In this document: positions 1-64,000 of the stretch, piece by piece | Layout: each line of letters begins with the position of its first letter | Position numbering within the stretch: position 1 is the stretch's first letter | Source of the DNA: a phage | NCBI GenBank assembly: GCA_025830695.1 | Contig: GCA_025830695.1_4111.2 | Length of the DNA stretch: 64,000 nt | Strand: one strand, 5' to 3' | The notes under the pieces: model-generated | Seen by the model: only the letters and a program-made list of their open reading frames with translations | The model's database searches: none | What the model was told of the DNA's origin: nothing | Program-made: the position numbers and the translations under genes

Positions 1-1
1 A

Positions 2-343
2 GACTTCCGTGCTATCTTTAATAGTAATGATGATATTCTACCAAGTGGACGTCCACGTCCTGAGTCTTATCTTATGCATCCATCTTATGGTGTAGCAGAT
101 ACGCTTGAACAGATTATGAATAAGTACAAGAACCTAATTGAAGGTCCAGAAGAAATTGTCCTGTGCTATCACCCAGTACTGAAGTCTGAACAACCAAAGG
201 ATGGTGGATGGCGTTGGCATAAGAATGGTGAGTATATCGGTACTAAACGAAGTAAAGAACGTTTTGAGTACTTGTATGATGAGCCAGATGTTGATGTGGT
301 TTTGTGTTATAATTTTATTAAGGTGAAAAAGAAATGTATCTAG
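2..343 (+). CDS. hypothetical protein, 5' end outside window
   Basis: Frame open from window start to stop at 343; track ORF 74..343 is the internal-ATG version. Confidence 0.5.
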   Translation, partial: DFRAIFNSNDDILPSGRPRPESYLMHPSYGVADTLEQIMNKYKNLIEGPEEIVLCYHPVLKSEQPKDGGWRWHKNGEYIGTKRSKERFEYLYDEPDVDVVLCYNFIKVKKKCI

Positions 344-576
344 TACTAAGTTTTGTTGTTGCACTATTGTTTATGTTCTATCCTACACTAGTGGCATTAG
401 CCACTAGACGAACGATGGTAGATCTCACTACTGTATTCTTGCTAAACGTGGCATTAGTACTGGTGTCTATTATCATTCCAGTGAGCTTTACAGTTATTGA
501 TATTATTTCGGTATTACTCTTCGTGTTAAGTTATCTTATGCTTATTGAAGAAACAAATGTTGACAAACGTTCGTAG
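334..576 (+). CDS. small membrane protein (80 aa)
   Basis: ORF overlaps upstream stop; hydrophobic throughout. Confidence 0.5.
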   Translation: MYLVLSFVVALLFMFYPTLVALATRRTMVDLTTVFLLNVALVLVSIIIPVSFTVIDIISVLLFVLSYLMLIEETNVDKRS

Positions 577-633
577 TACTGTATAATGGTTCCTGTAGTC
601 TGAAACTTAACACTTAAACTTGAGGTAAAAAAT

Positions 634-960
634 ATGCTATCAGTACTAATTTCAATTCCGTCTTTAATTCTGATTTGGCTTCTGGTTTACGAATGCTTCA
701 TTACTGATGATAATGATAAAAAAGAGTTCTCTGAGTTGTTTATGCTTGATTCACCAATTGTACGTATTTTCTATACAGTCGTTGTGGTTTCAGTAATTGT
801 ATGGGTTTTGAGTTTTATCTTCCCACTCGGTGCAGTAGTTAAAACTTTGGATTTAGTTGAGAACTTTGTTGCAATTATGTGGCTAATCAAAGCACTATTT
901 GCAGGAAATGTTAAAATTTGGATTGATATTATCAAATTCAAGTTCACGAATAAGATGTAA
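634..960 (+). CDS. small membrane protein (108 aa)
   Basis: GAGGT SD upstream of ATG; two hydrophobic segments. Confidence 0.55.
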   Translation: MLSVLISIPSLILIWLLVYECFITDDNDKKEFSELFMLDSPIVRIFYTVVVVSVIVWVLSFIFPLGAVVKTLDLVENFVAIMWLIKALFAGNVKIWIDIIKFKFTNKM

Positions 961-1038
961 CAGTCAAAATACCTCTATAGTATTAAATACTTCTGTACTA
1001 TATATATGTACAGAAGTATTTCTCGTTAGAGGTTTGTT

Positions 1039-1398
1039 ATGAAAAGTTATATAAAATTAATAGCACTTGTGTGTGCATTATTTTCATGTTTTAGTTATGG
1101 TGCAGCAGCAGAAACATATTGTCGTAGTACTAAGGGAACGTGGCATGTATTGACTAACGACCCTAGAAATGGTAAAAATATAGTTGTTGATGGTGTGATT
1201 TATCGTTTTAAAGTAGAAAGTATTATCGGTAATAAAAAAATCTCGACTTATAGAGATGATTCTGGTACATTAGCAAACGTAATATTAATTGTAGACCCAA
1301 GAACTGGTAATGGTGATATCTATATAGTAATTTACTTGGACTCATCGGTACGCCGTGACCTAGATATAGATAAATTGAACTTACACTGTGAAATATAG
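1039..1398 (+). CDS. small secreted protein with signal peptide (119 aa)
   Basis: N-terminal MKSYIKLIALVCALFSCFSYGAAAE signal-like sequence. Confidence 0.6.
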   Translation: MKSYIKLIALVCALFSCFSYGAAAETYCRSTKGTWHVLTNDPRNGKNIVVDGVIYRFKVESIIGNKKISTYRDDSGTLANVILIVDPRTGNGDIYIVIYLDSSVRRDLDIDKLNLHCEI

Positions 1399-1409
1399 GA
1401 CTTAAAAAA

Positions 1410-1787
1410 ATGGTAAACACTATTTTACTTTTGTTGTTGAATATTCCAATTATTCTGTCTTTTTTAATTTCTATTTTTATGGCAGGATATTGTTTAGTTG
1501 CAGTAATTCATTTCATTTTAACAAACAAATATGTCCTAATTTCTAAGCTTGATTCTATTTTTGCTTGCGATTCGATTGCTTATAACTTGTGGTTAATTTG
1601 TTCTTGCATTATGGGAGTAACTTTCCTTCTGCATGTATTTGATGTCCTTGACCAAAAGTTCGTATATATCAGTACTGGATTGGCTCTTTATCCTGCTACG
1701 TGGTATTTGATTTACGTTGGTGATATATGGTATAGTACTTATAAAGAATATCAGTACAAGAAATCACTTAACGTTGGAGGAAAATAA
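1410..1787 (+). CDS. membrane protein (125 aa)
   Basis: Multiple hydrophobic segments; same-strand array. Confidence 0.55.
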   Translation: MVNTILLLLLNIPIILSFLISIFMAGYCLVAVIHFILTNKYVLISKLDSIFACDSIAYNLWLICSCIMGVTFLLHVFDVLDQKFVYISTGLALYPATWYLIYVGDIWYSTYKEYQYKKSLNVGGK

Positions 1788-1789
1788 TC

Positions 1790-2140
1790 ATGAAAATTAT
1801 TTTATTTTTTGTATGTATGTTAATGTGTGGATTGTCATATGCTGAACCATTGGAAGGTTTAGTTTGTACAGATGGTAATATTAAACATATCTATCAAGGT
1901 GATAGTGACGATAGAGATATTGTATATATTGATGGACAATCATATACGTTTGTTAAAGAGCATACAGTAGGCGACATTAGCTTCACTGAGTTTTCTAACG
2001 ACACAGACCCTAACTTCTTAGCGTTTATTGAAGTAGATGTATATGAAGATAGTAATGGCACACAATATGCTAAATTAGTTATGATGCGTCGTGGTGCTAA
2101 AGAAACTAGTTTTGGTGGCTTGTGTAAATATAAGGATTGA
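1790..2140 (+). CDS. small secreted protein with signal peptide (116 aa)
   Basis: GGAGG SD; N-terminal MKIILFFVCMLMCGLSYAEP. Confidence 0.6.
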   Translation: MKIILFFVCMLMCGLSYAEPLEGLVCTDGNIKHIYQGDSDDRDIVYIDGQSYTFVKEHTVGDISFTEFSNDTDPNFLAFIEVDVYEDSNGTQYAKLVMMRRGAKETSFGGLCKYKD

Positions 2141-2144
2141 TATT

Positions 2145-2336
2145 ATGTTGATTTATCAAAGTGATAATATTCGTGTTATGCAGCATCCCTACTTACAAAT
2201 CTTTGATGTGCAGCAGTATATGGAAGGTGATGACCCAAGAACCTATGGTCGTAAGTATGATTACTTCACTGTAAAGCAGTGTAAAAATATTAACGAAGTA
2301 CGACAATTAGTTCAAGAACTTCAAAACAAAGGTTGA
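2145..2336 (+). CDS. hypothetical protein (63 aa)
   Basis: In-frame ATG after AAGGA; stop lies inside terminator stem. Confidence 0.45.
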   Translation: MLIYQSDNIRVMQHPYLQIFDVQQYMEGDDPRTYGRKYDYFTVKQCKNINEVRQLVQELQNKG

Positions 2337-2354
2337 CTTCGGTCAGCCTTTTTT
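2331..2354 (+). terminator. intrinsic terminator GGTTGACTTCGGTCAGCC + T-tract; TTGACT in stem doubles as -35 for TATAAT 18 nt downstream
   Basis: 7-bp stem, UUCG tetraloop, T6 run; TATAAT at 2357-2362. Confidence 0.8.
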
Positions 2355-2390
2355 GTTATAATTCTCTTAATAAATTAGAGGATTTTAATT

Positions 2391-2831
2391 ATGTATGTAT
2401 ATCGTTTTGAACTTAAATTTAGTTACATTGAACCTAACTTAGATCCTGCACGAACTGTAGGTCCGTTTGCACGGTATTCAACCAGATACAGTACTAAAAA
2501 TGGATTTGACCGTTTGCTTATGACTACACCTTCTCAATTCCAACCTGAACCAACTGAGGATGGGATCTATTCAATCAAAAGTGGATGGGTATTTGGCTGT
2601 CAAAGTTTGAAAGATTTGTTCAGATTCTTCACTATGGACTTGGGTAAATTGCATCGTGCTGGGTTTGCTATATCTGTATATGAAGTTCCAGACCACCATG
2701 TAGACATTGGTCGTAATCAGGTTCAGTACTATTGCGGTAGTGCTAAATTAGTTCGTATCATGTCAGTTAAGGAAGCAAAGGATGAGTTCCGACAAAGTAA
2801 AAGAGAAACACATGAGGTAATATATGGATAA
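2391..2831 (+). CDS. hypothetical protein (146 aa)
   Basis: ORF with AGAGGA SD. Confidence 0.6.
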   Translation: MYVYRFELKFSYIEPNLDPARTVGPFARYSTRYSTKNGFDRLLMTTPSQFQPEPTEDGIYSIKSGWVFGCQSLKDLFRFFTMDLGKLHRAGFAISVYEVPDHHVDIGRNQVQYYCGSAKLVRIMSVKEAKDEFRQSKRETHEVIYG

Positions 2832-3168
2832 AACTCAAATAGAATTAAAGAAATTTGTTTCATTCTATCTTCCTGATGACCCACGTAATTCACAAAAAGA
2901 TATTGAATATTATAATATCCTATCTAAACAGTTAATGAGAAAGTTTCAACAGTGTTTAACTATATTCAATACAGATGGAAGACGTAGATACCGAATCGTT
3001 TCAATGAATGATGAAAACGCAAATTTCTTTGATTACGATGTGGTTTTTAGAGCATATAATGATGATCGTATAAAATTAAATTATGATCAAATTATACTTG
3101 ACCTGAATGTTATATGTGTTATAATCACTCACGTAGCCGAACTTAATGGTTTTAAAGAATGGTATTGA
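2824..3168 (+). CDS. hypothetical protein (114 aa)
   Basis: ORF overlapping upstream stop (coupled). Confidence 0.55.
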   Translation: MDKTQIELKKFVSFYLPDDPRNSQKDIEYYNILSKQLMRKFQQCLTIFNTDGRRRYRIVSMNDENANFFDYDVVFRAYNDDRIKLNYDQIILDLNVICVIITHVAELNGFKEWY

Positions 3169-3182
3169 ATAGAGGATAACAT

Positions 3183-3449
3183 ATGAAGCTTAAATTACAA
3201 TATAATGGATTTACTTTACGTAATGATACTGAATTTATTAATCGTTCTCCTGGTGCTGAACTGTTTTTACGAGAGATGAACATTCCTTTCATCATTACTA
3301 CAGTGGGCGACCGTGAAGTTCTACAATACGCAGAGCATCCGATCATTGATGTTCCTTGGTACTCTGAGCATATGTACATGGATATGGCACGTCGCTACAA
3401 CTGTAAGTTCGTAGTTGAAGGTGATAAAATTACAGTCGAATTTAAATAA
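3183..3449 (+). CDS. hypothetical protein (88 aa)
   Basis: ORF with GAGGA SD. Confidence 0.55.
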   Translation: MKLKLQYNGFTLRNDTEFINRSPGAELFLREMNIPFIITTVGDREVLQYAEHPIIDVPWYSEHMYMDMARRYNCKFVVEGDKITVEFK

Positions 3450-3460
3450 GGTAAATTAAA

Positions 3461-3754
3461 ATGATCAGTACTTCAGTTAATGAAAGCATCGTCGCTGACG
3501 TAGAAATGGTTAAAGAATGTGCAGATGAAACTCTTCGTGATATGTACATTAATGATTTAATTACTGAATACGGTAGTCGTGGTGTACACGAATTTATTCG
3601 TTTAAGTGGAGAGTTGATGAAAAATCGAATTCGTATGAAGCTTAACGTACATCCAAAAGCATGGGCATTTACATTAAAATACGCAGAAGATATTGTGAAT
3701 TTGCGTCGAACTGAAGTATATGAACGTTTGCACAATGGTATGTTAGATAAATGA
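3461..3754 (+). CDS. hypothetical protein (97 aa)
   Basis: ORF with AAGG SD. Confidence 0.55.
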   Translation: MISTSVNESIVADVEMVKECADETLRDMYINDLITEYGSRGVHEFIRLSGELMKNRIRMKLNVHPKAWAFTLKYAEDIVNLRRTEVYERLHNGMLDK

Positions 3755-3764
3755 TTGTAAAATA

Positions 3765-3789
3765 GGAATTCTTAAATGAATTCCTTTTT
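3765..3789 (+). terminator. intrinsic terminator (GGAATTC-TTAAAT-GAATTCC + T5)
   Basis: Perfect 7-bp inverted repeat followed by TTTTT. Confidence 0.65.
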
Positions 3790-3806
3790 GTTTATAAGGT
3801 ATAGTA

Positions 3807-4028
3807 ATGAAATATATAGTACTTGTACTGATATTATTCAGTACTGTTGTAAGTGCTAAACAAAAAGAATATGTTAAATGTATAAATTATGAAGAGAAAT
3901 ATGTTGAAACATATAAAAAAAGTATAATTAAAAACGTTTCGATTACTAACAGAGCAACAATCATTGTACTTAAAAATGGGTTAATTATGCTATATAAACC
4001 ACACGTTAAATGTGAAATTATTAATTGA
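3807..4028 (+). CDS. small secreted protein with signal peptide (73 aa)
   Basis: N-terminal MKYIVLVLILFSTVVSAKQ. Confidence 0.55.
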   Translation: MKYIVLVLILFSTVVSAKQKEYVKCINYEEKYVETYKKSIIKNVSITNRATIIVLKNGLIMLYKPHVKCEIIN

Positions 4029-4035
4029 GGAAATT

Positions 4036-4608
4036 ATGAATCGTAAAGGTCGTTTTAAAGTATCAAAAAAGAACAAAAGTTCTAGGTTTAAACCTATTGT
4101 TTTAACAGTTAAATCTAACAAAGAATTAACTGCACTTAGTAAAAAAATAATTTCATCTAAGATTGAAGTATCATACGTAAATTCATTAAAATATATGAAT
4201 GTAAAACCACTGGACAAACTCATTTCACTTATATTTCAGCGTAATGATTTTGAGATATCAGTAGATGATTATAGAGCCTATAATACTGGTTTCATTAATG
4301 TTACTTGTAGTAAAGAACTAACTGAGTTGGAAAACTTGTCATGTATAGTAAATCTAGATAAAGGTGTAGTGAAATACAATTTTGTACATTTTACTAATAT
4401 TAATAATGGCATGGGTGTACAATCCAGACCTATAGTACCTACATGTGATGTTACTAAATTAGCAAAGCTCAATGATGAAGAATATTTTCAAGAAAGTATT
4501 GTGACTGAGCATTTAGATGATATAATAGCTACTTACAAAGAGTGCATATGGGTTTTGAATGCTATAAAGCCTAAATTGTGTTTAATGAATATTGTTCGTG
4601 ATTTATGA
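4036..4608 (+). CDS. hypothetical protein (190 aa), EEYFQESxV-motif family
   Basis: ATG after GAGG SD; shares EEYFQESIV motif with genes at 61029, 61339, 62045. Confidence 0.55.
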   Translation: MNRKGRFKVSKKNKSSRFKPIVLTVKSNKELTALSKKIISSKIEVSYVNSLKYMNVKPLDKLISLIFQRNDFEISVDDYRAYNTGFINVTCSKELTELENLSCIVNLDKGVVKYNFVHFTNINNGMGVQSRPIVPTCDVTKLAKLNDEEYFQESIVTEHLDDIIATYKECIWVLNAIKPKLCLMNIVRDL

Positions 4609-4621
4609 ATAGGGAATCGTA

Positions 4622-5065
4622 ATGAGTTGGGTAAATGTTAATAGTATTGAACTTAACGAACAAGATATTTTTGCATTTGTAAATTTAACCAATAATACAG
4701 TACTAAAAGGGCGTTTGTTCAGTGCGAGTGATGGATATAAATGGATCTCTTTGATGGATGATAGTGGTGTGATTTATAATGTAATGCAATTACCCCAATG
4801 GGTATATAGTAACACTGCCGACGATGTTCTTGCCGCAGTTATGCGTGAGTTTGAAAAACTCCCAGGTGGTGATATCAAAAACAAAGTTTTTAATGCAGAA
4901 CGTAAAAATTATACAGCACAGCAGTTGGAATCCCTTGCCATTGCTGCTTATCAAGCTGCTATTAAGAAGCCAGAGTGCGTTATTCTTAAGTATGTACCAG
5001 ACTTAAAACTTACGTTGGAAGACATGGATGCATTCATTTTTACATCTGAACTTGATCAGTACTAA
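4622..5065 (+). CDS. hypothetical protein (147 aa)
   Basis: ORF with GGGAA SD. Confidence 0.55.
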   Translation: MSWVNVNSIELNEQDIFAFVNLTNNTVLKGRLFSASDGYKWISLMDDSGVIYNVMQLPQWVYSNTADDVLAAVMREFEKLPGGDIKNKVFNAERKNYTAQQLESLAIAAYQAAIKKPECVILKYVPDLKLTLEDMDAFIFTSELDQY

Positions 5066-5180
5066 TTTAACTTTGGGACAACCATTCTTATTATGATATA
5101 ATGTTTTATGTCATTCGATATAAATGACAACGGAACTATAAATATTATAGTAAAATTTATCTCTTATAGGAGTTATAAAA

Positions 5181-5564
5181 ATGGTTGATAAATGGAATAA
5201 GAAAGATCCATCACATGATGTTGATATTTCTGGTCTAGACAATGCACATAAGCACAAGTATCTAGATTCACTAGGTCTTCTAAAACCGGACCAAAGTCTT
5301 GCACATGATCGTCCATCCCGTGAAAAAGCATTTAGCCTAGAATCACTAGGTCATGAGCTTAATCGTGTGTTTGAGGATCACCCAATCTATGTACGTGATA
5401 TTATCGAGAAACTTAAAGTAACTCCTAAAGAGCACTTTAAAGCAACAGTACACTCTGCATTCCGTGCATTGCATGATTCTCTCAAGAAAACTCACAATCT
5501 TCGTAAAATTCATGATGAAATCGTGAATGCAATCGAAAGTGAAAAACATAAGTTCAAGAAGTAA
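5181..5564 (+). CDS. hypothetical protein (127 aa), paralog of N-terminus of 5811 gene
   Basis: AGGAG SD; shares LDSLGLL and KxxVTPKE motifs with 5811..7364. Confidence 0.6.
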   Translation: MVDKWNKKDPSHDVDISGLDNAHKHKYLDSLGLLKPDQSLAHDRPSREKAFSLESLGHELNRVFEDHPIYVRDIIEKLKVTPKEHFKATVHSAFRALHDSLKKTHNLRKIHDEIVNAIESEKHKFKK

Positions 5565-5570
5565 TAAAAA

Positions 5571-5597
5571 GGGGTTGACTAAGGTCAGCCCTTTGTT
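5571..5597 (+). terminator. intrinsic terminator variant (GGGGTTGACTAAGGTCAGCCC)
   Basis: Inverted repeat with T-rich tail. Confidence 0.65.
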
Positions 5598-5633
5598 GTA
5601 TCATAACTTCTCAATATAACTGAGGTATCATAT

Positions 5634-5747
5634 ATGCAAGGTTTGAAATTTGTAGTTGCTGCACTCATCGCCGCAGTACTGGTTGGTGGTGTATTCTATG
5701 TAGTGGATCAAAAAGTAAATCCACCTGCACAAGAACAATCTAAGTAA
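5634..5747 (+). CDS. micro membrane peptide (37 aa) between two terminators
   Basis: GAGGT SD; single hydrophobic helix; below the 60-aa track cutoff. Confidence 0.4.
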   Translation: MQGLKFVVAALIAAVLVGGVFYVVDQKVNPPAQEQSK

Positions 5748-5755
5748 CAAAATAA

Positions 5756-5781
5756 GGTTGACTTCGGTCAGCCTTTTCTTT
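5756..5781 (+). terminator. intrinsic terminator GGTTGACTTCGGTCAGCC + T-tract
   Basis: UUCG-tetraloop hairpin plus T-rich tail. Confidence 0.8.
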
Positions 5782-5810
5782 ATACTATAAATATAGACAT
5801 AGAGAAAAAA

Positions 5811-7364
5811 ATGAAATCTATGGAGAGAAATCAAATGCCAAGTAATTTTACTGATAAAAATGGTGGTAACATGGCTGGTCACTCGGATAAATGGAGTGAA
5901 CGCAACCGCCGACCAAATAGTTATCAAGCAGGTCAAGGTTCACGTGGATCACGTAACCAAGGAACTGGTCTAGCTGGTAAAGCAAACGCAGAAGCAGGTG
6001 AAGTTAAGAGTACTGAGAACATGACTGAGCTAGAAAAGCTACGTTATGTTAATTCATTGGGACTTCTTAATGCTACACAAAAACAACGCCTAGCTGATAT
6101 GGAACGTGAAGAAAAAGAAAAGTCTTCTCCTGCGAAAGAAGAACCAAAACAAGAAGCACCAAAGGCGGTTAACCCTGTCAAAGAATTGTCTGATAAGTTA
6201 GGTAAGATTTTTGCTAATAAACCACAACTTATCCAAGGTATTGTGAAAGAATTGCAATCTGTACCTAAAGAAGAATTAAAAGTCAAAGCACAAGCTGTAC
6301 TTGATGCAATGAGTGGAAATACCAGTACTGAACCAACTGAAGTATTCAGTACTATAATGCGTGCACTTGAAGGTACGCAACAAGGTGATGTGCCTGCACA
6401 AGAGGAAGTAAGTCTTGAAAGCGTACTTAAAACATTTGATAGTATTGGTAAAGAAGACCGTGCTAATGCTCAACAAGTTAAGAATGTACTAGCTAAGTTA
6501 GAAAACCGTCTGGAAGGTAAAGACGATAAGATTAAATTAGTATCTGATGCAGTTAACGATGCACTTAAATCTTATGTACAAGGTGAAAAGAGTCGTTTTG
6601 TAACTGCAATGGATGCTGCATTCAATACTATGAAAAAGTATGAAGCTGATCACGGTGAGAAGGTTACACGAGATGGTTATCTGATGCGTGATGATGAAGA
6701 AGGTGCAGTTGACCAGAAAGATGCTGAAACATCTCATGATGATTTACCTGATACTGTTGATATGGATGGTTACATTCATCGTCCAGAAATGGGAGAGTTT
6801 GGTTCTGACAAAGAAGGATTTGAACATGCAATGGCAGTGTACAAAGCTCTCGTGGACAATCCAGATTATGCCAACCGATTTGTAGATGAGTTTGATAGTG
6901 CATGGAACAACTACAAAGACAAAGGTTATGACTTCCCTGCTGAGGCAGCATTCTTTGAACTTGGTAAACTATTAGCTAAACATGGAATTGATGTAGGTTC
7001 TAAAGATGGTACTGATACTGATGGCATGGAAGCAGAATTGGCTAAAGATCGTGAAATGAACGACAACTCCATTCATGAACTCCAAAAGCTAATGATGTGG
7101 ATATCCGATATTGGTAAAAAAGCTGGTGCTGATAATAAGAGTATCAACAAAAACATTAGTTGGATTAAAAGTAATGTTGGTAAAAATGCTCGTAAACTAC
7201 AAAAAGCATGGACTGATTTAGTAAATGGTGCTGATGATGTTGACATTGAATCACCTGAAGCATACGAATATGCATTAACTACTCTTGATAATTCCTTTAA
7301 AGATTACGATAACGGTAACGTAACTCATTGGGAAAAGGACATCATGAGCAAATACGGTAAATGA
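5811..7364 (+). CDS. large acidic hypothetical protein (517 aa)
   Basis: Longest plus-strand ORF; D/E/K-rich. Confidence 0.7.
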   Translation: MKSMERNQMPSNFTDKNGGNMAGHSDKWSERNRRPNSYQAGQGSRGSRNQGTGLAGKANAEAGEVKSTENMTELEKLRYVNSLGLLNATQKQRLADMEREEKEKSSPAKEEPKQEAPKAVNPVKELSDKLGKIFANKPQLIQGIVKELQSVPKEELKVKAQAVLDAMSGNTSTEPTEVFSTIMRALEGTQQGDVPAQEEVSLESVLKTFDSIGKEDRANAQQVKNVLAKLENRLEGKDDKIKLVSDAVNDALKSYVQGEKSRFVTAMDAAFNTMKKYEADHGEKVTRDGYLMRDDEEGAVDQKDAETSHDDLPDTVDMDGYIHRPEMGEFGSDKEGFEHAMAVYKALVDNPDYANRFVDEFDSAWNNYKDKGYDFPAEAAFFELGKLLAKHGIDVGSKDGTDTDGMEAELAKDREMNDNSIHELQKLMMWISDIGKKAGADNKSINKNISWIKSNVGKNARKLQKAWTDLVNGADDVDIESPEAYEYALTTLDNSFKDYDNGNVTHWEKDIMSKYGK

Positions 7365-7374
7365 TAAAACTAAA

Positions 7375-7399
7375 GGTTGACTTCGGTCAGCCTTTTTTT
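7375..7399 (+). terminator. intrinsic terminator GGTTGACTTCGGTCAGCC + T7
   Basis: Hairpin plus T-tract right after stop. Confidence 0.85.
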
Positions 7400-7434
7400 G
7401 TAAATACAAAAGAGGAATTAAGAAGAGGATTACA

Positions 7435-7686
7435 ATGAAAAAATATATTATATTTGGAATTGTATTATTTTCCAGTACTGCTTATGGTGCAGATTATCAT
7501 TGCTCCGTAGCAAGGCAGGATTTCAGAAATGGGGAGTTCTATACTACCTCATACACAAAAGGAATAATACACGACACCGACAGAACTATTGGATTTAATG
7601 CGTTTGACAACAAAGATTCATATACTTCAGGTATACTATCTGAGCGTAAGACTGATGTAATGGGAATAGAAAAAGAGTTCCGGTGA
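7435..7686 (+). CDS. small secreted protein with signal peptide (83 aa)
   Basis: N-terminal MKKYIIFGIVLFSSTAYGADY. Confidence 0.55.
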   Translation: MKKYIIFGIVLFSSTAYGADYHCSVARQDFRNGEFYTTSYTKGIIHDTDRTIGFNAFDNKDSYTSGILSERKTDVMGIEKEFR

Positions 7687-7696
7687 TTCAGTAGCA

Positions 7697-8020
7697 ATGT
7701 GCAATGACATTGAAAGTACTAAAACAATTTATTATAATAATGAACGTAACTATCGTTTTCATAATTTAACCACAAATAAAAGTTTACTATTTTACAATTG
7801 TAAAGAAGTAATACTCCCATCAGACAATAGCTGTACTCCAACTAATCAACCCCCAGCACAATGTAATACTCCCTCTGAACCTGATAAAAATAAAAAAGAC
7901 AAAGATAAAGATAAAAAAGAAGACAAAAAACCTTTAAAAGATAAAAAGAAAGATAAAAAACCTAATCCGTTTAAAAATAATAAACAAGCACAACCCGATA
8001 TGACGTGTAAAATAAAATAA
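7697..8020 (+). CDS. low-complexity K/D-repeat protein (107 aa)
   Basis: C-terminal KDKDKDKKEDKK repeats. Confidence 0.45.
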   Translation: MCNDIESTKTIYYNNERNYRFHNLTTNKSLLFYNCKEVILPSDNSCTPTNQPPAQCNTPSEPDKNKKDKDKDKKEDKKPLKDKKKDKKPNPFKNNKQAQPDMTCKIK

Positions 8021-8029
8021 GGATATATA

Positions 8030-8449
8030 ATGAAAAAGATTTTTTTAAGTATTATTTTAGTACTTTTTAGTTTTAATGTATATGCAGCAGATGCTAAACA
8101 GGTTGCAAATACAGTAAAAGATGTTATAGTAGATAATGCTCCTACATTAGAGGAAATTGGGGTAAAAACTTGTGATATAGTAATATATAATTTAGTTAAT
8201 GATGAACGAGTTATGTTGAATACGTATGAACAAGTAGTTCCATTGGTTGAATCTGGTGATGCTTTTAGCTTTACATATAAAGTTAAATTAACAGGAGGGG
8301 TTGAAGTTAATCTTGACATTGATACCGCTTCAGTACTAAAAGATAAACTAGGATATGTGTTCAATCGTATTCGTGAAGAAGGTCATCTTAAGTATGTTTA
8401 TGAAAGTAAAATACTAAAACGTGCAATAGTTATAGAAAACTGTAAATGA
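8030..8449 (+). CDS. small secreted protein with signal peptide (139 aa)
   Basis: N-terminal MKKIFLSIILVLFSFNVYAADA. Confidence 0.6.
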   Translation: MKKIFLSIILVLFSFNVYAADAKQVANTVKDVIVDNAPTLEEIGVKTCDIVIYNLVNDERVMLNTYEQVVPLVESGDAFSFTYKVKLTGGVEVNLDIDTASVLKDKLGYVFNRIREEGHLKYVYESKILKRAIVIENCK

Positions 8450-8457
8450 TAATAAAA

Positions 8458-8482
8458 GGGTTGACTTCGGTCAGCCTTTTTT
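8458..8482 (+). terminator. intrinsic terminator GGGTTGACTTCGGTCAGCC + T6; stem TTGACT 18 nt upstream of TATGAT
   Basis: Hairpin plus T-tract; TATGAT at 8485-8490. Confidence 0.85.
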
Positions 8483-8518
8483 GTTATGATGTTGGTATTA
8501 ACTACAGAGGATAAAGTA

Positions 8519-9160
8519 ATGACTAAGCAAGAAATATTCAAAACTTTAATTGACATTTTGCGTCCATCAAAAACTCGTTGTGCGATGGAGTTTGATATTC
8601 CTTATGCTGAACGCGTAATCTTTCCACAAGTTAAAGCTGCTGGACTTACTTTGCTTGGAATGGGGATGTACTCTGTAGTAGTTGAACATAAAAACTATCC
8701 TGGACGTGCATTTAAAGTAACCACTTCACGCTGGGATGGTTTTCGTGCTTATGCAAAGTACTGCATTGAAAACGCAGGAACCAAGTTTCTTCCAGTGATC
8801 TACAGTGCAAACGAACAAGGAAACTTTGGATGGTATGAGATGGACAAGTACTATCCTATAATTAAACAAAAAAATAATTATGATGACTTTGTTAGTACTA
8901 AAATTGGAGATTTATATTCTTATGCACATGCTGGTCAGTACGCTACTTCAGTGAATGATATGCGTGGTAATTCTGAAGAGATTGCTATTGCGACGGTCGC
9001 TGCTAACATCATGAAAGAGTTTCACGGGCGTTTTGTACCAGACATTCATTCCAGTAATGTCATGATGGATAAAGATGGCAATGTATTCATTACTGATCCT
9101 CTTTCGTGTGATGTACGTAGAGAAATACCAGTTACTGAAGAAGATCCAGTTTTTTATTGA
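8519..9160 (+). CDS. kinase-like motif protein (213 aa)
   Basis: GAGGA SD; GMGMYSVVV...AFKV and DIHSSN...ITDP resemble kinase Gly-loop and catalytic-loop motifs. Confidence 0.5.
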   Translation: MTKQEIFKTLIDILRPSKTRCAMEFDIPYAERVIFPQVKAAGLTLLGMGMYSVVVEHKNYPGRAFKVTTSRWDGFRAYAKYCIENAGTKFLPVIYSANEQGNFGWYEMDKYYPIIKQKNNYDDFVSTKIGDLYSYAHAGQYATSVNDMRGNSEEIAIATVAANIMKEFHGRFVPDIHSSNVMMDKDGNVFITDPLSCDVRREIPVTEEDPVFY

Positions 9161-9221
9161 CAGAACTGATGTTCTGGTGTATTCTTAATAAACCATAAAA
9201 ATTGCGGTAAAGGATAAAATC

Positions 9222-9503
9222 ATGCGTTCATTTGAAAAATTAATAGGTAAGCATCTTTTATCTGAAATTGATGCAGACGTTAAAGAATTATCCAAATCAA
9301 AAAGTTACATTCATTTGGATGAACTGTTTATTAAGTACGGTGAGATTGGTTTTAAGTCATTATTTGTTTTTACTATGAAAGTACATAGTTTAAAGTACTT
9401 CGATTTGAGTTCTAAAGATGGTGAACCGAATCTATATTACATGTATTACCTTAAGAACAAAGATGAAGCTAATACATTACTCTCTGAATATATATTGGGG
9501 TAA
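9222..9503 (+). CDS. hypothetical protein (93 aa)
   Basis: ORF with AAAGGA SD. Confidence 0.55.
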   Translation: MRSFEKLIGKHLLSEIDADVKELSKSKSYIHLDELFIKYGEIGFKSLFVFTMKVHSLKYFDLSSKDGEPNLYYMYYLKNKDEANTLLSEYILG

Positions 9504-9505
9504 AA

Positions 9506-9844
9506 ATGGAACAATATTTTGAATTAATAAACAAAGTATCATTTTATGTAGTATCTTTGGTTTGGGTGTATTATATGTTTTGCTACATTATTGCATTCTT
9601 CCGATACACTACTTTATATGAACGTATCTACTATGATGCCCCAATTTCATTCTTGATGTTTTGTGCATGTACGTGGGGAATATTAGAAGTACTGATATGT
9701 GGGTATAGTACTGATGAATTAAATCTGGTATCGGTCTTGACTGGGTTTTCATTTGTTGTTATGATAGCTGCCGTTCCAGTATGGTTGTTCTTTGGACTAG
9801 TTCATCGCATTGATATATGGCGTTCTAATATCCCTGAAAAGTAA
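9506..9844 (+). CDS. small membrane protein, paralog family M1 (112 aa)
   Basis: Three TM-like segments; C-terminal NIPEK tail. Confidence 0.55.
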   Translation: MEQYFELINKVSFYVVSLVWVYYMFCYIIAFFRYTTLYERIYYDAPISFLMFCACTWGILEVLICGYSTDELNLVSVLTGFSFVVMIAAVPVWLFFGLVHRIDIWRSNIPEK

Positions 9845-9853
9845 GGATTGGTA

Positions 9854-10195
9854 ATGATTTATTACACTAACATGTTTGCCTATGCTGTTGCTTGCATTTA
9901 CATTGTGTACTTCTTATTCGGTGGAGTACTGTGCTTCTTTAAGTACAAAACGTTGTTCAACCGAATGTACCCAAATCATCCAATTGTAGTTGTACTTTTG
10001 ATTCTTTCAGTTTCTCAAATAATCGTTGAAACTACAATGGGTATCAGTAGTGTACATTATAGTTTTGGCACTATAGTAATTATTACTATGCTTATTGCAT
10101 ACATTTTAGTACTTGGATATGGTATCTTTGGTAATATTGGTATGAAAATGTATCATCGAATTAAAACATTACGTGATAATCTACCGGAGCGTTGA
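9854..10195 (+). CDS. small membrane protein, paralog family M1
   Basis: In-frame ATG after AAGGA; C-terminal NLPER tail. Confidence 0.55.
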   Translation: MIYYTNMFAYAVACIYIVYFLFGGVLCFFKYKTLFNRMYPNHPIVVVLLILSVSQIIVETTMGISSVHYSFGTIVIITMLIAYILVLGYGIFGNIGMKMYHRIKTLRDNLPER

Positions 10196-10196
10196 T

Positions 10197-10541
10197 ATGT
10201 ATAATTTGAACCTAATCTCATATATTATAACAACACTGTTTACATTCTATGCCTTTGTTGGTATAATCCTACTGTACTTTAAATTTTATAAAGTGTTTAA
10301 CCGTTTCTATCCTTCAATGGAGAATGAGTTTTTCTTTGTGTTGTACGTAGGTTACACATTAATGGCTACATGTTTCACTGTAGCCGATGGTGTCATCGGC
10401 ATTAAAACTGATTCCCCAAATGGTAGTACGCTGGTTGCATTTATTCTTACTGGATTCCTTGCAACTTATATAGCCTTCATTACAACATGGTCAGTGGTTG
10501 AATTTCTCTTGCGACTACGAAAGAATATGCCAAATCGATAG
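10197..10541 (+). CDS. small membrane protein, paralog family M1
   Basis: ATG 1 nt after upstream stop; C-terminal NMPNR tail. Confidence 0.55.
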   Translation: MYNLNLISYIITTLFTFYAFVGIILLYFKFYKVFNRFYPSMENEFFFVLYVGYTLMATCFTVADGVIGIKTDSPNGSTLVAFILTGFLATYIAFITTWSVVEFLLRLRKNMPNR

Positions 10542-10550
10542 GAGACATAT

Positions 10551-10805
10551 ATGTTTGCGTTGCGTAATAAAAACACTAAAGAATTATTATGTATTGATAC
10601 CGTATGGGATTGTGCGGGATCAACTACAGTTCTTGAAGAAGGAACTGGATATTGCGTGTTTGTTGTTCATGATAGGAATGAACTCGAATTATTACTTGCT
10701 GAGTTCAATGCTGGTGGTAATCCTAACAGTACTGAATACCCTGAGATTATCAATCCAGCACCACCAGGCTCTTATGAAATTCTACAACTGTGGGAGTTGA
10801 AGTAA
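10551..10805 (+). CDS. hypothetical protein (84 aa)
   Basis: ORF with AGGAGA SD. Confidence 0.55.
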   Translation: MFALRNKNTKELLCIDTVWDCAGSTTVLEEGTGYCVFVVHDRNELELLLAEFNAGGNPNSTEYPEIINPAPPGSYEILQLWELK

Positions 10806-11185
10806 TGCGTCAAATGCACAAAGTAACCGAGCTAAACAAGCGTCTGGTTAAACAATCAATGTTCGAGGATAAAGAGTCTTATTATAACTTTAAACGTGCT
10901 GTAGAGGCTGCTATCCACATTCAGAAGCTTAAAGAACGTGGTTGTATTATTCTGGAAAATGGGTCGGAAGTTGTAACGGATGACTTTAGTGTAGCGTTTG
11001 ATGTTTCACCTGACGGGACGCTATCAATGCCCCGCTTAGGAACTGGAAACATGACTGTTTGGGTTGGCTTCACTATGGGGAATGTACCTGGTACTGTATA
11101 CGTAGATGATGCAGAATTGAAAGACAGTTTCAAAAACTTATCTTATCTTGAACCACAATACGCACATGAAATGAATTTATTTTGA
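10805..11185 (+). CDS. hypothetical protein (126 aa)
   Basis: ATG overlaps upstream stop. Confidence 0.5.
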   Translation: MRQMHKVTELNKRLVKQSMFEDKESYYNFKRAVEAAIHIQKLKERGCIILENGSEVVTDDFSVAFDVSPDGTLSMPRLGTGNMTVWVGFTMGNVPGTVYVDDAELKDSFKNLSYLEPQYAHEMNLF

Positions 11186-11186
11186 G

Positions 11187-11243
11187 TTGACAAACACATT
11201 CCGTACTATATAATGCTTATCAAGGGGATGAACTTCTCATCCC
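11187..11243 (+). promoter_or_regulatory. promoter (TTGACA-16-TATAAT) + 5'-UTR stem-loop (PeSL-like)
   Basis: TTGACA 11187-11192, TATAAT 11209-11214, hairpin GGGGATGA-ACTTC-TCATCCC. Confidence 0.6.
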
Positions 11244-11261
11244 TACAATCGAGGAACTACC

Positions 11262-11816
11262 ATGATTACTTTTAAGAAAACTGCTAACCACATCCATGAA
11301 ATCTACATTAACGGTCACAAAGCTGGCCTTCTTCGTTTACTCGCCCATCACCCTGATGCTACCGTATCTGATAATGAACCTAAAGATTGGCGTGTCTTTT
11401 TCTTTGGAAAGTACAGTGATTTTCAAGTATCAAACCTGAAGAACATTCGTTCAGTATGCACGTTAACTGAAATTAAAGAAAAGTTAGCACAAGCATTGAA
11501 AACTAATCCAGATGGTGTTCTTCCACCTGATAACTTTGTAGAGAAAGGTTATGCCTTAGCTCATTTCAAAGATGGTACTATTCAATCTATCAGTACTGAA
11601 TATGAATATCATTGGACTGAGTACTTCACTTATGGTTCGAGTAATACATTGATGGATTCACGTAGTAAATTGGAAGAAGTACTGACTCGTATGAATGAAC
11701 GCGAGCGTCAGTTATATGACAAACCAGAAATGTGGAGTTCAACTTACATTGACCGTATTGACTATGTTATTATGACTCCAATCTTTGACACTGCTTACTA
11801 TGATTCTTTGAAATAA
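11262..11816 (+). CDS. hypothetical protein (184 aa)
   Basis: ORF with GAGGAA SD. Confidence 0.6.
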   Translation: MITFKKTANHIHEIYINGHKAGLLRLLAHHPDATVSDNEPKDWRVFFFGKYSDFQVSNLKNIRSVCTLTEIKEKLAQALKTNPDGVLPPDNFVEKGYALAHFKDGTIQSISTEYEYHWTEYFTYGSSNTLMDSRSKLEEVLTRMNERERQLYDKPEMWSSTYIDRIDYVIMTPIFDTAYYDSLK

Positions 11817-11827
11817 GGATAACTTAT

Positions 11828-12004
11828 ATGAAACTACGTACTCGTAATCGACTGATGGATGCACTGTACCATGAACAGCTTTCACTGAATGAAGTGAAGC
11901 GTCAGTTAATGTACACATATCAGTTTCCCGCTCGCATTGCAAAACAACGTGCTAAAGAATTGCTGAAAGAAGCAATCGAGTACTGGGAATCTGATTCATA
12001 CTAA
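11828..12004 (+). CDS. hypothetical protein (58 aa)
   Basis: AAGGA SD; below track cutoff; fills gap. Confidence 0.4.
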   Translation: MKLRTRNRLMDALYHEQLSLNEVKRQLMYTYQFPARIAKQRAKELLKEAIEYWESDSY

Positions 12005-12043
12005 TATTACGTGATATGTCACGTTAATTAAGTGAGGCGATAA

Positions 12044-12304
12044 ATGAAAATATTATTAGTTCTAATACTACTAATACTACTAATAGTTTTACCATTTACT
12101 TTAGTATCCCCTGAACTTGCATGGAATGTATTTGTGTACTTAGTATGTACTATTGTAGTAAATGGTATCTTGTTCTTAGTTCTATTCATAAATGGAATAG
12201 GACACGGTGGAGGATGGACCAGTACTGCTGATATTGTACATAAAACCACTATGTCTTTATTTGTAATGTGGAATTTGTTCTGGACTTGGTTTGTGTTCTT
12301 CTAA
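12044..12304 (+). CDS. small membrane protein (86 aa)
   Basis: GAGG SD; two hydrophobic helices. Confidence 0.55.
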   Translation: MKILLVLILLILLIVLPFTLVSPELAWNVFVYLVCTIVVNGILFLVLFINGIGHGGGWTSTADIVHKTTMSLFVMWNLFWTWFVFF

Positions 12305-12312
12305 TTAAAAAT

Positions 12313-12684
12313 ATGAATATAGATTTGAAAGGTGCAACACGAACTGTTATCCTCATTGGGGAATATGCTATCAAGATTCCAACCTTTAAAAGTTGGAAGC
12401 TATTCTTAACAGGGATGATAGCTAACCTCAATGAACGTTCGTGGATGCAGTACTCCAAACGTAGTGATAGTAGTATCTGTCCTACGTTGTGGTCATCATG
12501 TACTGGACTAGTAACTGTACAGAAACGTTGTAAGCCAGTGCAACATAGGGGTTTATTTTGGGTGGAGTTGTGTGCTTTAGCATTGAATTCAGAGTTAAGT
12601 ACTGACTTCTTCTATTCAGATGCGAAGCCAGAAAACTTTGGATATCTGGATGGTAAGTTAGTTAAACTTGATTATGGAGATTAA
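12313..12684 (+). CDS. kinase-like motif protein (123 aa)
   Basis: DAKPENFG...KLVKLDYG resembles kinase catalytic loop and DFG-like motifs. Confidence 0.5.
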   Translation: MNIDLKGATRTVILIGEYAIKIPTFKSWKLFLTGMIANLNERSWMQYSKRSDSSICPTLWSSCTGLVTVQKRCKPVQHRGLFWVELCALALNSELSTDFFYSDAKPENFGYLDGKLVKLDYGD

Positions 12685-12685
12685 T

Positions 12686-12955
12686 ATGTACGCATTGTAT
12701 AATAAAGAAAAGAAACGATTTGCTAAGGTTGAAATTTCGATTGATACGTTTGATATGTTGGAGTACTGTATTGTAACGGACCTATATGCTAACTTGTATT
12801 ACGTTCTTGATGACGTATCAGTACTGCAACGATTGCTTGAGAATTCCAAAAGTCAATGCCAGGGCATCCATGATGGTTCATCCTATGAAACTCCTGAGTG
12901 TTCATATGGCTATCTGGACGGCTATGAGATTGTTAAGTTGGGGATCATTGAATAA
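12686..12955 (+). CDS. hypothetical protein (89 aa)
   Basis: ATG after GGAGA, 1 nt after upstream stop. Confidence 0.5.
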   Translation: MYALYNKEKKRFAKVEISIDTFDMLEYCIVTDLYANLYYVLDDVSVLQRLLENSKSQCQGIHDGSSYETPECSYGYLDGYEIVKLGIIE

Positions 12956-12961
12956 AGAAAA

Positions 12962-12986
12962 GGGTTGACTTCGGTCAGCCCTTTTT
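12962..12986 (+). terminator. intrinsic terminator GGGTTGACTTCGGTCAGCCC + T5; stem TTGACT 18 nt upstream of TATAAT
   Basis: Hairpin plus T-tract; TATAAT at 12989-12994. Confidence 0.85.
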
Positions 12987-13022
12987 GCTATAATTATTTC
13001 ATCAAGACGAGAGGATGAATAC

Positions 13023-13538
13023 ATGACACGCATTAACTTAGTACACGTTAAAGAACTTGCTGACCAACATCTGATGGCTGAATATCGTGAACTCCCACGT
13101 GTATTTGGTGCTGTACAAAAACACGTTCAAGCACGTAAGCGTGTACGTGATTTCAAAATTAATAGTACTTATCTGTTAGGTTCAGGTCATGTGACATTCT
13201 TTTACGACAAGTTATTGTACTTACAGAAGCGTCATATTGATATTGTCAACGAATGTCTGCGTCGTGGTATGAAGATTCAAAACACTGAAGTAAACGACAT
13301 TAGCGGCTTCCCTGCTGAGTTTTGTAATGACTACGTACCAACGGAGTCAGAGATTAAAATGTCTCGTGATCGTTTGATTGAGAAGCTCCAGATGAAGCCT
13401 ACGTGGTATAAGTTTACTGATGTTGAATGTCCACAGTACGTTAAAGATATGCAGAACGTAAGTAGTAAGAACGAATCTAGTACTGATATGTTCGACGAAA
13501 TTGAAGAACAAATCAAAGATGAAATGAATAATTATTAA
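13023..13538 (+). CDS. denV: pyrimidine-dimer DNA glycosylase / endonuclease V (171 aa)
   Basis: N-terminal ~130 aa closely match T4 endonuclease V ([40 protein letters not shown]); extra acidic C-terminal tail. Confidence 0.93.
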
Positions 13539-13576
13539 AGGAAAGGGTTGACTTCGGTTACACAAAGGAACATAAC

Positions 13577-13771
13577 ATGTTATTAGTATATTCAACGCGT
13601 TTCTGGATTTCTTTTATTGTACTATCGCTAATCGGCTTCGGTTTGAGTATACTCTTTTCGTGGGATGAATTGGGTACATGGTATTATGAAGTCCCGTGGT
13701 ACATGAAGATAGCTCCTTGTTATGCGGCATTGTTCGTGTCATTCCTTCTTGTTGTCTTCAGCGAGGATTAG
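13577..13771 (+). CDS. small membrane protein (64 aa)
   Basis: AAGGAA SD; two hydrophobic helices. Confidence 0.5.
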   Translation: MLLVYSTRFWISFIVLSLIGFGLSILFSWDELGTWYYEVPWYMKIAPCYAALFVSFLLVVFSED

Positions 13772-13822
13772 TTGATGTAGTATGTGATACACCAAAGTAT
13801 TTGGATATTTGATATATAAACA

Positions 13823-13851
13823 TTGACACCTGTTCTATCTTTCTGTATTAT
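13823..13851 (+). promoter_or_regulatory. sigma70-like promoter (TTGACA-17-TATTAT)
   Basis: Consensus -35 with 17-bp spacer upstream of 13878 gene. Confidence 0.55.
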
Positions 13852-13877
13852 GTACATCACCAAATGAGGAATACAAC

Positions 13878-14237
13878 ATGGCATCTTTAAGTGAAATCGC
13901 AGAATACAACCCACTAACAATCTCAACAATTCAACGTACAAAAACTTTTTATTTCCGTCCTGCTGATGGATGGAAACGTGGAATGAATGGTGACTATCGA
14001 GTACTGGAAGATTCGCTCATCGAGCGTATCAACTCTGAACTACAGAACTATGAAGGTGTTAAAGTTGTGCGTTCAACTTCTCGTTATTTTGAGTACTACA
14101 TTGAGTCTTCAACTGTAAATGAAAACTCATCATTATCGGTGGACAACACTGATATTCTTCGTAATGCAGTTGGTATGTTATGCAACATTGCAGAAGAAAT
14201 GGGATTAACTATTAGTACTATGAGTGAATTAGAATAA
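13878..14237 (+). CDS. hypothetical protein (119 aa)
   Basis: ORF with GAGGAA SD. Confidence 0.6.
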   Translation: MASLSEIAEYNPLTISTIQRTKTFYFRPADGWKRGMNGDYRVLEDSLIERINSELQNYEGVKVVRSTSRYFEYYIESSTVNENSSLSVDNTDILRNAVGMLCNIAEEMGLTISTMSELE

Positions 14238-14243
14238 CATAAA

Positions 14244-14268
14244 GGGTTGACTTCGGTCAGCCCTTTTT
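14244..14268 (+). terminator. intrinsic terminator GGGTTGACTTCGGTCAGCCC + T5; stem TTGACT 18 nt upstream of TATAAT
   Basis: Hairpin plus T-tract; TATAAT at 14271-14276. Confidence 0.85.
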
Positions 14269-14304
14269 GCTATAATCATTTCATCAACTGAAGAGGGTAA
14301 AGAA

Positions 14305-15075
14305 ATGACCAGAGAAGCACGCAGCATTCAAATTCAGAAAAACTTCAACTCCATGATGGTTGCTCTTGAGTGTTTGCTCGATGATAGCAGTACTGTAAAA
14401 AGTATGGTTGTCAGTGGTGCTCCTGGTGTTGGTAAGACTTACACCTTGTCCCAACGTCTCCAGAAGGCTCATGACGCAGCAGAATGGAACGTAGCTACTA
14501 TCAGTGGTAAGATGACTACACTGGCTCTGTACGAAGTTCTGTACAAGAATCGTCACAGCACCAACGTGTTAGTACTGGATGATATGGACAGCATCTTTGA
14601 TTCAGAAGACGGTATGAACCTGCTCAAAGCAGTACTGGACAGCGGTAAACGTACTGTGTCTTACATGACTAGCTCTAAGTACTTAACCACTAACGGTATC
14701 CCTAACAGCTTTGATTTTAACGGTCGTATCGTATTCATCACTAACAAAGATTTAGCATTAGATGCTAAAGCTAAAACGAAAATGTCTGCTCACTATGCTG
14801 CTCTTATGTCTCGTTCTGTATACGTTGACTTACAGATTCAGACCAAAAGCGATATCATGATTCACATTGAGAACGTGATGAATCAGACTAACATTTTAGA
14901 ATCTAAGGGTATTAACCGTAATGGTAGTAAAGCAATTCTGAACTGGATGTTGAAGCACGAAGATTCTCTTCGTTCACCTTCACTGCGTATGCCACTGTTG
15001 ATTTCGGCAGTATATAACAACAACCCATACGATTGGGAAGAGCAGTGCGAAAACTTGTTCCTTGAGAAAATTTAA
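14305..15075 (+). CDS. P-loop NTPase / AAA-like ATPase (256 aa)
   Basis: Walker A GAPGVGKT and Walker B-like VLVLDDMD. Confidence 0.7.
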   Translation: MTREARSIQIQKNFNSMMVALECLLDDSSTVKSMVVSGAPGVGKTYTLSQRLQKAHDAAEWNVATISGKMTTLALYEVLYKNRHSTNVLVLDDMDSIFDSEDGMNLLKAVLDSGKRTVSYMTSSKYLTTNGIPNSFDFNGRIVFITNKDLALDAKAKTKMSAHYAALMSRSVYVDLQIQTKSDIMIHIENVMNQTNILESKGINRNGSKAILNWMLKHEDSLRSPSLRMPLLISAVYNNNPYDWEEQCENLFLEKI

Positions 15076-15082
15076 TTCCATA

Positions 15083-15111
15083 TTGACAGTACTACCATAG
15101 TGTAGTACTAT
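15083..15111 (+). promoter_or_regulatory. sigma70-like promoter (TTGACA-17-TACTAT)
   Basis: Upstream of M2 membrane-gene cluster. Confidence 0.5.
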
Positions 15112-15140
15112 AACTTAATATTCACCACCGGAGATACGAT

Positions 15141-15479
15141 ATGCTTGAGTTTTTTAATTCAGATACAATGATTAGTATTACTTTGATTTATCTGTTTGGT
15201 TTTTTCTTTTATCATGCACTGGTTGTAGTACTGTGGTATTTTAAAAAGAAAATTGTTTTTAAACTGTATCCAGTAAGGAATTCATCACTAGTTCTTTACA
15301 CACTAGTTCAAGGTTTGTTTGCAATTGTTGGTCTTATGGCACACTTAATTTATTGTGCCAATCCTCACTTGAACTCAATCTCACAATATATTGTATTCTT
15401 TGGGTTGTTCATTTGGTTAGTTGTATACTTAATCCATCTCATTATTCATGGTAGAGATAAAATTCGCGGAGACTTCTAA
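15141..15479 (+). CDS. small membrane protein, paralog family M2 (112 aa)
   Basis: First of seven coupled hydrophobic ORFs. Confidence 0.55.
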   Translation: MLEFFNSDTMISITLIYLFGFFFYHALVVVLWYFKKKIVFKLYPVRNSSLVLYTLVQGLFAIVGLMAHLIYCANPHLNSISQYIVFFGLFIWLVVYLIHLIIHGRDKIRGDF

Positions 15480-15826
15480 TGTTTGAAGCTTATCTTGAGT
15501 TTTTAAGGAGTAGTTCAGTTGCACATTCACTTGCAGGGATTATTCTAACAACTTATGTATCATTTTGGGTAGTTATGTTTCTAGGATGGTATTTTAAACG
15601 ACAATTCTATAAACGTAATGGTGAAGATTTTATGAATTCTGCCATTAATCAATCGTTGTTTGCATCAACATTGATTGCATGTATTGTAGCAACACTCACA
15701 GGAAAGGTACTACCAGCTTTTTCCGCAGTTTACGGCACACTTGGGATGATATGTTTAACTTTTATATTGACCATTAAAATTTGTTGTGTTATGATTGAAC
15801 TTCGAAATAAGATACCGGAGGAATGA
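15479..15826 (+). CDS. small membrane protein, paralog family M2
   Basis: Stop/start overlap; C-terminal KIPEE tail. Confidence 0.55.
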   Translation: MFEAYLEFLRSSSVAHSLAGIILTTYVSFWVVMFLGWYFKRQFYKRNGEDFMNSAINQSLFASTLIACIVATLTGKVLPAFSAVYGTLGMICLTFILTIKICCVMIELRNKIPEE

Positions 15827-16161
15827 TGGAGTACTTTATTGATTTACTGCCGTGGTATATGAAAGTTAGTACCATGTACTATATTATTAGTGCTGGATTC
15901 TACTTTCTGATGTGGTTCTTTAAACGACCAATTTCAGTATTCATCGCTGATAACATGCTGCAATTAAAATTACACGCATGGTTTGGTATGGCGATGATTA
16001 TGCCTATTATTCACTACTCAATGATTAGTAGAGGTTTCCGTTCTAATGGTGAACCAATTGTATTAGTATTCTATTGGGGTTCAACTATTGCATATGTAAG
16101 TTTGTTGTTGTTCCCAGTCGTTCATAAGTTACGTGCTAAAGTTCCTGATGCGAGGTACTAA
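15823..16161 (+). CDS. small membrane protein, paralog family M2
   Basis: ATGA overlap with upstream gene. Confidence 0.55.
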   Translation: MMEYFIDLLPWYMKVSTMYYIISAGFYFLMWFFKRPISVFIADNMLQLKLHAWFGMAMIMPIIHYSMISRGFRSNGEPIVLVFYWGSTIAYVSLLLFPVVHKLRAKVPDARY

Positions 16162-16475
16162 TGGATATAGTAACATTGATTTACACGTTGTATTCATTCT
16201 ATTTCATTATGTGTTGGGTTGGATTTTTATTTGTACTCAAGATGTTTGATTATGTTGAAAAACAGATAAAAGAATTTTGTATTCCTTTTATCGGTTCAAC
16301 CATTATTAGTGTTTCTTGTGTGTATTTTTTGGTTTTTGATCCACCAGATAACACTGCAATGATTGACTTGATGTTACTACCAACAACTGTTACTTTTTTA
16401 TGTAGTCTGATGCCGCCGATTAGCCGTGGACTAACAGAATTTAGACGCAATCAAAAGCGTAAACGAGGGATGTAA
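16161..16475 (+). CDS. small membrane protein, paralog family M2
   Basis: Overlapping stop/start; C-terminal KRKRG. Confidence 0.55.
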   Translation: MDIVTLIYTLYSFYFIMCWVGFLFVLKMFDYVEKQIKEFCIPFIGSTIISVSCVYFLVFDPPDNTAMIDLMLLPTTVTFLCSLMPPISRGLTEFRRNQKRKRGM

Positions 16476-16843
16476 TGGAAATTGCTCTTATTATCTTAAC
16501 TGCTATGCTGTTTATTAGTACTGTGGTTATAATTGGTAAATTCTTTTGTGTATCATTTTTAGAAACGGTATACGATGAAATTGCTGATGATTATGAATTA
16601 CAAGCCGGATTTTTCATTACGTATTGGCTTAGTTTATTTTGTCTAGTCATTGCTTGGATTTTACATATCTTTAAATGGGGTATGGTAGACGGTGATCCTA
16701 TTATGGCAATTATTGTTCTAGTGTTTGGTATCCTTGGTGGTGCAGTGCATAATCTAATGGTTATCTGGCAAACTGTTCAATATGTTTTGGTTCCCTATTT
16801 CGAAAAGATGCACAGTACAATTAAAAAACGTAAACGAGGTTAG
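16475..16843 (+). CDS. small membrane protein, paralog family M2
   Basis: Overlapping stop/start; C-terminal KRKRG. Confidence 0.55.
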   Translation: MEIALIILTAMLFISTVVIIGKFFCVSFLETVYDEIADDYELQAGFFITYWLSLFCLVIAWILHIFKWGMVDGDPIMAIIVLVFGILGGAVHNLMVIWQTVQYVLVPYFEKMHSTIKKRKRG

Positions 16844-16844
16844 T

Positions 16845-17207
16845 ATGAACGGGATAGAATTATCTTTCGTTGGTCAATTACTAGTAATGGCGTATACATT
16901 TATCTTCTCACTGAATGCATTCGTGTGCATTGGGAAGTACTTCCATAAGCGACCATTATCAAATATATATGATGTAATCCAAAAGAGATATAGTCCAGCA
17001 TATACTGTGTTGGGTACAGTATTCAATTTTGGTTTTATTGTATTAATAATTGGACTGTTCACATCCTCTTTGAATACAATAACCTTCGGTCTTATGATAT
17101 GTTCATTGGTATTAGCCGTAATTATATGTTGTTTAGTACTGCACCTTGTGGTACTATTGTATATAAAGATCTCTGAAATCCACCAACGTTTGGGTATGAG
17201 GAAATAA
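16845..17207 (+). CDS. small membrane protein, paralog family M2
   Basis: In-frame ATG right after upstream stop. Confidence 0.5.
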   Translation: MNGIELSFVGQLLVMAYTFIFSLNAFVCIGKYFHKRPLSNIYDVIQKRYSPAYTVLGTVFNFGFIVLIIGLFTSSLNTITFGLMICSLVLAVIICCLVLHLVVLLYIKISEIHQRLGMRK

Positions 17208-17208
17208 T

Positions 17209-17580
17209 ATGAGTTACCGTGAGATATTTTCCATTATTTCAATTATTATGTTCAGTACTGGAACACTGGTATGGTTATTATACTTCTTCTGTATTAATCC
17301 AGTGTATAATATGTTATGTAATATTAAATCAAGTGCCGGATATATCACTTTTATGGTCTTTATGGGATATTATTGTCTAAGCATTTTAGGTGTTGTTTTG
17401 GTTGTTATATTTGATGTGGGACCAAATAGTGATGGTATGGAAATACATGAATTAATAACCATGTTTGGATGTATGATACCAACAGCACTACTGTTTGTAG
17501 CTACTGGTAGTGGATTGATAAAATTATATAATTATTTAAAATCCATTCATAATTCCATTCATAATAAGCGTATGTCATAA
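17209..17580 (+). CDS. small membrane protein, paralog family M2
   Basis: ATG 1 nt after upstream stop. Confidence 0.55.
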   Translation: MSYREIFSIISIIMFSTGTLVWLLYFFCINPVYNMLCNIKSSAGYITFMVFMGYYCLSILGVVLVVIFDVGPNSDGMEIHELITMFGCMIPTALLFVATGSGLIKLYNYLKSIHNSIHNKRMS

Positions 17581-17587
17581 TAAAAAA

Positions 17588-17609
17588 TCCAGTACTATTA
17601 AGTACTGGA
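17588..17609 (+). other. palindromic hairpin TCCAGTACT-ATTA-AGTACTGGA
   Basis: Perfect 9-bp inverted repeat with two AGTACT copies. Confidence 0.5.
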
Positions 17610-17622
17610 TGTATAAGGAGTT

Positions 17623-18285
17623 ATGATGAAATCAAAATTAGGTTTGTTTTATAAAAACTATTTTGTTAAACAACGTAAATTTATAAAAAAATATTTCTCT
17701 GGCGAGAAGTCTAGTCCTATAATCTTTAAAAGACCAAGTTATAATACTTACTTAGCTGGTGCTAAACAGTCTAAGAAATTTATTACTCTTTTACATAAAA
17801 ACAAAATTAAAGCTTCTTATGTTGAAACGAGAAGAAACTCATCAATAACTCCTGGTGATTTTATTGAGTACGGATGTTTCAATATTAAGTACAATGATAA
17901 TACATACTTTATGGATATTGATTGTAATACATCCAATCTTTTTAACATTGTAGTAAATCCATTAAAACAATATAATGTTTATGGTGATTCTATTATCAAA
18001 TTAATCAAAAACAAAGATAGCTTTGATTTTGAAATAAATGTTTTAGATGATAATTTTGACGAAGTACCAGTAAACCCTGAAATCTGTGATATTTTAAACA
18101 GTTTAAAAGGTAGTACCTACAATATATCATCTGATTTAATGTTTCAGTACTCATTAATCCATAAAGATATTGAAAAGTATATTGAATGCTCCAGAATTTT
18201 GAATTTTCTCTATGATGAATTTAAAAAGAGTTCTAAAATAACTGCATACACTTTGTACAATATTCCTAAAATGGTGAATCTTTGA
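17623..18285 (+). CDS. hypothetical protein (220 aa)
   Basis: AAGGAG SD; end converges on minus-strand array. Confidence 0.6.
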   Translation: MMKSKLGLFYKNYFVKQRKFIKKYFSGEKSSPIIFKRPSYNTYLAGAKQSKKFITLLHKNKIKASYVETRRNSSITPGDFIEYGCFNIKYNDNTYFMDIDCNTSNLFNIVVNPLKQYNVYGDSIIKLIKNKDSFDFEINVLDDNFDEVPVNPEICDILNSLKGSTYNISSDLMFQYSLIHKDIEKYIECSRILNFLYDEFKKSSKITAYTLYNIPKMVNL

Positions 18286-19418
18286 CAAATACAGTACTGG
18301 CAACTCCACCGTCTGTAATATTTTGTCCAGTACTGTAAATTTGTATACCATCGGTTAAGTAAGTTCTGTATAAAGTTGCTGTAACATATACGTTATTCAT
18401 ATTCATCTCTGTTGGTAGTACACATTTGGTATAGGCCGACACATCGGTTTGTGTACCTATACCTAATTGTCCTGCGTTATCGCCTGTGTTATTACCAGTT
18501 GCGTAAACACCCAATGAAGTTATAATATGATTAGAAAAATATGAATAACCTACACTGCTTCTTATTATATCGCCAGGTGCTTGTGTTGTTTGTCTTAACG
18601 AAATATATGTTTGTGATGTAGAACCATTTGCTAACTGACCAAAGTATTGACCACCACCATGATATGCAAATAATTTATTAGTACTATTATTATTTGCTAT
18701 AGCAAAAGCAAAGTAACTTGAGTTTGTTGTATAATCTTTTACTGTATAGGTATTAGTTATTTGAGAACATAACGTGTACTTTGAATATAACGTCATGTCG
18801 GTTGTACCTACGCCTGATATTGCACCAGTATAATACAATCTTCCATCGGTTCCAATAAAACCTTGCATAAGAAAATTTGCCAATATTTTGGATGGTGTAA
18901 CTCCAGTAGGTACTGTTCCTTGTACAAATGATGAAAGTGAATCAGTACTTCTACCATTTCCTAGTTGACCATAACTACCATAGCCTGTATTCCATATAGT
19001 GTTGTCTGTGCATAATACGCTCAGTGCTCCTGCACTAACTACAATTTGTTTTATTGTTTTGCCTAGGGCTGTTATTCTATCAAACACTATCTTTGCAGAA
19101 GACCACGTTGTTGACTTATCAGTTGATAAACCGAATGATGCACCATTTCCAGCGTACCACATCGTATTATCTTTCTTTTTTATTAAGGTTGACTCATACC
19201 CGCACCCATAGATCTTCTACGTTTGTATTGCATAAAACCCATTTCGTTTGTGTTATAATATTACCTATACCCATTTGCCCAAACTCTTGAGAGCCTCTAC
19301 TGTACAACGTACCATCTGACATAAGGGCAAAAACTGTCGTATCAGATGAAGCTATTTTTGTAACAGAAGGTTGTATGTTCTTTTTTGATGATGTGATAAT
19401 TCTTCCAAAGGGTAGCAT
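18266..19418 (-). pseudogene. RCC1-like repeat protein, disrupted copy (paralog 1)
   Basis: MLPFGRI N-terminal fragment stops at 19194; rest resumes at 19162 in another frame after a 31-nt A-rich gap. Confidence 0.5.
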
Positions 19419-19489
19419 TGTATCCTCCAAATGTAAATCGTTATTATATTTAGGACAAAAAAATGCCAGTACAAAATACTGGCTTTATT

Positions 19490-39109: not shown

Positions 39110-39316
39110 ATGAGTCTTTTAATTGACCGTATCAAAGAGCTTGAAGAAAAAGAATTGCAGTTAATCGGCTTACAGAATAAAATCTTTCATGATTTGGGGA
39201 GTTTTATCAATGCCTGGGATAGTGGCGATCCTGGTGCGTTACCTGCTAACCGCCAGGCGATGATCAATGATGTGCGTAGTGTTTATGAATATGTTTTAAA
39301 AAGTACTGGACACTAA
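39110..39316 (+). CDS. hypothetical protein (68 aa)
   Basis: Same GAGGATTATCTAATG initiation module duplicated. Confidence 0.5.
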   Translation: MSLLIDRIKELEEKELQLIGLQNKIFHDLGSFINAWDSGDPGALPANRQAMINDVRSVYEYVLKSTGH

Positions 39317-39372
39317 GCAATAAAGGCGTATAATACTTTATATCGAGTTAACACTACCCAGGAGTAACAGCG

Positions 39373-39561
39373 ATGTTTAATATTTTAATTGTTAATGAGC
39401 AAGGGAACGAGATTGAAACAATTCAATCCCCTATTAATCCGATTGGTACTCATAGCATTGTAACACAAAAAGCGGTTTATGATTGCATCGAGTTCGCTGC
39501 GGACTTTAAAAACAATCAAATTGTTGTGCACGTTGAGAATGATTTTATGGAATTTAATTAA
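39373..39561 (+). CDS. hypothetical protein (62 aa)
   Basis: AGGAG SD. Confidence 0.55.
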   Translation: MFNILIVNEQGNEIETIQSPINPIGTHSIVTQKAVYDCIEFAADFKNNQIVVHVENDFMEFN

Positions 39562-39567
39562 AAGTAC

Positions 39568-39626
39568 TTGCAATTAGTTTTCAGTACTGTATAATAGTTT
39601 ACATAGAGGGGAGAAATGGTTCTCCC
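39568..39626 (+). promoter_or_regulatory. PeSL-like cassette
   Basis: TTGCAA 39568-73, TATAAT 39590-95, hairpin GGGGAGAAATGGTTCTCCC. Confidence 0.65.
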
Positions 39627-39645
39627 TGGTAATGAGGAAAATACA

Positions 39646-39867
39646 ATGGCTAATATCACTACTCTTTCTCAACTGGAAGCACTGGTTAAATCTATGCGGG
39701 AACATGCCGACAAGATCGGCGTAAAAGATCCAGCCGTTTGCTTCTGCGACGAATTGAATGATGATACACTGGTAATAGCAGAAGTCCAGGACGTTTCTAA
39801 CTATTCATCGCGTTACACTGGCGGCGTAGCAAATAAAGGTGACTTCTGTTTATACCTTACTAAGTAA
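39646..39867 (+). CDS. hypothetical protein (73 aa)
   Basis: ATG after TGAGGAAA. Confidence 0.6.
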   Translation: MANITTLSQLEALVKSMREHADKIGVKDPAVCFCDELNDDTLVIAEVQDVSNYSSRYTGGVANKGDFCLYLTK

Positions 39868-39873
39868 TACATA

Positions 39874-39897
39874 GGGGATCGATTGATCCCCTTTATT
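39874..39897 (+). terminator. intrinsic terminator (GGGGATCGATTGATCCCC + TTTATT)
   Basis: Palindromic hairpin plus T-rich tail. Confidence 0.65.
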
Positions 39898-39971
39898 GTT
39901 AAGTACTGAATCATTTAATAGACGGATCTCGGCACCCGGTGGGTTAGTGACTGTTTCGTCTTGATGTAGTA

Positions 39972-40000
39972 ATTATGCCAGTACTGGATGCAGTTGTCAA
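39972..40000 (-). promoter_or_regulatory. minus-strand promoter (TTGACA-17-CATAAT) driving ORF-free transcript
   Basis: Transcript would start CATCAAGACGAAACAGTCACTAACCCACCGGGTGC. Confidence 0.45.
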
Positions 40001-40033
40001 CAATTATTTTTCAAATACTTTTTATTAAAATAC

Positions 40034-40089
40034 TTGCTATTAGTTTTTAAACGCGTATAATGTTTTGCATAGGGGGAGCGGTTCCCCCT
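40034..40089 (+). promoter_or_regulatory. PeSL-like cassette
   Basis: TTGCTA 40034-39, TATAAT 40056-61, hairpin AGGGGGAGCGGTTCCCCCT. Confidence 0.6.
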
Positions 40090-40109
40090 GGTAACTAAGG
40101 AATAAGAAA

Positions 40110-40346
40110 ATGCTTGAACAAATCAAAACAACGTCTGCTAATGTAACGGGAACGGTATCACACTTTATTGGTGATGAATCGCGGGGCGTTCCCTATTGTG
40201 CTGTACATGTAAACACTGAGGGTAACTACTGGTTTACGGTTTACGGATCATATTCATTTGGACGGCCAGGGCATCAAAAAATTCTGGATAAAGTACAACC
40301 AACGGGTAAAAATATTACTGCCGAAATGTTTTATAAAAAATCATAA
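40110..40346 (+). CDS. hypothetical protein (78 aa)
   Basis: AAGGAA SD. Confidence 0.6.
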   Translation: MLEQIKTTSANVTGTVSHFIGDESRGVPYCAVHVNTEGNYWFTVYGSYSFGRPGHQKILDKVQPTGKNITAEMFYKKS

Positions 40347-40351
40347 AGTAC

Positions 40352-40410
40352 TTGCAATTAGTTTTTAGTACTGTACAATATTTTACATCGCACGGGGGAG
40401 CGGTTCCCCC
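40352..40410 (+). promoter_or_regulatory. PeSL-like cassette
   Basis: TTGCAA 40352-57, TACAAT 40374-79, hairpin GGGGGAGCGGTTCCCCC. Confidence 0.6.
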
Positions 40411-40430
40411 TGGTAACTAAGGATAATCAA

Positions 40431-40730
40431 ATGAAAATTGCAATCATCGCCCTGGCTTTATCTGTTTCCTCTTTCGCTGTTAATGCGTCGTTAGATGTAA
40501 GTAGTGAAAAATTCATTCAGTGCACTGTTGCGATGACAGATGAAAGTACTGGCGAGATTGTTTTAAAGGATTTAGAGATCCAGCCAGAAGCATTTAAAAG
40601 CGGCCCGTTCCATGAAGAAGACGAAAAAGGTAGCACGACAATTTATTACGATGTAAGTACTAAGCGTGGATCGGTCACGGTTATGGATACTGAGAAAGTA
40701 ACGCACACCGGAGTAATTAACTGTTTATAA
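40431..40730 (+). CDS. small secreted protein with signal peptide (99 aa)
   Basis: N-terminal MKIAIIALALSVSSFAVNASL. Confidence 0.6.
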   Translation: MKIAIIALALSVSSFAVNASLDVSSEKFIQCTVAMTDESTGEIVLKDLEIQPEAFKSGPFHEEDEKGSTTIYYDVSTKRGSVTVMDTEKVTHTGVINCL

Positions 40731-40747
40731 TATAGTACTGAATCACT

Positions 40748-40775
40748 AGCCCACCTTAAACAGTGGGCTTTTTTG
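40748..40775 (+). terminator. intrinsic terminator (AGCCCAC-CTTAAAC-AGTGGGCT + T6)
   Basis: Hairpin plus T-tract; identical copy at 41483. Confidence 0.8.
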
Positions 40776-40827
40776 TTTTTGTATTATCGTAGTACTGCAT
40801 ACTTTAAAAATAGTTTTAAAATAGTAG

Positions 40828-40855
40828 TTGACATTACCACAAAAAGGCGTAGAAT
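40828..40855 (+). promoter_or_regulatory. promoter (TTGACA-16-TAGAAT) with ~120-nt leader
   Basis: Leader shares motifs with leader at 48005-48150. Confidence 0.5.
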
Positions 40856-40978
40856 GTATTACATCAAGACGGGGAGCACTAAGTAGACCGCCAGTAAGTC
40901 GAACGAAAAACTGGACACGTCGATAAAACTTTGATACACTAATAAACGTAAACTAAACTTTAATTGAGGATTTATAAA

Positions 40979-41461
40979 ATGGCTAATGTAAAATCATTCC
41001 TGAAAGCACTGATTTCAAACGATACTGTTATTGCTGCTGAATTGTTGGCTGACCTGGATAACGATACCATGAAAGCAGTACGCAACAATTTTAACATTGC
41101 GTACAGTGAAGCTAAAGAACTGCAAGCCAAAAAGGTAGCAGAACTGGAAGAACAGAAAAAAGCCCGTGAAGCCGAACTGCAAGCAACAATCGAAAGTATC
41201 CAGGCGGCGGTGGCTGGATTGGATCTGGAAGTAGTTGTAGAAATGGCACATAAAGCCCTGGCGGTTAAGTATGGTGAAGATAAGCCAGAATCTAAACCTA
41301 AAAAATGGATTCAAGAACGTGTTACTGTAGTACTTGATAACGGGGAAGAACATATGATTCCTGTACGCGGTAACTGCATTGCGGTAGTACTGGACGCTAT
41401 CAAAGAAAGCGGTATGACTCGCGAGGAATGGATCGAAGCTCATCGCAAAGTTGAAGCATAA
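40979..41461 (+). CDS. hypothetical protein (160 aa)
   Basis: ATG after TGAGGA; charged helical middle. Confidence 0.6.
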   Translation: MANVKSFLKALISNDTVIAAELLADLDNDTMKAVRNNFNIAYSEAKELQAKKVAELEEQKKAREAELQATIESIQAAVAGLDLEVVVEMAHKALAVKYGEDKPESKPKKWIQERVTVVLDNGEEHMIPVRGNCIAVVLDAIKESGMTREEWIEAHRKVEA

Positions 41462-41482
41462 CAATTAAAGTACTGAATCACT

Positions 41483-41510
41483 AGCCCACCTTAAACAGTG
41501 GGCTTTTTTG
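41483..41510 (+). terminator. intrinsic terminator (AGCCCACCTTAAACAGTGGGCT + T6)
   Basis: Same sequence as 40748 terminator. Confidence 0.8.
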
Positions 41511-41590
41511 TGTCTGTAGTATTCCAGTCCACCAGCACCGCCTAGAATCGATTCTAACGCATTAAACTGATTATCTGATACATCGCCCTA

Positions 41591-41598
41591 GCTGGTGG
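41591..41598 (+). other. Chi-like octamer GCTGGTGG
   Basis: Pairs with CCACCAGC at 41529-41536. Confidence 0.45.
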
Positions 41599-41663
41599 CG
41601 TTAAGGTCGTTAGAATGCGATTGAGAGCGTTTAAAGTATTTTGCAAAAAGTAATAAAAAGTAC

Positions 41664-41722
41664 TTGCACGATTAAGAGATTAGCGTATAATGTTTTACAT
41701 CGAGAGGGGGAAACGGTTCTCC
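41664..41722 (+). promoter_or_regulatory. PeSL-like cassette
   Basis: TTGCAC 41664-69, TATAAT 41686-91, hairpin with G-U pairs. Confidence 0.55.
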
Positions 41723-41746
41723 TTCCAAATCAAAGGAATCAAAACA

Positions 41747-41974
41747 ATGGCTATTATCATTACTCGCGTATCTGGTACTACTGGCAACGAACAAGTAGTT
41801 GCAGTCATTACTAACAAGGCAGGTGCGGAATTGCAAAATGCAATGAATACCTGGGCCGTTAATGAGTTCGGTCAGTGGGCAAGTGTAGCATACATTGAAA
41901 CCTATCAAGTGCCGTCGATTAGTTTAACTGATTTGGGCGTTGAGCGTATCCTTTGCCTGGATGAATTAAATTAA
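41747..41974 (+). CDS. hypothetical protein (75 aa), MAII family
   Basis: ATG after AAAGGAA. Confidence 0.55.
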   Translation: MAIIITRVSGTTGNEQVVAVITNKAGAELQNAMNTWAVNEFGQWASVAYIETYQVPSISLTDLGVERILCLDELN

Positions 41975-41983
41975 AAAAAGTAC

Positions 41984-42042
41984 TTGCAAAGTAAATCGAA
42001 TAAAGTATAATACATTACATCAAGGGGAGAAATGGTTCTCCC
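41984..42042 (+). promoter_or_regulatory. PeSL-like cassette
   Basis: TTGCAA 41984-89, TATAAT 42006-11, hairpin GGGGAGAAATGGTTCTCCC. Confidence 0.65.
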
Positions 42043-42061
42043 TGATAATGAGGAAACTAAA

Positions 42062-42274
42062 ATGGCTATCATTACTAAAATCAAAGTTAACAAGACTATC
42101 GTTAAACTGGCAGAAGTGAAAGAAGGTTATAAAGTATCTTGGTGCGGTATGTATCGGACGTTCGCAGATATAGATGATGCGATCAATTATTACAGTGACA
42201 CGGTTAAAAACTTTGTTCGTGCTGATGTGGTTATGGCAGTGGCAACATATAAAGCAGCGAAAGAAAGTAAGTAA
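42062..42274 (+). CDS. hypothetical protein (70 aa), MAII family
   Basis: Resembles 45110 gene. Confidence 0.55.
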   Translation: MAIITKIKVNKTIVKLAEVKEGYKVSWCGMYRTFADIDDAINYYSDTVKNFVRADVVMAVATYKAAKESK

Positions 42275-42293
42275 AAATATTATCACAGTACTA

Positions 42294-42322
42294 TTGACAT
42301 AGTTTGATAGTACTGGCATAAT
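42294..42322 (+). promoter_or_regulatory. promoter (TTGACA-17-CATAAT)
   Basis: Upstream AAAATATTATCACAGTACTAT block shared with 45018. Confidence 0.55.
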
Positions 42323-42365
42323 AGATTTTATCAAGACGACACATATTAATTTAAGGAATACTAAA

Positions 42366-42689
42366 ATGGCTAAAACTATCATCAACACCGTTTCCCTGGC
42401 TGCAATCCATGCAATCAATGTTGACGGTAAACGTTGGACTGATTCATATGGCAATACTTATCATTCTTGTCATGTAAGCGTTGAACTGGATAACGGCTTG
42501 AATGATCTGGCGGTTGAATCATTTACTTATGGCTATGAGGATGCATATCAACAAACGGCGGTATCACTCTTAAAGGAATCAGTAGACGGGCTTGATACTG
42601 TTGAAACCTCCCTCTATCGTTTGTGCAATGATCTTAATATCCCGTTGCATTGTACTGTACAGAATGTTAAACGCAAAAAAGATCTTTAA
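42366..42689 (+). CDS. hypothetical protein (107 aa), paralog of 48510
   Basis: Shared RWTDS.GNTYHSC.VS motif. Confidence 0.6.
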   Translation: MAKTIINTVSLAAIHAINVDGKRWTDSYGNTYHSCHVSVELDNGLNDLAVESFTYGYEDAYQQTAVSLLKESVDGLDTVETSLYRLCNDLNIPLHCTVQNVKRKKDL

Positions 42690-42769
42690 TTAGCTTTACT
42701 TTATGCAGATACTTTGATATAGTGTCTGCATAGGGGAAAGAAATTAAATCAACTTAAGAGGAAAGTAAA

Positions 42770-43039
42770 ATGAAAAATATCAGTACTTTAATCGATGCAG
42801 GTACACATGTTCGTCGGTCTATGGTTGCAACCAGTTCTACAAAACAAGTACCAAGCGGTTATCTTGTATTTGTGCACGATGGTAAACTCCTGGAACGTTC
42901 AATCAATTTTGATGTTAAAAACAATTGCCGTTTTATTATCTTTAAGCGTGAACAATATAAAATTGATTTGCCAGCGAAGCCCATAAGCGGGGCGTACAAC
43001 GTGCAATCATTGTTTGAGCGTCAACCATACACCTATTGA
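42770..43039 (+). CDS. hypothetical protein (89 aa)
   Basis: AGAGGAAAG SD. Confidence 0.55.
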   Translation: MKNISTLIDAGTHVRRSMVATSSTKQVPSGYLVFVHDGKLLERSINFDVKNNCRFIIFKREQYKIDLPAKPISGAYNVQSLFERQPYTY

Positions 43040-43090
43040 TCAAATCATCGTTAGTGGTCGATTTAGGCCGCTTATATTGGGGATTATACC

Positions 43091-43261
43091 ATGAACGTTA
43101 ATCAAGTACTGAATGAGATCGAAAGCATCATTAAACCGATGAAGCGTATTGATGCTGTTCCTACACCGGAAGAATGCCGCCTTTATGAGCGTTACAGTGT
43201 GGAACAAGCCCAGGAAATGGCCCGTATCCGTCCGGTTGCCAGTACTGATAAGGCGGCGTAA
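43091..43261 (+). CDS. hypothetical protein (56 aa)
   Basis: Below track cutoff; competes with minus ORF 43040..43366. Confidence 0.35.
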   Translation: MNVNQVLNEIESIIKPMKRIDAVPTPEECRLYERYSVEQAQEMARIRPVASTDKAA

Positions 43262-43262
43262 T

Positions 43263-43472
43263 ATGCTTACTGTACAGGATAAGATCGACATCTTAAAGGT
43301 TAATATGTATGTGATTGATGCCGTACCTGGTAAAGTATTTGCATACGATGACACCACTGTAAGCAATTTCTACTATAGCCAGGACGTGGGGGATCTTTCT
43401 GTACAGTCGGTTATTGAAAATGTAGTTAATGCAGCGTATGAGCATTTACTTTCAAATAGTACTTGCAATTAG
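43263..43472 (+). CDS. hypothetical protein (69 aa)
   Basis: In-frame ATG 1 nt after upstream stop. Confidence 0.4.
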   Translation: MLTVQDKIDILKVNMYVIDAVPGKVFAYDDTTVSNFYYSQDVGDLSVQSVIENVVNAAYEHLLSNSTCN

Positions 43473-43522
43473 TTTTCAGTACTGTATAATGTTTTACATG
43501 AAGGGGAGAAATAGTACTCCCC
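43463..43522 (+). promoter_or_regulatory. PeSL-like cassette
   Basis: TTGCAA 43463-68, TATAAT 43485-90, hairpin GGGGAG...CTCCCC. Confidence 0.6.
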
Positions 43523-43541
43523 ACTAATTAAGGAATATGAA

Positions 43542-43688
43542 ATGAAAGCATCAAAAAAGAGTAATACTAAGAAAGCATGTTCACCTTTCGCTGGGGTATT
43601 CCCTTTACGTTTCGTTGATGAAGTGGTTTCCTACCCGCCGGGCCTTACTCCTGAGATGGTAGAAAGTTTGCGTAAATCTAAAAAATAA
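43542..43688 (+). CDS. hypothetical basic protein (48 aa)
   Basis: AAGGAA SD; sits between two PeSL cassettes. Confidence 0.4.
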   Translation: MKASKKSNTKKACSPFAGVFPLRFVDEVVSYPPGLTPEMVESLRKSKK

Positions 43689-43691
43689 TAC

Positions 43692-43751
43692 TTGCAATTA
43701 GTTTTCAGTACTGTATAATGTTTTACATCAAGGGGAGAAATGATTCTCCCC
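43692..43751 (+). promoter_or_regulatory. PeSL-like cassette
   Basis: TTGCAA 43692-97, TATAAT 43714-19, hairpin GGGGAGAAATGATTCTCCCC. Confidence 0.65.
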
Positions 43752-43769
43752 ACTATCAGGAGAAACAAA

Positions 43770-43922
43770 ATGAAACAATATAATGCTCGGTTTGATGTTA
43801 CTATCGGTAACGGCAAAGGTCAATTTTCTTTCAGTACTCGACGCAGTTATACAGAAAACTTCCTGCGTAATTGTGCACTGACCGCCGCACAAATTAAACA
43901 TTACTTTCAGGCTAAAAAATGA
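43770..43922 (+). CDS. hypothetical protein (50 aa)
   Basis: ATG after CAGGAG SD. Confidence 0.45.
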   Translation: MKQYNARFDVTIGNGKGQFSFSTRRSYTENFLRNCALTAAQIKHYFQAKK

Positions 43923-44008
43923 AATCATTGGCTTATTACAGTTCGGCCCTGGTCGGTGCATTGATCGCGGCATTGTTAGTAACCTATCTATTCTTTATGG
44001 TGATTTAA
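43919..44008 (+). CDS. micro membrane peptide (29 aa)
   Basis: ATGA overlap; single hydrophobic helix. Confidence 0.35.
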   Translation: MKSLAYYSSALVGALIAALLVTYLFFMVI

Positions 44009-44143
44009 ATGAATCCTAACGGTATAATTTACAGTACTCCTAAAACGAAAGCAGACAAGGTAAACGCTAAAAAAGCGAAAGTAAAGGAGTACATCAAACA
44101 AGGAATGACACGAAAGGCCGCAGTACTTAAAGCTAAAAAATAA
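44009..44143 (+). CDS. hypothetical basic protein (44 aa)
   Basis: TAAATG junction; ends before terminator. Confidence 0.35.
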   Translation: MNPNGIIYSTPKTKADKVNAKKAKVKEYIKQGMTRKAAVLKAKK

Positions 44144-44153
44144 ATGAAAAAAG

Positions 44154-44177
44154 TGGTTGACTTCGGTCAGCCATTTT
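44154..44177 (+). terminator. intrinsic terminator TGGTTGACTTCGGTCAGCCA + TTTTG
   Basis: UUCG-tetraloop hairpin. Confidence 0.8.
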
Positions 44178-44203
44178 GCTATTATATATTCATTGAGAGA
44201 TAG

Positions 44204-44236
44204 CTCACTAGCCCACAGGGTGCAGGAGTGTATCTA
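44204..44236 (+). repeat. conserved leader element CTCACTAGCCCACAGGGTGCAGGAGTGTATCTA
   Basis: Also at 38258, 45891, 47901, 50896, 53161; inverted at 36168, 38329, 39932. Confidence 0.6.
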
Positions 44237-44289
44237 TTGTATAATGTTTGAGTACTGAAAACTATTTTAAAGTATTTGATAAAAAGTAC

Positions 44290-44349
44290 TTGCAAACTAT
44301 CTCAATAGGCGTATAATGTTTTACATCGAAAGGGGAAACGGTTTCCTCT
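44290..44349 (+). promoter_or_regulatory. PeSL-like cassette
   Basis: TTGCAA 44290-95, TATAAT 44312-17, hairpin AGGGGAAAC-GG-GTTTCCTCT. Confidence 0.65.
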
Positions 44350-44368
44350 GGTAATAAGGAAACGAATC

Positions 44369-44710
44369 ATGACTATCTCAATTGCTCAATCTAACTTTGA
44401 AAACGAAATCATCGCTCAGGCACTGCGTTTAAATGATGGTCGGGCCGAAATCAATTACGGTTTCAATTCAGGCGGTTGTGAAAAATATCAGTACTTTGTA
44501 ACGGCTGATGGCTGTGTCCTGGGCATCAATACAGTTATTGTAAACATTCAGAAAATTAATTTCAATGATCCAGACGATAGCCAGTTTTACATTGTAGGCG
44601 TAGACGTGAACTATGAGGATGACTCACTAACTGATGATCACACTGGCGAGCGGTTAGAAAGTGCATACGGTGAAGATGATTATCAGTCCGGTCCAGAAGA
44701 TTTCGAATAA
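44369..44710 (+). CDS. acidic hypothetical protein (113 aa)
   Basis: AAGGAAA SD. Confidence 0.6.
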   Translation: MTISIAQSNFENEIIAQALRLNDGRAEINYGFNSGGCEKYQYFVTADGCVLGINTVIVNIQKINFNDPDDSQFYIVGVDVNYEDDSLTDDHTGERLESAYGEDDYQSGPEDFE

Positions 44711-44724
44711 TATTAAAAAATAGT

Positions 44725-44783
44725 TTGACAATAGATTATAGTACTGTATAATGTTTTACATGAAGGGGAGAATAGTTCTCCCC
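44725..44783 (+). promoter_or_regulatory. PeSL-like cassette (TTGACA-16-TATAAT)
   Basis: TTGACA 44725-30, TATAAT 44747-52, hairpin GGGGAGAATAGTTCTCCCC. Confidence 0.7.
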
Positions 44784-44803
44784 ACTAACAGAGAGAAAAC
44801 AAA

Positions 44804-45016
44804 ATGGCTAATATCCGGTCGAAATTAAAAAATGCAAAACAAGTTTTATTTTCAGATCATGAATACTTTAATAAAGATATTACAGGAGTTACAAGTATCA
44901 AGGAGGTAAAAGAAAAAACCGGAGTTTTGTGTGATGTGCGATTAGTTGGAACATTTGGGAATAACGTGCTATATCGCTGTGGTGATTACAATTTTACACT
45001 GACTATTATTAACTAA
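44804..45016 (+). CDS. hypothetical protein (70 aa)
   Basis: AGAGAGAAA SD. Confidence 0.6.
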   Translation: MANIRSKLKNAKQVLFSDHEYFNKDITGVTSIKEVKEKTGVLCDVRLVGTFGNNVLYRCGDYNFTLTIIN

Positions 45017-45045
45017 AAAATATTATCACAGTACTATCAAAGCTA

Positions 45046-45074
45046 TTGACACTGATTGATAGTACTGGCATAAT
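45046..45074 (+). promoter_or_regulatory. promoter (TTGACA-17-CATAAT)
   Basis: Same architecture as 42294 promoter. Confidence 0.55.
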
Positions 45075-45109
45075 AACTTTTATCAACTACACTACTAAGG
45101 AATTAAAAA

Positions 45110-45289
45110 ATGGCTATCATCGCAAAAACTGAAATCGTTGGTCTGGATTCTATCATCATGACGTTTGAAGATCAAAAAGGTATGTATGTAGTTTCCTATG
45201 GTGATTATGTTCGGGAGTATGAAACGGTAGACGAAGCCTTTGAAAGCTATATTCGCCAGGTGAATAAAGCATACGACGACTACCGCTAA
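45110..45289 (+). CDS. hypothetical protein (59 aa), MAII family
   Basis: AAGGAA SD; below track cutoff. Confidence 0.45.
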   Translation: MAIIAKTEIVGLDSIIMTFEDQKGMYVVSYGDYVREYETVDEAFESYIRQVNKAYDDYR

Positions 45290-45315
45290 AATATATTACC
45301 AGTACTATTAAAGAT

Positions 45316-45344
45316 ATTGACAACGTTTGATAGTACTGTATAAT
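45316..45344 (+). promoter_or_regulatory. promoter (TTGACA-17-TATAAT)
   Basis: Upstream of 45389 gene. Confidence 0.55.
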
Positions 45345-45388
45345 AAGTTTTATAAACAGTAGTTAACTTAACCTAAGAGAGAAATAAA

Positions 45389-45532
45389 ATGATCGCACTG
45401 GATTCATTCATCGACGCAGTACTGGCAAAAACTGGCGAGGATCTGACCGCAGAACAATACGCAATGATCGAACAATGCCAGCAAGACGGTAAATCGGTGA
45501 AAGATACTGTTAAGATTATCCGCAAGATGTAA
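45389..45532 (+). CDS. hypothetical protein (47 aa)
   Basis: AAGAGAGA SD; followed by hairpin containing GCTGGTGG. Confidence 0.4.
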   Translation: MIALDSFIDAVLAKTGEDLTAEQYAMIEQCQQDGKSVKDTVKIIRKM

Positions 45533-45553
45533 GATTATAGCCCACTGGTTAAC

Positions 45554-45561
45554 GCTGGTGG
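45554..45561 (+). other. Chi-like octamer GCTGGTGG in terminator-like hairpin
   Basis: Exact octamer in AGCCCACTGG...GCTGGTGGGCT. Confidence 0.45.
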
Positions 45562-45637
45562 GCTTTAATTCATTACCCTATACAATGCCAGTACTAAACC
45601 GTTTATCTCGTTAGAATGCGTTACAGGACGTTTAACA

Positions 45638-45835
45638 ATGATTAGCATGAAATCAGTACAAAAACAAATAGAAACATTATCAAAAATTAAACGTAAACAG
45701 TACTCGTTAGAATATACAATCAATGGTAACTATCATCTAATGAAAGAGAATAATTTTATAGTCATTGATGAATCATTGCAAATCATTAGTATAGTACTGA
45801 AAGCATTAATCAATGACAGAAAAAAATTAAAATAA
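45638..45835 (+). CDS. hypothetical protein (65 aa)
   Basis: Complete ORF. Confidence 0.5.
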   Translation: MISMKSVQKQIETLSKIKRKQYSLEYTINGNYHLMKENNFIVIDESLQIISIVLKALINDRKKLK

Positions 45836-45839
45836 TCTA

Positions 45840-45868
45840 TTGACAATATCATCCAGTACTGGCATAAT
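45840..45868 (+). promoter_or_regulatory. promoter (TTGACA-17-CATAAT) with ~300-nt leader
   Basis: Leader holds CCCATAGGGTGC element and four GATC sites in 45928-45965. Confidence 0.5.
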
Positions 45869-46166
45869 ACTTACATCAAGACGAGAACGTCACTAACCCA
45901 TAGGGTGCACAAATGTAACTGTATAATATTGATCAAAAAATGATCTGATCAATACTTGATCAATTTGCGTAAAGTAGTATAATTCTATGCAGTTGGTTAG
46001 ACGAAAGGTTATGATTAGTAGTGCAAGTGTATAAAAATTTTCATGGTGTATCGTTTCGCACATATGGGGATGAATATGTGGTATCATGTGGATTGGAAAA
46101 AGTAAGAACAAGTAATATTATTGTCGCATTACAGTACTATAGTATTTTTATAATGAGGTTAAAATA

Positions 46167-46424
46167 ATGGCAGTAGGATACGCGAAAGACGGGGCCGAAC
46201 AAGACGAGATCAACGCAGTGATTCAGGCCGCCGTTAACCACGCTAGAAAGCAAATTAACGCACAAATAGAATCACTGATACATTGCCTCGACTGCGGCGA
46301 TATAATCCCTGAGAAACGACGCCAGGCCGTTAAGGGATGTAAGTACTGCATAACTTGCCAGGAGGATCATGATAGTACTTTTAAACGTCCCCCGCGTAAT
46401 TGTTGGCATAGATCTATGAGATAA
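46167..46424 (+). CDS. DksA/TraR-family C4 zinc-finger protein (85 aa)
   Basis: C-x2-C...C-x2-C spacing and CLDCGDIIPEKRRQA...CKYCITCQ match TraR/DksA zinc ribbon. Confidence 0.7.
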   Translation: MAVGYAKDGAEQDEINAVIQAAVNHARKQINAQIESLIHCLDCGDIIPEKRRQAVKGCKYCITCQEDHDSTFKRPPRNCWHRSMR

Positions 46425-46430
46425 AAAGTA

Positions 46431-46458
46431 TTGACAGTACTGAAAGATAGTGTATAAT
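46431..46458 (+). promoter_or_regulatory. promoter (TTGACA-16-TATAAT)
   Basis: Consensus hexamers upstream of 46488 gene. Confidence 0.6.
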
Positions 46459-46487
46459 GTTTTATATCTTAACTGAGGATAGAAATC

Positions 46488-46844
46488 ATGGGAATACAAC
46501 ATATCACGCGTACTACTGACAATGGCGAGATCACTGGTTATCAAGTACAGGGCAAAGTAGCACAATTGCAGTACTGGTTTGTTAAACGTGGAATCATTGC
46601 ACCGGATCTTGATTATGACCGTGTAGCGTTTATTGATTCTCTTTATGTTGATCCTGATAGTCGGGGCAATGGTGAAGGTAACGAATTAATGAATGCCTTT
46701 ATTGATGCCGCCGATGATTCAGATTGTATCATTTTAGAATGCGATACAGGAGAAGATAACGCCTTCAATCTTAAAGAATGGTACGAAGGTTTCGGATTCG
46801 AGGTACTGATCGATAGTGAATATCCTATCATGATTTTATCATAG
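46488..46844 (+). CDS. GNAT-like N-acetyltransferase (118 aa), tentative
   Basis: LYVDPDSRGNGEGNELM resembles GNAT motif A; C-terminal WYEGFGFE. Confidence 0.5.
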   Translation: MGIQHITRTTDNGEITGYQVQGKVAQLQYWFVKRGIIAPDLDYDRVAFIDSLYVDPDSRGNGEGNELMNAFIDAADDSDCIILECDTGEDNAFNLKEWYEGFGFEVLIDSEYPIMILS

Positions 46845-46847
46845 TAC

Positions 46848-46904
46848 TTGCATTTAGTTTTCAGTAGTGTTATAGTACTTACATCAAGGGGAAACATCTT
46901 CCCC
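46848..46904 (+). promoter_or_regulatory. PeSL-like cassette (TTGCAT-17-TATAGT)
   Basis: Hairpin GGGGAAACATCTTCCCC. Confidence 0.55.
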
Positions 46905-46916
46905 TACTAAGAGGAA

Positions 46917-47111
46917 ATGAAAATGGAAAACTTATCAAGTATTTTAGTACAAGATGATTTCGGTAATCCTGGAAGTGCTATCATTGTTCGGGGTAATAAA
47001 GCAACATTTGTTATTGCTGGTGGACCTGTACAGCGTAGCATTAAAAATAATGCTGTTACCATTAATAATGTACGCTATCGCTTAGATAAAGAATTGATTC
47101 ATAAACTTTAA
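46917..47111 (+). CDS. hypothetical protein (64 aa)
   Basis: GAGGAAA SD. Confidence 0.55.
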   Translation: MKMENLSSILVQDDFGNPGSAIIVRGNKATFVIAGGPVQRSIKNNAVTINNVRYRLDKELIHKL

Positions 47112-47119
47112 AAAAGTAT

Positions 47120-47179
47120 TTGACAATAGATTATAGTACTGTATAATAAGTTACATGAAGGGGAGAAATGATTCTCCCC
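47120..47179 (+). promoter_or_regulatory. PeSL-like cassette (TTGACA-16-TATAAT)
   Basis: Hairpin GGGGAGAAATGATTCTCCCC. Confidence 0.7.
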
Positions 47180-47196
47180 ACTGAGAGGAAAGAAAA

Positions 47197-47409
47197 ATGC
47201 AAGGTCAACTAATCGTTCGTAAATGGTCTGATACTAACGCTAAACCGTGGGATGTACAATACATCGGACCGGATGGGGTATCACGTTATCAGCCTGGCGT
47301 AACGCATAGTACTGAGCAATATGCCGCCGCTCACCGCGAACGCCTGTTAGAATCCATGAAACAGGGATACGGTGAAAAATTCATTCAAGATCATTGGCTG
47401 AAAGATTAA
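47197..47409 (+). CDS. hypothetical protein (70 aa)
   Basis: GAGAGGAAAG SD. Confidence 0.6.
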   Translation: MQGQLIVRKWSDTNAKPWDVQYIGPDGVSRYQPGVTHSTEQYAAAHRERLLESMKQGYGEKFIQDHWLKD

Positions 47410-47426
47410 TATAAGGAGTACAGCTT

Positions 47427-47519
47427 ATGCAAATGAATCCGATGATTATTGTGTTAGCTGTACTTATGATCATTCATGCAATAGTAGAAGTATTAACGCA
47501 ATCAGGAGTAATAAAATGA
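47427..47519 (+). CDS. micro membrane peptide (30 aa)
   Basis: AAGGAG SD; coupled to next ORF by ATGA. Confidence 0.35.
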   Translation: MQMNPMIIVLAVLMIIHAIVEVLTQSGVIK

Positions 47520-47689
47520 TTCAAGTAGAATTATCAGTACTGAAAGATCTGTTTTATCGGTTAGGTACTACTGGCGAGTATCCTAAAAGTGATACCGCAA
47601 AACTTTTTGTATCACTCGACTTATGGCAACGCGAACAATTAGTAATGTCCTGGCGTAAAGGTAAAGCAGATAGCGAGGTGAAAGCATGA
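47516..47689 (+). CDS. hypothetical protein (57 aa)
   Basis: ATGA overlaps on both sides. Confidence 0.4.
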   Translation: MIQVELSVLKDLFYRLGTTGEYPKSDTAKLFVSLDLWQREQLVMSWRKGKADSEVKA

Positions 47690-47835
47690 AAGAATTCTTA
47701 TTCGAAGTAGTGTTTCAAGGTGTCGGTAGTAACCAACTGATTCGCTCAAGTGGTTATAATGTTAACCAGGCATGGAATAACATTAAACAAATGTACCCGA
47801 ACGCTATCACCTATCGCAACCCGAAAGAAGTTTAA
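47686..47835 (+). CDS. hypothetical protein (49 aa)
   Basis: ATGA overlap; ends before terminator. Confidence 0.4.
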   Translation: MKEFLFEVVFQGVGSNQLIRSSGYNVNQAWNNIKQMYPNAITYRNPKEV

Positions 47836-47849
47836 AAATATTTGAAAAA

Positions 47850-47875
47850 GGGATTGACTCCGGTCAGTCCCTTTG
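47850..47875 (+). terminator. intrinsic terminator variant GGGATTGACTCCGGTCAGTCCC + TTTG
   Basis: 8-bp stem; TTGACT in stem ~17 nt upstream of TATTAT. Confidence 0.7.
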
Positions 47876-47933
47876 CTATTATATACGCATAGAAACAAAT
47901 CAGCCCACAGGGTGCATAAATGTATCTATTGTT

Positions 47934-47941
47934 TGCTGGTG
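47934..47941 (+). other. Chi-like octamer GCTGGTGG
   Basis: Intergenic, after conserved CCCACAGGGTGCAT element. Confidence 0.45.
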
Positions 47942-47973
47942 GCTAGTACTGAAAACTATTTTTAAAAAAGTAC

Positions 47974-48039
47974 TTGCATTGTACTTAGAATCAAGTATAA
48001 TGTTTTACATCAGGACGGGGAACGAAACAAGTAACCCCG
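47974..48039 (+). promoter_or_regulatory. promoter (TTGCAT-16-TATAAT) + leader hairpin ACGGGG...CCCCGT
   Basis: First of two tandem promoters for 48151 gene. Confidence 0.55.
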
Positions 48040-48089
48040 TTAAGTAGTCCAGGAGTAAGACATACGAAAAACTCCCCTGATAAAATAGT

Positions 48090-48117
48090 TTGACAATAGA
48101 AAGTAAACGAGTATAAT
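48090..48117 (+). promoter_or_regulatory. promoter (TTGACA-16-TATAAT)
   Basis: Second tandem promoter upstream of 48151. Confidence 0.6.
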
Positions 48118-48150
48118 ACTTACATCAACCACTGATAAGGAAACATTAAA

Positions 48151-48426
48151 ATGCGGATTCTACTGACAGCTAACGAAATCGAACAAGTACTGACTACTAA
48201 CCTGGAAGACTGGAAACGTGAAGCAGATATCCAGGCGGTTCAACTGCTTAACGATAAGTTAACGCCGGATGACTTAAGCAAGATTGTAGATCCTCAATTC
48301 TACGAAGATATTCACGACACCGCGTTAAGCGTCGAGGATGTACTTGATAAGCACTACATTGATATTGATTTGCAGGTTTACGGTCGTAAAAACTTTATCA
48401 CTATTCACGACATTTATAATAATTAA
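48151..48426 (+). CDS. hypothetical protein (91 aa)
   Basis: AAGGAAA SD. Confidence 0.6.
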   Translation: MRILLTANEIEQVLTTNLEDWKREADIQAVQLLNDKLTPDDLSKIVDPQFYEDIHDTALSVEDVLDKHYIDIDLQVYGRKNFITIHDIYNN

Positions 48427-48429
48427 GTA

Positions 48430-48487
48430 TTGACAAAGTATCTTAGTACTGTATAATAGTTTACATCAAGGGGGGAATGGTTCCCCT
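48430..48487 (+). promoter_or_regulatory. PeSL-like cassette (TTGACA-16-TATAAT)
   Basis: Hairpin GGGGGAA-TGG-TTCCCC. Confidence 0.65.
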
Positions 48488-48509
48488 CCTAACAAAGAGA
48501 GAAATAAAA

Positions 48510-48833
48510 ATGGCTATGATCCTTACCCAGAAAGTAGAACTGAAAATTGTAACCTCCTTTGACATTAAAGTTAATCGGTGGACTGATTCACACGGCAATA
48601 CTTACCACTCTTGCTACGTGTCTGCATTGATTGGTGATCGTTGGGAAGACCTGGGACATGAAACCTTTACATACGGTTACGGTACGCAAGGCGAATACAC
48701 TGGTTTGGAGATCATTAAAGAAACCGTTATAGGTTTCAACCCGAAAGAAAAAGTTATTCACCGCATCGAAAAAGAGATTAACAAAGAAATAACAGTTCGC
48801 TACTACGATGTAAAACGTAAGAAAGACATGTAA
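48510..48833 (+). CDS. hypothetical protein (107 aa), paralog of 42366
   Basis: Shared NRWTDSHGNTYHSCYVS and TFTYGYG. Confidence 0.6.
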   Translation: MAMILTQKVELKIVTSFDIKVNRWTDSHGNTYHSCYVSALIGDRWEDLGHETFTYGYGTQGEYTGLEIIKETVIGFNPKEKVIHRIEKEINKEITVRYYDVKRKKDM

Positions 48834-48855
48834 TAGAATCCATTTAAAGTACTAT

Positions 48856-48884
48856 TTGACATTGCCCAGATAGTACTTTATAAT
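48856..48884 (+). promoter_or_regulatory. promoter (TTGACA-17-TATAAT) flanked by AGTACTAT/ATAGTACT inverted repeats
   Basis: Degenerate copy upstream of paralog at 37596. Confidence 0.55.
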
Positions 48885-48928
48885 AGACTCTAACTTGTAG
48901 TACTAACTTAACTAATAGGATGTATACC

Positions 48929-49324
48929 ATGATTACTAAATTCTACGCTACCCGTGAAGCTGCCCGTATTGTTGCACGCGAGGAAGGAGCAGCATTTAAA
49001 GACATGGGCAAAGATGCACCGAAAGGTCAACGCTGGGCCGTACAGTTCAAAGAAATCTCTGATATCGTGAATTCACCGGAGCCAGTACTAACAGCAGCAG
49101 AACTAAAACGAGCGGATTTACTGGCGTCAATACTTGATGCACAAGATGAGTTTATCGCTGATTCTGATATCAAAGTACAGACAAACCATACCGCTTGGAC
49201 TCACGCGGATCACCTGGCAAACCTTAAGCGTCCAAGTGAACTGGTACGCAACCAGAAAGAGATCCGACACGACCGTAAGGGTAATCGTGTAACAGTATAT
49301 AGTAAACGCCGCCAGGTTATCTAA
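48929..49324 (+). CDS. hypothetical protein (131 aa), paralog of 37596
   Basis: Shared N- and C-terminal motifs. Confidence 0.55.
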   Translation: MITKFYATREAARIVAREEGAAFKDMGKDAPKGQRWAVQFKEISDIVNSPEPVLTAAELKRADLLASILDAQDEFIADSDIKVQTNHTAWTHADHLANLKRPSELVRNQKEIRHDRKGNRVTVYSKRRQVI

Positions 49325-49346
49325 TAACTTGCAGTACTAACAACAC

Positions 49347-49371
49347 GGCGGGATCAGTTCCCGCCTTTTTT
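49347..49371 (+). terminator. intrinsic terminator (GGCGGGA-TCAG-TTCCCGCC + T6)
   Basis: GC-rich hairpin plus T-tract. Confidence 0.8.
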
Positions 49372-49386
49372 ATAGGATAAACTAAA

Positions 49387-49641
49387 ATGATTAAGGTACA
49401 ACTATCTAAAGATAATATCTTGCGGGTACACTATAAAGCACCACAGAGAATCATCACAAAGGCCGTACAGCTTGCTAATGAGTTTATTAATGGTAACCTA
49501 TTACCAAGGAAGTTAAGCAACGGAAAACTGCGTGTAATCGATGTAGACACTAACAACAGAATAGTAATTGAGAACACAGGAAAGATAAACCTATATGAAC
49601 ACCAACAATATAATAAGAAAATAAAACTAATATCACGTTGA
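49387..49641 (+). CDS. hypothetical protein (84 aa)
   Basis: AGGATAAA SD. Confidence 0.55.
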   Translation: MIKVQLSKDNILRVHYKAPQRIITKAVQLANEFINGNLLPRKLSNGKLRVIDVDTNNRIVIENTGKINLYEHQQYNKKIKLISR

Positions 49642-49666
49642 CAGTACTCAATTGTTTTAGTATTAT
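49638..49666 (+). promoter_or_regulatory. promoter (TTGACA-17-TATTAT)
   Basis: Duplicated at 49914 with same leader. Confidence 0.55.
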
Positions 49667-49694
49667 GTACACATACCAACACGGGAGAAACAAA

Positions 49695-49913
49695 ATGAAA
49701 TTATCTAAAATCGAAAAGAAAACTATTGATGAAGCAGTTAAGCACGGTTATACCTTTCGTAATGATTCACATTTTACCAATTTTCAACAAGGCCAAAGGA
49801 CTATTAAAAAACTAATTGACAAAGGTTTATTAGTTAAAGTAGATAACGGTAACGGCATTGAGTATCAGCCAACCCAAGACGCATTATCTTTAAAGAAATA
49901 TGCAATTATCTAA
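49695..49913 (+). CDS. hypothetical protein (72 aa)
   Basis: ATG after GGGAGAAA; track ORF is promoter-derived extension. Confidence 0.55.
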   Translation: MKLSKIEKKTIDEAVKHGYTFRNDSHFTNFQQGQRTIKKLIDKGLLVKVDNGNGIEYQPTQDALSLKKYAII

Positions 49914-49942
49914 TTGACAGTACTCAAATGTTTTAGTACTAT
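49914..49942 (+). promoter_or_regulatory. promoter (TTGACA-17-TACTAT)
   Basis: Paralog of 49638 promoter. Confidence 0.5.
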
Positions 49943-49971
49943 ATGTACATACCAACACGGGGGAAAACAAA

Positions 49972-50214
49972 ATGATTACTTTAGAAAAACGTATCAAAGA
50001 AACTACATCGCTGGTGGAATTGTTAACAGTACTGAAATGCCGTACTACTCGGTTTAGTACACCGGACTTTATTAATATGGTTGATGTTAACGGTCGTTAT
50101 CGCATTGCAGTAGAACAAGGAACAGCGAAAGTATTCAGTACTAAAAACACTAAGGAAGTGATTCACGCGGTTAGTGTGAAAAAAGTGGTTGCCATTGATA
50201 GTAAAGTACTGTAA
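49972..50214 (+). CDS. hypothetical protein (80 aa)
   Basis: GGGGGAAAA SD. Confidence 0.55.
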   Translation: MITLEKRIKETTSLVELLTVLKCRTTRFSTPDFINMVDVNGRYRIAVEQGTAKVFSTKNTKEVIHAVSVKKVVAIDSKVL

Positions 50215-50245
50215 GATAGTTTCATTAACTCAAGGAGAACATGCA

Positions 50246-50830
50246 ATGCGTAATTATACTAAATTCATCCGTACACTGTCAGAAATGGAAACCAACAAAG
50301 AGATCCTTTCAGCTTGTCGGTTAGCTGGCCTGGAGATCATCGGGGCGGGTTCTTCCCGTATCGTATTCGCTTTAAATGATCGGTTAGTGATTAAGGTCGC
50401 CAATTGTGATGCGGGTGTAGAACAAAATGAAACTGAATGTAAGGTATGGAATTTTTTAGACTATGACCGCCCTCAATTGAAACAGTACTTTGCAAAGGTG
50501 CATATGCATTTATGCGATCCTGATAATATGTTTATCGTTATGGATCGGTTGAGTACTGCAAGTAAAGGCAGTGTGAAGCACGTTAACGCGTGCAACGAAT
50601 TAAAGTACAATATTAAACGTAATGCCATTGAACGCCAGCACCGCTTTGCTGATGCACTACAACACGTCGATGATACATTATCAACACTAACGATAAGAGA
50701 TATCAGAAAACAGAATATCGGCCAGGATCGTAATGGACTTATTAAAGTACTTGATTACGGTTTAACCCGCAATATCTGGAATCAGTACTATAAAAAGCGT
50801 GATGTAAAAGCCGTAACTATAACACGATAA
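50246..50830 (+). CDS. kinase-like motif protein (194 aa)
   Basis: AGGAGA SD; GAGSSRIVF...IKVA and RDIRKQNIG...IKVLDYGL resemble kinase Gly-loop, catalytic loop, DFG-like. Confidence 0.55.
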   Translation: MRNYTKFIRTLSEMETNKEILSACRLAGLEIIGAGSSRIVFALNDRLVIKVANCDAGVEQNETECKVWNFLDYDRPQLKQYFAKVHMHLCDPDNMFIVMDRLSTASKGSVKHVNACNELKYNIKRNAIERQHRFADALQHVDDTLSTLTIRDIRKQNIGQDRNGLIKVLDYGLTRNIWNQYYKKRDVKAVTITR

Positions 50831-50844
50831 AAAAGATTAAAAAA

Positions 50845-50868
50845 GGGATTGACTCCGGTCAGTCCCTT
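50845..50868 (+). terminator. intrinsic terminator variant GGGATTGACTCCGGTCAGTCCC + TTTG
   Basis: Same as 47850 and 53112. Confidence 0.7.
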
Positions 50869-50981
50869 TGCTAATATATATTCATTGAGAGATAACTCAC
50901 TGACCCACAGGGTGCATAAGTGTATCTATTATATAAGTATTCAGTACTGAAAACTATTTTAAAGTATTTGATAAAAAGTAC

Positions 50982-51042
50982 TTGCATTGTACTTAGAATC
51001 AAGTATAATGTTTTATATCGAGAGGGGGAAATGGTTCTCCCT
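50982..51042 (+). promoter_or_regulatory. PeSL-like cassette
   Basis: TTGCAT 50982-87, TATAAT 51004-09, hairpin AGGGGGAAATGGTTCTCCCT. Confidence 0.65.
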
Positions 51043-51061
51043 GGCAATAAGGAATAAAATC

Positions 51062-51283
51062 ATGACTACAATGACTTGCATTTACGCTTCCAATCTTCTG
51101 AATGATGCGGCCTTTAATGTTGATTCAGAATATCAATGTTATCGGGATGAAAATAAAAAAGTTTTTGTAGTTGATAATAATGGTTTCCATATTGAATTAC
51201 AATCCGGTTTCACTGGTGTTGATGGTAAATCAGTATGGGGCGTACAGGATGATAAAGGCACATATCATTTTAAACGTAATTAA
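51062..51283 (+). CDS. hypothetical protein (73 aa)
   Basis: ATG after AAGGAATAAA. Confidence 0.55.
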   Translation: MTTMTCIYASNLLNDAAFNVDSEYQCYRDENKKVFVVDNNGFHIELQSGFTGVDGKSVWGVQDDKGTYHFKRN

Positions 51284-51286
51284 GTA

Positions 51287-51345
51287 TTGACAAAGTATCT
51301 TAGTACTGTATAATAGTTTACATCAAGGGGAGAATAGTTCTCCCC
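51287..51345 (+). promoter_or_regulatory. PeSL-like cassette (TTGACA-16-TATAAT)
   Basis: Hairpin GGGGAGAATAGTTCTCCCC. Confidence 0.7.
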
Positions 51346-51367
51346 GATACTAAAAGGAAACAAAATT

Positions 51368-51640
51368 ATGTCTAGCTACTCCGCTACTATGATCATTAAA
51401 GATATGAACGGTAATCCTACTTCTGCTGGTGGATCATTTGGAAACATTAACTTAGATGGTCGGTTATCAATTGAATCAGCCATCAATGCAGCGAAAGAAG
51501 TTTTTAAGAATGAATGTACTGTTAGTAAGCTGGATTATATGGGATTCGCTATCGAGAAAACTAATCGTTTTGTGAACTACAAAAATCCACTGATGATTGA
51601 TACTAACCTGAAAGCTAACGAAGTGGAATACTTATTATGA
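51368..51640 (+). CDS. hypothetical protein (90 aa)
   Basis: AAAAGGAAA SD. Confidence 0.6.
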   Translation: MSSYSATMIIKDMNGNPTSAGGSFGNINLDGRLSIESAINAAKEVFKNECTVSKLDYMGFAIEKTNRFVNYKNPLMIDTNLKANEVEYLL

Positions 51641-51828
51641 CAGTTGAAGAAGTTAAAAAAGTACTGGCAGTACTACGCTATCATAACCATTGCAAGGTTA
51701 AGAATGATCCTGATTATGTTGATTCATCCCTGGAGGAAGACACATTAAACGCAATAAGCCATATGCAAACATTAGCAAAGCGTATGACCGAAAAGAATAG
51801 ACCGGACTATATCGGAAATAAAATTTAA
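51637..51828 (+). CDS. hypothetical protein (63 aa)
   Basis: ATGA overlap with upstream gene. Confidence 0.5.
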   Translation: MTVEEVKKVLAVLRYHNHCKVKNDPDYVDSSLEEDTLNAISHMQTLAKRMTEKNRPDYIGNKI

Positions 51829-51835
51829 AAAGTAC

Positions 51836-51896
51836 TTGCATTGTAGTTAGATTAACGTATAATGTTTTACATAGAGCGGGGGAATAGTTCTCCCGC
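51836..51896 (+). promoter_or_regulatory. PeSL-like cassette
   Basis: TTGCAT 51836-41, TATAAT 51858-63, hairpin GCGGGGGAATAGTTCTCCCGC. Confidence 0.65.
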
Positions 51897-51914
51897 CAGT
51901 CCGGGAGATACACC

Positions 51915-52181
51915 ATGAACACTATCGAAATCACTATCAATGCACACGTATACGACAACGTAGTACTGCAAACTACTATGACCGCTAATGATACCAGTAC
52001 TTTGCGGAATACCGTTGTAAGTGCTGTATGTGCTGCAATCGGTGATGTAGCCCTGGAAAATGCAGAACACATCAACAACGGTTTCACTATGTGCAAACGT
52101 GATAACGCAAAACATATCATCTTAGAAGGTTACGGCGGTGTAGAATATAATCTTTATATGAAAAAAGTACTTGCAAAGTAA
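51915..52181 (+). CDS. hypothetical protein (88 aa)
   Basis: GGGAGA SD. Confidence 0.6.
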   Translation: MNTIEITINAHVYDNVVLQTTMTANDTSTLRNTVVSAVCAAIGDVALENAEHINNGFTMCKRDNAKHIILEGYGGVEYNLYMKKVLAK

Positions 52182-52227
52182 CTAAAACAAAGTATAATGT
52201 TTTGCATAGGGGGAGATATCCTCCCCC
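52171..52227 (+). promoter_or_regulatory. PeSL-like cassette
   Basis: TTGCAA 52171-76, TATAAT 52193-98, hairpin GGGGGAGATATCCTCCCCC. Confidence 0.65.
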
Positions 52228-52245
52228 ACTAAAAGGAGTACTAAA

Positions 52246-52470
52246 ATGGCTAACTTTGATGAACTGATGCGGGAAGTAGCTAACCTGGCAGAAGAGAAGA
52301 AATCATTCGATTCTATCTATAACACCGCTCATCGTGATTCAGTACTGGCATGTACTCAGGATCAAAAAGATGAACTAATCGCCACATATCATGAAGCATG
52401 GAAGTACTACCGCCAATGGGAGAAAGAAGAAAGCGAGTCTACCATCAACGGCATCAATAATCTAATCTAA
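52246..52470 (+). CDS. hypothetical protein (74 aa)
   Basis: AAAGGAG SD. Confidence 0.6.
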   Translation: MANFDELMREVANLAEEKKSFDSIYNTAHRDSVLACTQDQKDELIATYHEAWKYYRQWEKEESESTINGINNLI

Positions 52471-52488
52471 AGTTTTATTTCAGTACTA

Positions 52489-52517
52489 TTGACATAGCTT
52501 GATAGTACTGATATGAT
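52489..52517 (+). promoter_or_regulatory. promoter (TTGACA-17-TATGAT)
   Basis: Upstream of 52546 gene. Confidence 0.5.
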
Positions 52518-52545
52518 AACTTTACTAACTACAAGGGGAAACATC

Positions 52546-52803
52546 ATGGAACAATTCACACAATATCGGGTAAATCCTCAAGCTATGGCCTACGTAGAAG
52601 ACCATAAAACGTTACCAGTACTGCAACCAGTTAAAGGCCATATCTATCGTGCGATGGCGTGGAGTACTGCCCAGGATGGCTATAAAACCGTTGCCGTTGG
52701 TATGTACTGCGGTAATGGTGAATGGTTTGATCCAAATAATCCGGTAGCAATTAACAGTACTGAAAAAATGAAATGGGCCGACTACATCGAAGATATTTCA
52801 TAA
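52546..52803 (+). CDS. hypothetical protein (85 aa)
   Basis: ATG after AAGGGGAAA. Confidence 0.55.
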   Translation: MEQFTQYRVNPQAMAYVEDHKTLPVLQPVKGHIYRAMAWSTAQDGYKTVAVGMYCGNGEWFDPNNPVAINSTEKMKWADYIEDIS

Positions 52804-52810
52804 AAACTAT

Positions 52811-52871
52811 TTGACAGTACTAACCAGTAATGTATAATGTTTTACATAGAGCGGGGGAATAGTTCTCCCGC
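52811..52871 (+). promoter_or_regulatory. PeSL-like cassette (TTGACA-16-TATAAT)
   Basis: Hairpin GCGGGGGAATAGTTCTCCCGC. Confidence 0.7.
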
Positions 52872-52893
52872 CAATAGTTTGGAGTAAAACATT

Positions 52894-53094
52894 ATGTCTA
52901 TCGCTCTCGCCCTGGTTGAAGTACTGAAAGAAGCTAAAGCCAACCTTATCGATGTACAGATTAAGGAATTGCAAAATGGTTTAATCGGCTGTACTTGTAC
53001 CGCTGGTGGAGCGGCAGACTATCGAGAACACGAATCACTAGAATCGTTGGTCCGGTATCTTACAATCATCGTAGAAGATTGGAGAATCATCTAA
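52894..53094 (+). CDS. hypothetical protein (66 aa)
   Basis: GGAG SD. Confidence 0.55.
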   Translation: MSIALALVEVLKEAKANLIDVQIKELQNGLIGCTCTAGGAADYREHESLESLVRYLTIIVEDWRII

Positions 53095-53111
53095 CAAAAA
53101 AGAATAAAAAA

Positions 53112-53136
53112 GGGATTGACTCCGGTCAGTCCCTTT
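53112..53136 (+). terminator. intrinsic terminator variant GGGATTGACTCCGGTCAGTCCC + TTTG
   Basis: Third copy of this variant. Confidence 0.7.
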
Positions 53137-53223
53137 GCTATTATATACGCATAGACAAAAACTAGCCCACAGGGTGCATAGGTGTATCTAAAATATATAG
53201 TTAATAACGGTGAGTAACTATCT

Positions 53224-53231
53224 GCTGGTGG
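53224..53231 (+). other. Chi-like octamer GCTGGTGG
   Basis: Intergenic, downstream of conserved element at 53161. Confidence 0.45.
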
Positions 53232-53337
53232 AGTGAAAACTATTAATAAAAAGTATTGACAAAGTATATCAGTACTGCAATAATGTATCTCGTAGGGCGG
53301 CAATGGTGCGACGGTCCACAAAGTTAGGAGATTCAAA

Positions 53338-53670
53338 ATGAGTACTTCAATCGCTATCGTTAAAGCTTTCATCCGTACCAATGTTTCATCTGTATTCATC
53401 GACGGTCTGGATCGGGAAGTAGAATACTCAATCATTATCGCACAGACTGCAAACGGTGCTCGGTATATCCTTAATGATAGTGAAGCAAATCACTACTACT
53501 TCACTAAAGCTACTGGCTTTAAACGCATCGATGCTGACGTAGTATACGCTAAGATGAATAAGCTGGTAGACAAGATTAACGCGAAAGGTACTATCGATTT
53601 ACAGTACTGGACCGAAACCGATCCAGAATATGGTTCTCACCGCTATCTGAATCCAGGTATTAAAATGTAA
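53338..53670 (+). CDS. hypothetical protein (110 aa)
   Basis: TTAGGAG SD. Confidence 0.6.
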   Translation: MSTSIAIVKAFIRTNVSSVFIDGLDREVEYSIIIAQTANGARYILNDSEANHYYFTKATGFKRIDADVVYAKMNKLVDKINAKGTIDLQYWTETDPEYGSHRYLNPGIKM

Positions 53671-53677
53671 AAAGTAC

Positions 53678-53739
53678 TTGCATAGTACTTAGAATCAAGT
53701 ATAATGTTTTACATAGAGAGGGGGAAATGGTTCTCCCTC
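53678..53739 (+). promoter_or_regulatory. PeSL-like cassette
   Basis: TTGCAT 53678-83, TATAAT 53700-05, hairpin GAGGGGGAAATGGTTCTCCCTC. Confidence 0.65.
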
Positions 53740-53759
53740 CTAAATTAAGGAGTTTTATC

Positions 53760-54161
53760 ATGACCTTCTCAATCAATTCCTTCGCTGACGTTTTAGTACT
53801 GGCTCGGACTTTTGGTAAAGATGCACTGGAGTACGCTGTAAGTAATGGTACTATCCAACCGGAACAGTGCCGCATCATTGGAAACTGCAAACGTTGGGCG
53901 GTATCCAATACTATTGCACTGGAAAACTTCCACGATGGCAACAATGAATATTCTGTTGATGTAGTATTCGAAGCCGTTGATCTCGGCGGTATCTATAATA
54001 CTAACCTGAATGATGTGCGTATCGTTCGCACGGGGTTCGGTGCGTATGATGTATCTATTCGTGAAGCTATGAACACCGGATACATTAGCAAGGACTTACT
54101 TGCTCACATCATGCAGCTGTGTACGGAACGTAACGAAGCACGCACTATCTTAGGACTGTAA
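53760..54161 (+). CDS. hypothetical protein (133 aa)
   Basis: ATG after AAGGAG. Confidence 0.6.
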   Translation: MTFSINSFADVLVLARTFGKDALEYAVSNGTIQPEQCRIIGNCKRWAVSNTIALENFHDGNNEYSVDVVFEAVDLGGIYNTNLNDVRIVRTGFGAYDVSIREAMNTGYISKDLLAHIMQLCTERNEARTILGL

Positions 54162-54229
54162 GCGTTACACATCACCAAACATCATAGGCCGCCTTGTAGC
54201 GGCCTTAACTATATCAGGAGGGCATACAT

Positions 54230-54439
54230 ATGTTCTATACAGTATACAGCGTTCTAGGTACTATTGCAGGCGTACATGATAACGTCAATGATGCTATGCG
54301 TACAGTACTGCAACAGGTTCCACTAAAGCCTAAGACCATTAAGCAGATGACAGCACGACTAACCAGGGCGACCGATGGCGTGGAAGTATGGCAGGACTAC
54401 GGGGATACACAGATAATCGTTAGCGTAACGAAGGATTAA
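54230..54439 (+). CDS. hypothetical protein (69 aa)
   Basis: AGGAGGG SD. Confidence 0.6.
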   Translation: MFYTVYSVLGTIAGVHDNVNDAMRTVLQQVPLKPKTIKQMTARLTRATDGVEVWQDYGDTQIIVSVTKD

Positions 54440-54471
54440 TGCGTAAAGGGATCTAGTACTGATTCAGAAAA

Positions 54472-54532
54472 AAGTCAAGGCGTTTTTAAAATTATGCGTT
54501 AAAAAAATGCATAGGTAATCCCTTGACTTTTT
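54472..54532. repeat. long inverted repeat AAAAAGTCAAGG...CCTTGACTTTTTT around ATGCGT-containing loop
   Basis: 12-bp arms about 45 nt apart, before array B promoter. Confidence 0.45.
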
Positions 54533-54630
54533 TGAAATAAAAGGGATTGGACTATGGCAAAATGCGTAGGGGGCTAAAGGGCGGGTAACCTTAGCGACTT
54601 CGATAAAGGGGTATTACGAATAAAATGTTA

Positions 54631-54658
54631 TTGACTTTTTATATGAATCGTATAAAAT
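54631..54658 (+). promoter_or_regulatory. promoter (TTGACT-16-TAAAAT) for mini-gene array B
   Basis: Only clear promoter before array. Confidence 0.45.
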
Positions 54659-54688
54659 ATGATTGATATTAATTTTAAGGGAGTCCCT

Positions 54689-54886
54689 ATGCGTATTTTA
54701 ACTAAAGAACAGCACCACGAAAGACTTATCAATAACATGGCTATGATAATGTATAAGTCCCATGACCGTGGTATTGCCTATAAGCGTGAATTAATTATGG
54801 CACTATTCATTGGAACTAACTTTCAGGAAAGGTATGTCAACGATTGGATTTGGTATTTAATTGAAGATATAACGAGTAAACTATGA
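54689..54886 (+). CDS. mini-protein, array B (65 aa), LGTNYQ family
   Basis: ATG after AAGGGAG; FIGTNFQERYV motif. Confidence 0.55.
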   Translation: MRILTKEQHHERLINNMAMIMYKSHDRGIAYKRELIMALFIGTNFQERYVNDWIWYLIEDITSKL

Positions 54887-55083
54887 AAATGCGTATTTTA
54901 AATAAAGAAGAATATCAATCACTGTTACGTAAAAACTACGTAAAGATTTACAACACAGACACACACGTAGAACGAATGGAGTTATACCTTTTGATTACAT
55001 TGGGAACAAACTATCAGGGTAGATGGGTGTGGCAATATATGGATACATTGAAAAATAAAATATTGTCCACGAGGAAACAATGA
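54883..55083 (+). CDS. mini-protein, array B, LGTNYQ family
   Basis: ATGA overlap; LGTNYQGRWV. Confidence 0.55.
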   Translation: MKMRILNKEEYQSLLRKNYVKIYNTDTHVERMELYLLITLGTNYQGRWVWQYMDTLKNKILSTRKQ

Positions 55084-55289
55084 AAACTATAACACGAACC
55101 CAATCATACGGTCTTATCTTGAAATACATGGACTTAATGGTGGATATCAGCAAAGACCTGCCTAAAACTGAAATTGAAGTTGCAAGAGCAGAGATCCGCA
55201 TGTTGGCTGTACTGAACACAAACCATCAGGAAGATTATGTTGAAGAATGGATTCGATTTTTAATAGAAGATATTAAGAGTAAAATATGA
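55080..55289 (+). CDS. mini-protein, array B
   Basis: ATGA overlap; LNTNHQEDYV. Confidence 0.55.
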   Translation: MKTITRTQSYGLILKYMDLMVDISKDLPKTEIEVARAEIRMLAVLNTNHQEDYVEEWIRFLIEDIKSKI

Positions 55290-55501
55290 TTATTATAGAA
55301 AACTCATATCAATATACTGAACGCATCGCTGCCAGACAACTTGAAATCCTCATAATATACGAAGAGACGTCTGATTTAAACTTAGCCGAGGTATTGGAAA
55401 ATGAAATACTTTTGGGTGCATTCTTGGGAACAGACTATCAGGAGTATTATGAGGAAAAGTATTTGTCATCTCTTGAGAAATACATCAGGAGCAAATTATG
55501 A
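55286..55501 (+). CDS. mini-protein, array B
   Basis: ATGA overlap; LGTDYQEYYEE. Confidence 0.55.
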   Translation: MIIIENSYQYTERIAARQLEILIIYEETSDLNLAEVLENEILLGAFLGTDYQEYYEEKYLSSLEKYIRSKL

Positions 55502-55710
55502 TTATATTAACACCTGAAGAATATAAGAAACGTTTTAATTCTGTCCAGACTGAAATATTACTTATATACCTTTCAAATGCAGACCTTAACTTATCAAGGG
55601 CAATGGAGAAGGATTTACTTATGGGTGCATTTTTGGATACAGACTTTCAGGAGTATTATGTAGGGAAATACTTAATTGAACTTCAGAACTACATTAAGAG
55701 TAAACTATGA
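55498..55710 (+). CDS. mini-protein, array B
   Basis: ATGA overlap; LDTDFQEYYV. Confidence 0.55.
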   Translation: MIILTPEEYKKRFNSVQTEILLIYLSNADLNLSRAMEKDLLMGAFLDTDFQEYYVGKYLIELQNYIKSKL

Positions 55711-55934
55711 AACATTTAAGTAATATTGAGAAGATGAGAATTATCATTGATGCATTAAACAAATACGATACCCTTTTACAAATAAAAGGTTTAACTCGAT
55801 TGGAACACAAGATAAACACCACCGATGTACGCATGTTGGCTGTACTGGGGACGAACTTCCAGGAAGAGTATGTTATTGCACACATAGTTGCACTCAAGAA
55901 TTACATTATGGACAAATGTAATGAACATCATTAA
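55707..55934 (+). CDS. mini-protein, array B
   Basis: ATGA overlap; LGTNFQEEYV. Confidence 0.55.
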   Translation: MKHLSNIEKMRIIIDALNKYDTLLQIKGLTRLEHKINTTDVRMLAVLGTNFQEEYVIAHIVALKNYIMDKCNEHH

Positions 55935-56145
55935 TAACTTTGAATACGAGGCCCGTGCTAAGAGTGCCAGAAAAAAAGAGAACACCATTTACTTCACTAT
56001 GATGTACTTACAATGGACTGAAATTGAAGAAAAGGTTGCTGAAGTATGGATGTTGGAATTCATGGGGACGCAGTATCAGAATAGGTTTGCGGGTGAGTAT
56101 ATCGATGTTCTTATGAAACAAATAGAAAGAAAGGAAAAGAACTAA
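55924..56145 (+). CDS. mini-protein, array B
   Basis: Start set at internal ATG; MGTQYQNRFA. Confidence 0.5.
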   Translation, partial: NIINNFEYEARAKSARKKENTIYFTMMYLQWTEIEEKVAEVWMLEFMGTQYQNRFAGEYIDVLMKQIERKEKN

Positions 56146-56303
56146 TGGTTTTCATTAACATATCTGACCAACTCGATACTAAACTAGAAGTCGAGCAGAG
56201 TGAGGGATGGATGCTGTACTTTCTTGGAACTTCTCATCAAAATTTTTATATCCATGAACACATAGTTGCACTCACAAATCTAATAAGGGATAAATGTAAA
56301 TGA
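56145..56303 (+). CDS. mini-protein, array B (52 aa)
   Basis: Below track cutoff; LGTSHQNFYI motif. Confidence 0.4.
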   Translation: MVFINISDQLDTKLEVEQSEGWMLYFLGTSHQNFYIHEHIVALTNLIRDKCK

Positions 56304-56557
56304 AACACTTGACGGACGATGAATATTCACTTAGAATTCGAAAGCTCACCCCAGAAGCAAGAGTAATCTACGATGACGATGCACTTTCATGGAACGAGAT
56401 GAAAGTTAAAGTTCATGAGCTATGGTTGCTGTACTTTGTGGGAACCCAATATCAAGAGAAATATTGTACCGATTATCTTGAACAACTAATGGATCTTATA
56501 CAGATAAAACTAAATGAACGAATTGTGGAAAAATATGAAAACTTTATCAAGCACTGA
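56300..56557 (+). CDS. mini-protein, array B (85 aa)
   Basis: ATGA overlap; VGTQYQEKY. Confidence 0.55.
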   Translation: MKHLTDDEYSLRIRKLTPEARVIYDDDALSWNEMKVKVHELWLLYFVGTQYQEKYCTDYLEQLMDLIQIKLNERIVEKYENFIKH

Positions 56558-56786
56558 GTATCAGACTGCCCTCTTCTCTCTTCTAAACACCCTTCGCACT
56601 AACAATAAACTTTATAATTCCCGTGAAGCTGATATCGTCAACGCTGATGTATATCTTAATAAATTCATAGGGACTAACTATCAAGAACTGTTCACTCTAC
56701 GATATATCTCTGCATTGAGAAACGAAATATCAGATAAAACCCGCCAAGCCAGAAGAGAATGGAAGAAACAATGCGACAAAGACTAA
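56535..56786 (+). CDS. mini-protein, array B
   Basis: Start uncertain (56514 or 56535); IGTNYQELF. Confidence 0.45.
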   Translation: MKTLSSTEYQTALFSLLNTLRTNNKLYNSREADIVNADVYLNKFIGTNYQELFTLRYISALRNEISDKTRQARREWKKQCDKD

Positions 56787-57019
56787 ATCACAAAATGTAT
56801 TGTAAACTATTGCAGACACTGGCACAGAAACACTATGACACGGTATCTGAAATATTACCCTATGATATCATGCGTTTACTTCACTGTGAGGCCGAGATGC
56901 TTGTACTGATGACAGGCACTGATAAAACAGCAATCGCCAGATCGATAGAGCAATATATTGATGCACACTGCCAACACATGAGAACCGAAATCTGGAGGAA
57001 AGAGAATGATAATCCTTAA
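56771..57019 (+). CDS. mini-protein, array B, divergent
   Basis: TGTDKTAIA replaces consensus. Confidence 0.45.
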   Translation: MRQRLNHKMYCKLLQTLAQKHYDTVSEILPYDIMRLLHCEAEMLVLMTGTDKTAIARSIEQYIDAHCQHMRTEIWRKENDNP

Positions 57020-57221
57020 TGAGTATCAGTATCATTGGAGGTTACAAACTATCAAATCAAAAGTGTATAGTATTGTGTTAAACAAATCTATTGCACAAGA
57101 GGACAAATGTGTTATAATAGCTGAAATGAAGTTGGGTGTATTCGTAGGGACAAACTATCAAAACATCTACACTGACGTATTATTAAGTTCCTTACGTAAC
57201 AAGGTGGTATCCAAAATATGA
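57006..57221 (+). CDS. mini-protein, array B
   Basis: VGTNYQNIY. Confidence 0.55.
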   Translation: MIILNEYQYHWRLQTIKSKVYSIVLNKSIAQEDKCVIIAEMKLGVFVGTNYQNIYTDVLLSSLRNKVVSKI

Positions 57222-57436
57222 GAAATTTACAAGGCTTTGAATACATCAGACTCCTGAAAACATGTGGAAGCAGAAGGAGAATGATATCAAGCGATAAGAG
57301 CATCCAAGCTAACCTTAAGCACGCACTAGTAACTGAACTCTATGTAGGTGCACTCTTAGGCACAAACTATCAACAAATGTATGTAGATCTATGGATTGAC
57401 GCTCTACAGAAAGAGGTTAAAAGTAAATGCAAATGA
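57218..57436 (+). CDS. mini-protein, array B
   Basis: ATGA overlap; LGTNYQQMYV. Confidence 0.55.
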   Translation: MRNLQGFEYIRLLKTCGSRRRMISSDKSIQANLKHALVTELYVGALLGTNYQQMYVDLWIDALQKEVKSKCK

Positions 57437-57645
57437 TTAATTTAAGTAAAGACGAATTTTATGTTCTACTGGCGAAAACTTATCCAGCACGGAAGGCCGT
57501 TTATGATAGTCACATTATTGAACCCTCAAAGAAGTTGATTTTAGTAAATGAGATTAAGATGCTTTCAGTCTTAGGAACAAACTATCAAGAGAATGCTGTA
57601 CTGATGTTAATTGATGCCCTCCAGAGAGAGATACAAAGTAAATGA
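57427..57645 (+). CDS. mini-protein, array B
   Basis: LGTNYQENAV. Confidence 0.55.
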   Translation: MQMINLSKDEFYVLLAKTYPARKAVYDSHIIEPSKKLILVNEIKMLSVLGTNYQENAVLMLIDALQREIQSK

Positions 57646-57866
57646 TTAATTTAACTTACCATGAATATCAAAAACGTTTAAATGCATCCAGAGATATAAG
57701 GATTCAAATATTCAATAACAAAAGATTGAAGCCTGATATCAGAAAAATCAAAATTATAGAAGCAGAGTTATGCAACTTTCTAGGGACCAACTATCAGGCA
57801 GGTAAGGTAAAAAACTATCTTAGAGAACTAATGAATAGTATTGAAAATAAATGTAAGGGTAATTAA
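57642..57866 (+). CDS. mini-protein, array B
   Basis: ATGA overlap; LGTNYQAGKV. Confidence 0.55.
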   Translation: MINLTYHEYQKRLNASRDIRIQIFNNKRLKPDIRKIKIIEAELCNFLGTNYQAGKVKNYLRELMNSIENKCKGN

Positions 57867-57867
57867 C

Positions 57868-58107
57868 ATGAAAATGATTAAATTATCTCAAGCAAAATAT
57901 AAAGAACGCCTGGTAAAAATTGCACCTGGACTTAATGAAATCCATCACGGAGAAGTCATTAAACACGGAAATAAGATGATTATGAAACTTGAGTTAAAGG
58001 TGGGTGCATTCATAGGAACAAACTATCAGGAGTATTATGTAGATGAATACATAATCGCACTTAAGAGATATATTGGAAGAAAACTATATCTACAAACTAA
58101 AGAATAG
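57868..58107 (+). CDS. mini-protein, array B
   Basis: Start set at internal ATG; IGTNYQEYYV. Confidence 0.5.
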   Translation: MKMIKLSQAKYKERLVKIAPGLNEIHHGEVIKHGNKMIMKLELKVGAFIGTNYQEYYVDEYIIALKRYIGRKLYLQTKE

Positions 58108-58136
58108 TATTGAAAATAAATGTGAGGTTGATGAAC

Positions 58137-58400
58137 ATGCAAATGATCAATTTAAGTAAAGATGAATATACCGAGCGTATGACAAAAATTACGCACAAAC
58201 GTAATACAATCTATCACAACCCAGAAATTCAACACAGTAAGAAAATGATTATGATGCGTGAGTTAAAGATGGGTGTATTCTTAGGAACAAACTATCAAGA
58301 TACAGAAGTAAATCGCTTAATCGCGGAGTTACTACTGGAAATCAGAGGTAAGCTGTACTTTTATCAAATGACCCAACCACTGAGGTGTACTAAGAAATGA
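58137..58400 (+). CDS. mini-protein, array B
   Basis: Start set at internal ATG; LGTNYQDTEV. Confidence 0.5.
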   Translation: MQMINLSKDEYTERMTKITHKRNTIYHNPEIQHSKKMIMMRELKMGVFLGTNYQDTEVNRLIAELLLEIRGKLYFYQMTQPLRCTKK

Positions 58401-58612
58401 ACAACATCACATTGCAAGAAAGATTCATCCGAATCAACTATGCAATTACCAAATTAGATGCTACTATAGGATTCCAAAGTCTACCATACAAAACCAGATT
58501 GTTATTAGAGTGTGAAGCTAAGTTGGGTGTACTGTTAGGGACGCAACACCAACAACGATATGTGGAAATCTGGATTGACCTTTTAACCCAAAATATATAT
58601 GAGAGAATGTAA
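58397..58612 (+). CDS. mini-protein, array B
   Basis: ATGA overlap; LGTQHQQRYV. Confidence 0.55.
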   Translation: MNNITLQERFIRINYAITKLDATIGFQSLPYKTRLLLECEAKLGVLLGTQHQQRYVEIWIDLLTQNIYERM

Positions 58613-58843
58613 ATGCAAAATGAAATGATATACTTAACGAATGAAGAATTTCAAGAGAAGATGTTAAAAACCAAAAACATTACTCTTAAGTTCGTTCCAA
58701 ATCAATCAATATCTGAAGTATCTGCAAATGTATTGTTTCAGAAGCTACCATACGTTCTTGGAACTGATAAACAAGAATTTATGGTTCAAAATATGATTGA
58801 ACATCTTATAATGAGTATTAAGGAAAAAGTAAATGCAAAATGA
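58613..58843 (+). CDS. mini-protein, array B, subtype MQNEMIYLT
   Basis: LGTDKQEFMV; paralog of 58833. Confidence 0.55.
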   Translation: MQNEMIYLTNEEFQEKMLKTKNITLKFVPNQSISEVSANVLFQKLPYVLGTDKQEFMVQNMIEHLIMSIKEKVNAK

Positions 58844-59087
58844 AATGATATACTTAACCTATAATGAATACGTCGAGAGATTAGTTCGTGCCAAGAGATA
58901 TACCAATAAACGTCCAATTGACCTAAACCAAACCCCAGCAGAAAGGAGTGCAGAAGTATTATTCCAATCACTACCATATCTTCTGGGAACTGATAGACAA
59001 GAGGAATATGTTGCACGTATGATTAGATATCTTAAAATCACTATTAAGGAAAAAGTAAATGAAAATGAAATACTTAACAGACGATGA
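58833..59087 (+). CDS. mini-protein, array B, subtype MQNEMIYLT
   Basis: LGTDRQEEYV; shared SPAERSAEVL segment. Confidence 0.55.
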   Translation: MQNEMIYLTYNEYVERLVRAKRYTNKRPIDLNQTPAERSAEVLFQSLPYLLGTDRQEEYVARMIRYLKITIKEKVNENEILNRR

Positions 59088-59310
59088 GTTAAAAGAACGA
59101 CTAATTAAATCAAGAAAACATACAAATCAACTTCCAAACGACACAAACAAGTCTCCAGCGGAAAGGAGTGCAGAAGTTTTATACATTCAACTCATGTACT
59201 TTCTTGGCACTGACAGACAAGAGTATTACATTGAAAGTATGCTTCGATATCTTAAATTCTCTATAAAGGAAAAGATACATGATCAAGTATTTAAAAATCC
59301 TAACAGCTAA
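59059..59310 (+). CDS. mini-protein, array B
   Basis: LGTDRQEYYI; shares SPAERSAEVLY with 58833. Confidence 0.5.
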   Translation: MKMKYLTDDELKERLIKSRKHTNQLPNDTNKSPAERSAEVLYIQLMYFLGTDRQEYYIESMLRYLKFSIKEKIHDQVFKNPNS

Positions 59311-59521
59311 TGAATATCATAAGATTGTAATGAAGACTAATAGTGCTTACGCTAAAAAATCAAACCCCAAGTACATACTGGAACACACATTCGAAGAACG
59401 ACAACTAGCTTTAGTTGAAGCAAAACTTCTTGCACTCTTAGGAACAAACTATCAAGAAGAATACATCAGAAAACTAATATACCTTTTAACTAAACATATA
59501 AGAAAAAGAAAAAATGCATGA
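59279..59521 (+). CDS. mini-protein, array B
   Basis: LGTNYQEEYI. Confidence 0.55.
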   Translation: MIKYLKILTANEYHKIVMKTNSAYAKKSNPKYILEHTFEERQLALVEAKLLALLGTNYQEEYIRKLIYLLTKHIRKRKNA

Positions 59522-59748
59522 AACACTTGACAGATGATGAACATGGGCTTATAGTAATGGATGTAATCAACATCGAATACAAAAAGTTGATACGCTATCG
59601 TTGTTATGAAGATAAGCAACTCGTTCTAGCAGAACAGAAGTTGTTTCGACTCTTAAACACAAACTACCAAGCACAATACGAAGAATCGTATATGTACCTT
59701 TTGGCGAGGAAAGCAAAAAGAGATTATGAAAATTTTAAGCAAAGGTGA
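59518..59748 (+). CDS. mini-protein, array B
   Basis: ATGA overlap; LNTNYQAQYE. Confidence 0.55.
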   Translation: MKHLTDDEHGLIVMDVINIEYKKLIRYRCYEDKQLVLAEQKLFRLLNTNYQAQYEESYMYLLARKAKRDYENFKQR

Positions 59749-59947
59749 TTCAGTAATATTACTTATAGAGAGTTCAAGTAAATTCTTAAACATAACACTG
59801 TCTGATATAGATGAAGATGACAAAGAAGTACTGAGAGCAGATTTAAGAGTACTGTTACATATCGGAACAAACCTACAAGAAGAATATGTAGAGTGCTACA
59901 TCAATGAACTTAAAGAATCAGTACTGAGAAAATGCAAATGCAAATGA
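59726..59947 (+). CDS. mini-protein, array B
   Basis: IGTNLQEEYV. Confidence 0.5.
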   Translation: MKILSKGDSVILLIESSSKFLNITLSDIDEDDKEVLRADLRVLLHIGTNLQEEYVECYINELKESVLRKCKCK

Positions 59948-60165
59948 AAATCATTACCGATGTAGAATACCTAACAATCATAAATGGACTGTTTTTGAAG
60001 CTCTTCGTCATTAACACATCAGATATACCAGATATGGATAAAATTATTAAGAGAAATGAAGTCTATGTTCTAGCTACCCTTGGAACGAACTATCAAGAAC
60101 ACGACATTAAAGATTATATTAATACACTTAAACGAGCTATTGAACTAAAATGCCAAAACCACTAG
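59932..60165 (+). CDS. mini-protein, array B
   Basis: LGTNYQEHDI. Confidence 0.5.
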   Translation: MQMQMKIITDVEYLTIINGLFLKLFVINTSDIPDMDKIIKRNEVYVLATLGTNYQEHDIKDYINTLKRAIELKCQNH

Positions 60166-60365
60166 GAACAGCAGAATACATTGAACTCATGGGATTACAC
60201 TTCTCATCCTTTCAGAAACTTATGCGAGAATCAAAGAATGATTTAGAATATACCATCAGAGGTTCCGATTTAAGAATGCTTCTCACCCTAGACACAGATT
60301 CCCAAGAGCGATTTGTCAATGAGCATATTAGAGCACTTTTAATGGAAATTAAAAGTAAACTATGA
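60150..60365 (+). CDS. mini-protein, array B
   Basis: LDTDSQERFV. Confidence 0.55.
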   Translation: MPKPLGTAEYIELMGLHFSSFQKLMRESKNDLEYTIRGSDLRMLLTLDTDSQERFVNEHIRALLMEIKSKL

Positions 60366-60577
60366 AGATAATATCAAACCAAGAGTACTTGGCACTATTC
60401 AGGAAGAATAATCACAAATATATGGCACTTGATTCAAGAACTGATATAAGTGAACTTGAAAAAAATCTTTTGCGTTCAGATATGATAGTACTGACACTCT
60501 TAGGAACACAGCATCAAGAGAGAACTGTTAATTCACACATAGGTATTCTTATACAGATTGTACAGGAAAAGATATGA
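60362..60577 (+). CDS. mini-protein, array B
   Basis: ATGA overlap; LGTQHQERTV. Confidence 0.55.
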   Translation: MKIISNQEYLALFRKNNHKYMALDSRTDISELEKNLLRSDMIVLTLLGTQHQERTVNSHIGILIQIVQEKI

Positions 60578-60795
60578 GAATCATAACACAACAAGATATT
60601 CTTAAGTTCACAAGGGTTCATGCATCTGAATTTGATGCTATATTATCAAAAAGTTACAATGACCCTTATACACAAGATGTACATTACAGTGAATTATGGA
60701 TGTATATACTTTTAGGTACAAATAAGCAAGAGCAAGCCGTACAGAAGTATTTGACAGCTTTACGTGATGCTACTGCTAATGGAGTATGTGTTTAA
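60574..60795 (+). CDS. mini-protein, array B
   Basis: ATGA overlap; LGTNKQEQAV. Confidence 0.55.
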   Translation: MRIITQQDILKFTRVHASEFDAILSKSYNDPYTQDVHYSELWMYILLGTNKQEQAVQKYLTALRDATANGVCV

Positions 60796-60796
60796 T

Positions 60797-61039
60797 ATGA
60801 AAGTACTGACAGAACTAGAAATGTATCATAGATTTAATAAGTACTATCATTTACTTAAGCCTATACAGAGGATTAAATGTCCATTTGAAGAGAAACAGGT
60901 TTTAATCTATGAGCACAAGTTCTTTGTATCATTAGGTACAGATCAACAAGAGTACTATTTGACGTTGTACTTGATTACATTAATAGATTTAATTCACTAT
61001 AAAACCAAACAAGCTAATAAAGAGAAATATGAAAACTAA
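60797..61039 (+). CDS. mini-protein, array B
   Basis: Start set at internal ATG; LGTDQQEYYL. Confidence 0.5.
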   Translation: MKVLTELEMYHRFNKYYHLLKPIQRIKCPFEEKQVLIYEHKFFVSLGTDQQEYYLTLYLITLIDLIHYKTKQANKEKYEN

Positions 61040-61373
61040 TATACAACTCAAGGTATATAAATCATTTGAACATACATATATCAAAAGTAGTCTATGTAGA
61101 GATGTAATGGATTACAAGGGTAAACCATTCACAATTACCTATGATTCTTATGTTAGTGATTTATATATATCATTTGTTAATTACGAAAATAAAATATACA
61201 AGCACGTTGATATTAAAGATTTAAGTACTTTATCACCAGAGGAATACTTTCAGGAATCATTAGTATGGGATTTAGAGTTTCCTATGCCATTAGTACATAA
61301 GATGATAGTACTAATGAAAGAATCTAAACAGGAGCCTAATGGTGATTATGAAGAACACATCGTTGAGTATTAA
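61029..61373 (+). CDS. hypothetical protein (114 aa), EEYFQESLV family
   Basis: LSPEEYFQESLVWDL; paralog of 4036, 61339, 62045. Confidence 0.55.
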   Translation: MKTNIQLKVYKSFEHTYIKSSLCRDVMDYKGKPFTITYDSYVSDLYISFVNYENKIYKHVDIKDLSTLSPEEYFQESLVWDLEFPMPLVHKMIVLMKESKQEPNGDYEEHIVEY

Positions 61374-61743
61374 GAGTACTGATAATATTAAGAGTTATAC
61401 AAGCTCAAGTACTGTGACAATCGAAGTAAATTCTATTAATGCTGGTAATGCATTAGATAAGTTCTTTATTGCTCAAGGGTACAGGAAAGATATTCATCAA
61501 TATTGTTCAGTATATGGGGAGTACAATAGTACTGAAGATATAATTTATTGGTCAACACATCAAGATTATATAACTAAAATTGGCGTTCCAGATGTTAGTA
61601 CTTTATCTGAAGAAGAATACTTTCAGTACAGCTTAGTACATGATTTACCTATACCTTTAGGGTTAATTAAGGGTATGCAGGAAGAGGTTCATAAGCTTAA
61701 ATCCATGAGTAAAGGTACTTTCATTAGAACAGTGCAATACTAG
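61339..61743 (+). CDS. hypothetical protein (134 aa), EEYFQYSLV family
   Basis: LSEEEYFQYSLVHDLPIPLG. Confidence 0.55.
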   Translation: MVIMKNTSLSIKSTDNIKSYTSSSTVTIEVNSINAGNALDKFFIAQGYRKDIHQYCSVYGEYNSTEDIIYWSTHQDYITKIGVPDVSTLSEEEYFQYSLVHDLPIPLGLIKGMQEEVHKLKSMSKGTFIRTVQY

Positions 61744-61802
61744 CTTGACAGTACTTTTCATTACTGATATAGTACACTAACGTTAATCATAGGGTAAAAA
61801 TT

Positions 61803-62048
61803 ATGTTAAATTTTTTAAATTTCCTTATCGTCTTGTGTATTGTTCTTGGGATTGCACCATTTGTATTGTATTTCATGGATTCAGATGAAATGCAGAAGAT
61901 GAATTGCACAAGGACAGGACAGAGTAGAGTAGAGACGATTCTTATGCCTGTTACGGTTATTGTTAACAACATGCCCATTACAAACATGGTCCCTACCCTA
62001 ACGACAACGTACCAGTACTCTTGTGCTGACGGAGAGAGGTGGAGATGA
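61803..62048 (+). CDS. small membrane protein (81 aa)
   Basis: N-terminal hydrophobic helix. Confidence 0.5.
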   Translation: MLNFLNFLIVLCIVLGIAPFVLYFMDSDEMQKMNCTRTGQSRVETILMPVTVIVNNMPITNMVPTLTTTYQYSCADGERWR

Positions 62049-62365
62049 AATTTAATATAGCAAAAACATCGAGTATATGTATTTTTGGTTATGCTGATGA
62101 GTTAGGTGATATTGACATTCTTTTGTACAAAAAGGATGGTGTTATGCATTTCAAGTACCAGGATGAAGAGGCAGACAATTATCCTTTACCTAATTTAGTA
62201 CAAATGCAGGAAGATGAATTATTCCAGTACAGCTTAGTATACGACATTGATATTTGCACGATGCCAGTACTAATTAGTATTCAAAAAGTGATGCTCGATA
62301 TGTATGATAAGCTAATACAAGGTACATCAGGGAGAATCATTGAAATCGATATACAAGACAATTAA
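62045..62365 (+). CDS. hypothetical protein (106 aa), EEYFQ-like family
   Basis: ATGA overlap; EDELFQYSLVYDID. Confidence 0.5.
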   Translation: MKFNIAKTSSICIFGYADELGDIDILLYKKDGVMHFKYQDEEADNYPLPNLVQMQEDELFQYSLVYDIDICTMPVLISIQKVMLDMYDKLIQGTSGRIIEIDIQDN

Positions 62366-62558
62366 TCAAGAATGGAAGACCCAAAAGTACAGGGAATTCA
62401 ACAGGAATTTTACAAAAGATGCATTGAATTTAAAAACAACAGAGTTTGATATGTTTATTTTTCTTGGAACACGTTCACAAGAACAATTTGTTCATTATTA
62501 TATAAATTCGTTGCGAACGGAGATAGTATGCAAAACACAGGGTATTATAAAAAGGTAA
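62340..62558 (+). CDS. mini-protein, array B-like
   Basis: FLGTRSQEQFV. Confidence 0.5.
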   Translation: MKSIYKTINQEWKTQKYREFNRNFTKDALNLKTTEFDMFIFLGTRSQEQFVHYYINSLRTEIVCKTQGIIKR

Positions 62559-62794
62559 ACCAATATTTGTACGCTACAAAGTACAGGGATTTTTGTTTAA
62601 AGGGTGGTGATGAAGATTTTTCTTTGCGATTATCAGAATTTAATCTGTTATTTTATCTTGGTACAAAAGAACAAGAAGAAATGGCACAGAAATTTATCAA
62701 GCACCTTTTACAAAAAATTAATATGCAAATTTTGATGCTTAAGTTACAGAATGAGATAAATGAATATGAATCCAGAAATAGTTCAGGATCTTAA
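62528..62794 (+). CDS. mini-protein, array B-like
   Basis: YLGTKEQEEMA. Confidence 0.5.
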   Translation: MQNTGYYKKVNQYLYATKYRDFCLKGGDEDFSLRLSEFNLLFYLGTKEQEEMAQKFIKHLLQKINMQILMLKLQNEINEYESRNSSGS

Positions 62795-63152
62795 AAAAGT
62801 AATATTTCTTTTGAATACCAGAAGTGAATTGTATACAGAGTTAAAAGAGATTAATGCATTTTATCAGAATTTTGTAATCCAAGAGATCAGTGATTTAATT
62901 ACAGATGCATTATTTGAATTATCGGAGAAATACAAAGGTTCAGAGTTCAGTGTTAAGAATGTTATTCGTCCAAGTGCAAGGAAAATTATATTATCACATT
63001 TTACATTTGACAATAAAGATTTATTCAGTCATAATCCAAGTACAGCTTTATATTTTATTCCTGATTCAGACAAAAATCATCCTATTCATTACGGATGGAT
63101 TTTGTCATATATAGTACAAGGAAAGGAGTATCCTATTAAATGGAAAGATTAG
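62760..63152 (+). CDS. hypothetical protein (130 aa)
   Basis: Complete ORF overlapping upstream gene. Confidence 0.5.
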   Translation: MNMNPEIVQDLKKVIFLLNTRSELYTELKEINAFYQNFVIQEISDLITDALFELSEKYKGSEFSVKNVIRPSARKIILSHFTFDNKDLFSHNPSTALYFIPDSDKNHPIHYGWILSYIVQGKEYPIKWKD

Positions 63153-63300
63153 GGCGATTAGATTATTACACAATTAATACAAATTATTTGTTGCGTAATA
63201 TAAAATCCGATTACAAAATATGGATAAAGAACAGAGATAGCATGTGTTATGAATTTTATTTAGATTATGCTATCAAACGATTTTTAAGAGAAGAACATTA

Positions 63301-63504
63301 ATGCAAAAGATTAATACGATAACATTAAATGCATTACAGGATTCATTATTAGATAGTATTAAGATGTATTACAATATACATTTGAAGGGTGGTATTGATA
63401 ATTACGATTATTATTTGAGTTTAATTACATTTGAGCACCTTTCAGTACAGGACAGGATTTTACATCCTACAAATCCTAGGTATCCATCGATAGGTAAATT
63501 ATGA
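63301..63504 (+). CDS. hypothetical protein (67 aa)
   Basis: Complete ORF. Confidence 0.5.
   Translation: MQKINTITLNALQDSLLDSIKMYYNIHLKGGIDNYDYYLSLITFEHLSVQDRILHPTNPRYPSIGKL

Positions 63505-64000: not shown

Follow-up and report, generated by a model that had tools for sequence, protein, structure and literature searches.

A single Asteriusvirus jumbo phage, a giant phage of E. coli in the 121Q/PBECO4/G17 group, holds three different minimal kinase cores in the window analysed here (the whole stretch of 64,000 nucleotides). Judged by their sequences, the products of the three genes are real, selected and minimal kinase-like proteins without subdomains VIII-XI. The first of them, A, is already known, and the other two, B and C, come from a phage family yet to be characterised.

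8519..9160, + strand: gene A, 213 aa, a kinase domain of the T7 gp0.7 (T7K) family that has no shut-off domain (PHROG and BLASTP matches)
12313..12684, + strand: gene B, 123 aa, a mini-kinase core stopping one residue past DYG (phrog_4301, E 1.5e-44)
50246..50830, + strand: gene C, 194 aa, a PHROG 4301 mini-kinase whose N-terminus carries a helical extension and which runs 22 aa beyond DYG (phrog_4301, E 7.9e-42)

All three open reading frames are present at these positions, and their start codons match the GenBank annotation of near-identical phages. Each carries, in the order known from kinases, a Gly-rich loop, a beta3 Lys, a D-x4-N catalytic loop and a DFG-like Asp. Written post hoc as a regular expression, this ordered set matched 3 of 381 stop-to-stop ORFs, namely A, B and C only, and no ORF in 200 shuffles, a pattern that exceeds chance; further, the motif residues are invariant columns of both the B and C families. 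The initial annotation had quoted DAKPEN, DIRKQN and LDYG as motifs shared by the three genes, which holds for B and C, whereas A carries its own versions (DIHSSN and TDPLS). Its view that the proteins are too short for canonical kinases was confirmed: they end 18 (A), 1 (B) and 22 (C) residues past the DFG-equivalent motif, and they are too short because the activation segment and helices F-I (subdomains VIII-XI) are missing past the DFG-type Asp. The bilobal kinase fold was recovered as an N-lobe sheet with helix C, followed by helix E, the catalytic loop and b7-b8. Each core keeps Hanks subdomains I-VII, comprising the Gly-loop, beta3 Lys, helix C, hinge, helix E, catalytic loop and DFG-type Asp.

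Two families among the three genes

We considered A, B and C as one three-paralogue family and rejected this, as pairwise BLASTP was insignificant and A falls within T7K. Rather, sequence and profile comparisons assign the genes to two families, A to T7K and B together with C to PHROG 4301. The B and C families are homologous by profile (hhalign 97.7%, E 1e-12), and the two genes are diverged paralogues within one phage-wide mini-kinase family. The profile link between the A and C families is confined to the N-lobe, and no profile link between A and B was detectable. When the family profiles were run against all window ORFs, their next-best matches were each other among the three genes: the B-family profile found C next (3.7e-6), while the broad C-family profile found A at 0.014 and B at 0.14. 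Neither phmmer nor four family profiles revealed additional paralogues in the window.

Gene A matched two PHROGs of phage kinases, phrog_15752 (E 1e-91) and phrog_2828 (E 8e-17), and by BLASTP it is 26% identical to T7 gp0.7 over 178 aa (E 5e-9); it had no match in Pfam. Its motifs are the Gly-loop LGMGMYS (46-52), Lys66 (AFK66V), DIHSSN (175-180) and TDPLS with D193, in which DPL-Ser occupies 193-196. As a homologue of T7K (PHROG 2828, PHA00451), it shares the same Gly-loop, Lys, D-x-H-x-x-N and TDP-x-Ser, and the G-x-G, Lys, D-x-H-x-x-N and TDP-x-S columns are invariant in an alignment of A with T7-like kinases. T7K has DPV where A has DPL followed by Ser; the Asp, Pro and Ser do not vary across the T7-like alignment, and the Ser kept after DPx is equivalent to an inhibitory autophosphorylation site of T7K. 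The near-identical phage G17 has an orthologue of A (99.1% identical) that is annotated as a protein kinase, PHA00451. Homologues of the A type occur in 776 phage records, mostly of Autographiviridae.

In T7K, the C-terminal shut-off (SO), DNA-binding domain steers the kinase to nucleic-acid-binding proteins, whereas A is without SO and stops at residue 213, 18 residues past DPL. The T7K kinase domain comprises residues 1-242 with DPV at 213-215, so that it runs ~27 residues past the DFG-equivalent (PMC13645617). The same 2026 Nature paper lists G17 as encoding a jumbophage T7K homologue with no SO domain, and describes jumbophage homologues in general as having lost this domain and as conserving the Val of DPV less well (PMC13645617). 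The absence of the SO domain from A agrees with this published loss, and by sequence A falls among the jumbo-phage members of the T7 gp0.7 kinases, a branch already recognised and published. B and C are not members of the T7K family, B having no sequence link to it and C an N-lobe profile link only.

The PHROG 4301 mini-kinases

PHROG 4301, to which both B and C belong, is annotated as "unknown function". The motifs of B are KGATRTV (from residue 6), AIK21, DAKPEN (103-108) and KLDYG (D120), followed by one residue and the stop, and its key residues are Gly7, Arg10, Lys21, Asn38, Glu41, Asp103, Lys105, Asn108 and Asp120. Across 90 family proteins, Lys21, Glu41 and Asp120 are invariant (each 90/90), Gly7 is kept in 89/90, and position 103 is Asp or Glu in 90/90; Lys105 and Asn108 are kept in 80/90 and 81/90, respectively, and one subgroup has Glu103 with Ser108, unlike the classical Asp and Asn. 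Arg10 and Asn38 are also invariant, are specific to the family and have no counterpart in canonical kinases. The family is strongly basic, with a median pI of 9.5, a median net charge of +7 and a pI >8 in 87% of its proteins.

A truncated pseudogene, left over from a longer kinase, was rejected as the origin of B, given that 124 homologues, down to ~30% identity, have the same length and C-terminus; 81 of the 90 proteins end at most 4 residues from Asp120. The gene 3' of B (12686-12955) begins 2 nt after the B stop. It was also rejected as the C-lobe of a split kinase, being a phrog_8563 paralogue of 10551-10805, and in other phages the neighbours of B vary.

The motifs of C are GAGSSRIV (33-40), VIK50V, DIRKQN (152-157) and VLDYG (D170), and its key residues are Gly33/Gly35, Arg38, Lys50, Asn61, Glu64, Asp152, Asn157 and Asp170. 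Among 102 sequences of its family, Lys50 and Glu64 are invariant, and Gly35, Ser36, Asp152 and Asp170 are each found in at least 90%. C scored below threshold against Pkinase (E 0.002, 17.9 bits vs a Pfam gathering cut-off of 31.7), and 4 of its 102 relatives matched Pfam weakly. The AF2 model of C is poor (pLDDT 59), with an unusable C-terminal half.

The proteins had initially been described as kinase-like, and this is borne out by the matches of A to T7 gp0.7 and the kinase PHROGs and by the C-family profile, whose alignment with MKK4/MKK7 spans Gly-loop to DFG (E about 1e-4) and which also shows homology to the B family. The B-family profile by itself had no significant match among PDB sequences. 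None of the 90 B-family members matched any Pfam family, and across Pfam, NCBIfam and PADLOC there was no family-level assignment of B and only sub-threshold kinase matches for C.

The ~120-residue form represented by B was found in at least 124 clusters and in 126 phage genome records, and B homologues also occupy prophage accessory slots. The search with C gave a wider family of 2069 relatives among cluster representatives, with 60 phage genomes. Many similar small kinase-like proteins from phages and giant viruses are present in BFVD. Metagenomic polyproteins contain 2-4 tandem modules that each stop ~10-15 aa past DYG, which places the module boundary there. The PHROG 4301 mini-kinases are a large, unstudied family outside Pfam. 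Literature searches turned up no specific account of a phage mini-kinase family, nor, for the three proteins here or for PHROG 4301 at large, an assay demonstrating ATP binding or phosphotransfer.

Candidate activities of the minimal cores

We hold with moderate confidence that A, B and C are free-standing minimal protein-kinase-like (PKL) catalytic cores which serve as early host-directed phosphotransferases. They would bind Mg-ATP through the conserved Lys/Glu/Asn/Asp and then pass on the phosphate; without an activation loop or a peptide-docking lobe, they could phosphorylate host or defence components without regulation and with low specificity, in the manner of T7K. Canonical kinases rely on helix F as the anchor of their catalytic machinery, and a protein terminating at DFG could by itself lack stability or activity, possibly requiring a partner.

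In comparison with canonical Ser/Thr kinases (PF00069; TTK, PknB, MKK4/7), B has the canonical forms D-[AL]-K-P-E-N and K-[LI]-D-[YF]-G, yet A, B and C lack subdomains VIII-XI and score below the gathering threshold, and B and C add an invariant Gly-loop Arg and an invariant helix C Asn that are specific to their families. The small effectors OspG, NleH and HopBF1 have solved chains of 160-176 residues and keep helices after DFG, whereas B has 123 residues and ends at DFG+3. They are type III effectors aimed at eukaryotes, in contrast to the phage proteins A, B and C, and have no sequence similarity to the phage mini-kinases. Rio, Bud32 and the archaeal Ark RNA kinases keep a helical C-lobe (matched chains of 173-269 residues), have catalytic-loop signatures unlike those here, and gave no profile match.

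If active, the ~120-residue form of B would be the smallest kinase-like enzyme known. We suggest, tentatively and with low confidence, that the B-family proteins are active on their own and represent the smallest PKL catalyst known, operating without helix F, activation segment or docking lobe. It might be either a constitutive, motif-blind protein kinase or an RNA/nucleotide kinase, used by many unrelated phages against host functions or defences. Such activity would reveal the smallest part of the kinase fold still capable of catalysis and show everything beyond DFG to be dispensable for chemistry. It would also give protein engineers, and those who study phage-host conflict, a very small kinase that may be free of regulation.

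Aminoglycoside, Kdo and archaeal Ark RNA kinases are kinase-fold enzymes with non-protein substrates. It is possible, though unlikely, that B and perhaps C similarly phosphorylate the ends of RNA or DNA, a nucleotide, a signalling molecule or a sugar of the envelope, in which case a peptide-binding lobe would simply be unneeded. The strong positive charge of B hints at an RNA/nucleotide substrate, as does its coupling to RNA ligase 2 among certain T4-like phages. B homologues lie 1 nt upstream of RNA ligase 2 in Dhakavirus phages, close to DNA ligase in PaMx11 and SWJM-02, and immediately before the tRNA cluster in PhiZZ30. However, these neighbourhoods are not conserved, no conserved neighbour gene being found across the B family, and the RNA ligase 2 adjacency is perhaps accidental because the slot beside rnlB in T4 carries an unrelated gene, 24.2, which we rejected as a diverged B homologue. 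The D-x-K-P-E-N loop is also the Ser/Thr protein-kinase form and not the H-x-D-x4-N of APH/CAK.

We think it rather improbable that B and C are half-kinases active only in a complex, where the scaffold or substrate platform comes from a second copy or from another protein of host or phage, or that they are dominant-negative decoys of host or defence kinases. As parallels, OspG is completed by E2~ubiquitin and Bud32 by Kae1/Cgi121. In favour are the loss of all kinase parts past DFG from the phage proteins and the weak sequence similarity of C to the PD-T4-6 defence kinases. Were B inactive alone, its completing partner would represent a new mode of kinase control. The genomic context nevertheless argues against a dedicated partner, as there is neither a conserved neighbour gene nor a kinase C-lobe in the phrog_8563 paralogue 3' of B, and the tandem polyproteins repeat the whole module and add no C-lobe, while strict conservation of the catalytic residues speaks against a pure decoy. 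This conservation across 90 B-family proteins likewise makes the initially suggested pseudokinase reading unlikely. A, B and C would then bind nucleotides, as ATP sensors or sponges, and transfer nothing, or would catalyse another reaction such as AMPylation, like SelO. This we regard as very improbable, even with a truncated fold, no Pfam-level similarity and an invariant Arg10 and Asn38 that canonical kinases do not have. Pseudokinases usually miss at least one catalytic residue, but the B family keeps the acid at 103, Lys105 and Asn108, at the frequencies given above, beside the nucleotide-binding Lys, Glu and Asp.

Transcription units and a possible role in host takeover

The phage kinase T7K disarms many bacterial defences via mass phosphorylation (PMC13645617). 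By analogy with T7K (PMC13645617) and from promoter context, the use in host takeover originally suggested for A, B and C is plausible, and early phosphotransferases in host takeover or counter-defence would be their most likely role. The context consists of the following elements.

8458..8490, + strand: terminator-like hairpin with a TTGACT -35 box in its 5' arm, then TG-TATGAT, directly upstream of gene A
12962..12994, + strand: terminator/promoter cassette like that at 8458..8490, closing the unit that opens with gene A and ends with the gene 3' of B
49914..49942, + strand: sigma-70-like promoter TTGACA-17-TACTAT, upstream of 49972-50214 and gene C, which form a two-gene unit
50846..50877, + strand: cassette variant GGATTGACTCCGGTCAGTCC, immediately 3' of gene C

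The 8458..8490 element combines a terminator, annotated as such in G17, and a sigma-70-type promoter in one cassette, and gene A is the first gene after this early-type promoter. From these matches to the promoter consensus we infer that A, B and C are expressed early, probably off host-type promoters. TTGAC-bearing terminator/promoter cassettes flank the kinase-gene units, and the cassette at 12962..12994 begins the denV unit.

The three genes and their families

Three open reading frames of the window, A, B and C, each carry a complete and ordered set of kinase-like motifs, confirming the positions and motifs given in the initial annotation:

8519-9160, plus strand: A, ORF of 213 aa, with LGMGMYS, AFK66V, DIHSSN and TDPLS
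12313-12684, plus strand: B, ORF of 123 aa, with KGATRTV, AIK21I, DAKPEN and KLDYG
50246-50830, plus strand: C, ORF of 194 aa, with GAGSSRIV, VIK50V, DIRKQN and VLDYG

The ordered pattern, built post hoc for this set, matched only these 3 of the 381 ORFs in the window and nothing in 200 shuffles. Family profiles run against all window ORFs revealed no fourth kinase-like member, the next-best matches being other members of the trio. All three start codons match the GenBank annotation; A and C have ribosome-binding sites (GAGGA and AAGGAG, respectively) and B, with no obvious one, starts 8 nt past the preceding stop. The surroundings of A and B are 98-99% identical, and those of C 93-99% identical, to the E. 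coli Asteriusvirus jumbo phages 121Q, PBECO4, G17, phAPEC6 and UB. Proteins 100% identical to A and C occur in Salmonella phage SD-1_S14 and in phAPEC6 and UB, respectively.

Pairwise BLASTP found no significant similarity among A, B and C, and from their profiles we assign them with high confidence to two families rather than one. B and C both match phrog_4301, "unknown function" (E = 1.5e-44 and 7.9e-42), and hhalign of a deep B alignment against a broad C alignment placed motif on motif over 121 columns (97.7% probability, E = 1.3e-12), where a shallower earlier comparison had been weak. The A family was linked to the C family over the N-lobe only (83%, E = 8.6e-6) and showed no link to the B family.

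In profile searches A hit phrog_15752 (E = 1e-91), labelled "protein kinase...", and the Ser/Thr kinase family phrog_2828 (E = 8e-17). It also aligns to residues 68-230 of T7K, the gp0.7 protein kinase of phage T7 (26% identity, E = 5e-9). The G-x-G, Lys, D-x-H-x-x-N and T-D-P-x-S columns are invariant between A and T7-like kinases. Homologues of A occur in 776 phage records, mainly Autographiviridae, and in G17 the orthologue carries the annotation "putative protein kinase, PHA00451". In 2026 a Nature paper on T7K, whose homologue search was based on PHROG 2828, reported diverged T7K homologues in Escherichia phage G17 and Salmonella phage Munch. According to that paper, these have lost the C-terminal shut-off domain, show weaker conservation of the DPV Val and have a function that "remains to be elucidated" (PMC13645617). 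A has DPL followed by a Ser equivalent to the inhibitory autophosphorylation site of T7K, and ends 18 residues past DPL, with no shut-off domain. Since these features fit the published homologues, A is a putative kinase of an already known kind.

GenBank names C "putative protein kinase" in a few records (Munch, SE_PL, Muenster, K64-1, Turkey3) and B a kinase in two (Erwinia pEa_SNUABM_5, Kosakonia Kc263); other records of both read "hypothetical". PHROG 4301 has no Pfam model, its PHROGs entry gives unknown function, and our literature search found no published study of the family. The DFG-terminated architecture of ~120 residues is new among kinase-like proteins.

A kinase fold ending near the DFG motif

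We assign the kinase fold with high confidence. Structure prediction, suggested in the initial annotation, yielded a confident AlphaFold2 model of B (pLDDT 92.9, pTM 0.82) with the kinase order of elements up to DYG, namely b1, b2, b3 (Lys21), helix C (Glu41), b4, b5, helix E, the catalytic loop, b7, b8 and DYG, where the chain ends; the predicted structure of C was weak. Profile searches against kinase families, also suggested there, were positive for A and the C family and negative for the B relatives, of which 0 of 90 matched any Pfam family. The C family profile aligns with MKK4 and MKK7 over the Gly-loop-to-DFG segment (E = 1.3e-4 to 1e-3). C itself scores 17.9 bits against Pkinase, under the cut-off of 31.7, and 4 of its 102 relatives reach this family (best E = 5.7e-6).

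The remark that the proteins are too short for canonical kinases holds: Hanks subdomains I-VII are present in A, B and C but VIII-XI are missing, with 18, 1 and 22 residues, respectively, past the DFG-equivalent motif. The kinase domain of T7K (residues 1-242, with DPV at 213-215; PMC13645617) shares this plan, ending shortly past its DFG equivalent.

Clustering at 90% identity leaves 124 homologues of B, nearly all of 117-135 aa; none has a Pfam domain and the few named at source are "hypothetical protein". In a 90-sequence alignment reaching down to ~30% identity, Arg10, Lys21, Gly34, Asn38, Glu41 and Asp120 are invariant (90/90), Gly7 is kept in 89, Asn108 in 81 and Lys105 in 80, and position 103 is Asp (79) or Glu (11). 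The C-terminus lies within 4 residues of Asp120 in 81 of the 90 proteins, which argues that the short form is selected and led us to reject a truncation accident.

Close homologues of C measure 191-212 aa, and its profile found 2069 relatives at E <= 1e-3 among 1.84 billion representatives, many ending ~10 residues past DYG. Across 102 relatives Arg38, Lys50, Gly57, Gln60 and Glu64 are invariant and Gly35, Ser36, Asn61, Asp152, Gly159, Asp170 and Gly172 nearly so. Tandem arrays of 2-4 complete C-type modules make up single metagenomic proteins of 450-970 aa; in P0141 (found on contigs up to 185 kb), P0143, P0151 and P0156, of 454-923 aa, every module has its own GxGSSRxV...K...E...D...LLDYG set. 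These modules end ~10-15 residues past DYG, just ahead of the N-terminal helices of the next, providing an independent mark of the domain boundary.

Genomic setting

The plus strand of the window carries 11 copies of a 20-nt hairpin, GGGTTGACTTCGGTCAGCCC (with variants), against 0 expected:

2330, 5572, 5755, 7374, 8458, 12962, 14244, 44154, 47851, 50846 and 53113, plus strand: hairpin copies

A -35 box, TTGAC(T), forms the 5' arm of the hairpin, and a TG-extended, (TG)TATAAT-like -10 lies 17-18 nt further on. The cassette thus resembles a terminator merged with a host-type early promoter, punctuating units of small genes; the G17 annotation has terminators only at these sites. Copies lie directly 5' of A (8458) and 3' of the gene after B (12962), placing A and B between consecutive cassettes, and directly 3' of C (50846). 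This arrangement suggests that A, B and C may be transcribed early by host RNA polymerase. Promoter-like sites also occur within the A-to-B stretch, so more than one transcript may cover it.

The genes between A and B encode small proteins without assigned function. Two sets of paralogues lie here and just past B:

9506-9844, 9848-10195 and 10197-10541: tandem paralogous small membrane proteins (phrog_19285)
10551-10805 and 12686-12955: phrog_8563 paralogues, the second starting 2 nt past the B stop

The ribosome-binding site of the second phrog_8563 gene lies within the last codons of B. We rejected its product as a kinase C-lobe because it is a second copy of the gene at 10551-10805. The unit past this stretch includes denV (13023-13538), a T4 endonuclease V-type pyrimidine dimer DNA glycosylase. 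Elsewhere in the window, GC skew is ~-0.17 at 20001-36000 and positive outside it, suggesting a minus-strand gene block.

No conserved partner gene was found beside B homologues across the neighbourhoods examined. They lie between lysis and terminase genes in Salmonella prophages, ahead of terminase in an Aquimarina prophage, near DNA ligase in PaMx11 and SWJM-02, ahead of a tRNA cluster in PhiZZ30 and amid ribonucleotide reductase genes in Aeromonas phage 2L372X. In an Acinetobacter/marine siphovirus-like phage (L003-L005, 6001-6360) the homologue sits among head-tail genes; there it has overlapping stop/start codons with small head-/tail-completion genes between capsid and tail tube, an unusual place for an enzyme gene. 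In the T4-like Dhakavirus phages JS10 (L010, 2977-3345) and IME341 (L015, 2501-2845) it lies 1 nt upstream of RNA ligase 2 (rnlB), a slot filled in T4 by the unrelated gene 24.2. Only a 165-nt CDS is annotated across the IME341 match, so the gene appears under-called.

Predicted activity and alternatives

The B family conserves the residues with which protein kinases bind Mg-ATP and catalyse transfer: a Lys and Glu pair, the catalytic acid together with Lys105 and Asn108, and the Asp at the C-terminal end. The initial annotation had proposed either minimal kinases or pseudokinases; retention of the catalytic residues in a family diverged to ~30% identity argues for the former, an active phosphotransferase, and against a nucleotide-binding pseudokinase, which, together with an enzyme of other chemistry, is still a rival. 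An enzyme of this kind, having neither activation segment nor docking lobe, would be expected to lack regulation and to show little selectivity, as is the case for T7K (PMC13645617). By this analogy, the role we favour is to phosphorylate host or defence components early and promiscuously. Our confidence in catalysis and in this role is about even.

A kinase acting on a non-protein substrate such as RNA, a nucleotide or a small molecule is hinted at by the strongly basic character of the B family (median pI 9.5, median net charge +7) and by the ligase adjacency of its homologues. A half-kinase needing a partner, or a decoy, also stays a rival to promiscuous protein phosphorylation. Within the B-family alignment (A3), one subgroup has Glu103, Asp107 and Ser108 (e.g. 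VENKIDSFG) in place of Asp103, Glu107 and Asn108, which suggests that residues of the catalytic loop were rearranged in concert.

Follow-up and report, generated by a model that had tools for sequence, protein, structure and literature searches.

The window, by which is meant the whole 64,000-nt stretch of DNA analyzed here, belongs to an Asteriusvirus jumbo coliphage and shares 98% identity with G17 and Sharanji. Open reading frames are present on the forward strand at all ten positions where the initial annotation had placed small membrane-protein genes, three in cluster A (A1–A3, 9506–10541) and seven in cluster B (B1–B7, 15141–17580). Their coordinates and those of the associated signals are collected in Table 1. 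The starts of A2, A3, and B6 were refined to ATG codons that match the G17 annotation. Protein A1 is 100% identical to gp207 of 121Q, and in 121Q a frameshift has left B4 annotated as two products, gp228 and gp229. Lengths of ∼105–125 aa and two to three hydrophobic helices had been proposed; the lengths hold, at 104–123 aa, but every one of the proteins has three hydrophobic segments.

Table 1. Genes of clusters A and B and the putative signals that flank them.
Feature	Positions	Strand	Size	Remarks
A1	9506..9844	+	112 aa	three-helix family; phrog_19285 match
A2	9854..10195	+	113 aa	family member; phrog_19285 match; start as in G17_00105
A3	10197..10541	+	114 aa	family member; start as in G17_00104
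B1	15141..15479	+	112 aa	family member; phrog_19454
B2	15479..15826	+	115 aa	family member; phrog_19046; weakly phrog_16874 'membrane protein'
B3	15823..16161	+	112 aa	family member; phrog_27396; lowest hydrophobicity of the ten
B4	16161..16475	+	104 aa	family member; phrog_33258; greatest divergence among members
B5	16475..16843	+	122 aa	family member; phrog_26405
B6	16845..17207	+	120 aa	family member
B7	17209..17580	+	123 aa	family member; phrog_27618; final gene of the operon
Putative promoter of cluster-A unit, sigma-70-like	9157..9185	+		TTGACA N17 TATTCT; consensus scan and intergenic sequence
Putative promoter of cluster-B operon, sigma-70-like	15083..15111	+		TTGACA N17 TACTAT; consensus scan and intergenic sequence
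Palindromic hairpin, end of cluster-B operon	17587..17610	.		ATCCAGTACT atta AGTACTGGAT; terminator scan

Overlapping stop and start codons, proposed for both clusters, occur at four of the six junctions in cluster B, three of them with TAATG and one with ATGA; the other two have a 1-nt gap, and the two junctions in cluster A have spacers of 9 and 1 nt. Each downstream start is preceded at 7–13 nt by a Shine-Dalgarno sequence, GGAG or GAGG, that falls within the codons for the tail of the gene before it; the sole exception is A2, for which TAAGGA overlaps the stop codon of A1. Junction spacing and Shine-Dalgarno placement together indicate tight coupling, in agreement with the initial annotation. 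With the Shine-Dalgarno sequence of nearly every gene thus embedded in the end of its predecessor, the copies would all be produced together and in similar amounts. The 2.4-kb cluster-B operon ends at a hairpin that the terminator scan scored on the minus strand, since a palindrome reads both ways, and the same site carries a terminator annotation in G17. The cluster-A unit comprises g9222, A1, A2, A3, g10551, and g10805. Strong sigma-70-like promoter sequences precede each unit, as would be the case for early genes, and thus favor the proposed early-region location. From the promoter consensus alone we infer that both units are transcribed early from host sigma-70-type promoters; translation within each unit would proceed by coupling, and the ten copies are apparently made together early in infection.

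The proposed paralogy of the ten proteins is borne out by two profile comparisons. A profile built without a gene's own detectable relatives still detects each of the ten genes (E 6e-6 to 7e-14), and profile-profile comparison of the orthologue groups links A with B1 (93%), A with B2 (94.5%), B2 with B3 (96%), and B5 with B6 (68%). When the leave-one-orthogroup-out profiles were compared with 137 ORFs of the window, no further ORF matched even at E ≤ 100; the ORF set for the family profile was cut off at ≥70 aa, with the 64-aa membrane ORF at 13577–13771 falling below it. Four other membrane ORFs of the window (334–576, 634–960, 1410–1787, and 12044–12304) have no family-profile match and were rejected as members. 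Among 81 distinct family sequences, a Phe within the motif [WY][FY]F[KR], which follows helix 1 at its cytoplasmic end, is invariant (100%), and the basic C-terminal tail conforms to [RH]-x-[KN]-[IL]-[P/K/R], with R or H in 97% at one column. The C-terminal tails are therefore both charged and conserved, as had been claimed, and invariant or near-invariant residues are kept across paralogues that share <25% identity. Judged by their sequences, all ten are functional genes of a single, previously unrecognized orphan family of small inner-membrane proteins.

A single topology is predicted for all members: three transmembrane helices, a periplasmic N-terminus, and a cytoplasmic loop 1 and C-terminal tail. 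This prediction comes from the distribution of Lys and Arg residues over 30 members, which amounts to 13 in the N-terminal tail, 89 in loop 1, 14 in loop 2, and 136 in the C-terminal tail. The initial annotation had named the lack of a conserved topology as evidence against its reading, and the charge counts instead give one topology common to the family. Many unrelated proteins share this arrangement of three helices, N-out/C-in orientation, and basic tail. The AlphaFold2 model of B1 (mean pLDDT 79) has three long helices at residues 8–33, 48–73, and 75–107. Conservation among orthologues is highest in the N-terminal tail, helix 1, and loop 1 and lowest in helices 2 and 3, so that variability does not peak in the periplasmic loop, and conservation along helix 1 has the periodicity of a helix (p about 0.035).

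Searches for relatives of known function returned none. Pfam yielded no family match, including T4 Imm and exclusion families, for the ten proteins, 30 members, or the family profile; none of the 30 members matched a holin family of Pfam at E ≤ 1; and at E ≤ 0.1 none of the ten window proteins matched an NCBIfam model. These searches and a sequence search of the PDB yielded only scattered sub-threshold matches to unrelated membrane families, among them DUF350 and, in the PDB, the MscS transmembrane domain at E = 0.037; they were rejected as compositional. A fold search with the B1 model found no PDB match at E ≤ 0.001, and its best structural match in BFVD is a 120-aa paralogue from 121Q, probably the orthologue of B6. 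The model also matches, though weakly (E 1–6), 'putative membrane proteins' from CBB, GAP32, and BF, which are related jumbo phages; these matches are not taken as evidence of homology. The labels 'Phi92_gp233' and 'Phi92_gp231' in the ph0011 record appear to be spurious, as a tblastn search of the ten proteins against the phi92 region left gp233 unmatched. A search of the Asteriusvirus literature found no discussion of the ten genes and no transcriptomic, proteomic, or phenotype data on them. The family is also sparsely represented in large databases: only 38 clusters were found among 1.84 billion proteins, and a mixed-paralogue profile, which is a weak query, gave only 22 matches in a 5.8-billion-protein index, mostly of the B1 and B4 types. 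More was learned from an exhaustive search of representatives than from this profile search. In PHROGs the ten proteins are founding members of families 19285, 19454, 19046, 27396, 33258, 26405, and 27618; B2 also matches phrog_16874, a 'membrane protein' family in the moron/host takeover category, at 7e-6. The proteins are thus spread in PHROGs over seven families with no assigned function, whereas the present analysis joins them into one superfamily.

Seven copies in a row, which had been considered unusual, are confirmed here, but most relatives have one more. Cluster B has eight copies in G17, 121Q, and ph0011 and 12 in one metagenomic relative, G17 differs from the window by an exact one-unit indel, and Turkey5 carries two copies of B4. 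Cluster A is a separate unit of one to three copies, and the superfamily is always found in tandem arrays of coupled genes, with roughly 3 to 12 copies per array. B2 is absent or shortened in the Salmonella SD phage records. One-to-one orthologues occur in the same order in the divergent phages A4 and Turkey5. These comparisons indicate that the family grew by old tandem duplications, that the seven B types are stable in order across divergent Asteriusviruses, and that whole units are still gained or lost occasionally. Relative to ph0011, dN/dS is 0.13–0.36 for the ten genes and 0.04–0.21 for flanking genes, values that indicate purifying selection on all members.

Flanking genes of A4 and the window encode proteins of 93–98% identity with dS of 0.06–0.44, whereas the proteins of clusters A and B share 25–67% identity and dS is saturated. 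In the window, the blocks of high identity to A4 stop at 11187 and at 15077, both of them borders of transcription units. This pattern indicates that both units have been swapped as whole cassettes between phage lineages. Such replacement fits an accessory, conflict-related role without proving one.

The initial annotation had suggested superinfection exclusion or membrane remodeling as the function of the genes, a role that gains no support from the searches described above, with neither a match to T4 Imm nor a homologue of known function. The best guess offered here, held tentatively and with somewhat less than even confidence, is that the proteins form an accessory early battery for takeover of the host membrane or for exclusion. 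After early coupled synthesis, the proteins would insert into the host cytoplasmic membrane, where helix 1, cytoplasmic loop 1, and the tail would serve as a common handle at the cytoplasmic face; through its own divergent helices 2 and 3 and its periplasmic loop, each paralogue might then reach a separate membrane-embedded target, belonging either to the host or to a competing phage. Several findings weigh against this reading. Lipid-facing residues are weakly constrained, so that the variability of helices 2 and 3 may have no other cause; the simplest prediction for exclusion of an incoming phage is that the periplasmic loop should be the most variable segment, which is not so here; and the presence of seven distinct types in fixed order suits a multi-subunit complex at least equally well.

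Such a complex is the main rival explanation. The paralogues would be subunits of a single hetero-oligomeric assembly that the phage builds early in the inner membrane, for instance a ring, channel, or scaffold, joined via the conserved face of helix 1 and perhaps acting with an NrdC.10-like ATPase, an arrangement considered possible but rather unlikely. Several observations are in its favor: the seven distinct types correspond one-to-one, and in unchanged order, even between cassettes that have diverged deeply; arrays are exchanged whole rather than gene by gene; and helix 1 has a conserved and periodic face. The matched protein amounts suggested by tight translational coupling would also suit an assembly, although such coupling is common to phage early operons generally. 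Copy numbers of 7, 8, or 12, an extra B4 in one phage, and the B4 frameshift in 121Q are awkward for a fixed stoichiometry, as is the existence of cluster A as a separate unit with a variable number of copies. The gene of an NrdC.10-like P-loop ATPase lies immediately before the array here, and in a divergent metagenomic relative (L011) only 1 nt separates the ATPase from the first member. Nevertheless, T4 NrdC.10, the family of this ATPase, is widespread, with 1309 phage records; in the Vibrio T4-like phage V07 its gene sits among genes of nucleotide and DNA metabolism, and no array adjoins it; and the ATPase of the window is 98% identical to that of A4 whereas the array shares 25–67% identity, indicating that the alleles swap independently. 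The upstream ATPase was consequently set aside as a weak lead to a functional partner. In a more specific version, to which little probability is assigned, the seven B types would be subunits of an inner-membrane machine, supplemented by the A types as another set, and translational coupling would match their amounts. They would evolve and be exchanged as a co-adapted cassette, and its deeply diverged alleles, of the 121Q, A4, and Turkey5 types, would set apart groups of incompatibility or exclusion within jumbo phages that circulate together.

It is similarly improbable that the genes are dispensable ORFans of a hyperplastic region, lacking a specific target, under weak selection and module shuffling, and imposing a generic membrane load or having a marginal effect on fitness. 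Their position in modules swapped between lineages, dN/dS values above those of most flanking genes, and the B4 frameshift in 121Q are as this explanation would have it, whereas purifying selection on all members, near-invariant residues across paralogues that are <25% identical, and retention of seven types across saturated synonymous divergence are not. The missing or shortened B2 of the Salmonella SD records is weak evidence of dispensability because those assemblies look poor and contain many broken ORFs.

The remaining alternative is control of membrane permeabilization and lysis timing by holin-like or antiholin-like proteins. Class I holins of the lambda S105 type are proteins of about 105 aa that cross the membrane three times, with the N-terminus out and the C-terminus in, and end in a short, strongly basic tail in the cytoplasm. 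Despite this resemblance in size, helix number, orientation, and tail, a holin-like function is very improbable, as the proteins here have no sequence or profile similarity to holins, are encoded in ten tandem copies in early-type units with sigma-70-like promoters, and have no endolysin or spanin gene within the surrounding 10 kb, and the genome paper on fEgEco12 reports lysis genes of their own for a holin and a lysozyme (PMC13070987). The ten proteins are thus judged not to be lysis proteins.

Most of the content of jumbo-phage genomes lacks annotation, and small membrane proteins are the part understood least. Merging seven 'unknown' PHROG families gives a single superfamily for which the topology is defined and which carries two signature motifs. 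The coupled arrays and their exchange as cassettes in otherwise near-identical genomes make the family a good candidate for a part in phage-phage or phage-host conflict at the inner membrane. Should the arrays be exclusion-specificity cassettes or a multi-subunit membrane machine, they would represent a new mechanism; otherwise, the result is improved annotation for 36 or more phage genomes.

Comparable in kind are the superfamily-independent T4 superinfection-exclusion proteins Imm and Sp, along with other early membrane proteins of T4-type hyperplastic regions. They too are small proteins of the inner membrane, accessory and not core, and their genes lie in early regions of large lytic myoviruses that are variable and dense in promoters. 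Imm is a single-copy protein with two helices, and Sp has a single helix; the present family, in contrast, consists of ten paralogues with common motifs of their own and has no Pfam match to these proteins. With regard to cassette exchange, the relevant comparison is with PeSL, a gene-shuffling route in T4-type phages rather than a protein family (PMC2839356, PMC4122927). PeSL modules differ in that they belong to T4-type phages, which Asteriusviruses are not, and in that the cluster-B unit itself uses other signals, with a promoter and terminator unlike the repeated cassette of the region. That repeated terminator-promoter cassette, AAAGGGTTGACTTCGGTCAGCCCTTTTT..TATAAT, occurs at about 8452–8490, 12958–12995, and 14240–14277 and constitutes a likeness to PeSL modules, as does the replacement of the membrane-gene units as blocks, for which the comparison with A4 places the breakpoints at unit borders, as a PeSL-type exchange of modules would.

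The ten genes A1-A3 (cluster A, 9506-10541) and B1-B7 (cluster B, 15141-17580) encode proteins of 104-123 aa that constitute a single orphan family of three-helix membrane proteins. The three and seven adjacent plus-strand genes described in the initial annotation are all present in the ORF list. By megablast, region 9000-18000 aligns from end to end with Escherichia phages vB_EcoM_G17 and Sharanji at 98% identity, with further matches to other Asteriusvirus jumbo coliphages, e.g., 121Q and PBECO4, and in related phage records all ten genes are labelled 'hypothetical protein'. Plain BLASTP joins only A1, A2, and A3 plus a few weak pairs. Orthologue-group profiles, built from the window and phages A4 and Turkey5 and compared by HHalign, give collinear matches for A with B1 (93%) and B2 (94.5%), B2 with B3 (96%), B1 with B2 (84%), B5 with B6 (68%), B2 with B6 (51%), B6 with B7 (50%), and B5 with B7 (47%), B4 being the weakest. 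In a stricter paralogy test, all family sequences that BLASTP links to the gene in question at E<1e-3 were left out, the profile was rebuilt, and all 137 ATG-ORFs of at least 70 aa in the 64-kb window were searched. All ten genes were recovered (E 6e-6 to 7e-14), each by a profile lacking its BLASTP-detectable relatives, and no other window ORF was matched even at E<=100, four other small membrane ORFs included. The proposed paralogy is therefore confirmed and is not a hydrophobicity artefact.

Coordinates of family genes and expression signals (ATG starts of A1-B7 agree with the G17 annotation)
Feature	Position	Strand	Remark
A1	9506-9844	+	
A2	9854-10195	+	
A3	10197-10541	+	
B1	15141-15479	+	
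B2	15479-15826	+	
B3	15823-16161	+	
B4	16161-16475	+	
B5	16475-16843	+	
B6	16845-17207	+	
B7	17209-17580	+	
Sigma-70-like promoters	8461, 9157, 11187, 12965, 13823, 14247, 15083		
Cluster-B promoter	15083-15111		
Cluster-B closing hairpin	17587-17610		terminator in G17 annotation
Terminator-plus-promoter cassette	8452-8490, 12958-12995, 14240-14277		intergenic repeat
Truncated cassette copy	~13541-13562		

Kyte-Doolittle analysis reveals three hydrophobic segments of ~19 residues in every one of the ten proteins, weakest in B3, which corrects the 'two to three' helices initially described to three throughout. Summed over 30 members, the counts for N-tail, loop 1, loop 2, and C-tail are 13, 89, 14, and 136 for lysine plus arginine and 29, 64, 46, and 43 for aspartate plus glutamate. 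Applied to these counts, the positive-inside rule assigns loop 1 and the tail of every member to the cytoplasm, with the N-terminus and loop 2 on the outer side, so that a conserved N-out/C-in topology is predicted. The AlphaFold2 model of B1 from a 19-sequence alignment (mean pLDDT 79) contains helices 8-33, 48-73, and 75-107 and a short helix 38-42; Foldseek finds nothing significant for it in the PDB, and its top BFVD match is a 120-aa 121Q paralogue (probability 0.98). Comparison of orthologues shows conservation to be highest in the N-tail, helix 1, and loop 1 and lowest in helices 2 and 3; along helix 1 it has helical periodicity (peak 105 degrees, permutation p ~0.035). In 81 distinct sequences helix 1 ends in [IV]-[LG]-[WK]-[FY]-F-[KCR], with Phe in 100%; a Tyr within helix 1 and another about nine residues after this motif are also conserved. 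The short charged tails noted initially correspond, in the same 81 sequences, to a basic motif, [IL]-x-x-[LIF]-[RH](97%)-x-[KN](83%)-[IL](75%)-[PKR].

The genes are tightly coupled. The overlapping stop/start codons attributed to both clusters are found at four of the six cluster-B junctions (TAATG or ATGA); the other two have 1-nt gaps, and those of cluster A have gaps of 9 and 1 nt. A GGAG or GAGG lies 7-13 nt 5' of each downstream start within C-tail codons of the preceding gene (e.g., P-E as CCG GAG, G-D as GGA GAC, R-G as CGA GGN), except at A2, where TAAGGA overlaps the A1 stop codon. The tail motif is nevertheless not a mere by-product of these Shine-Dalgarno sequences, because A1 keeps 'IPEK' with CCT GAA and terminal B7, to which no further gene is coupled, retains the [RH]-x-x-I basic tail.

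Neither Pfam nor NCBIfam matches any of the ten proteins, at E<=1 no family is common to more than two of 30 members, holin and Imm families being absent, and the family profile has no significant match among PDB sequences. PHROGs splits the ten proteins into seven separate families of unknown function, and B2 also matches phrog_16874 'membrane protein' at 7e-6. Searches with A1 and B2 by tblastn return 36 phage records, every one Asteriusvirus-like, and an exhaustive search with a profile through 1.84 billion representative proteins yields only 38 clusters, all with the same two motifs and, apart from two truncated fragments, 99-125 aa long. Contigs of divergent members likewise carry tandem arrays (12 in a row in the metagenomic relative L011, at least three in L013, and at least two in L012). 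The family is a new superfamily inside a familiar class of phage genes. The ph0011 record (OP557969) carries the notes 'Phi92_gp231', 'Phi92_gp233', and 'Phi92_gp234', but the family proteins have no detectable similarity to these phi92 genes, and the labels appear spurious.

The family is anciently duplicated, its units are still gained and lost, and it is carried in swappable modules. B1-B7 have one-to-one orthologues in unchanged order in A4 and Turkey5; a single A-type gene is present in A4, and three are present in Turkey5 together with a second B4 copy. In G17, 121Q, and ph0011 the B genes number eight, one of them a gp224-like 'B0' unit (10547-10888 of the G17 locus) that is missing from the window. 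The two arrangements differ by an indel of exactly one gene, in register: positions 10888-13446 of the G17 locus correspond to window 15141-17700 (98.8%), and what precedes B1 in the window corresponds to what precedes the extra copy in G17. Such a one-unit indel would be the expected product of unequal recombination between tandem copies. In 121Q, B4 is frameshifted. Relative to ph0011, dN/dS is 0.13-0.36 in the ten genes and 0.04-0.21 in flanking genes, indicating purifying selection, which nonetheless tends to be more relaxed than that acting on the majority of flanking genes. Relative to A4, the flanking g11262, g11828, g12044, g12313, denV, and ATPase genes have 93-98% protein identity and dS of 0.06-0.44, whereas for A and B genes protein identity is 25-67% and dS is saturated. 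The high-identity nucleotide blocks shared with A4 (11187-12712, 12951-13426, and 14236-15077) start at the promoter 3' of the cluster-A unit and extend as far as the ATPase stop codon; both membrane-gene units are hence deeply diverged alleles, swapped as whole cassettes.

Between 8 and 18 kb of the window, every unit is preceded by a sigma-70-like promoter of near-consensus sequence, 30-60 nt 5' of the first start codon, and from such promoter and terminator signals early timing of both clusters is probable, in line with their initial placement in an early-type region; a literature search found no transcriptome data for clusters A and B. We infer that the ten proteins are co-expressed early and inserted into the host inner membrane. 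As to function, we tentatively favor an accessory battery for host takeover or exclusion, because the genes belong to hyperplastic early modules, which are subject to replacement between genomes that are otherwise nearly identical; its members may combine a common cytoplasmic handle with divergent membrane-embedded surfaces. Of the initial interpretation, paralogy, membrane embedding, and the early-type setting are supported, whereas exclusion and membrane remodelling would be candidate roles. That seven types are retained in an unchanged order would also suit subunits of a hetero-oligomeric complex, the main rival, which is less probable than the battery and is weakened by the variable copy number. 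That the genes are near-neutral ORFans is unlikely given purifying selection and invariant residues. A holin-like role, suggested by a shared architecture that is generic only, is highly improbable and passes neither the profile nor the context test.

Directly upstream of cluster B, the gene at 14305-15075 (plus strand) encodes a 256-aa P-loop/AAA-type ATPase with weak Pfam AAA matches. This protein is a member of phrog_1250 (function unknown), is homologous to T4/RB69 NrdC.10, and is matched in 1309 phage records. Within this clade ATPase and array stay side by side, also in L011, where the array lies directly 3' (1 nt apart) of a 256-aa ATPase 57.6% identical to that of the window; in Vibrio phage V07 the ATPase does not adjoin such an array. 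Judged by protein identity (98% to A4, 58% to ph0011, and 57% to Turkey5; 57-59% over ph0011, Turkey5, and UE-S1), the ATPase is present as two deeply diverged Asteriusvirus alleles that swap independently of the adjacent array. The remaining neighbors have no known domains. The protein at 8519-9160 (plus strand) is a protein kinase by 121Q and G17 annotation; it has no Pfam match at E<=0.01, although a homologue on metagenome contig L010 (43% identity) has a precomputed Pfam Phage_T7_kinase match. The end of the small plus-strand gene 12313-12684, '..DAKPENFGYLDGKLVKLDYGD', is kinase-like by eye. Next after the array in A4 (12136-12687 of the A4 locus) is a gene for a 183-aa protein whose N-terminus, ..FIMTGC.., is lipoprotein-like; at the corresponding place the window encodes an unrelated soluble protein of 219 aa (17626-18285). 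Five more small plus-strand ORFs have two or three hydrophobic segments (334-576, 634-960, 1410-1787, 12044-12304, and 13577-13771), three of them with their own orphan PHROGs or none; the family profile matches none of the four of at least 70 aa, and 13577-13771 (64 aa) is below the cut-off.

Convergent with cluster B, ten successive minus-strand ORFs of ~300-430 aa (18266-30525) form a second large tandem paralogue array; the one ORF scanned (18266-19162) has RCC1-like repeats and to that extent matches phAPEC6, for which eleven RCC1-like 'DNA condensation' proteins of one family are reported (PMC7247149). The repeated intergenic cassette, AAAGGGTTGACTTCGGTCAGCCCTTTTT(G/T)..TATAAT, comprises a T-run and a terminator-like GC hairpin, whose loop is UUCG and whose stem holds the promoter -35 hexamer TTGACT, and its copies in A4, Turkey5, and ph0011 cross-match. 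This arrangement is similar to the PeSL elements of T4-type phages, which mediate module shuffling (PMC2839356, PMC4122927).

Follow-up and report, generated by a model that had tools for sequence, protein, structure and literature searches.

A phased array of GATCAA sites in a dispensable cassette of Asteriusvirus jumbo phages as a putative promoter operator

The window analyzed here, a 64,000-nucleotide stretch of phage DNA, belongs to a member of the genus Asteriusvirus, the PBECO4/121Q group of jumbo coliphages. The 1-kb query 45500-46500 matched 37 phage records, all of them Asteriusvirus jumbo phages of coli/Salmonella (including PBECO4, 121Q, SP27, and slurp01), and identity was at least 99% in 6 of the 37. 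In records with annotated physical ends, the locus lies about midway along a long direct terminal repeat of ~21 kb; the repeat is annotated as 1-21,525 in the vB_Ec-M-J record, where the locus falls at ~12.0-12.3 kb, and the physical genome ends are ~11-12 kb away. In fEgEco12, a repeat of 20,993 bp was confirmed by restriction digests (PMC13070987). The surrounding region is a run of very small plus-strand genes, each with a near-consensus sigma70 promoter. For genome-wide comparisons we used the complete genome of a relative, TH47 (MT446416.1; 352,450 bp). The EC.P1 record (L006, PQ657772.1), deposited as circular, begins precisely at the TATAAT that precedes the first GATC unit of the locus; this is probably an arbitrary assembly break, though it coincides with the array. 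The features of the locus are as follows.

45827-45836, plus strand: left copy of the 10-bp direct repeat TTAAAATAAT, forming the 3' end of an upstream 65-aa gene
45840-45868, plus strand: P1, a strong sigma70-type promoter (TTGACA-17-CATAAT, 11/12 consensus, with TG upstream of the -10)
45870-45918, plus strand: promoter-proximal repeated element, ~99% identical between clades
45922-45927, plus strand: -10-like TATAAT without a matching -35, conserved in the alignment
45930-45963, no strand assigned: GATCAA array of four 7-bp units (sites 45931, 45942, and 45958 invariant in the alignment)
45930-45936: array unit TGATCAA
45941-45947: array unit TGATCTG
45946-45952: array unit TGATCAA
45957-45963: array unit TGATCAA
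45956-45983, plus strand: P3, a putative internal sigma70-type promoter (TTGATC-16-TATAAT, 10/12 consensus)
46021-46167, plus strand: orf48, encoding a 48-aa basic protein, with a GTG start and a stop that overlaps the next start (TAATG)
46159-46168, plus strand: right copy of TTAAAATAAT, at the end of orf48
46167-46424, plus strand: TraR/DksA-type C4 zinc-finger gene (85 aa), translationally coupled to orf48

The initial annotation had placed the GATC sites in a single ~300-nt leader running from 45840 to the TraR-like gene. That description does not hold, as the interval also contains a putative second promoter and the conserved gene phrog_38664, of 48 aa. The direct repeat TTAAAATAAT bounds a 332-bp accessory cassette (45837-46168), and in ph0011, of the phAPEC6 clade, precisely these positions are missing and one TTAAAATAAT copy is retained. 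From this exact absence it follows that P1, the repeated element, the GATC array, P3, and orf48 are one unit of 332 bp, with the array and orf48 gained or lost jointly; on these genome comparisons, the unit is a dispensable accessory one. Several viable Asteriusviruses of like terminal-repeat architecture lack the cassette, including phage Sharanji (~20.7-kb repeat; PMC11895373), and because the phAPEC6 clade is without it, its members serve as natural knock-outs. The TraR-like gene is found in all clades, whether the cassette is present or absent, and matches PF01258 (41.3 bits against a cutoff of 24.9; E = 1.5e-10) and phrog_54 (E = 1e-18).

In the alignment, P1 is nearly invariant between the two clades. 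P3 was called from consensus and conservation: its -35 (TTGATC, 45956) is the fourth GATC unit, and its -10 (TATAAT, 45978) is invariant in all eight aligned sequences and lies 37 nt upstream of the orf48 start, a spacing similar to that in neighboring gene units, in a region so AT-rich that matches of this grade are common (30 found versus 17 expected). An antisense promoter candidate (TTGATC-18-TATTAT, 45952-45923, minus strand) was discarded, as it uses the window-specific GATC site and is not conserved in 121Q. A mini-ORF starting at the ATG of AATGATC was likewise rejected; it has no ribosome-binding site, and its product is not conserved (MI* in the window, 19 aa in 121Q, and 11 aa in Erwinia phage Hallingskeid). 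ARAGORN found no tRNA in the supposed leader (45840-46167), and no Rfam family matched it at the gathering threshold or at E values up to 1.

The GATC cluster itself proved to be as the initial annotation reported, with four sites in 31 bp starting at 45931, 45942, 45947, and 45958 (45928-45965 reads ATTGATCAAAAAATGATCTGATCAATACTTGATCAATT). Its wording "TGATCA repeats" is accurate for three of the sites (TGATCA at 45930, 45946, and 45957), and the remaining one, 45942, is TGATCT; the longer sequence TTGATCAA occurs at 45929 and again at 45956. The four sites form two pairs with 11-bp spacing (45931/45942 and 45947/45958), the second offset by 16 bp from the first. GATC is indeed sparse elsewhere: the window holds 125 sites versus 167.8 ± 12 in dinucleotide-preserving shuffles (at least 125 in 100 of 100 shuffles), or 0.58 of the Markov expectation, and TH47 holds 581 versus 1132-1243 expected (0.47-0.51). 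GATC avoidance is a known phenomenon in phages of Dam+ hosts (PMC5014478). When 125 sites were placed at random in 64 kb, four fell within 31 bp in only 58 of 20,000 placements (P about 0.003). Among the remaining 4-base palindromes, just ATAT and TATA attain four copies in 31 bp, and both are over five times as common as GATC. A density map of TH47 bore out the earlier observation: over the 352 kb scanned, the homologous locus is the sole place with at least three GATC sites in 40 bp or at least four in 80 bp, and its five sites in 70 bp were equaled in 59 of 20,000 random placements. Given this sole cluster in TH47 and the P value in the window, GATC density at the locus clearly differs from the genome average.

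We then compared the array across lineages. The 121Q clade is ~79% identical over the cassette and keeps three of the four sites (45931, 45942, and 45958 are invariant); it lacks site 45947 and has two additional GATCAA units just downstream of the P3 -10, so that the -35 consists of one unit and two others fall near +4 and +15. Erwinia phage Hallingskeid carries two GATC pairs, each with 11-bp spacing (TTGATCAAGAAATGATC and TTGATCAATAATTGATC), upstream of an orf48 homologue that is 36% identical as a protein; the two sites of the second pair stand on either side of the -10 in a TTGACT-17-AATAAT promoter, 27 nt ahead of the homologue. In each of these three lineages, therefore, at least one GATC unit sits on a core element (-35, -10, or +1) of a putative P3-type promoter. 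The first pair, GATCAAnAAATGATC, is retained in all three, and pair plus spacer are identical at 19 of 20 positions between the Escherichia and Erwinia phages; with the repeated element included, identity is 87%, next to proteins that are only 36% identical. Throughout the alignment the GATC cores are invariant and the spacers drift, and the number of sites stays at four to five per lineage despite site turnover.

What is conserved extends beyond GATC. Seven of the eight nonhomologous sites are GATCAA, versus 10.7% of GATC sites elsewhere in the window (P = 1.2e-6); lineage-specific new sites appear as TGATCAA and not as bare GATC, and all units of the GATCAA arrays share one orientation, that of transcription. 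TH47 has six GATC pairs 11 bp apart genome-wide, versus about one expected, and two of the six are at this locus. The only other GATCAA pair with this spacing in TH47 (GGATCAATTTTTGATCAATAA, 26415-26432) is intergenic, ~45 nt upstream of a minus-strand open reading frame, and may be a second target of the same putative binder. Two exact-pattern scans of IMG/VR for distant homologous loci returned only 121Q, one other copy of the repeated element, and chance matches. The 17-mer at window positions 45929-45945 also lies within a 20-bp unit, TTGATCAAAAAATGATCAGA, that is repeated four to five times in tandem in two high-GC IMG/VR contigs (L053, 2815-2910; L102, 1372-1450), giving 10 and 8 GATC sites, respectively, within about 100 bp; since L053 was found by searching with that 17-mer, the 17-mer identity was selected for. 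The TTGATCAAAAAATGATCAGA array ends in a promoter-like TTGATC-17-TATAAT, and a large-terminase gene ~1 kb downstream contains an intein; the array may serve packaging or regulation in a phage that is unrelated.

The repeated element next to P1 is one copy of a module that consists of a strong sigma70 promoter followed, 22-24 nt after the -10, by nnCTA(A/G)CCCAnnGGGTGC and then A..(G/A)TGTATCTAT. At this locus the core, CACTAACCCATAGGGTGC, spans 45891-45908, a small hairpin is possible at 45880-45891, and TTACAT/ATGTAA could form a closing stem. A motif scan of the window found 8 copies of the core versus 0.2 expected, and a looser pattern found 10, at the following positions.

36185, 36401, 38336, and 39949, minus strand: repeated module
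38256, 44206, 45891, 47898, 50898, and 53160, plus strand: repeated module

Within the window the copies occur, on both strands, only between 36 and 53 kb, in the terminal-repeat early region. The module is also present at 88.9-104.9 kb in TH47 and in records L009 (~1199), L010 (~1257), L011 (~1054 and 1134), and L029 (six copies), and among the jumbo phages examined it is conserved in those of Escherichia, Klebsiella, and Erwinia. Its CCC-N3-GGG hairpin is invariant, and outer stems vary from copy to copy and are usually possible. A covariation test of the module recovered only the invariant CCC/GGG hairpin, the outer stems being out of register across copies, and the module had no Rfam match. 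It could be a short structured RNA or leader family (nut/put-like) or a DNA site for a factor that acts on these promoters, and such pervasive elements may merit more attention than the GATC array. AT-rich sequences resembling the TATAAT at 45922 come after other copies as well, and the position of the GATC pair at 45930 is often occupied there by an AGTACT palindrome. AGTACT is hugely overrepresented (275 in the window versus about 22 expected from base composition; 917 versus 119 in TH47), is found in promoter spacers (CCAGTACTGG) and in intergenic TTCAGTACTGAA palindromes, and contains GTAC, which occurs at 1.4 to 1.5 times the Markov expectation in the window and TH47. GCGC is absent (0 versus about 52 expected in 64 kb; 0 versus about 172 in the 352 kb of TH47), a pattern that points to complete avoidance of a restriction activity specific for GCGC or to another strong constraint. 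Terminator-like hairpins (AAAGGGATTGACTCCGGTCAGTCCCTTT) at 44150-44185 and at 47847-47882, with similar sequences near 50880 and 53140, carry a TTGACT -35 in the loop and stem, with a TATTAT -10 after it, so that a terminator and the next promoter are fused. After another module copy, at ~39870-39895 on the minus strand, a terminator-like hairpin is built on a GATC pair (GGGGATCAATCGATCCCC), and a similar one (GGGGATCGATTGATCCCC) follows the module copy of Klebsiella phage KP13-7 (L010, ~1305-1330); both may be evolutionary relatives of the AT-rich GATC pairs at 45930.

The gene downstream of the array, orf48, is a real gene: it corresponds to phrog_38664, is annotated as gene 293 in 121Q, and has homologues (36 to 45% identical) in Hallingskeid (Erwinia), CBB (Pectobacterium), GAP32 (Cronobacter), and Eneladusvirus phages. 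In CBB, GAP32, and Eneladusvirus, the homologues have plain promoters and no GATC array, so the gene can do without one. The orf48 product is basic, as are its homologues (pI 9.3 to 10.1). AlphaFold, working from an alignment of two sequences only, predicted four strands and a C-terminal helix (pLDDT 86), a fold closest to a DNA-bound AP2 domain; fragments of PH and WGR domains also match such small sheet-plus-helix units. A Foldseek search of the PDB with this model gave nothing significant. At the sequence level, none of six homologues had any Pfam hit at E values up to 10 (the AP2 family is PF00847), PDB profiles gave no match, and hhalign gave a probability of 0.4% against a sequence taken to be the AP2 domain of AtERF1.

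We favor the interpretation, at a probability of roughly 0.55, that the GATC cluster is a cis-regulatory protein-binding array, that is, a phased GATCAA operator over P3 in a dispensable early-region cassette. Because the conserved unit is GATCAA and not bare GATC, the putative binder is most likely a sequence-specific protein, and because every unit contains a Dam site, methylation could modulate its binding. Such a protein would bind the repeats cooperatively at sites one helical turn apart, cover the -35 or the -10/+1 of P3, and also obstruct readthrough from the strong upstream P1. P3 would serve both orf48 and the coupled TraR/DksA-like gene, whose expression would be repressed or timed as a result. 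A scan of the array gave no consensus match for IHF, FNR, CRP, DnaA boxes, or oriC 13-mers. Foremost among the candidates is the basic 48-aa protein that the cassette itself encodes, which would regulate its own expression, with adenine methylation, by host Dam or by a phage enzyme of the PF05869 family, as a possible modulator of binding, as at the pac site of phage P1. Since sequence-level support for an AP2 domain is absent and homologues elsewhere have no array, we regard autoregulation by orf48 as a lead and not as a result. A version in which an AP2/integrase-arm-like 48-aa protein reads GATCAA, N6-adenine methylation switches its binding, and TraR-like expression is thereby tied to the injected or replicated state of the DNA strikes us as distinctly unlikely; if true, a jumbo phage would have in its early region an epigenetic timer coupled to replication, and a minimal AP2-type regulator would be known together with its operator from a bacterial virus.

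The initial annotation had pointed to Dam methylation or SeqA, and much of what we found agrees with that proposal: the cluster is unique in a GATC-depleted genome (that of TH47), its cores are invariant while the spacers drift, the 121Q clade keeps three of the four sites and the Erwinia phage has the same layout, the paired sites in all three lineages lie 11 bp apart on the same helical face, and one GATC falls within the P3 -35 hexamer. In a pure form of this model, the sites would be read solely through their methylation state and would make P3 a replication-coupled switch: fully methylated, injected DNA would let P3 fire, and after replication either host SeqA would bind the hemimethylated pairs or methylation of the -35 would alter RNA polymerase binding. 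The hosts are Dam+ and SeqA+ enterobacteria. GATC avoidance of the kind recorded for phages of Dam+ hosts (PMC5014478) fits as well, as does the requirement of SeqA for phased GATC pairs (PMC5145175). Relatives also encode their own Dam-family methyltransferase; that of TH47 (48196-48720, minus strand) is a 174-aa PF05869 N6-adenine methyltransferase with an NPPY motif (E = 3.5e-33), and adenine methyltransferases of the same kind appear in the published annotations of Sharanji (PMC11895373) and phAPEC6 (PMC7247149). The TH47 enzyme also bears on the cause of the twofold genome-wide GATC depletion. A tblastn search of the window and TH47 with E. coli Dam and SeqA found nothing. The PF05869 family includes nonspecific adenine methylases, however, which weakens this part of the case. 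The conserved unit is an asymmetric hexamer in a single orientation, which neither Dam nor SeqA requires, and the sites that have arisen in single lineages have the longer form. Related phages of other Dam+ hosts (CBB, GAP32, and Serratia BF) do without the array, and the spacing preferred by SeqA in vitro is two to three helical turns, not one (PMC5145175). The proposal thus stands as far as the uniqueness, conservation, pairing, and promoter overlap of the sites are concerned, and falls short on the asymmetric, longer unit, on the context, which had been misread, and on the dispensability of the cassette as a whole. We consider the pure Dam/SeqA model a serious rival, if an unlikely one; the conservation of the asymmetric flank favors a sequence-specific binder.

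As GATC is palindromic, hairpin potential and helical phasing would suit SeqA and a role at the RNA level equally. In the latter case, GAUCAA repeats in P1 transcripts (and in P3 transcripts too in the 121Q and Hallingskeid lineages) would act as hairpins or as sites for an RNA-binding protein, controlling readthrough, stability, or translation of orf48. All units do share the orientation of transcription, each 11-bp pair can form a hairpin of 5 to 7 bp, RNA folding of the window array gave -9.4 kcal/mol (z = -3.0), folding of the array DNA gave z values from -1.3 to -4.0, and the last hairpin in 121Q abuts an AAAGG ribosome-binding site. However, the stems are weak and AT-rich, and their potential follows automatically from a repeated palindromic core. 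Relative to the -10, the second hairpin is upstream in the window and downstream in 121Q; its position differs among the three lineages, and they conserve no common RNA structure; nor is there a terminating U-tract after the hairpins or an Rfam match even at E values up to 1. We therefore find an RNA element improbable. That the array simply has no function, and arose incidentally when a short AT-rich motif in an accessory cassette was duplicated locally or slipped, would be in keeping with the dispensability of the cassette and with the window-specific site, which a 5-bp duplication (TGATC|TGATC) can explain. It is very improbable, given that Escherichia and Erwinia phages are nearly identical in the first pair with its spacer beside strongly diverged proteins, that four to five sites per lineage have been maintained through turnover, and that the background is strongly depleted of GATC. 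The precedent for a pac-like packaging site is the pac site of phage P1, with seven TGATCA/G hexamers at which Dam methylation controls cleavage (PMC10028697); GATC-rich oriC would be the model for a replication origin, and the TTGATCAAAAAATGATCAGA array of the unrelated contig L053 lies ~1 kb upstream of a large-terminase gene. Here, though, the cassette is missing from viable relatives, the phAPEC6 clade with Sharanji among them, which rules out an essential packaging site or origin, and the locus is ~12 kb inside the 21.5-kb terminal repeat and not at a physical end. The region has no perfect DnaA box, oriC-type 13-mer, or IHF site, and no 13-mer within two mismatches was found inside the array. 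GC skew was also tried as an indicator of an origin and set aside, as it follows the orientation of the genes and does not turn at the locus. A role in packaging or replication initiation is essentially excluded.

The control of early genes in the RaK2/Asteriusvirus jumbo phages is essentially unstudied, and this locus is a compact, easily testable module in which a unique array, a putative promoter, a 48-aa candidate regulator, and a TraR/DksA-type modulator of host RNA polymerase are found together. Should methylation gate the array, a phage transcriptional example would be added to the short list of Dam-dependent switches; should the 48-aa protein bind it, a PHROG family so far without a function would gain one. 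If neither holds, the array would be another small operator, which is the ordinary outcome.

Short phased repeats that overlap a promoter, possibly with sensitivity to methylation, are a known kind of element, and this array is an undescribed one in these phages. Operator families with beta-sheet binders include the met-boxes of MetJ, the half-sites of Arc and Mnt, the arm-type sites of lambda Int, and the bipartite site of the tandem-AP2 protein SIP2 of Plasmodium. Such tandem-repeat operators have units of 6 to 8 bp spaced by about one helical turn, overlap a promoter, and are read by a very small regulator encoded next to them; the array resembles them in its short units about one turn apart over a promoter, with orf48 adjoining. 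Unlike the regulators of these families, orf48 has no sequence similarity to any of them, and its homologues in other genera are without repeats. The pac site of phage P1 is similar in that several TGATCA-type hexamers are packed into a short stretch of a coliphage genome, and it sets a precedent for a sequence-specific phage protein that reads a motif longer than GATC and is still gated by Dam methylation (PMC10028697). That site lies inside pacA, marks the start of packaging, and consists of seven hexamers, arranged as two groups that span about 161 bp. In the window, by contrast, four units within 34 bp make up one group, which overlies a putative promoter midway along a 21-kb terminal repeat and belongs to a cassette that some viable relatives lack. 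The Dam/SeqA-controlled GATC clusters of E. coli, namely, those in oriC/dnaA promoter sequestration, at the IS10 transposase promoter, and at agn43 and pap, share with the array GATC sites over promoter elements, pairs on one face of the helix, and a Dam+/SeqA+ host. What counts in the E. coli clusters is the GATC core, to which agn43 and pap add a separate regulator site; the array described here differs in its conserved 3' AA flank and in the directionality of its units.

Follow-up and report, generated by a model that had tools for sequence, protein, structure and literature searches.

Array B, a run of mini-genes on the + strand of the analysed window (the whole 64,000-nt stretch of phage DNA), raises the question of what so many small, related proteins do for the phage. 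The window belongs to an Asteriusvirus jumbo coliphage of E. coli, and its identity to phages G17 and Sharanji was 99.5%. Array B is real and far above chance: the ORF listing combined with a family HMM yielded 31 paralogous genes of 52-90 aa at 54,689-62,794. Members matched the HMM with E values of about 1e-18 to 1e-26, and the best other ORF in the 64-kb window reached E=0.15. The members themselves had served to build this HMM; an independent check was provided by PHROG 4148 (function unknown), which matched 30 of the 31 members end to end (best E 9e-27) and beside which stands a fragment family, phrog_28039. By blastp single-linkage clustering, 30 members fell into one cluster. The first-pass annotation had counted about 34 mini-genes, almost all with a shared C-terminal motif. 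The interval does hold 35 packed ORFs, but four of them, at 61,029-62,365, lie outside the family. These are one membrane-like ORF and three genes of a second family (phrog_13866, function unknown), which carries the motif STLSxEEYFQxSLVxDL, is unrelated to the array members and had no Pfam match. The features are as follows (E, family HMM unless another family is named).

33,924-54,591, +: direct terminal repeat (DTR), 20,668 bp, adjoining array B
54,631-54,658, +: P1, promoter-like site TTGACT-16-TAAAAT, array head, 40 bp beyond the DTR edge
54,689-54,886, +: member 1, 65 aa, E 9e-21 (PHROG 4148 E 7e-20); mechanical ORF from 54,659, start supported by conserved ribosome-binding site
54,883-55,083, +: member 2, 66 aa, E 6e-20
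55,080-55,289, +: member 3, 69 aa, E 2e-23
55,286-55,501, +: member 4, 71 aa, E 2e-19
55,498-55,710, +: member 5, 70 aa, E 1e-22
55,707-55,934, +: member 6, 75 aa, E 8e-24
55,921-56,145, +: member 7, 74 aa, E 7e-23; mechanical ORF from 55,888, ATG start per Sharanji and G17 annotation
56,145-56,303, +: member 8, 52 aa, E 4e-18; without the N-terminal helices
56,300-56,557, +: member 9, 85 aa, E 1e-26
56,514-56,786, +: member 10, 90 aa, E 3e-20
56,759-57,019, +: member 11, 86 aa, E 6e-20; divergent motif TGTDKT and 6-residue insert in the alignment
57,006-57,221, +: member 12, 71 aa, E 8e-24
57,218-57,436, +: member 13, 72 aa, E 4e-25; the modelled member
57,427-57,645, +: member 14, 72 aa, E 8e-24
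57,642-57,866, +: member 15, 74 aa, E 1e-25
57,868-58,107, +: member 16, 79 aa, E 6e-26; mechanical ORF from 57,841
58,137-58,400, +: member 17, 87 aa, E 3e-25; mechanical ORF from 58,110
58,397-58,612, +: member 18, 71 aa, E 7e-21
58,613-58,843, +: member 19, 76 aa, E 1e-21
58,833-59,087, +: member 20, 84 aa, E 5e-24
59,059-59,310, +: member 21, 83 aa, E 4e-25
59,279-59,521, +: member 22, 80 aa, E 2e-21
59,518-59,748, +: member 23, 76 aa, E 3e-19; left unannotated in Sharanji
59,726-59,947, +: member 24, 73 aa, E 3e-23
59,932-60,165, +: member 25, 77 aa, E 8e-25
60,150-60,365, +: member 26, 71 aa, E 5e-21
60,362-60,577, +: member 27, 71 aa, E 2e-22
60,574-60,795, +: member 28, 73 aa, E 5e-22
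60,779-61,039, +: member 29, 86 aa, E 3e-22; mechanical ORF from 60,764
61,029-61,373 and 61,339-61,743, +: second-family pair, 114 and 134 aa (blastp cluster, phrog_13866), closing the first operon
61,745-61,773, +: P2, promoter-like site TTGACA-17-TATAGT with TG, in the array's only sizeable gap (59 nt)
61,803-62,048, +: non-member ORF, 81 aa, hydrophobic N-terminal segment (phrog_8826, function unknown)
62,039-62,365, +: second-family gene 3, about 106 aa (phrog_13866 E 4e-40)
62,340-62,558, +: member 30, 72 aa, E 1e-20; TTG start after GGGAG, unannotated in G17 and Sharanji
62,528-62,794, +: member 31, 88 aa, E 2e-18

Overlaps occur at 30 of the 34 junctions, 12 of them being ATGA and 18 being other overlaps of 1-44 nt, and four junctions have no overlap. 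The joins had been described as mostly ATGA, which is not the case, but the tight packing is evident. A Shine-Dalgarno 4-mer precedes 17 of the 31 starts, compared with a background of 13%. The description of a large, tightly packed array of diversified mini-proteins holds, and translational coupling would fit it. A single promoter had been placed ahead of the array. P1 was found there, matching the consensus at 10 of 12 positions, with its -35 and consensus-like -10 retained in seven other Asteriusvirus genomes; however, P2, inside the array, is the better match. Both hexamers and the TG of P2 are retained in seven of eight genomes, the exception being UE-S1 with TTGACG as its -35. Over 50-64 kb as a whole, promoter-like sites were not in excess (71 vs 65 in shuffles). 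Translation of member 1 most likely starts at ATG 54,689, preceded by the ribosome-binding site AAGGGAG, and not at 54,659, judging from the sequence; the latter ATG overlaps the -10 hexamer of P1 and is absent in phages UB and CMSTMSU.

The position of the array relative to the DTR was also determined. By mapping of G17, position 1 of its record falls on window position 54,591 and its end, 370,817, on 33,924, and the annotated DTR of vB_Ec-M-J terminates at the same base, 54,591. The length agrees exactly with the 20,668 bp obtained for Sharanji by PhageTerm (PMC11895373). In fEgEco12, whose termini were confirmed by restriction mapping, the DTR is 20,993 bp long and the member-15 orthologue lies about 3.1 kb beyond it. 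All annotated DTR genes are oriented toward array B, and the + strand of the DTR contains 18 near-consensus sigma-70 sites (at least 11 of 12 matches), compared with 0.59 +/- 0.79 expected. The G17 annotation places 14 terminators in the DTR next to the array and none within the array. What is new here is that the array has a sigma-70-type promoter only 40 bp beyond the inner edge of a DTR that is itself rich in sigma-70 promoters. For a region of short ORFs with RpoD-type promoters in the related phage CBB, a role as the early host-takeover region was proposed (PMC5259590). An early, host-directed setting is consistent with this position and with the virion proteome of phAPEC6, where the orthologues gp462c-gp489c were absent from the 62 proteins found by published mass spectrometry, a method that readily overlooks proteins of 6-10 kDa.

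The genes are real, and their products are predicted to be folded proteins. Because the codons of the LGTNYQ motif vary synonymously across members (five codons for Leu, four for Gly, four for Thr and two for Gln), the constraint on this motif acts at the protein level. AlphaFold2, supplied with the alignment of the 31 paralogs alone, predicted four helices for member 13 (pLDDT 97.8, pTM 0.83), and BFVD models of other members, built independently, superposed at TM 0.72-0.92. On helix 4, the positions i/i+3/i+4/i+7 form a conserved face and those in between vary, and columns conserved among paralogs are also slow among orthologues (rho 0.57). Each member has 0-3 Cys, none of them conserved. 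The predicted fold had no specific PDB match, and neither in sequence nor in fold did the members resemble known anti-defence, defence or DNA-binding families. The profile search proposed earlier matched PHROG 4148 but no anti-defence family; as far as sequence comparison can tell, no homology specifically backs an anti-defence role. Outside Asteriusvirus, the family occurs only in a few uncultured relatives, and tblastn with member 15 gave matches only in 36 Escherichia/Salmonella jumbo-phage records.

The reading preferred here, tentatively and with a probability of roughly 45%, is that array B is an early, coupled operon, driven by host RNA polymerase, of cytoplasmic binders that share a scaffold, differ in surface and serve host takeover or counter-defence. 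Once the DNA is inside the cell, the sigma-70 RNA polymerase of E. coli would initiate at P1, in the unique sequence just behind the DTR, and the transcript would run for about 7 kb with no evident terminator, while a second initiation at P2 would supply the last genes of the array. Ribosomes would move from gene to gene via the overlapping stop and start codons and Shine-Dalgarno sequences inside the conserved C-terminal 'xSK' codons, and therefore all paralogs would be made together in similar amounts. The common core would comprise an N-terminal T-x-x-E helix cap, the LGTNYQ loop bridged to residue 2 and a heptad-like buried face of helix 4, on which each paralog would show a different surface. 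During takeover, the products would act stoichiometrically, binding different targets from the host, its defences or competitors, and would be neither virion parts nor enzymes.

Alternatively, the members could be regulators, that is, small DNA or RNA binders that modulate the transcription of the phage or its host or else coat DNA. Fourteen of the 31 are basic (pI >8), all are small and helical, the region is of an early type, and phage G offers a precedent in its paralog expansion of putative transcription factors (PMC7824862). However, seven members are acidic and the pI ranges from 4.3 to 9.9, so charge is not a family property; moreover, helices 3 and 4 are connected in the model by a 6-residue capped loop and no classic turn. 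This explanation is considered unlikely.

Slightly less probable is the idea that tandem duplication, acting as a ratchet, enlarged the genome to fill a larger capsid and left copies with little individual function, which is how Hua et al. (2017, PMC5646251) read the array of phage 121Q. Copy number does vary, from 25 to 31 among the genomes compared, and pooled orthologue dN/dS (0.34-0.38 against five genomes) is somewhat higher than that of neighbouring genes (0.23-0.31), about 1.2-1.5 times. Nevertheless, a value of about 0.35, not about 1, indicates protein-level constraint, none of the 31 reading frames is broken although the paralogs have diverged to about 31% identity, and the contrast between buried and exposed faces is kept. 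One-to-one orthologues are retained across the genus (23-29 of the 31 members had reciprocal-best orthologues at >=60% identity in each of five other genomes), and multi-copy sets persist even in distant uncultured lineages. The same data bear on the claims that sub-families were recently duplicated and that the array is rapidly evolving, neither of which was upheld. Paralog identity has a median of 31% and a maximum of 55% (member 19 at 58,613 and member 20 at 58,833), and the best DNA-level pair, members 16 and 17, shares 74% over 226 nt; therefore, no duplication is recent. Tandem Repeats Finder detected no array. Judged by this divergence, the duplications are ancient and no amplification is under way. 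Since dN/dS is below 1 and close to that of the flanks, and since the mosaic pattern of 60-100% identity is common to the array and flanking genes, there is no specific arms-race signature.

The early setting, the diversified binders and the non-virion character would equally suit weapons aimed not at the host but at plasmids, satellites or rival phages that share the cell, through superinfection exclusion or interference, and the gene-by-gene mosaic of alleles between co-circulating phages would agree with this. Such a role appears improbable, as the members lack the membrane or periplasmic signals typical of exclusion proteins and the sole membrane-like ORF (61,803-62,048) is a non-member. 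Still less probable is that the co-translated paralogs are subunits of a non-virion hetero-oligomeric scaffold or lattice formed during infection. Translational coupling would yield nearly equimolar synthesis, and the shared, conserved helix-3/helix-4 hairpin could serve as an oligomerisation module; however, the model of the monomer, a very confident one, shows a closed bundle of four helices whose hydrophobic face is buried, and a fixed stoichiometry would ill tolerate the differing copy numbers. In other jumbo phages, the proteins of the inner body occur as families of paralogs. It is nonetheless very improbable that the array codes for proteins inside the virion or decorating it, such as those of an inner body or those ejected, despite the inner-body-like bubblegram pattern of 121Q (PMC5646251), considering the phAPEC6 proteome and a sigma-70-type promoter context unlike that of late genes.

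The view that the array is unusual must be tempered because Hua et al. (2017, mBio, PMC5646251) had already noted an array in 121Q, in one sentence, as genome growth by tandem duplication. It is almost certainly the same array: 121Q shares the genus of the present phage, the array block aligns with 121Q genes 319-346, and the family HMM matches 25 of these. Apart from array B, the sole large array here is RCC1-like, and its roughly 10 genes are too few for it to be the one reported. The 121Q account did not define the family, describe a fold, analyse selection, or mention a promoter or the position relative to the terminal repeat, and its 'very similar' is overstated in view of the median paralog identity found here. 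PHROG 4148 is purely a cluster of sequences and gives no clue to function. In Bacillus phage G, Zn-ribbon genes have undergone a lineage-specific expansion to about 35, and a role as transcription factors or as structural DNA binders was proposed for their products (Iyer et al. 2021, PMC7824862; Hua et al. 2017). In both cases, a jumbo phage carries one family of very small proteins, without an established role, in some 30 or more tandem copies. However, the array B proteins are all-helical, have no metal ligands, show no sequence relation to the Zn-ribbons and come from another phage lineage and host.

Anti-CRISPR and anti-restriction loci, like the 'gene accordions' of viruses (poxvirus K3L), involve small, orphan, early stoichiometric inhibitors with fast turnover, or the expansion of one family in copy number followed by divergence. 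Array B would resemble them in its small, orphan, early proteins and in the expansion and divergence of one family, but its proteins are unlike solved or catalogued anti-defence proteins and its duplications are ancient; no HTH regulator gene was seen associated with it. The SPO1 genes 37-60, the T5 pre-early region and the T7 class I genes are host-takeover modules associated with terminal repeats, in which small, mostly orphan genes lie in one direction in or beside a long terminal repeat under strong host-type promoters. A unidirectional block of small genes at a long terminal repeat, with host-type promoters, is present here as well, and the CBB region was read likewise. In those modules, the genes are unrelated and each has its own promoter or terminator, a description that fits the DTR of the present phage; array B, in contrast, consists of one family in 31 copies, arranged as a long and probably coupled polycistron just outside the repeat.

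The block at 54,600-62,800 was found to be 99.5% identical to Escherichia phages vB_EcoM_G17 (MK327931, 341,935-350,141, minus strand) and Sharanji and 84-98% identical to about 30 other Asteriusvirus jumbo phages of Escherichia and Salmonella (PBECO4, 121Q, phAPEC6 and others), and all database features under this match were labelled 'hypothetical protein'. In the mechanical ORF list, a nearly gapless run of ORFs, 52-134 aa long and all on the + strand, extended from 54,659 to past 62,794. A family HMM scored 31 of these ORFs at E 1e-18 to 1e-26 and the next ORF in the whole 64-kb window at E=0.15, a circular test, since the HMM was made from the candidate ORFs themselves. Independently of this HMM, the PHROG 4148 profile was matched by 30 of the 31 members (best E 9.3e-27), with member 1 aligning to positions 1-71 of 74, and single-linkage blastp clustering placed 30 of the 31 in one cluster. 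The genes of this array (array B) are real, and they form a tandem paralog array of 31 co-oriented homologous genes in 8.1 kb, with no other match to the family HMM in the window. The first-pass annotation had counted about 34 tandem mini-genes; the same-strand array was retained, with 31 members, and four ORFs of the interval do not belong to the family. These were a second family and a membrane-like ORF:

61,029-61,373, + strand: phrog_13866 gene, motif STLSxEEYFQxSLVxDL (blastp cluster, PHROG profile)
61,339-61,743, + strand: phrog_13866 gene, same motif and evidence
61,803-62,048, + strand: membrane-like ORF of 81 aa, phrog_8826 (PHROG profile)
62,039-62,365, + strand: phrog_13866 gene, same motif and evidence

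The phrog_13866 orphan genes flank both the membrane-like ORF and P2, a conserved promoter-like site inside the array.

Alignment of the 31 members, together with the PHROG 4148 matches, bore out the common C-terminal LGTNYQ block that had been noticed earlier. The members shared the N-terminal consensus M-K-x-L-T-x-x-E-Y and the C-terminal consensus E-h-x-h-L-x-x-L-G-T-N-Y-Q-E-x-Y-V-x-x-Y-I-x-x-L-x-x-x-I-x-x-K; the Thr was the sole invariant column, and the Q and L were conserved at more than 90%.

Gene packing was tight, and the description of the junctions as mostly ATGA stop/start overlaps had to be revised: ATGA was present at 12 of 34 junctions, 18 had another overlap (1-44 nt), and 4 did not overlap. 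A Shine-Dalgarno 4-mer preceded 17 of the 31 starts against a background of 13%. Because these sequences often lay within the conserved C-terminal 'K/R-S-K' codons of the preceding gene (AAGAGT, AGGAGC), conservation of these codons may partly serve the next gene. The start of the first gene had been placed at 54,659; that ATG overlaps the -10 hexamer and is missing in two related phages. Judging by the conserved ribosome-binding site AAGGGAG, member 1 probably starts at 54,689. Member 30 (62,340-62,558; TTG start, GGGAG upstream) was unannotated in G17 and Sharanji, and member 23 (59,518-59,748) was unannotated in Sharanji; both look like genes missed in public records.

The position of the array relative to the direct terminal repeat (DTR) was determined from related genomes. 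The G17 record has the DTR at both ends, and its position 1 and last base correspond to window positions 54,591 and 33,924, respectively. The annotated DTR end of vB_Ec-M-J is the same base, and the implied length of 20,668 bp exactly matches the PhageTerm value for Sharanji (PMC11895373). Restriction mapping confirmed the genome termini of fEgEco12 (PMC13070987), and in that phage the member-15 orthologue is found about 3.1 kb beyond the 20,993-bp repeat, matching the place of member 15 in the window. The order of DTR boundary (54,591), promoter-like site P1 (54,631) and first gene (54,689) is common to the G17, vB_Ec-M-J and fEgEco12 records. Past the DTR, the array is therefore the first transcription unit in unique sequence, and its genes point away from the terminus. 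Two sites resembling host sigma-70-type promoters were located:

54,631-54,658, + strand: P1, TTGACT-16-TAAAAT, 10/12 consensus matches, beginning 40 bp past the DTR boundary, conserved in 8 genomes
61,745-61,773, + strand: P2, TTGACA-17-TATAGT with TG, 11/12 matches plus TG, conserved in 7 of 8 genomes (in the exception, UE-S1, the -35 is TTGACG)

With the promoter-like P2 inside the array, the earlier notion of a single promoter preceding it needs revision. The DTR itself contained 18 same-strand (+) sigma-70 sites with at least 11/12 matches, compared with 0.59 +/- 0.79 expected; 10 of the 18 were perfect (TTGACA-16/17-TATAAT). Since 14 terminators are also annotated there in G17, the DTR amounts to a series of small, separate transcription units for host polymerase, in contrast to the single long packed polycistron of the array.

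Several DTR promoters lay within or directly after terminator-like hairpins, for example 53,109-53,144, AAAGGGATTGACTCCGGTCAGTCCCTTT followed by TATTAT, an arrangement whose sequence suggests a terminator-promoter cassette that recurs between the small genes. Across the inner DTR boundary, a G+C-rich sequence (window 54,560-54,620: ...GCGTAGGGGGCTAAAGGGCGGGTAACCT|TAGCGACTTCG...) was nearly invariant in 8 Asteriusvirus genomes, whereas the flanking DNA was variable; it is a candidate for the site that is recognised or cleaved when the repeat is generated. On the other side of the genome junction, at 560-14,276, ten further near-consensus sigma-70 promoters were found on the + strand and none on the - strand, which suggests another block read by host polymerase at the far chromosome end.

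Two other tandem families were found in the window:

31,039-34,832, + strand: second tandem mini-gene family, 11 genes of 60-87 aa, motif MHKEFY...P...LIFRY, straddling the outer DTR edge at 33,924
18,266-30,525, - strand: about 10 tandem paralogs of 300-430 aa, PHROG 4219 'regulator of chromosome condensation' (RCC1-like; PHROG match)

About four members of the second mini-gene family lie inside the DTR and the remainder outside. Tandem mini-gene arrays thus flank both DTR edges; hhalign found the two families to be unrelated (probability 0.2%). The RCC1-like paralogs are probably the 'array of closely related genes' of the phAPEC6 paper; the 'DNA condensation protein' products gp549 and gp551 are present in the phAPEC6 virion proteome.

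An AlphaFold2 model of member 13, with the 31 paralogs alone as alignment, was obtained with very high confidence (pLDDT 97.8, pTM 0.83). Its helices span residues 6-14, 17-25, 31-45 and 52-71, residue 2 is bridged to the invariant Thr, and BFVD models of other members superposed on it with TM 0.72-0.92. Judging by the model, the two polar motifs that are conserved, L-T-x-x-E and G-T-N-Y-Q, may be helix N-capping boxes.

The reading with the best support, to which we assign a probability of about 45%, is that the array is an early, translationally coupled operon transcribed by host polymerase. It would encode some 30 variants of a single small four-helix scaffold that differ in their surfaces, and the products would act in the cytoplasm, binding different targets during takeover. 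The data show that the genes are real, how they are packed and placed, the predicted fold and the promoter-like sites; the timing of expression, the coupling, the binding and the targets of the proteins are what we infer here. A narrower form of this reading, speculative and rather unlikely, takes the array as a hard-wired 'binder repertoire': about 30 co-expressed variants of a previously unseen four-helix scaffold, encoded in the first unique operon behind the DTR, would each neutralise another effector of host defence or another variant of a host factor, so that together they would form a broad pre-emptive counter-immunity cassette. No similarity in sequence or fold to a characterised anti-defence inhibitor (anti-CRISPR, anti-restriction or sponge proteins) was found, and PADLOC defence models gave scattered matches, each from 1 of 31 members (best E 5.8e-4). 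Nothing found ties the family specifically to anti-defence.

Among the 31 members, no Pfam or NCBIfam family was matched by more than one, all matches being below the curated threshold; PDB sequence profiles did not match the family, and Rfam and tRNA searches of the array region gave no match and no tRNA. That the products are nucleic-acid-binding regulators is unlikely, though it ranks first among the rival explanations: neither a recognisable DNA-binding fold (helix-turn-helix or other) nor a uniformly basic surface was seen. The pI of the members ranged from 4.3 to 9.9, with 7 acidic and 14 basic, so charge is not a family trait.

A somewhat less probable alternative is that the array is near-neutral duplication 'filler'. 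Its duplications had been thought recent. However, paralog identity had a median of 31% and a maximum of 55% of residues, the closest pair at the DNA level was 74% identical over 226 nt, Tandem Repeats Finder reported no array, and neighbouring paralogs were barely closer than distant ones (34% vs 31%). Near-identical copies are absent, and the duplications are therefore old. Across members, the motif is written with 5 codons for Leu, 4 for Gly, 4 for Thr and 2 for Gln; its conservation acts on the protein, not on the DNA. Each of five other genomes contained reciprocal-best orthologues (at least 60% identity) of 23-29 of the 31 genes. The dN/dS analysis that the first-pass annotation had proposed gave a pooled Nei-Gojobori value of 0.34-0.38 for these orthologues versus 0.23-0.31 for 20 flanking genes. 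Columns conserved among paralogs were also slow among orthologues (Spearman 0.57, p 1e-7), and the conserved face of helix 4 (profile positions 57, 60, 61, 64, 68, 71) alternates with the most variable positions (55, 58, 59, 62, 67, 69).

For one and the same pair of phages, identity could be 100% in one gene and about 60-70% in the next, in the array as well as in its flanks (window 54,600-64,000 vs loci L003-L008). For example, phage UB was 100% identical to the window at members 1, 12 and 13 and 65-69% identical at members 6, 10 and 23. This pattern in the alignments indicates cassette-like allele exchange over the entire early region.

Of 1.84 billion cluster representatives searched with HMMER, just 93 matched the family, and all named matches came from Asteriusvirus phages or phage-sized contigs of about 350 kb. 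By tblastn, the family was present in 36 phage records, every one Escherichia or Salmonella, and was not found up to E 1 in RaK2, GAP32 or CBB relatives. Copy number ranged from 25 (121Q) to 31, always on a single strand and at the same location. Two uncultured low-GC (29-32%) contigs, L013 (16 kb) and L015 (20 kb), carried sets of 14 and 16 divergent members interspersed with other small genes; a few of these members end in an additional domain of about 55 aa. Neither contig matched isolated phages in DNA or protein. Many members carry the label 'hypothetical protein [Escherichia coli]' and sit on contigs of 343-360 kb (P0004, P0019, P0022, P0034 and others). These contigs are whole Asteriusvirus genomes within E. 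coli isolate assemblies, and none is present in complete RefSeq E. coli genomes.

The 62 virion proteins published for phAPEC6 (PMC7247149) do not include the orthologues gp462c-gp489c, although small proteins can escape detection. Among the remaining rivals, interference between phages is improbable, assembly of the products into a non-virion hetero-oligomer is quite improbable, and a role as virion-internal proteins is very improbable.

The family was already catalogued as a PHROG of unknown function, and the array mentioned by Hua et al. must be array B. Its existence is therefore not new, and the main new point is its position at the DTR edge; no paper was found on the fold, selection, promoters or DTR-edge position of the family, and no transcriptome or phenotype for any Asteriusvirus was found in the papers searched. 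The array is a case of lineage-specific paralog expansion in a jumbo phage, made up of small and probably early genes, and it stands out by its size and its placement. Some 2% of a 350-kb genome goes to these 31 retained paralogs, which occupy the first unique operon after the DTR, and this is a large investment for a phage. Should the products prove to be diversified inhibitors, new activities in host takeover or anti-defence could be drawn from one compact locus, which would also exemplify repertoire-style counter-defence by a phage. A true binder repertoire would provide a scaffold minable for new inhibitors, and a dispensable array would be a clean test case for jumbo-genome growth via tandem duplication. 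Direct tests of the function are now feasible: the family has been defined, its gene starts have been revised, two members that annotations had missed are included, the positions of the promoters are given, and there is a structural model of high confidence.

With respect to known systems, the array resembles an early host-takeover module of the SPO1/T5 type: it likewise adjoins a long direct terminal repeat and reads inward, and it likewise carries host sigma-70-type promoters, as recognised by sequence. In the related phage CBB, an analogous region of short ORFs with RpoD promoters has been proposed as an early host-takeover region (PMC5259590).
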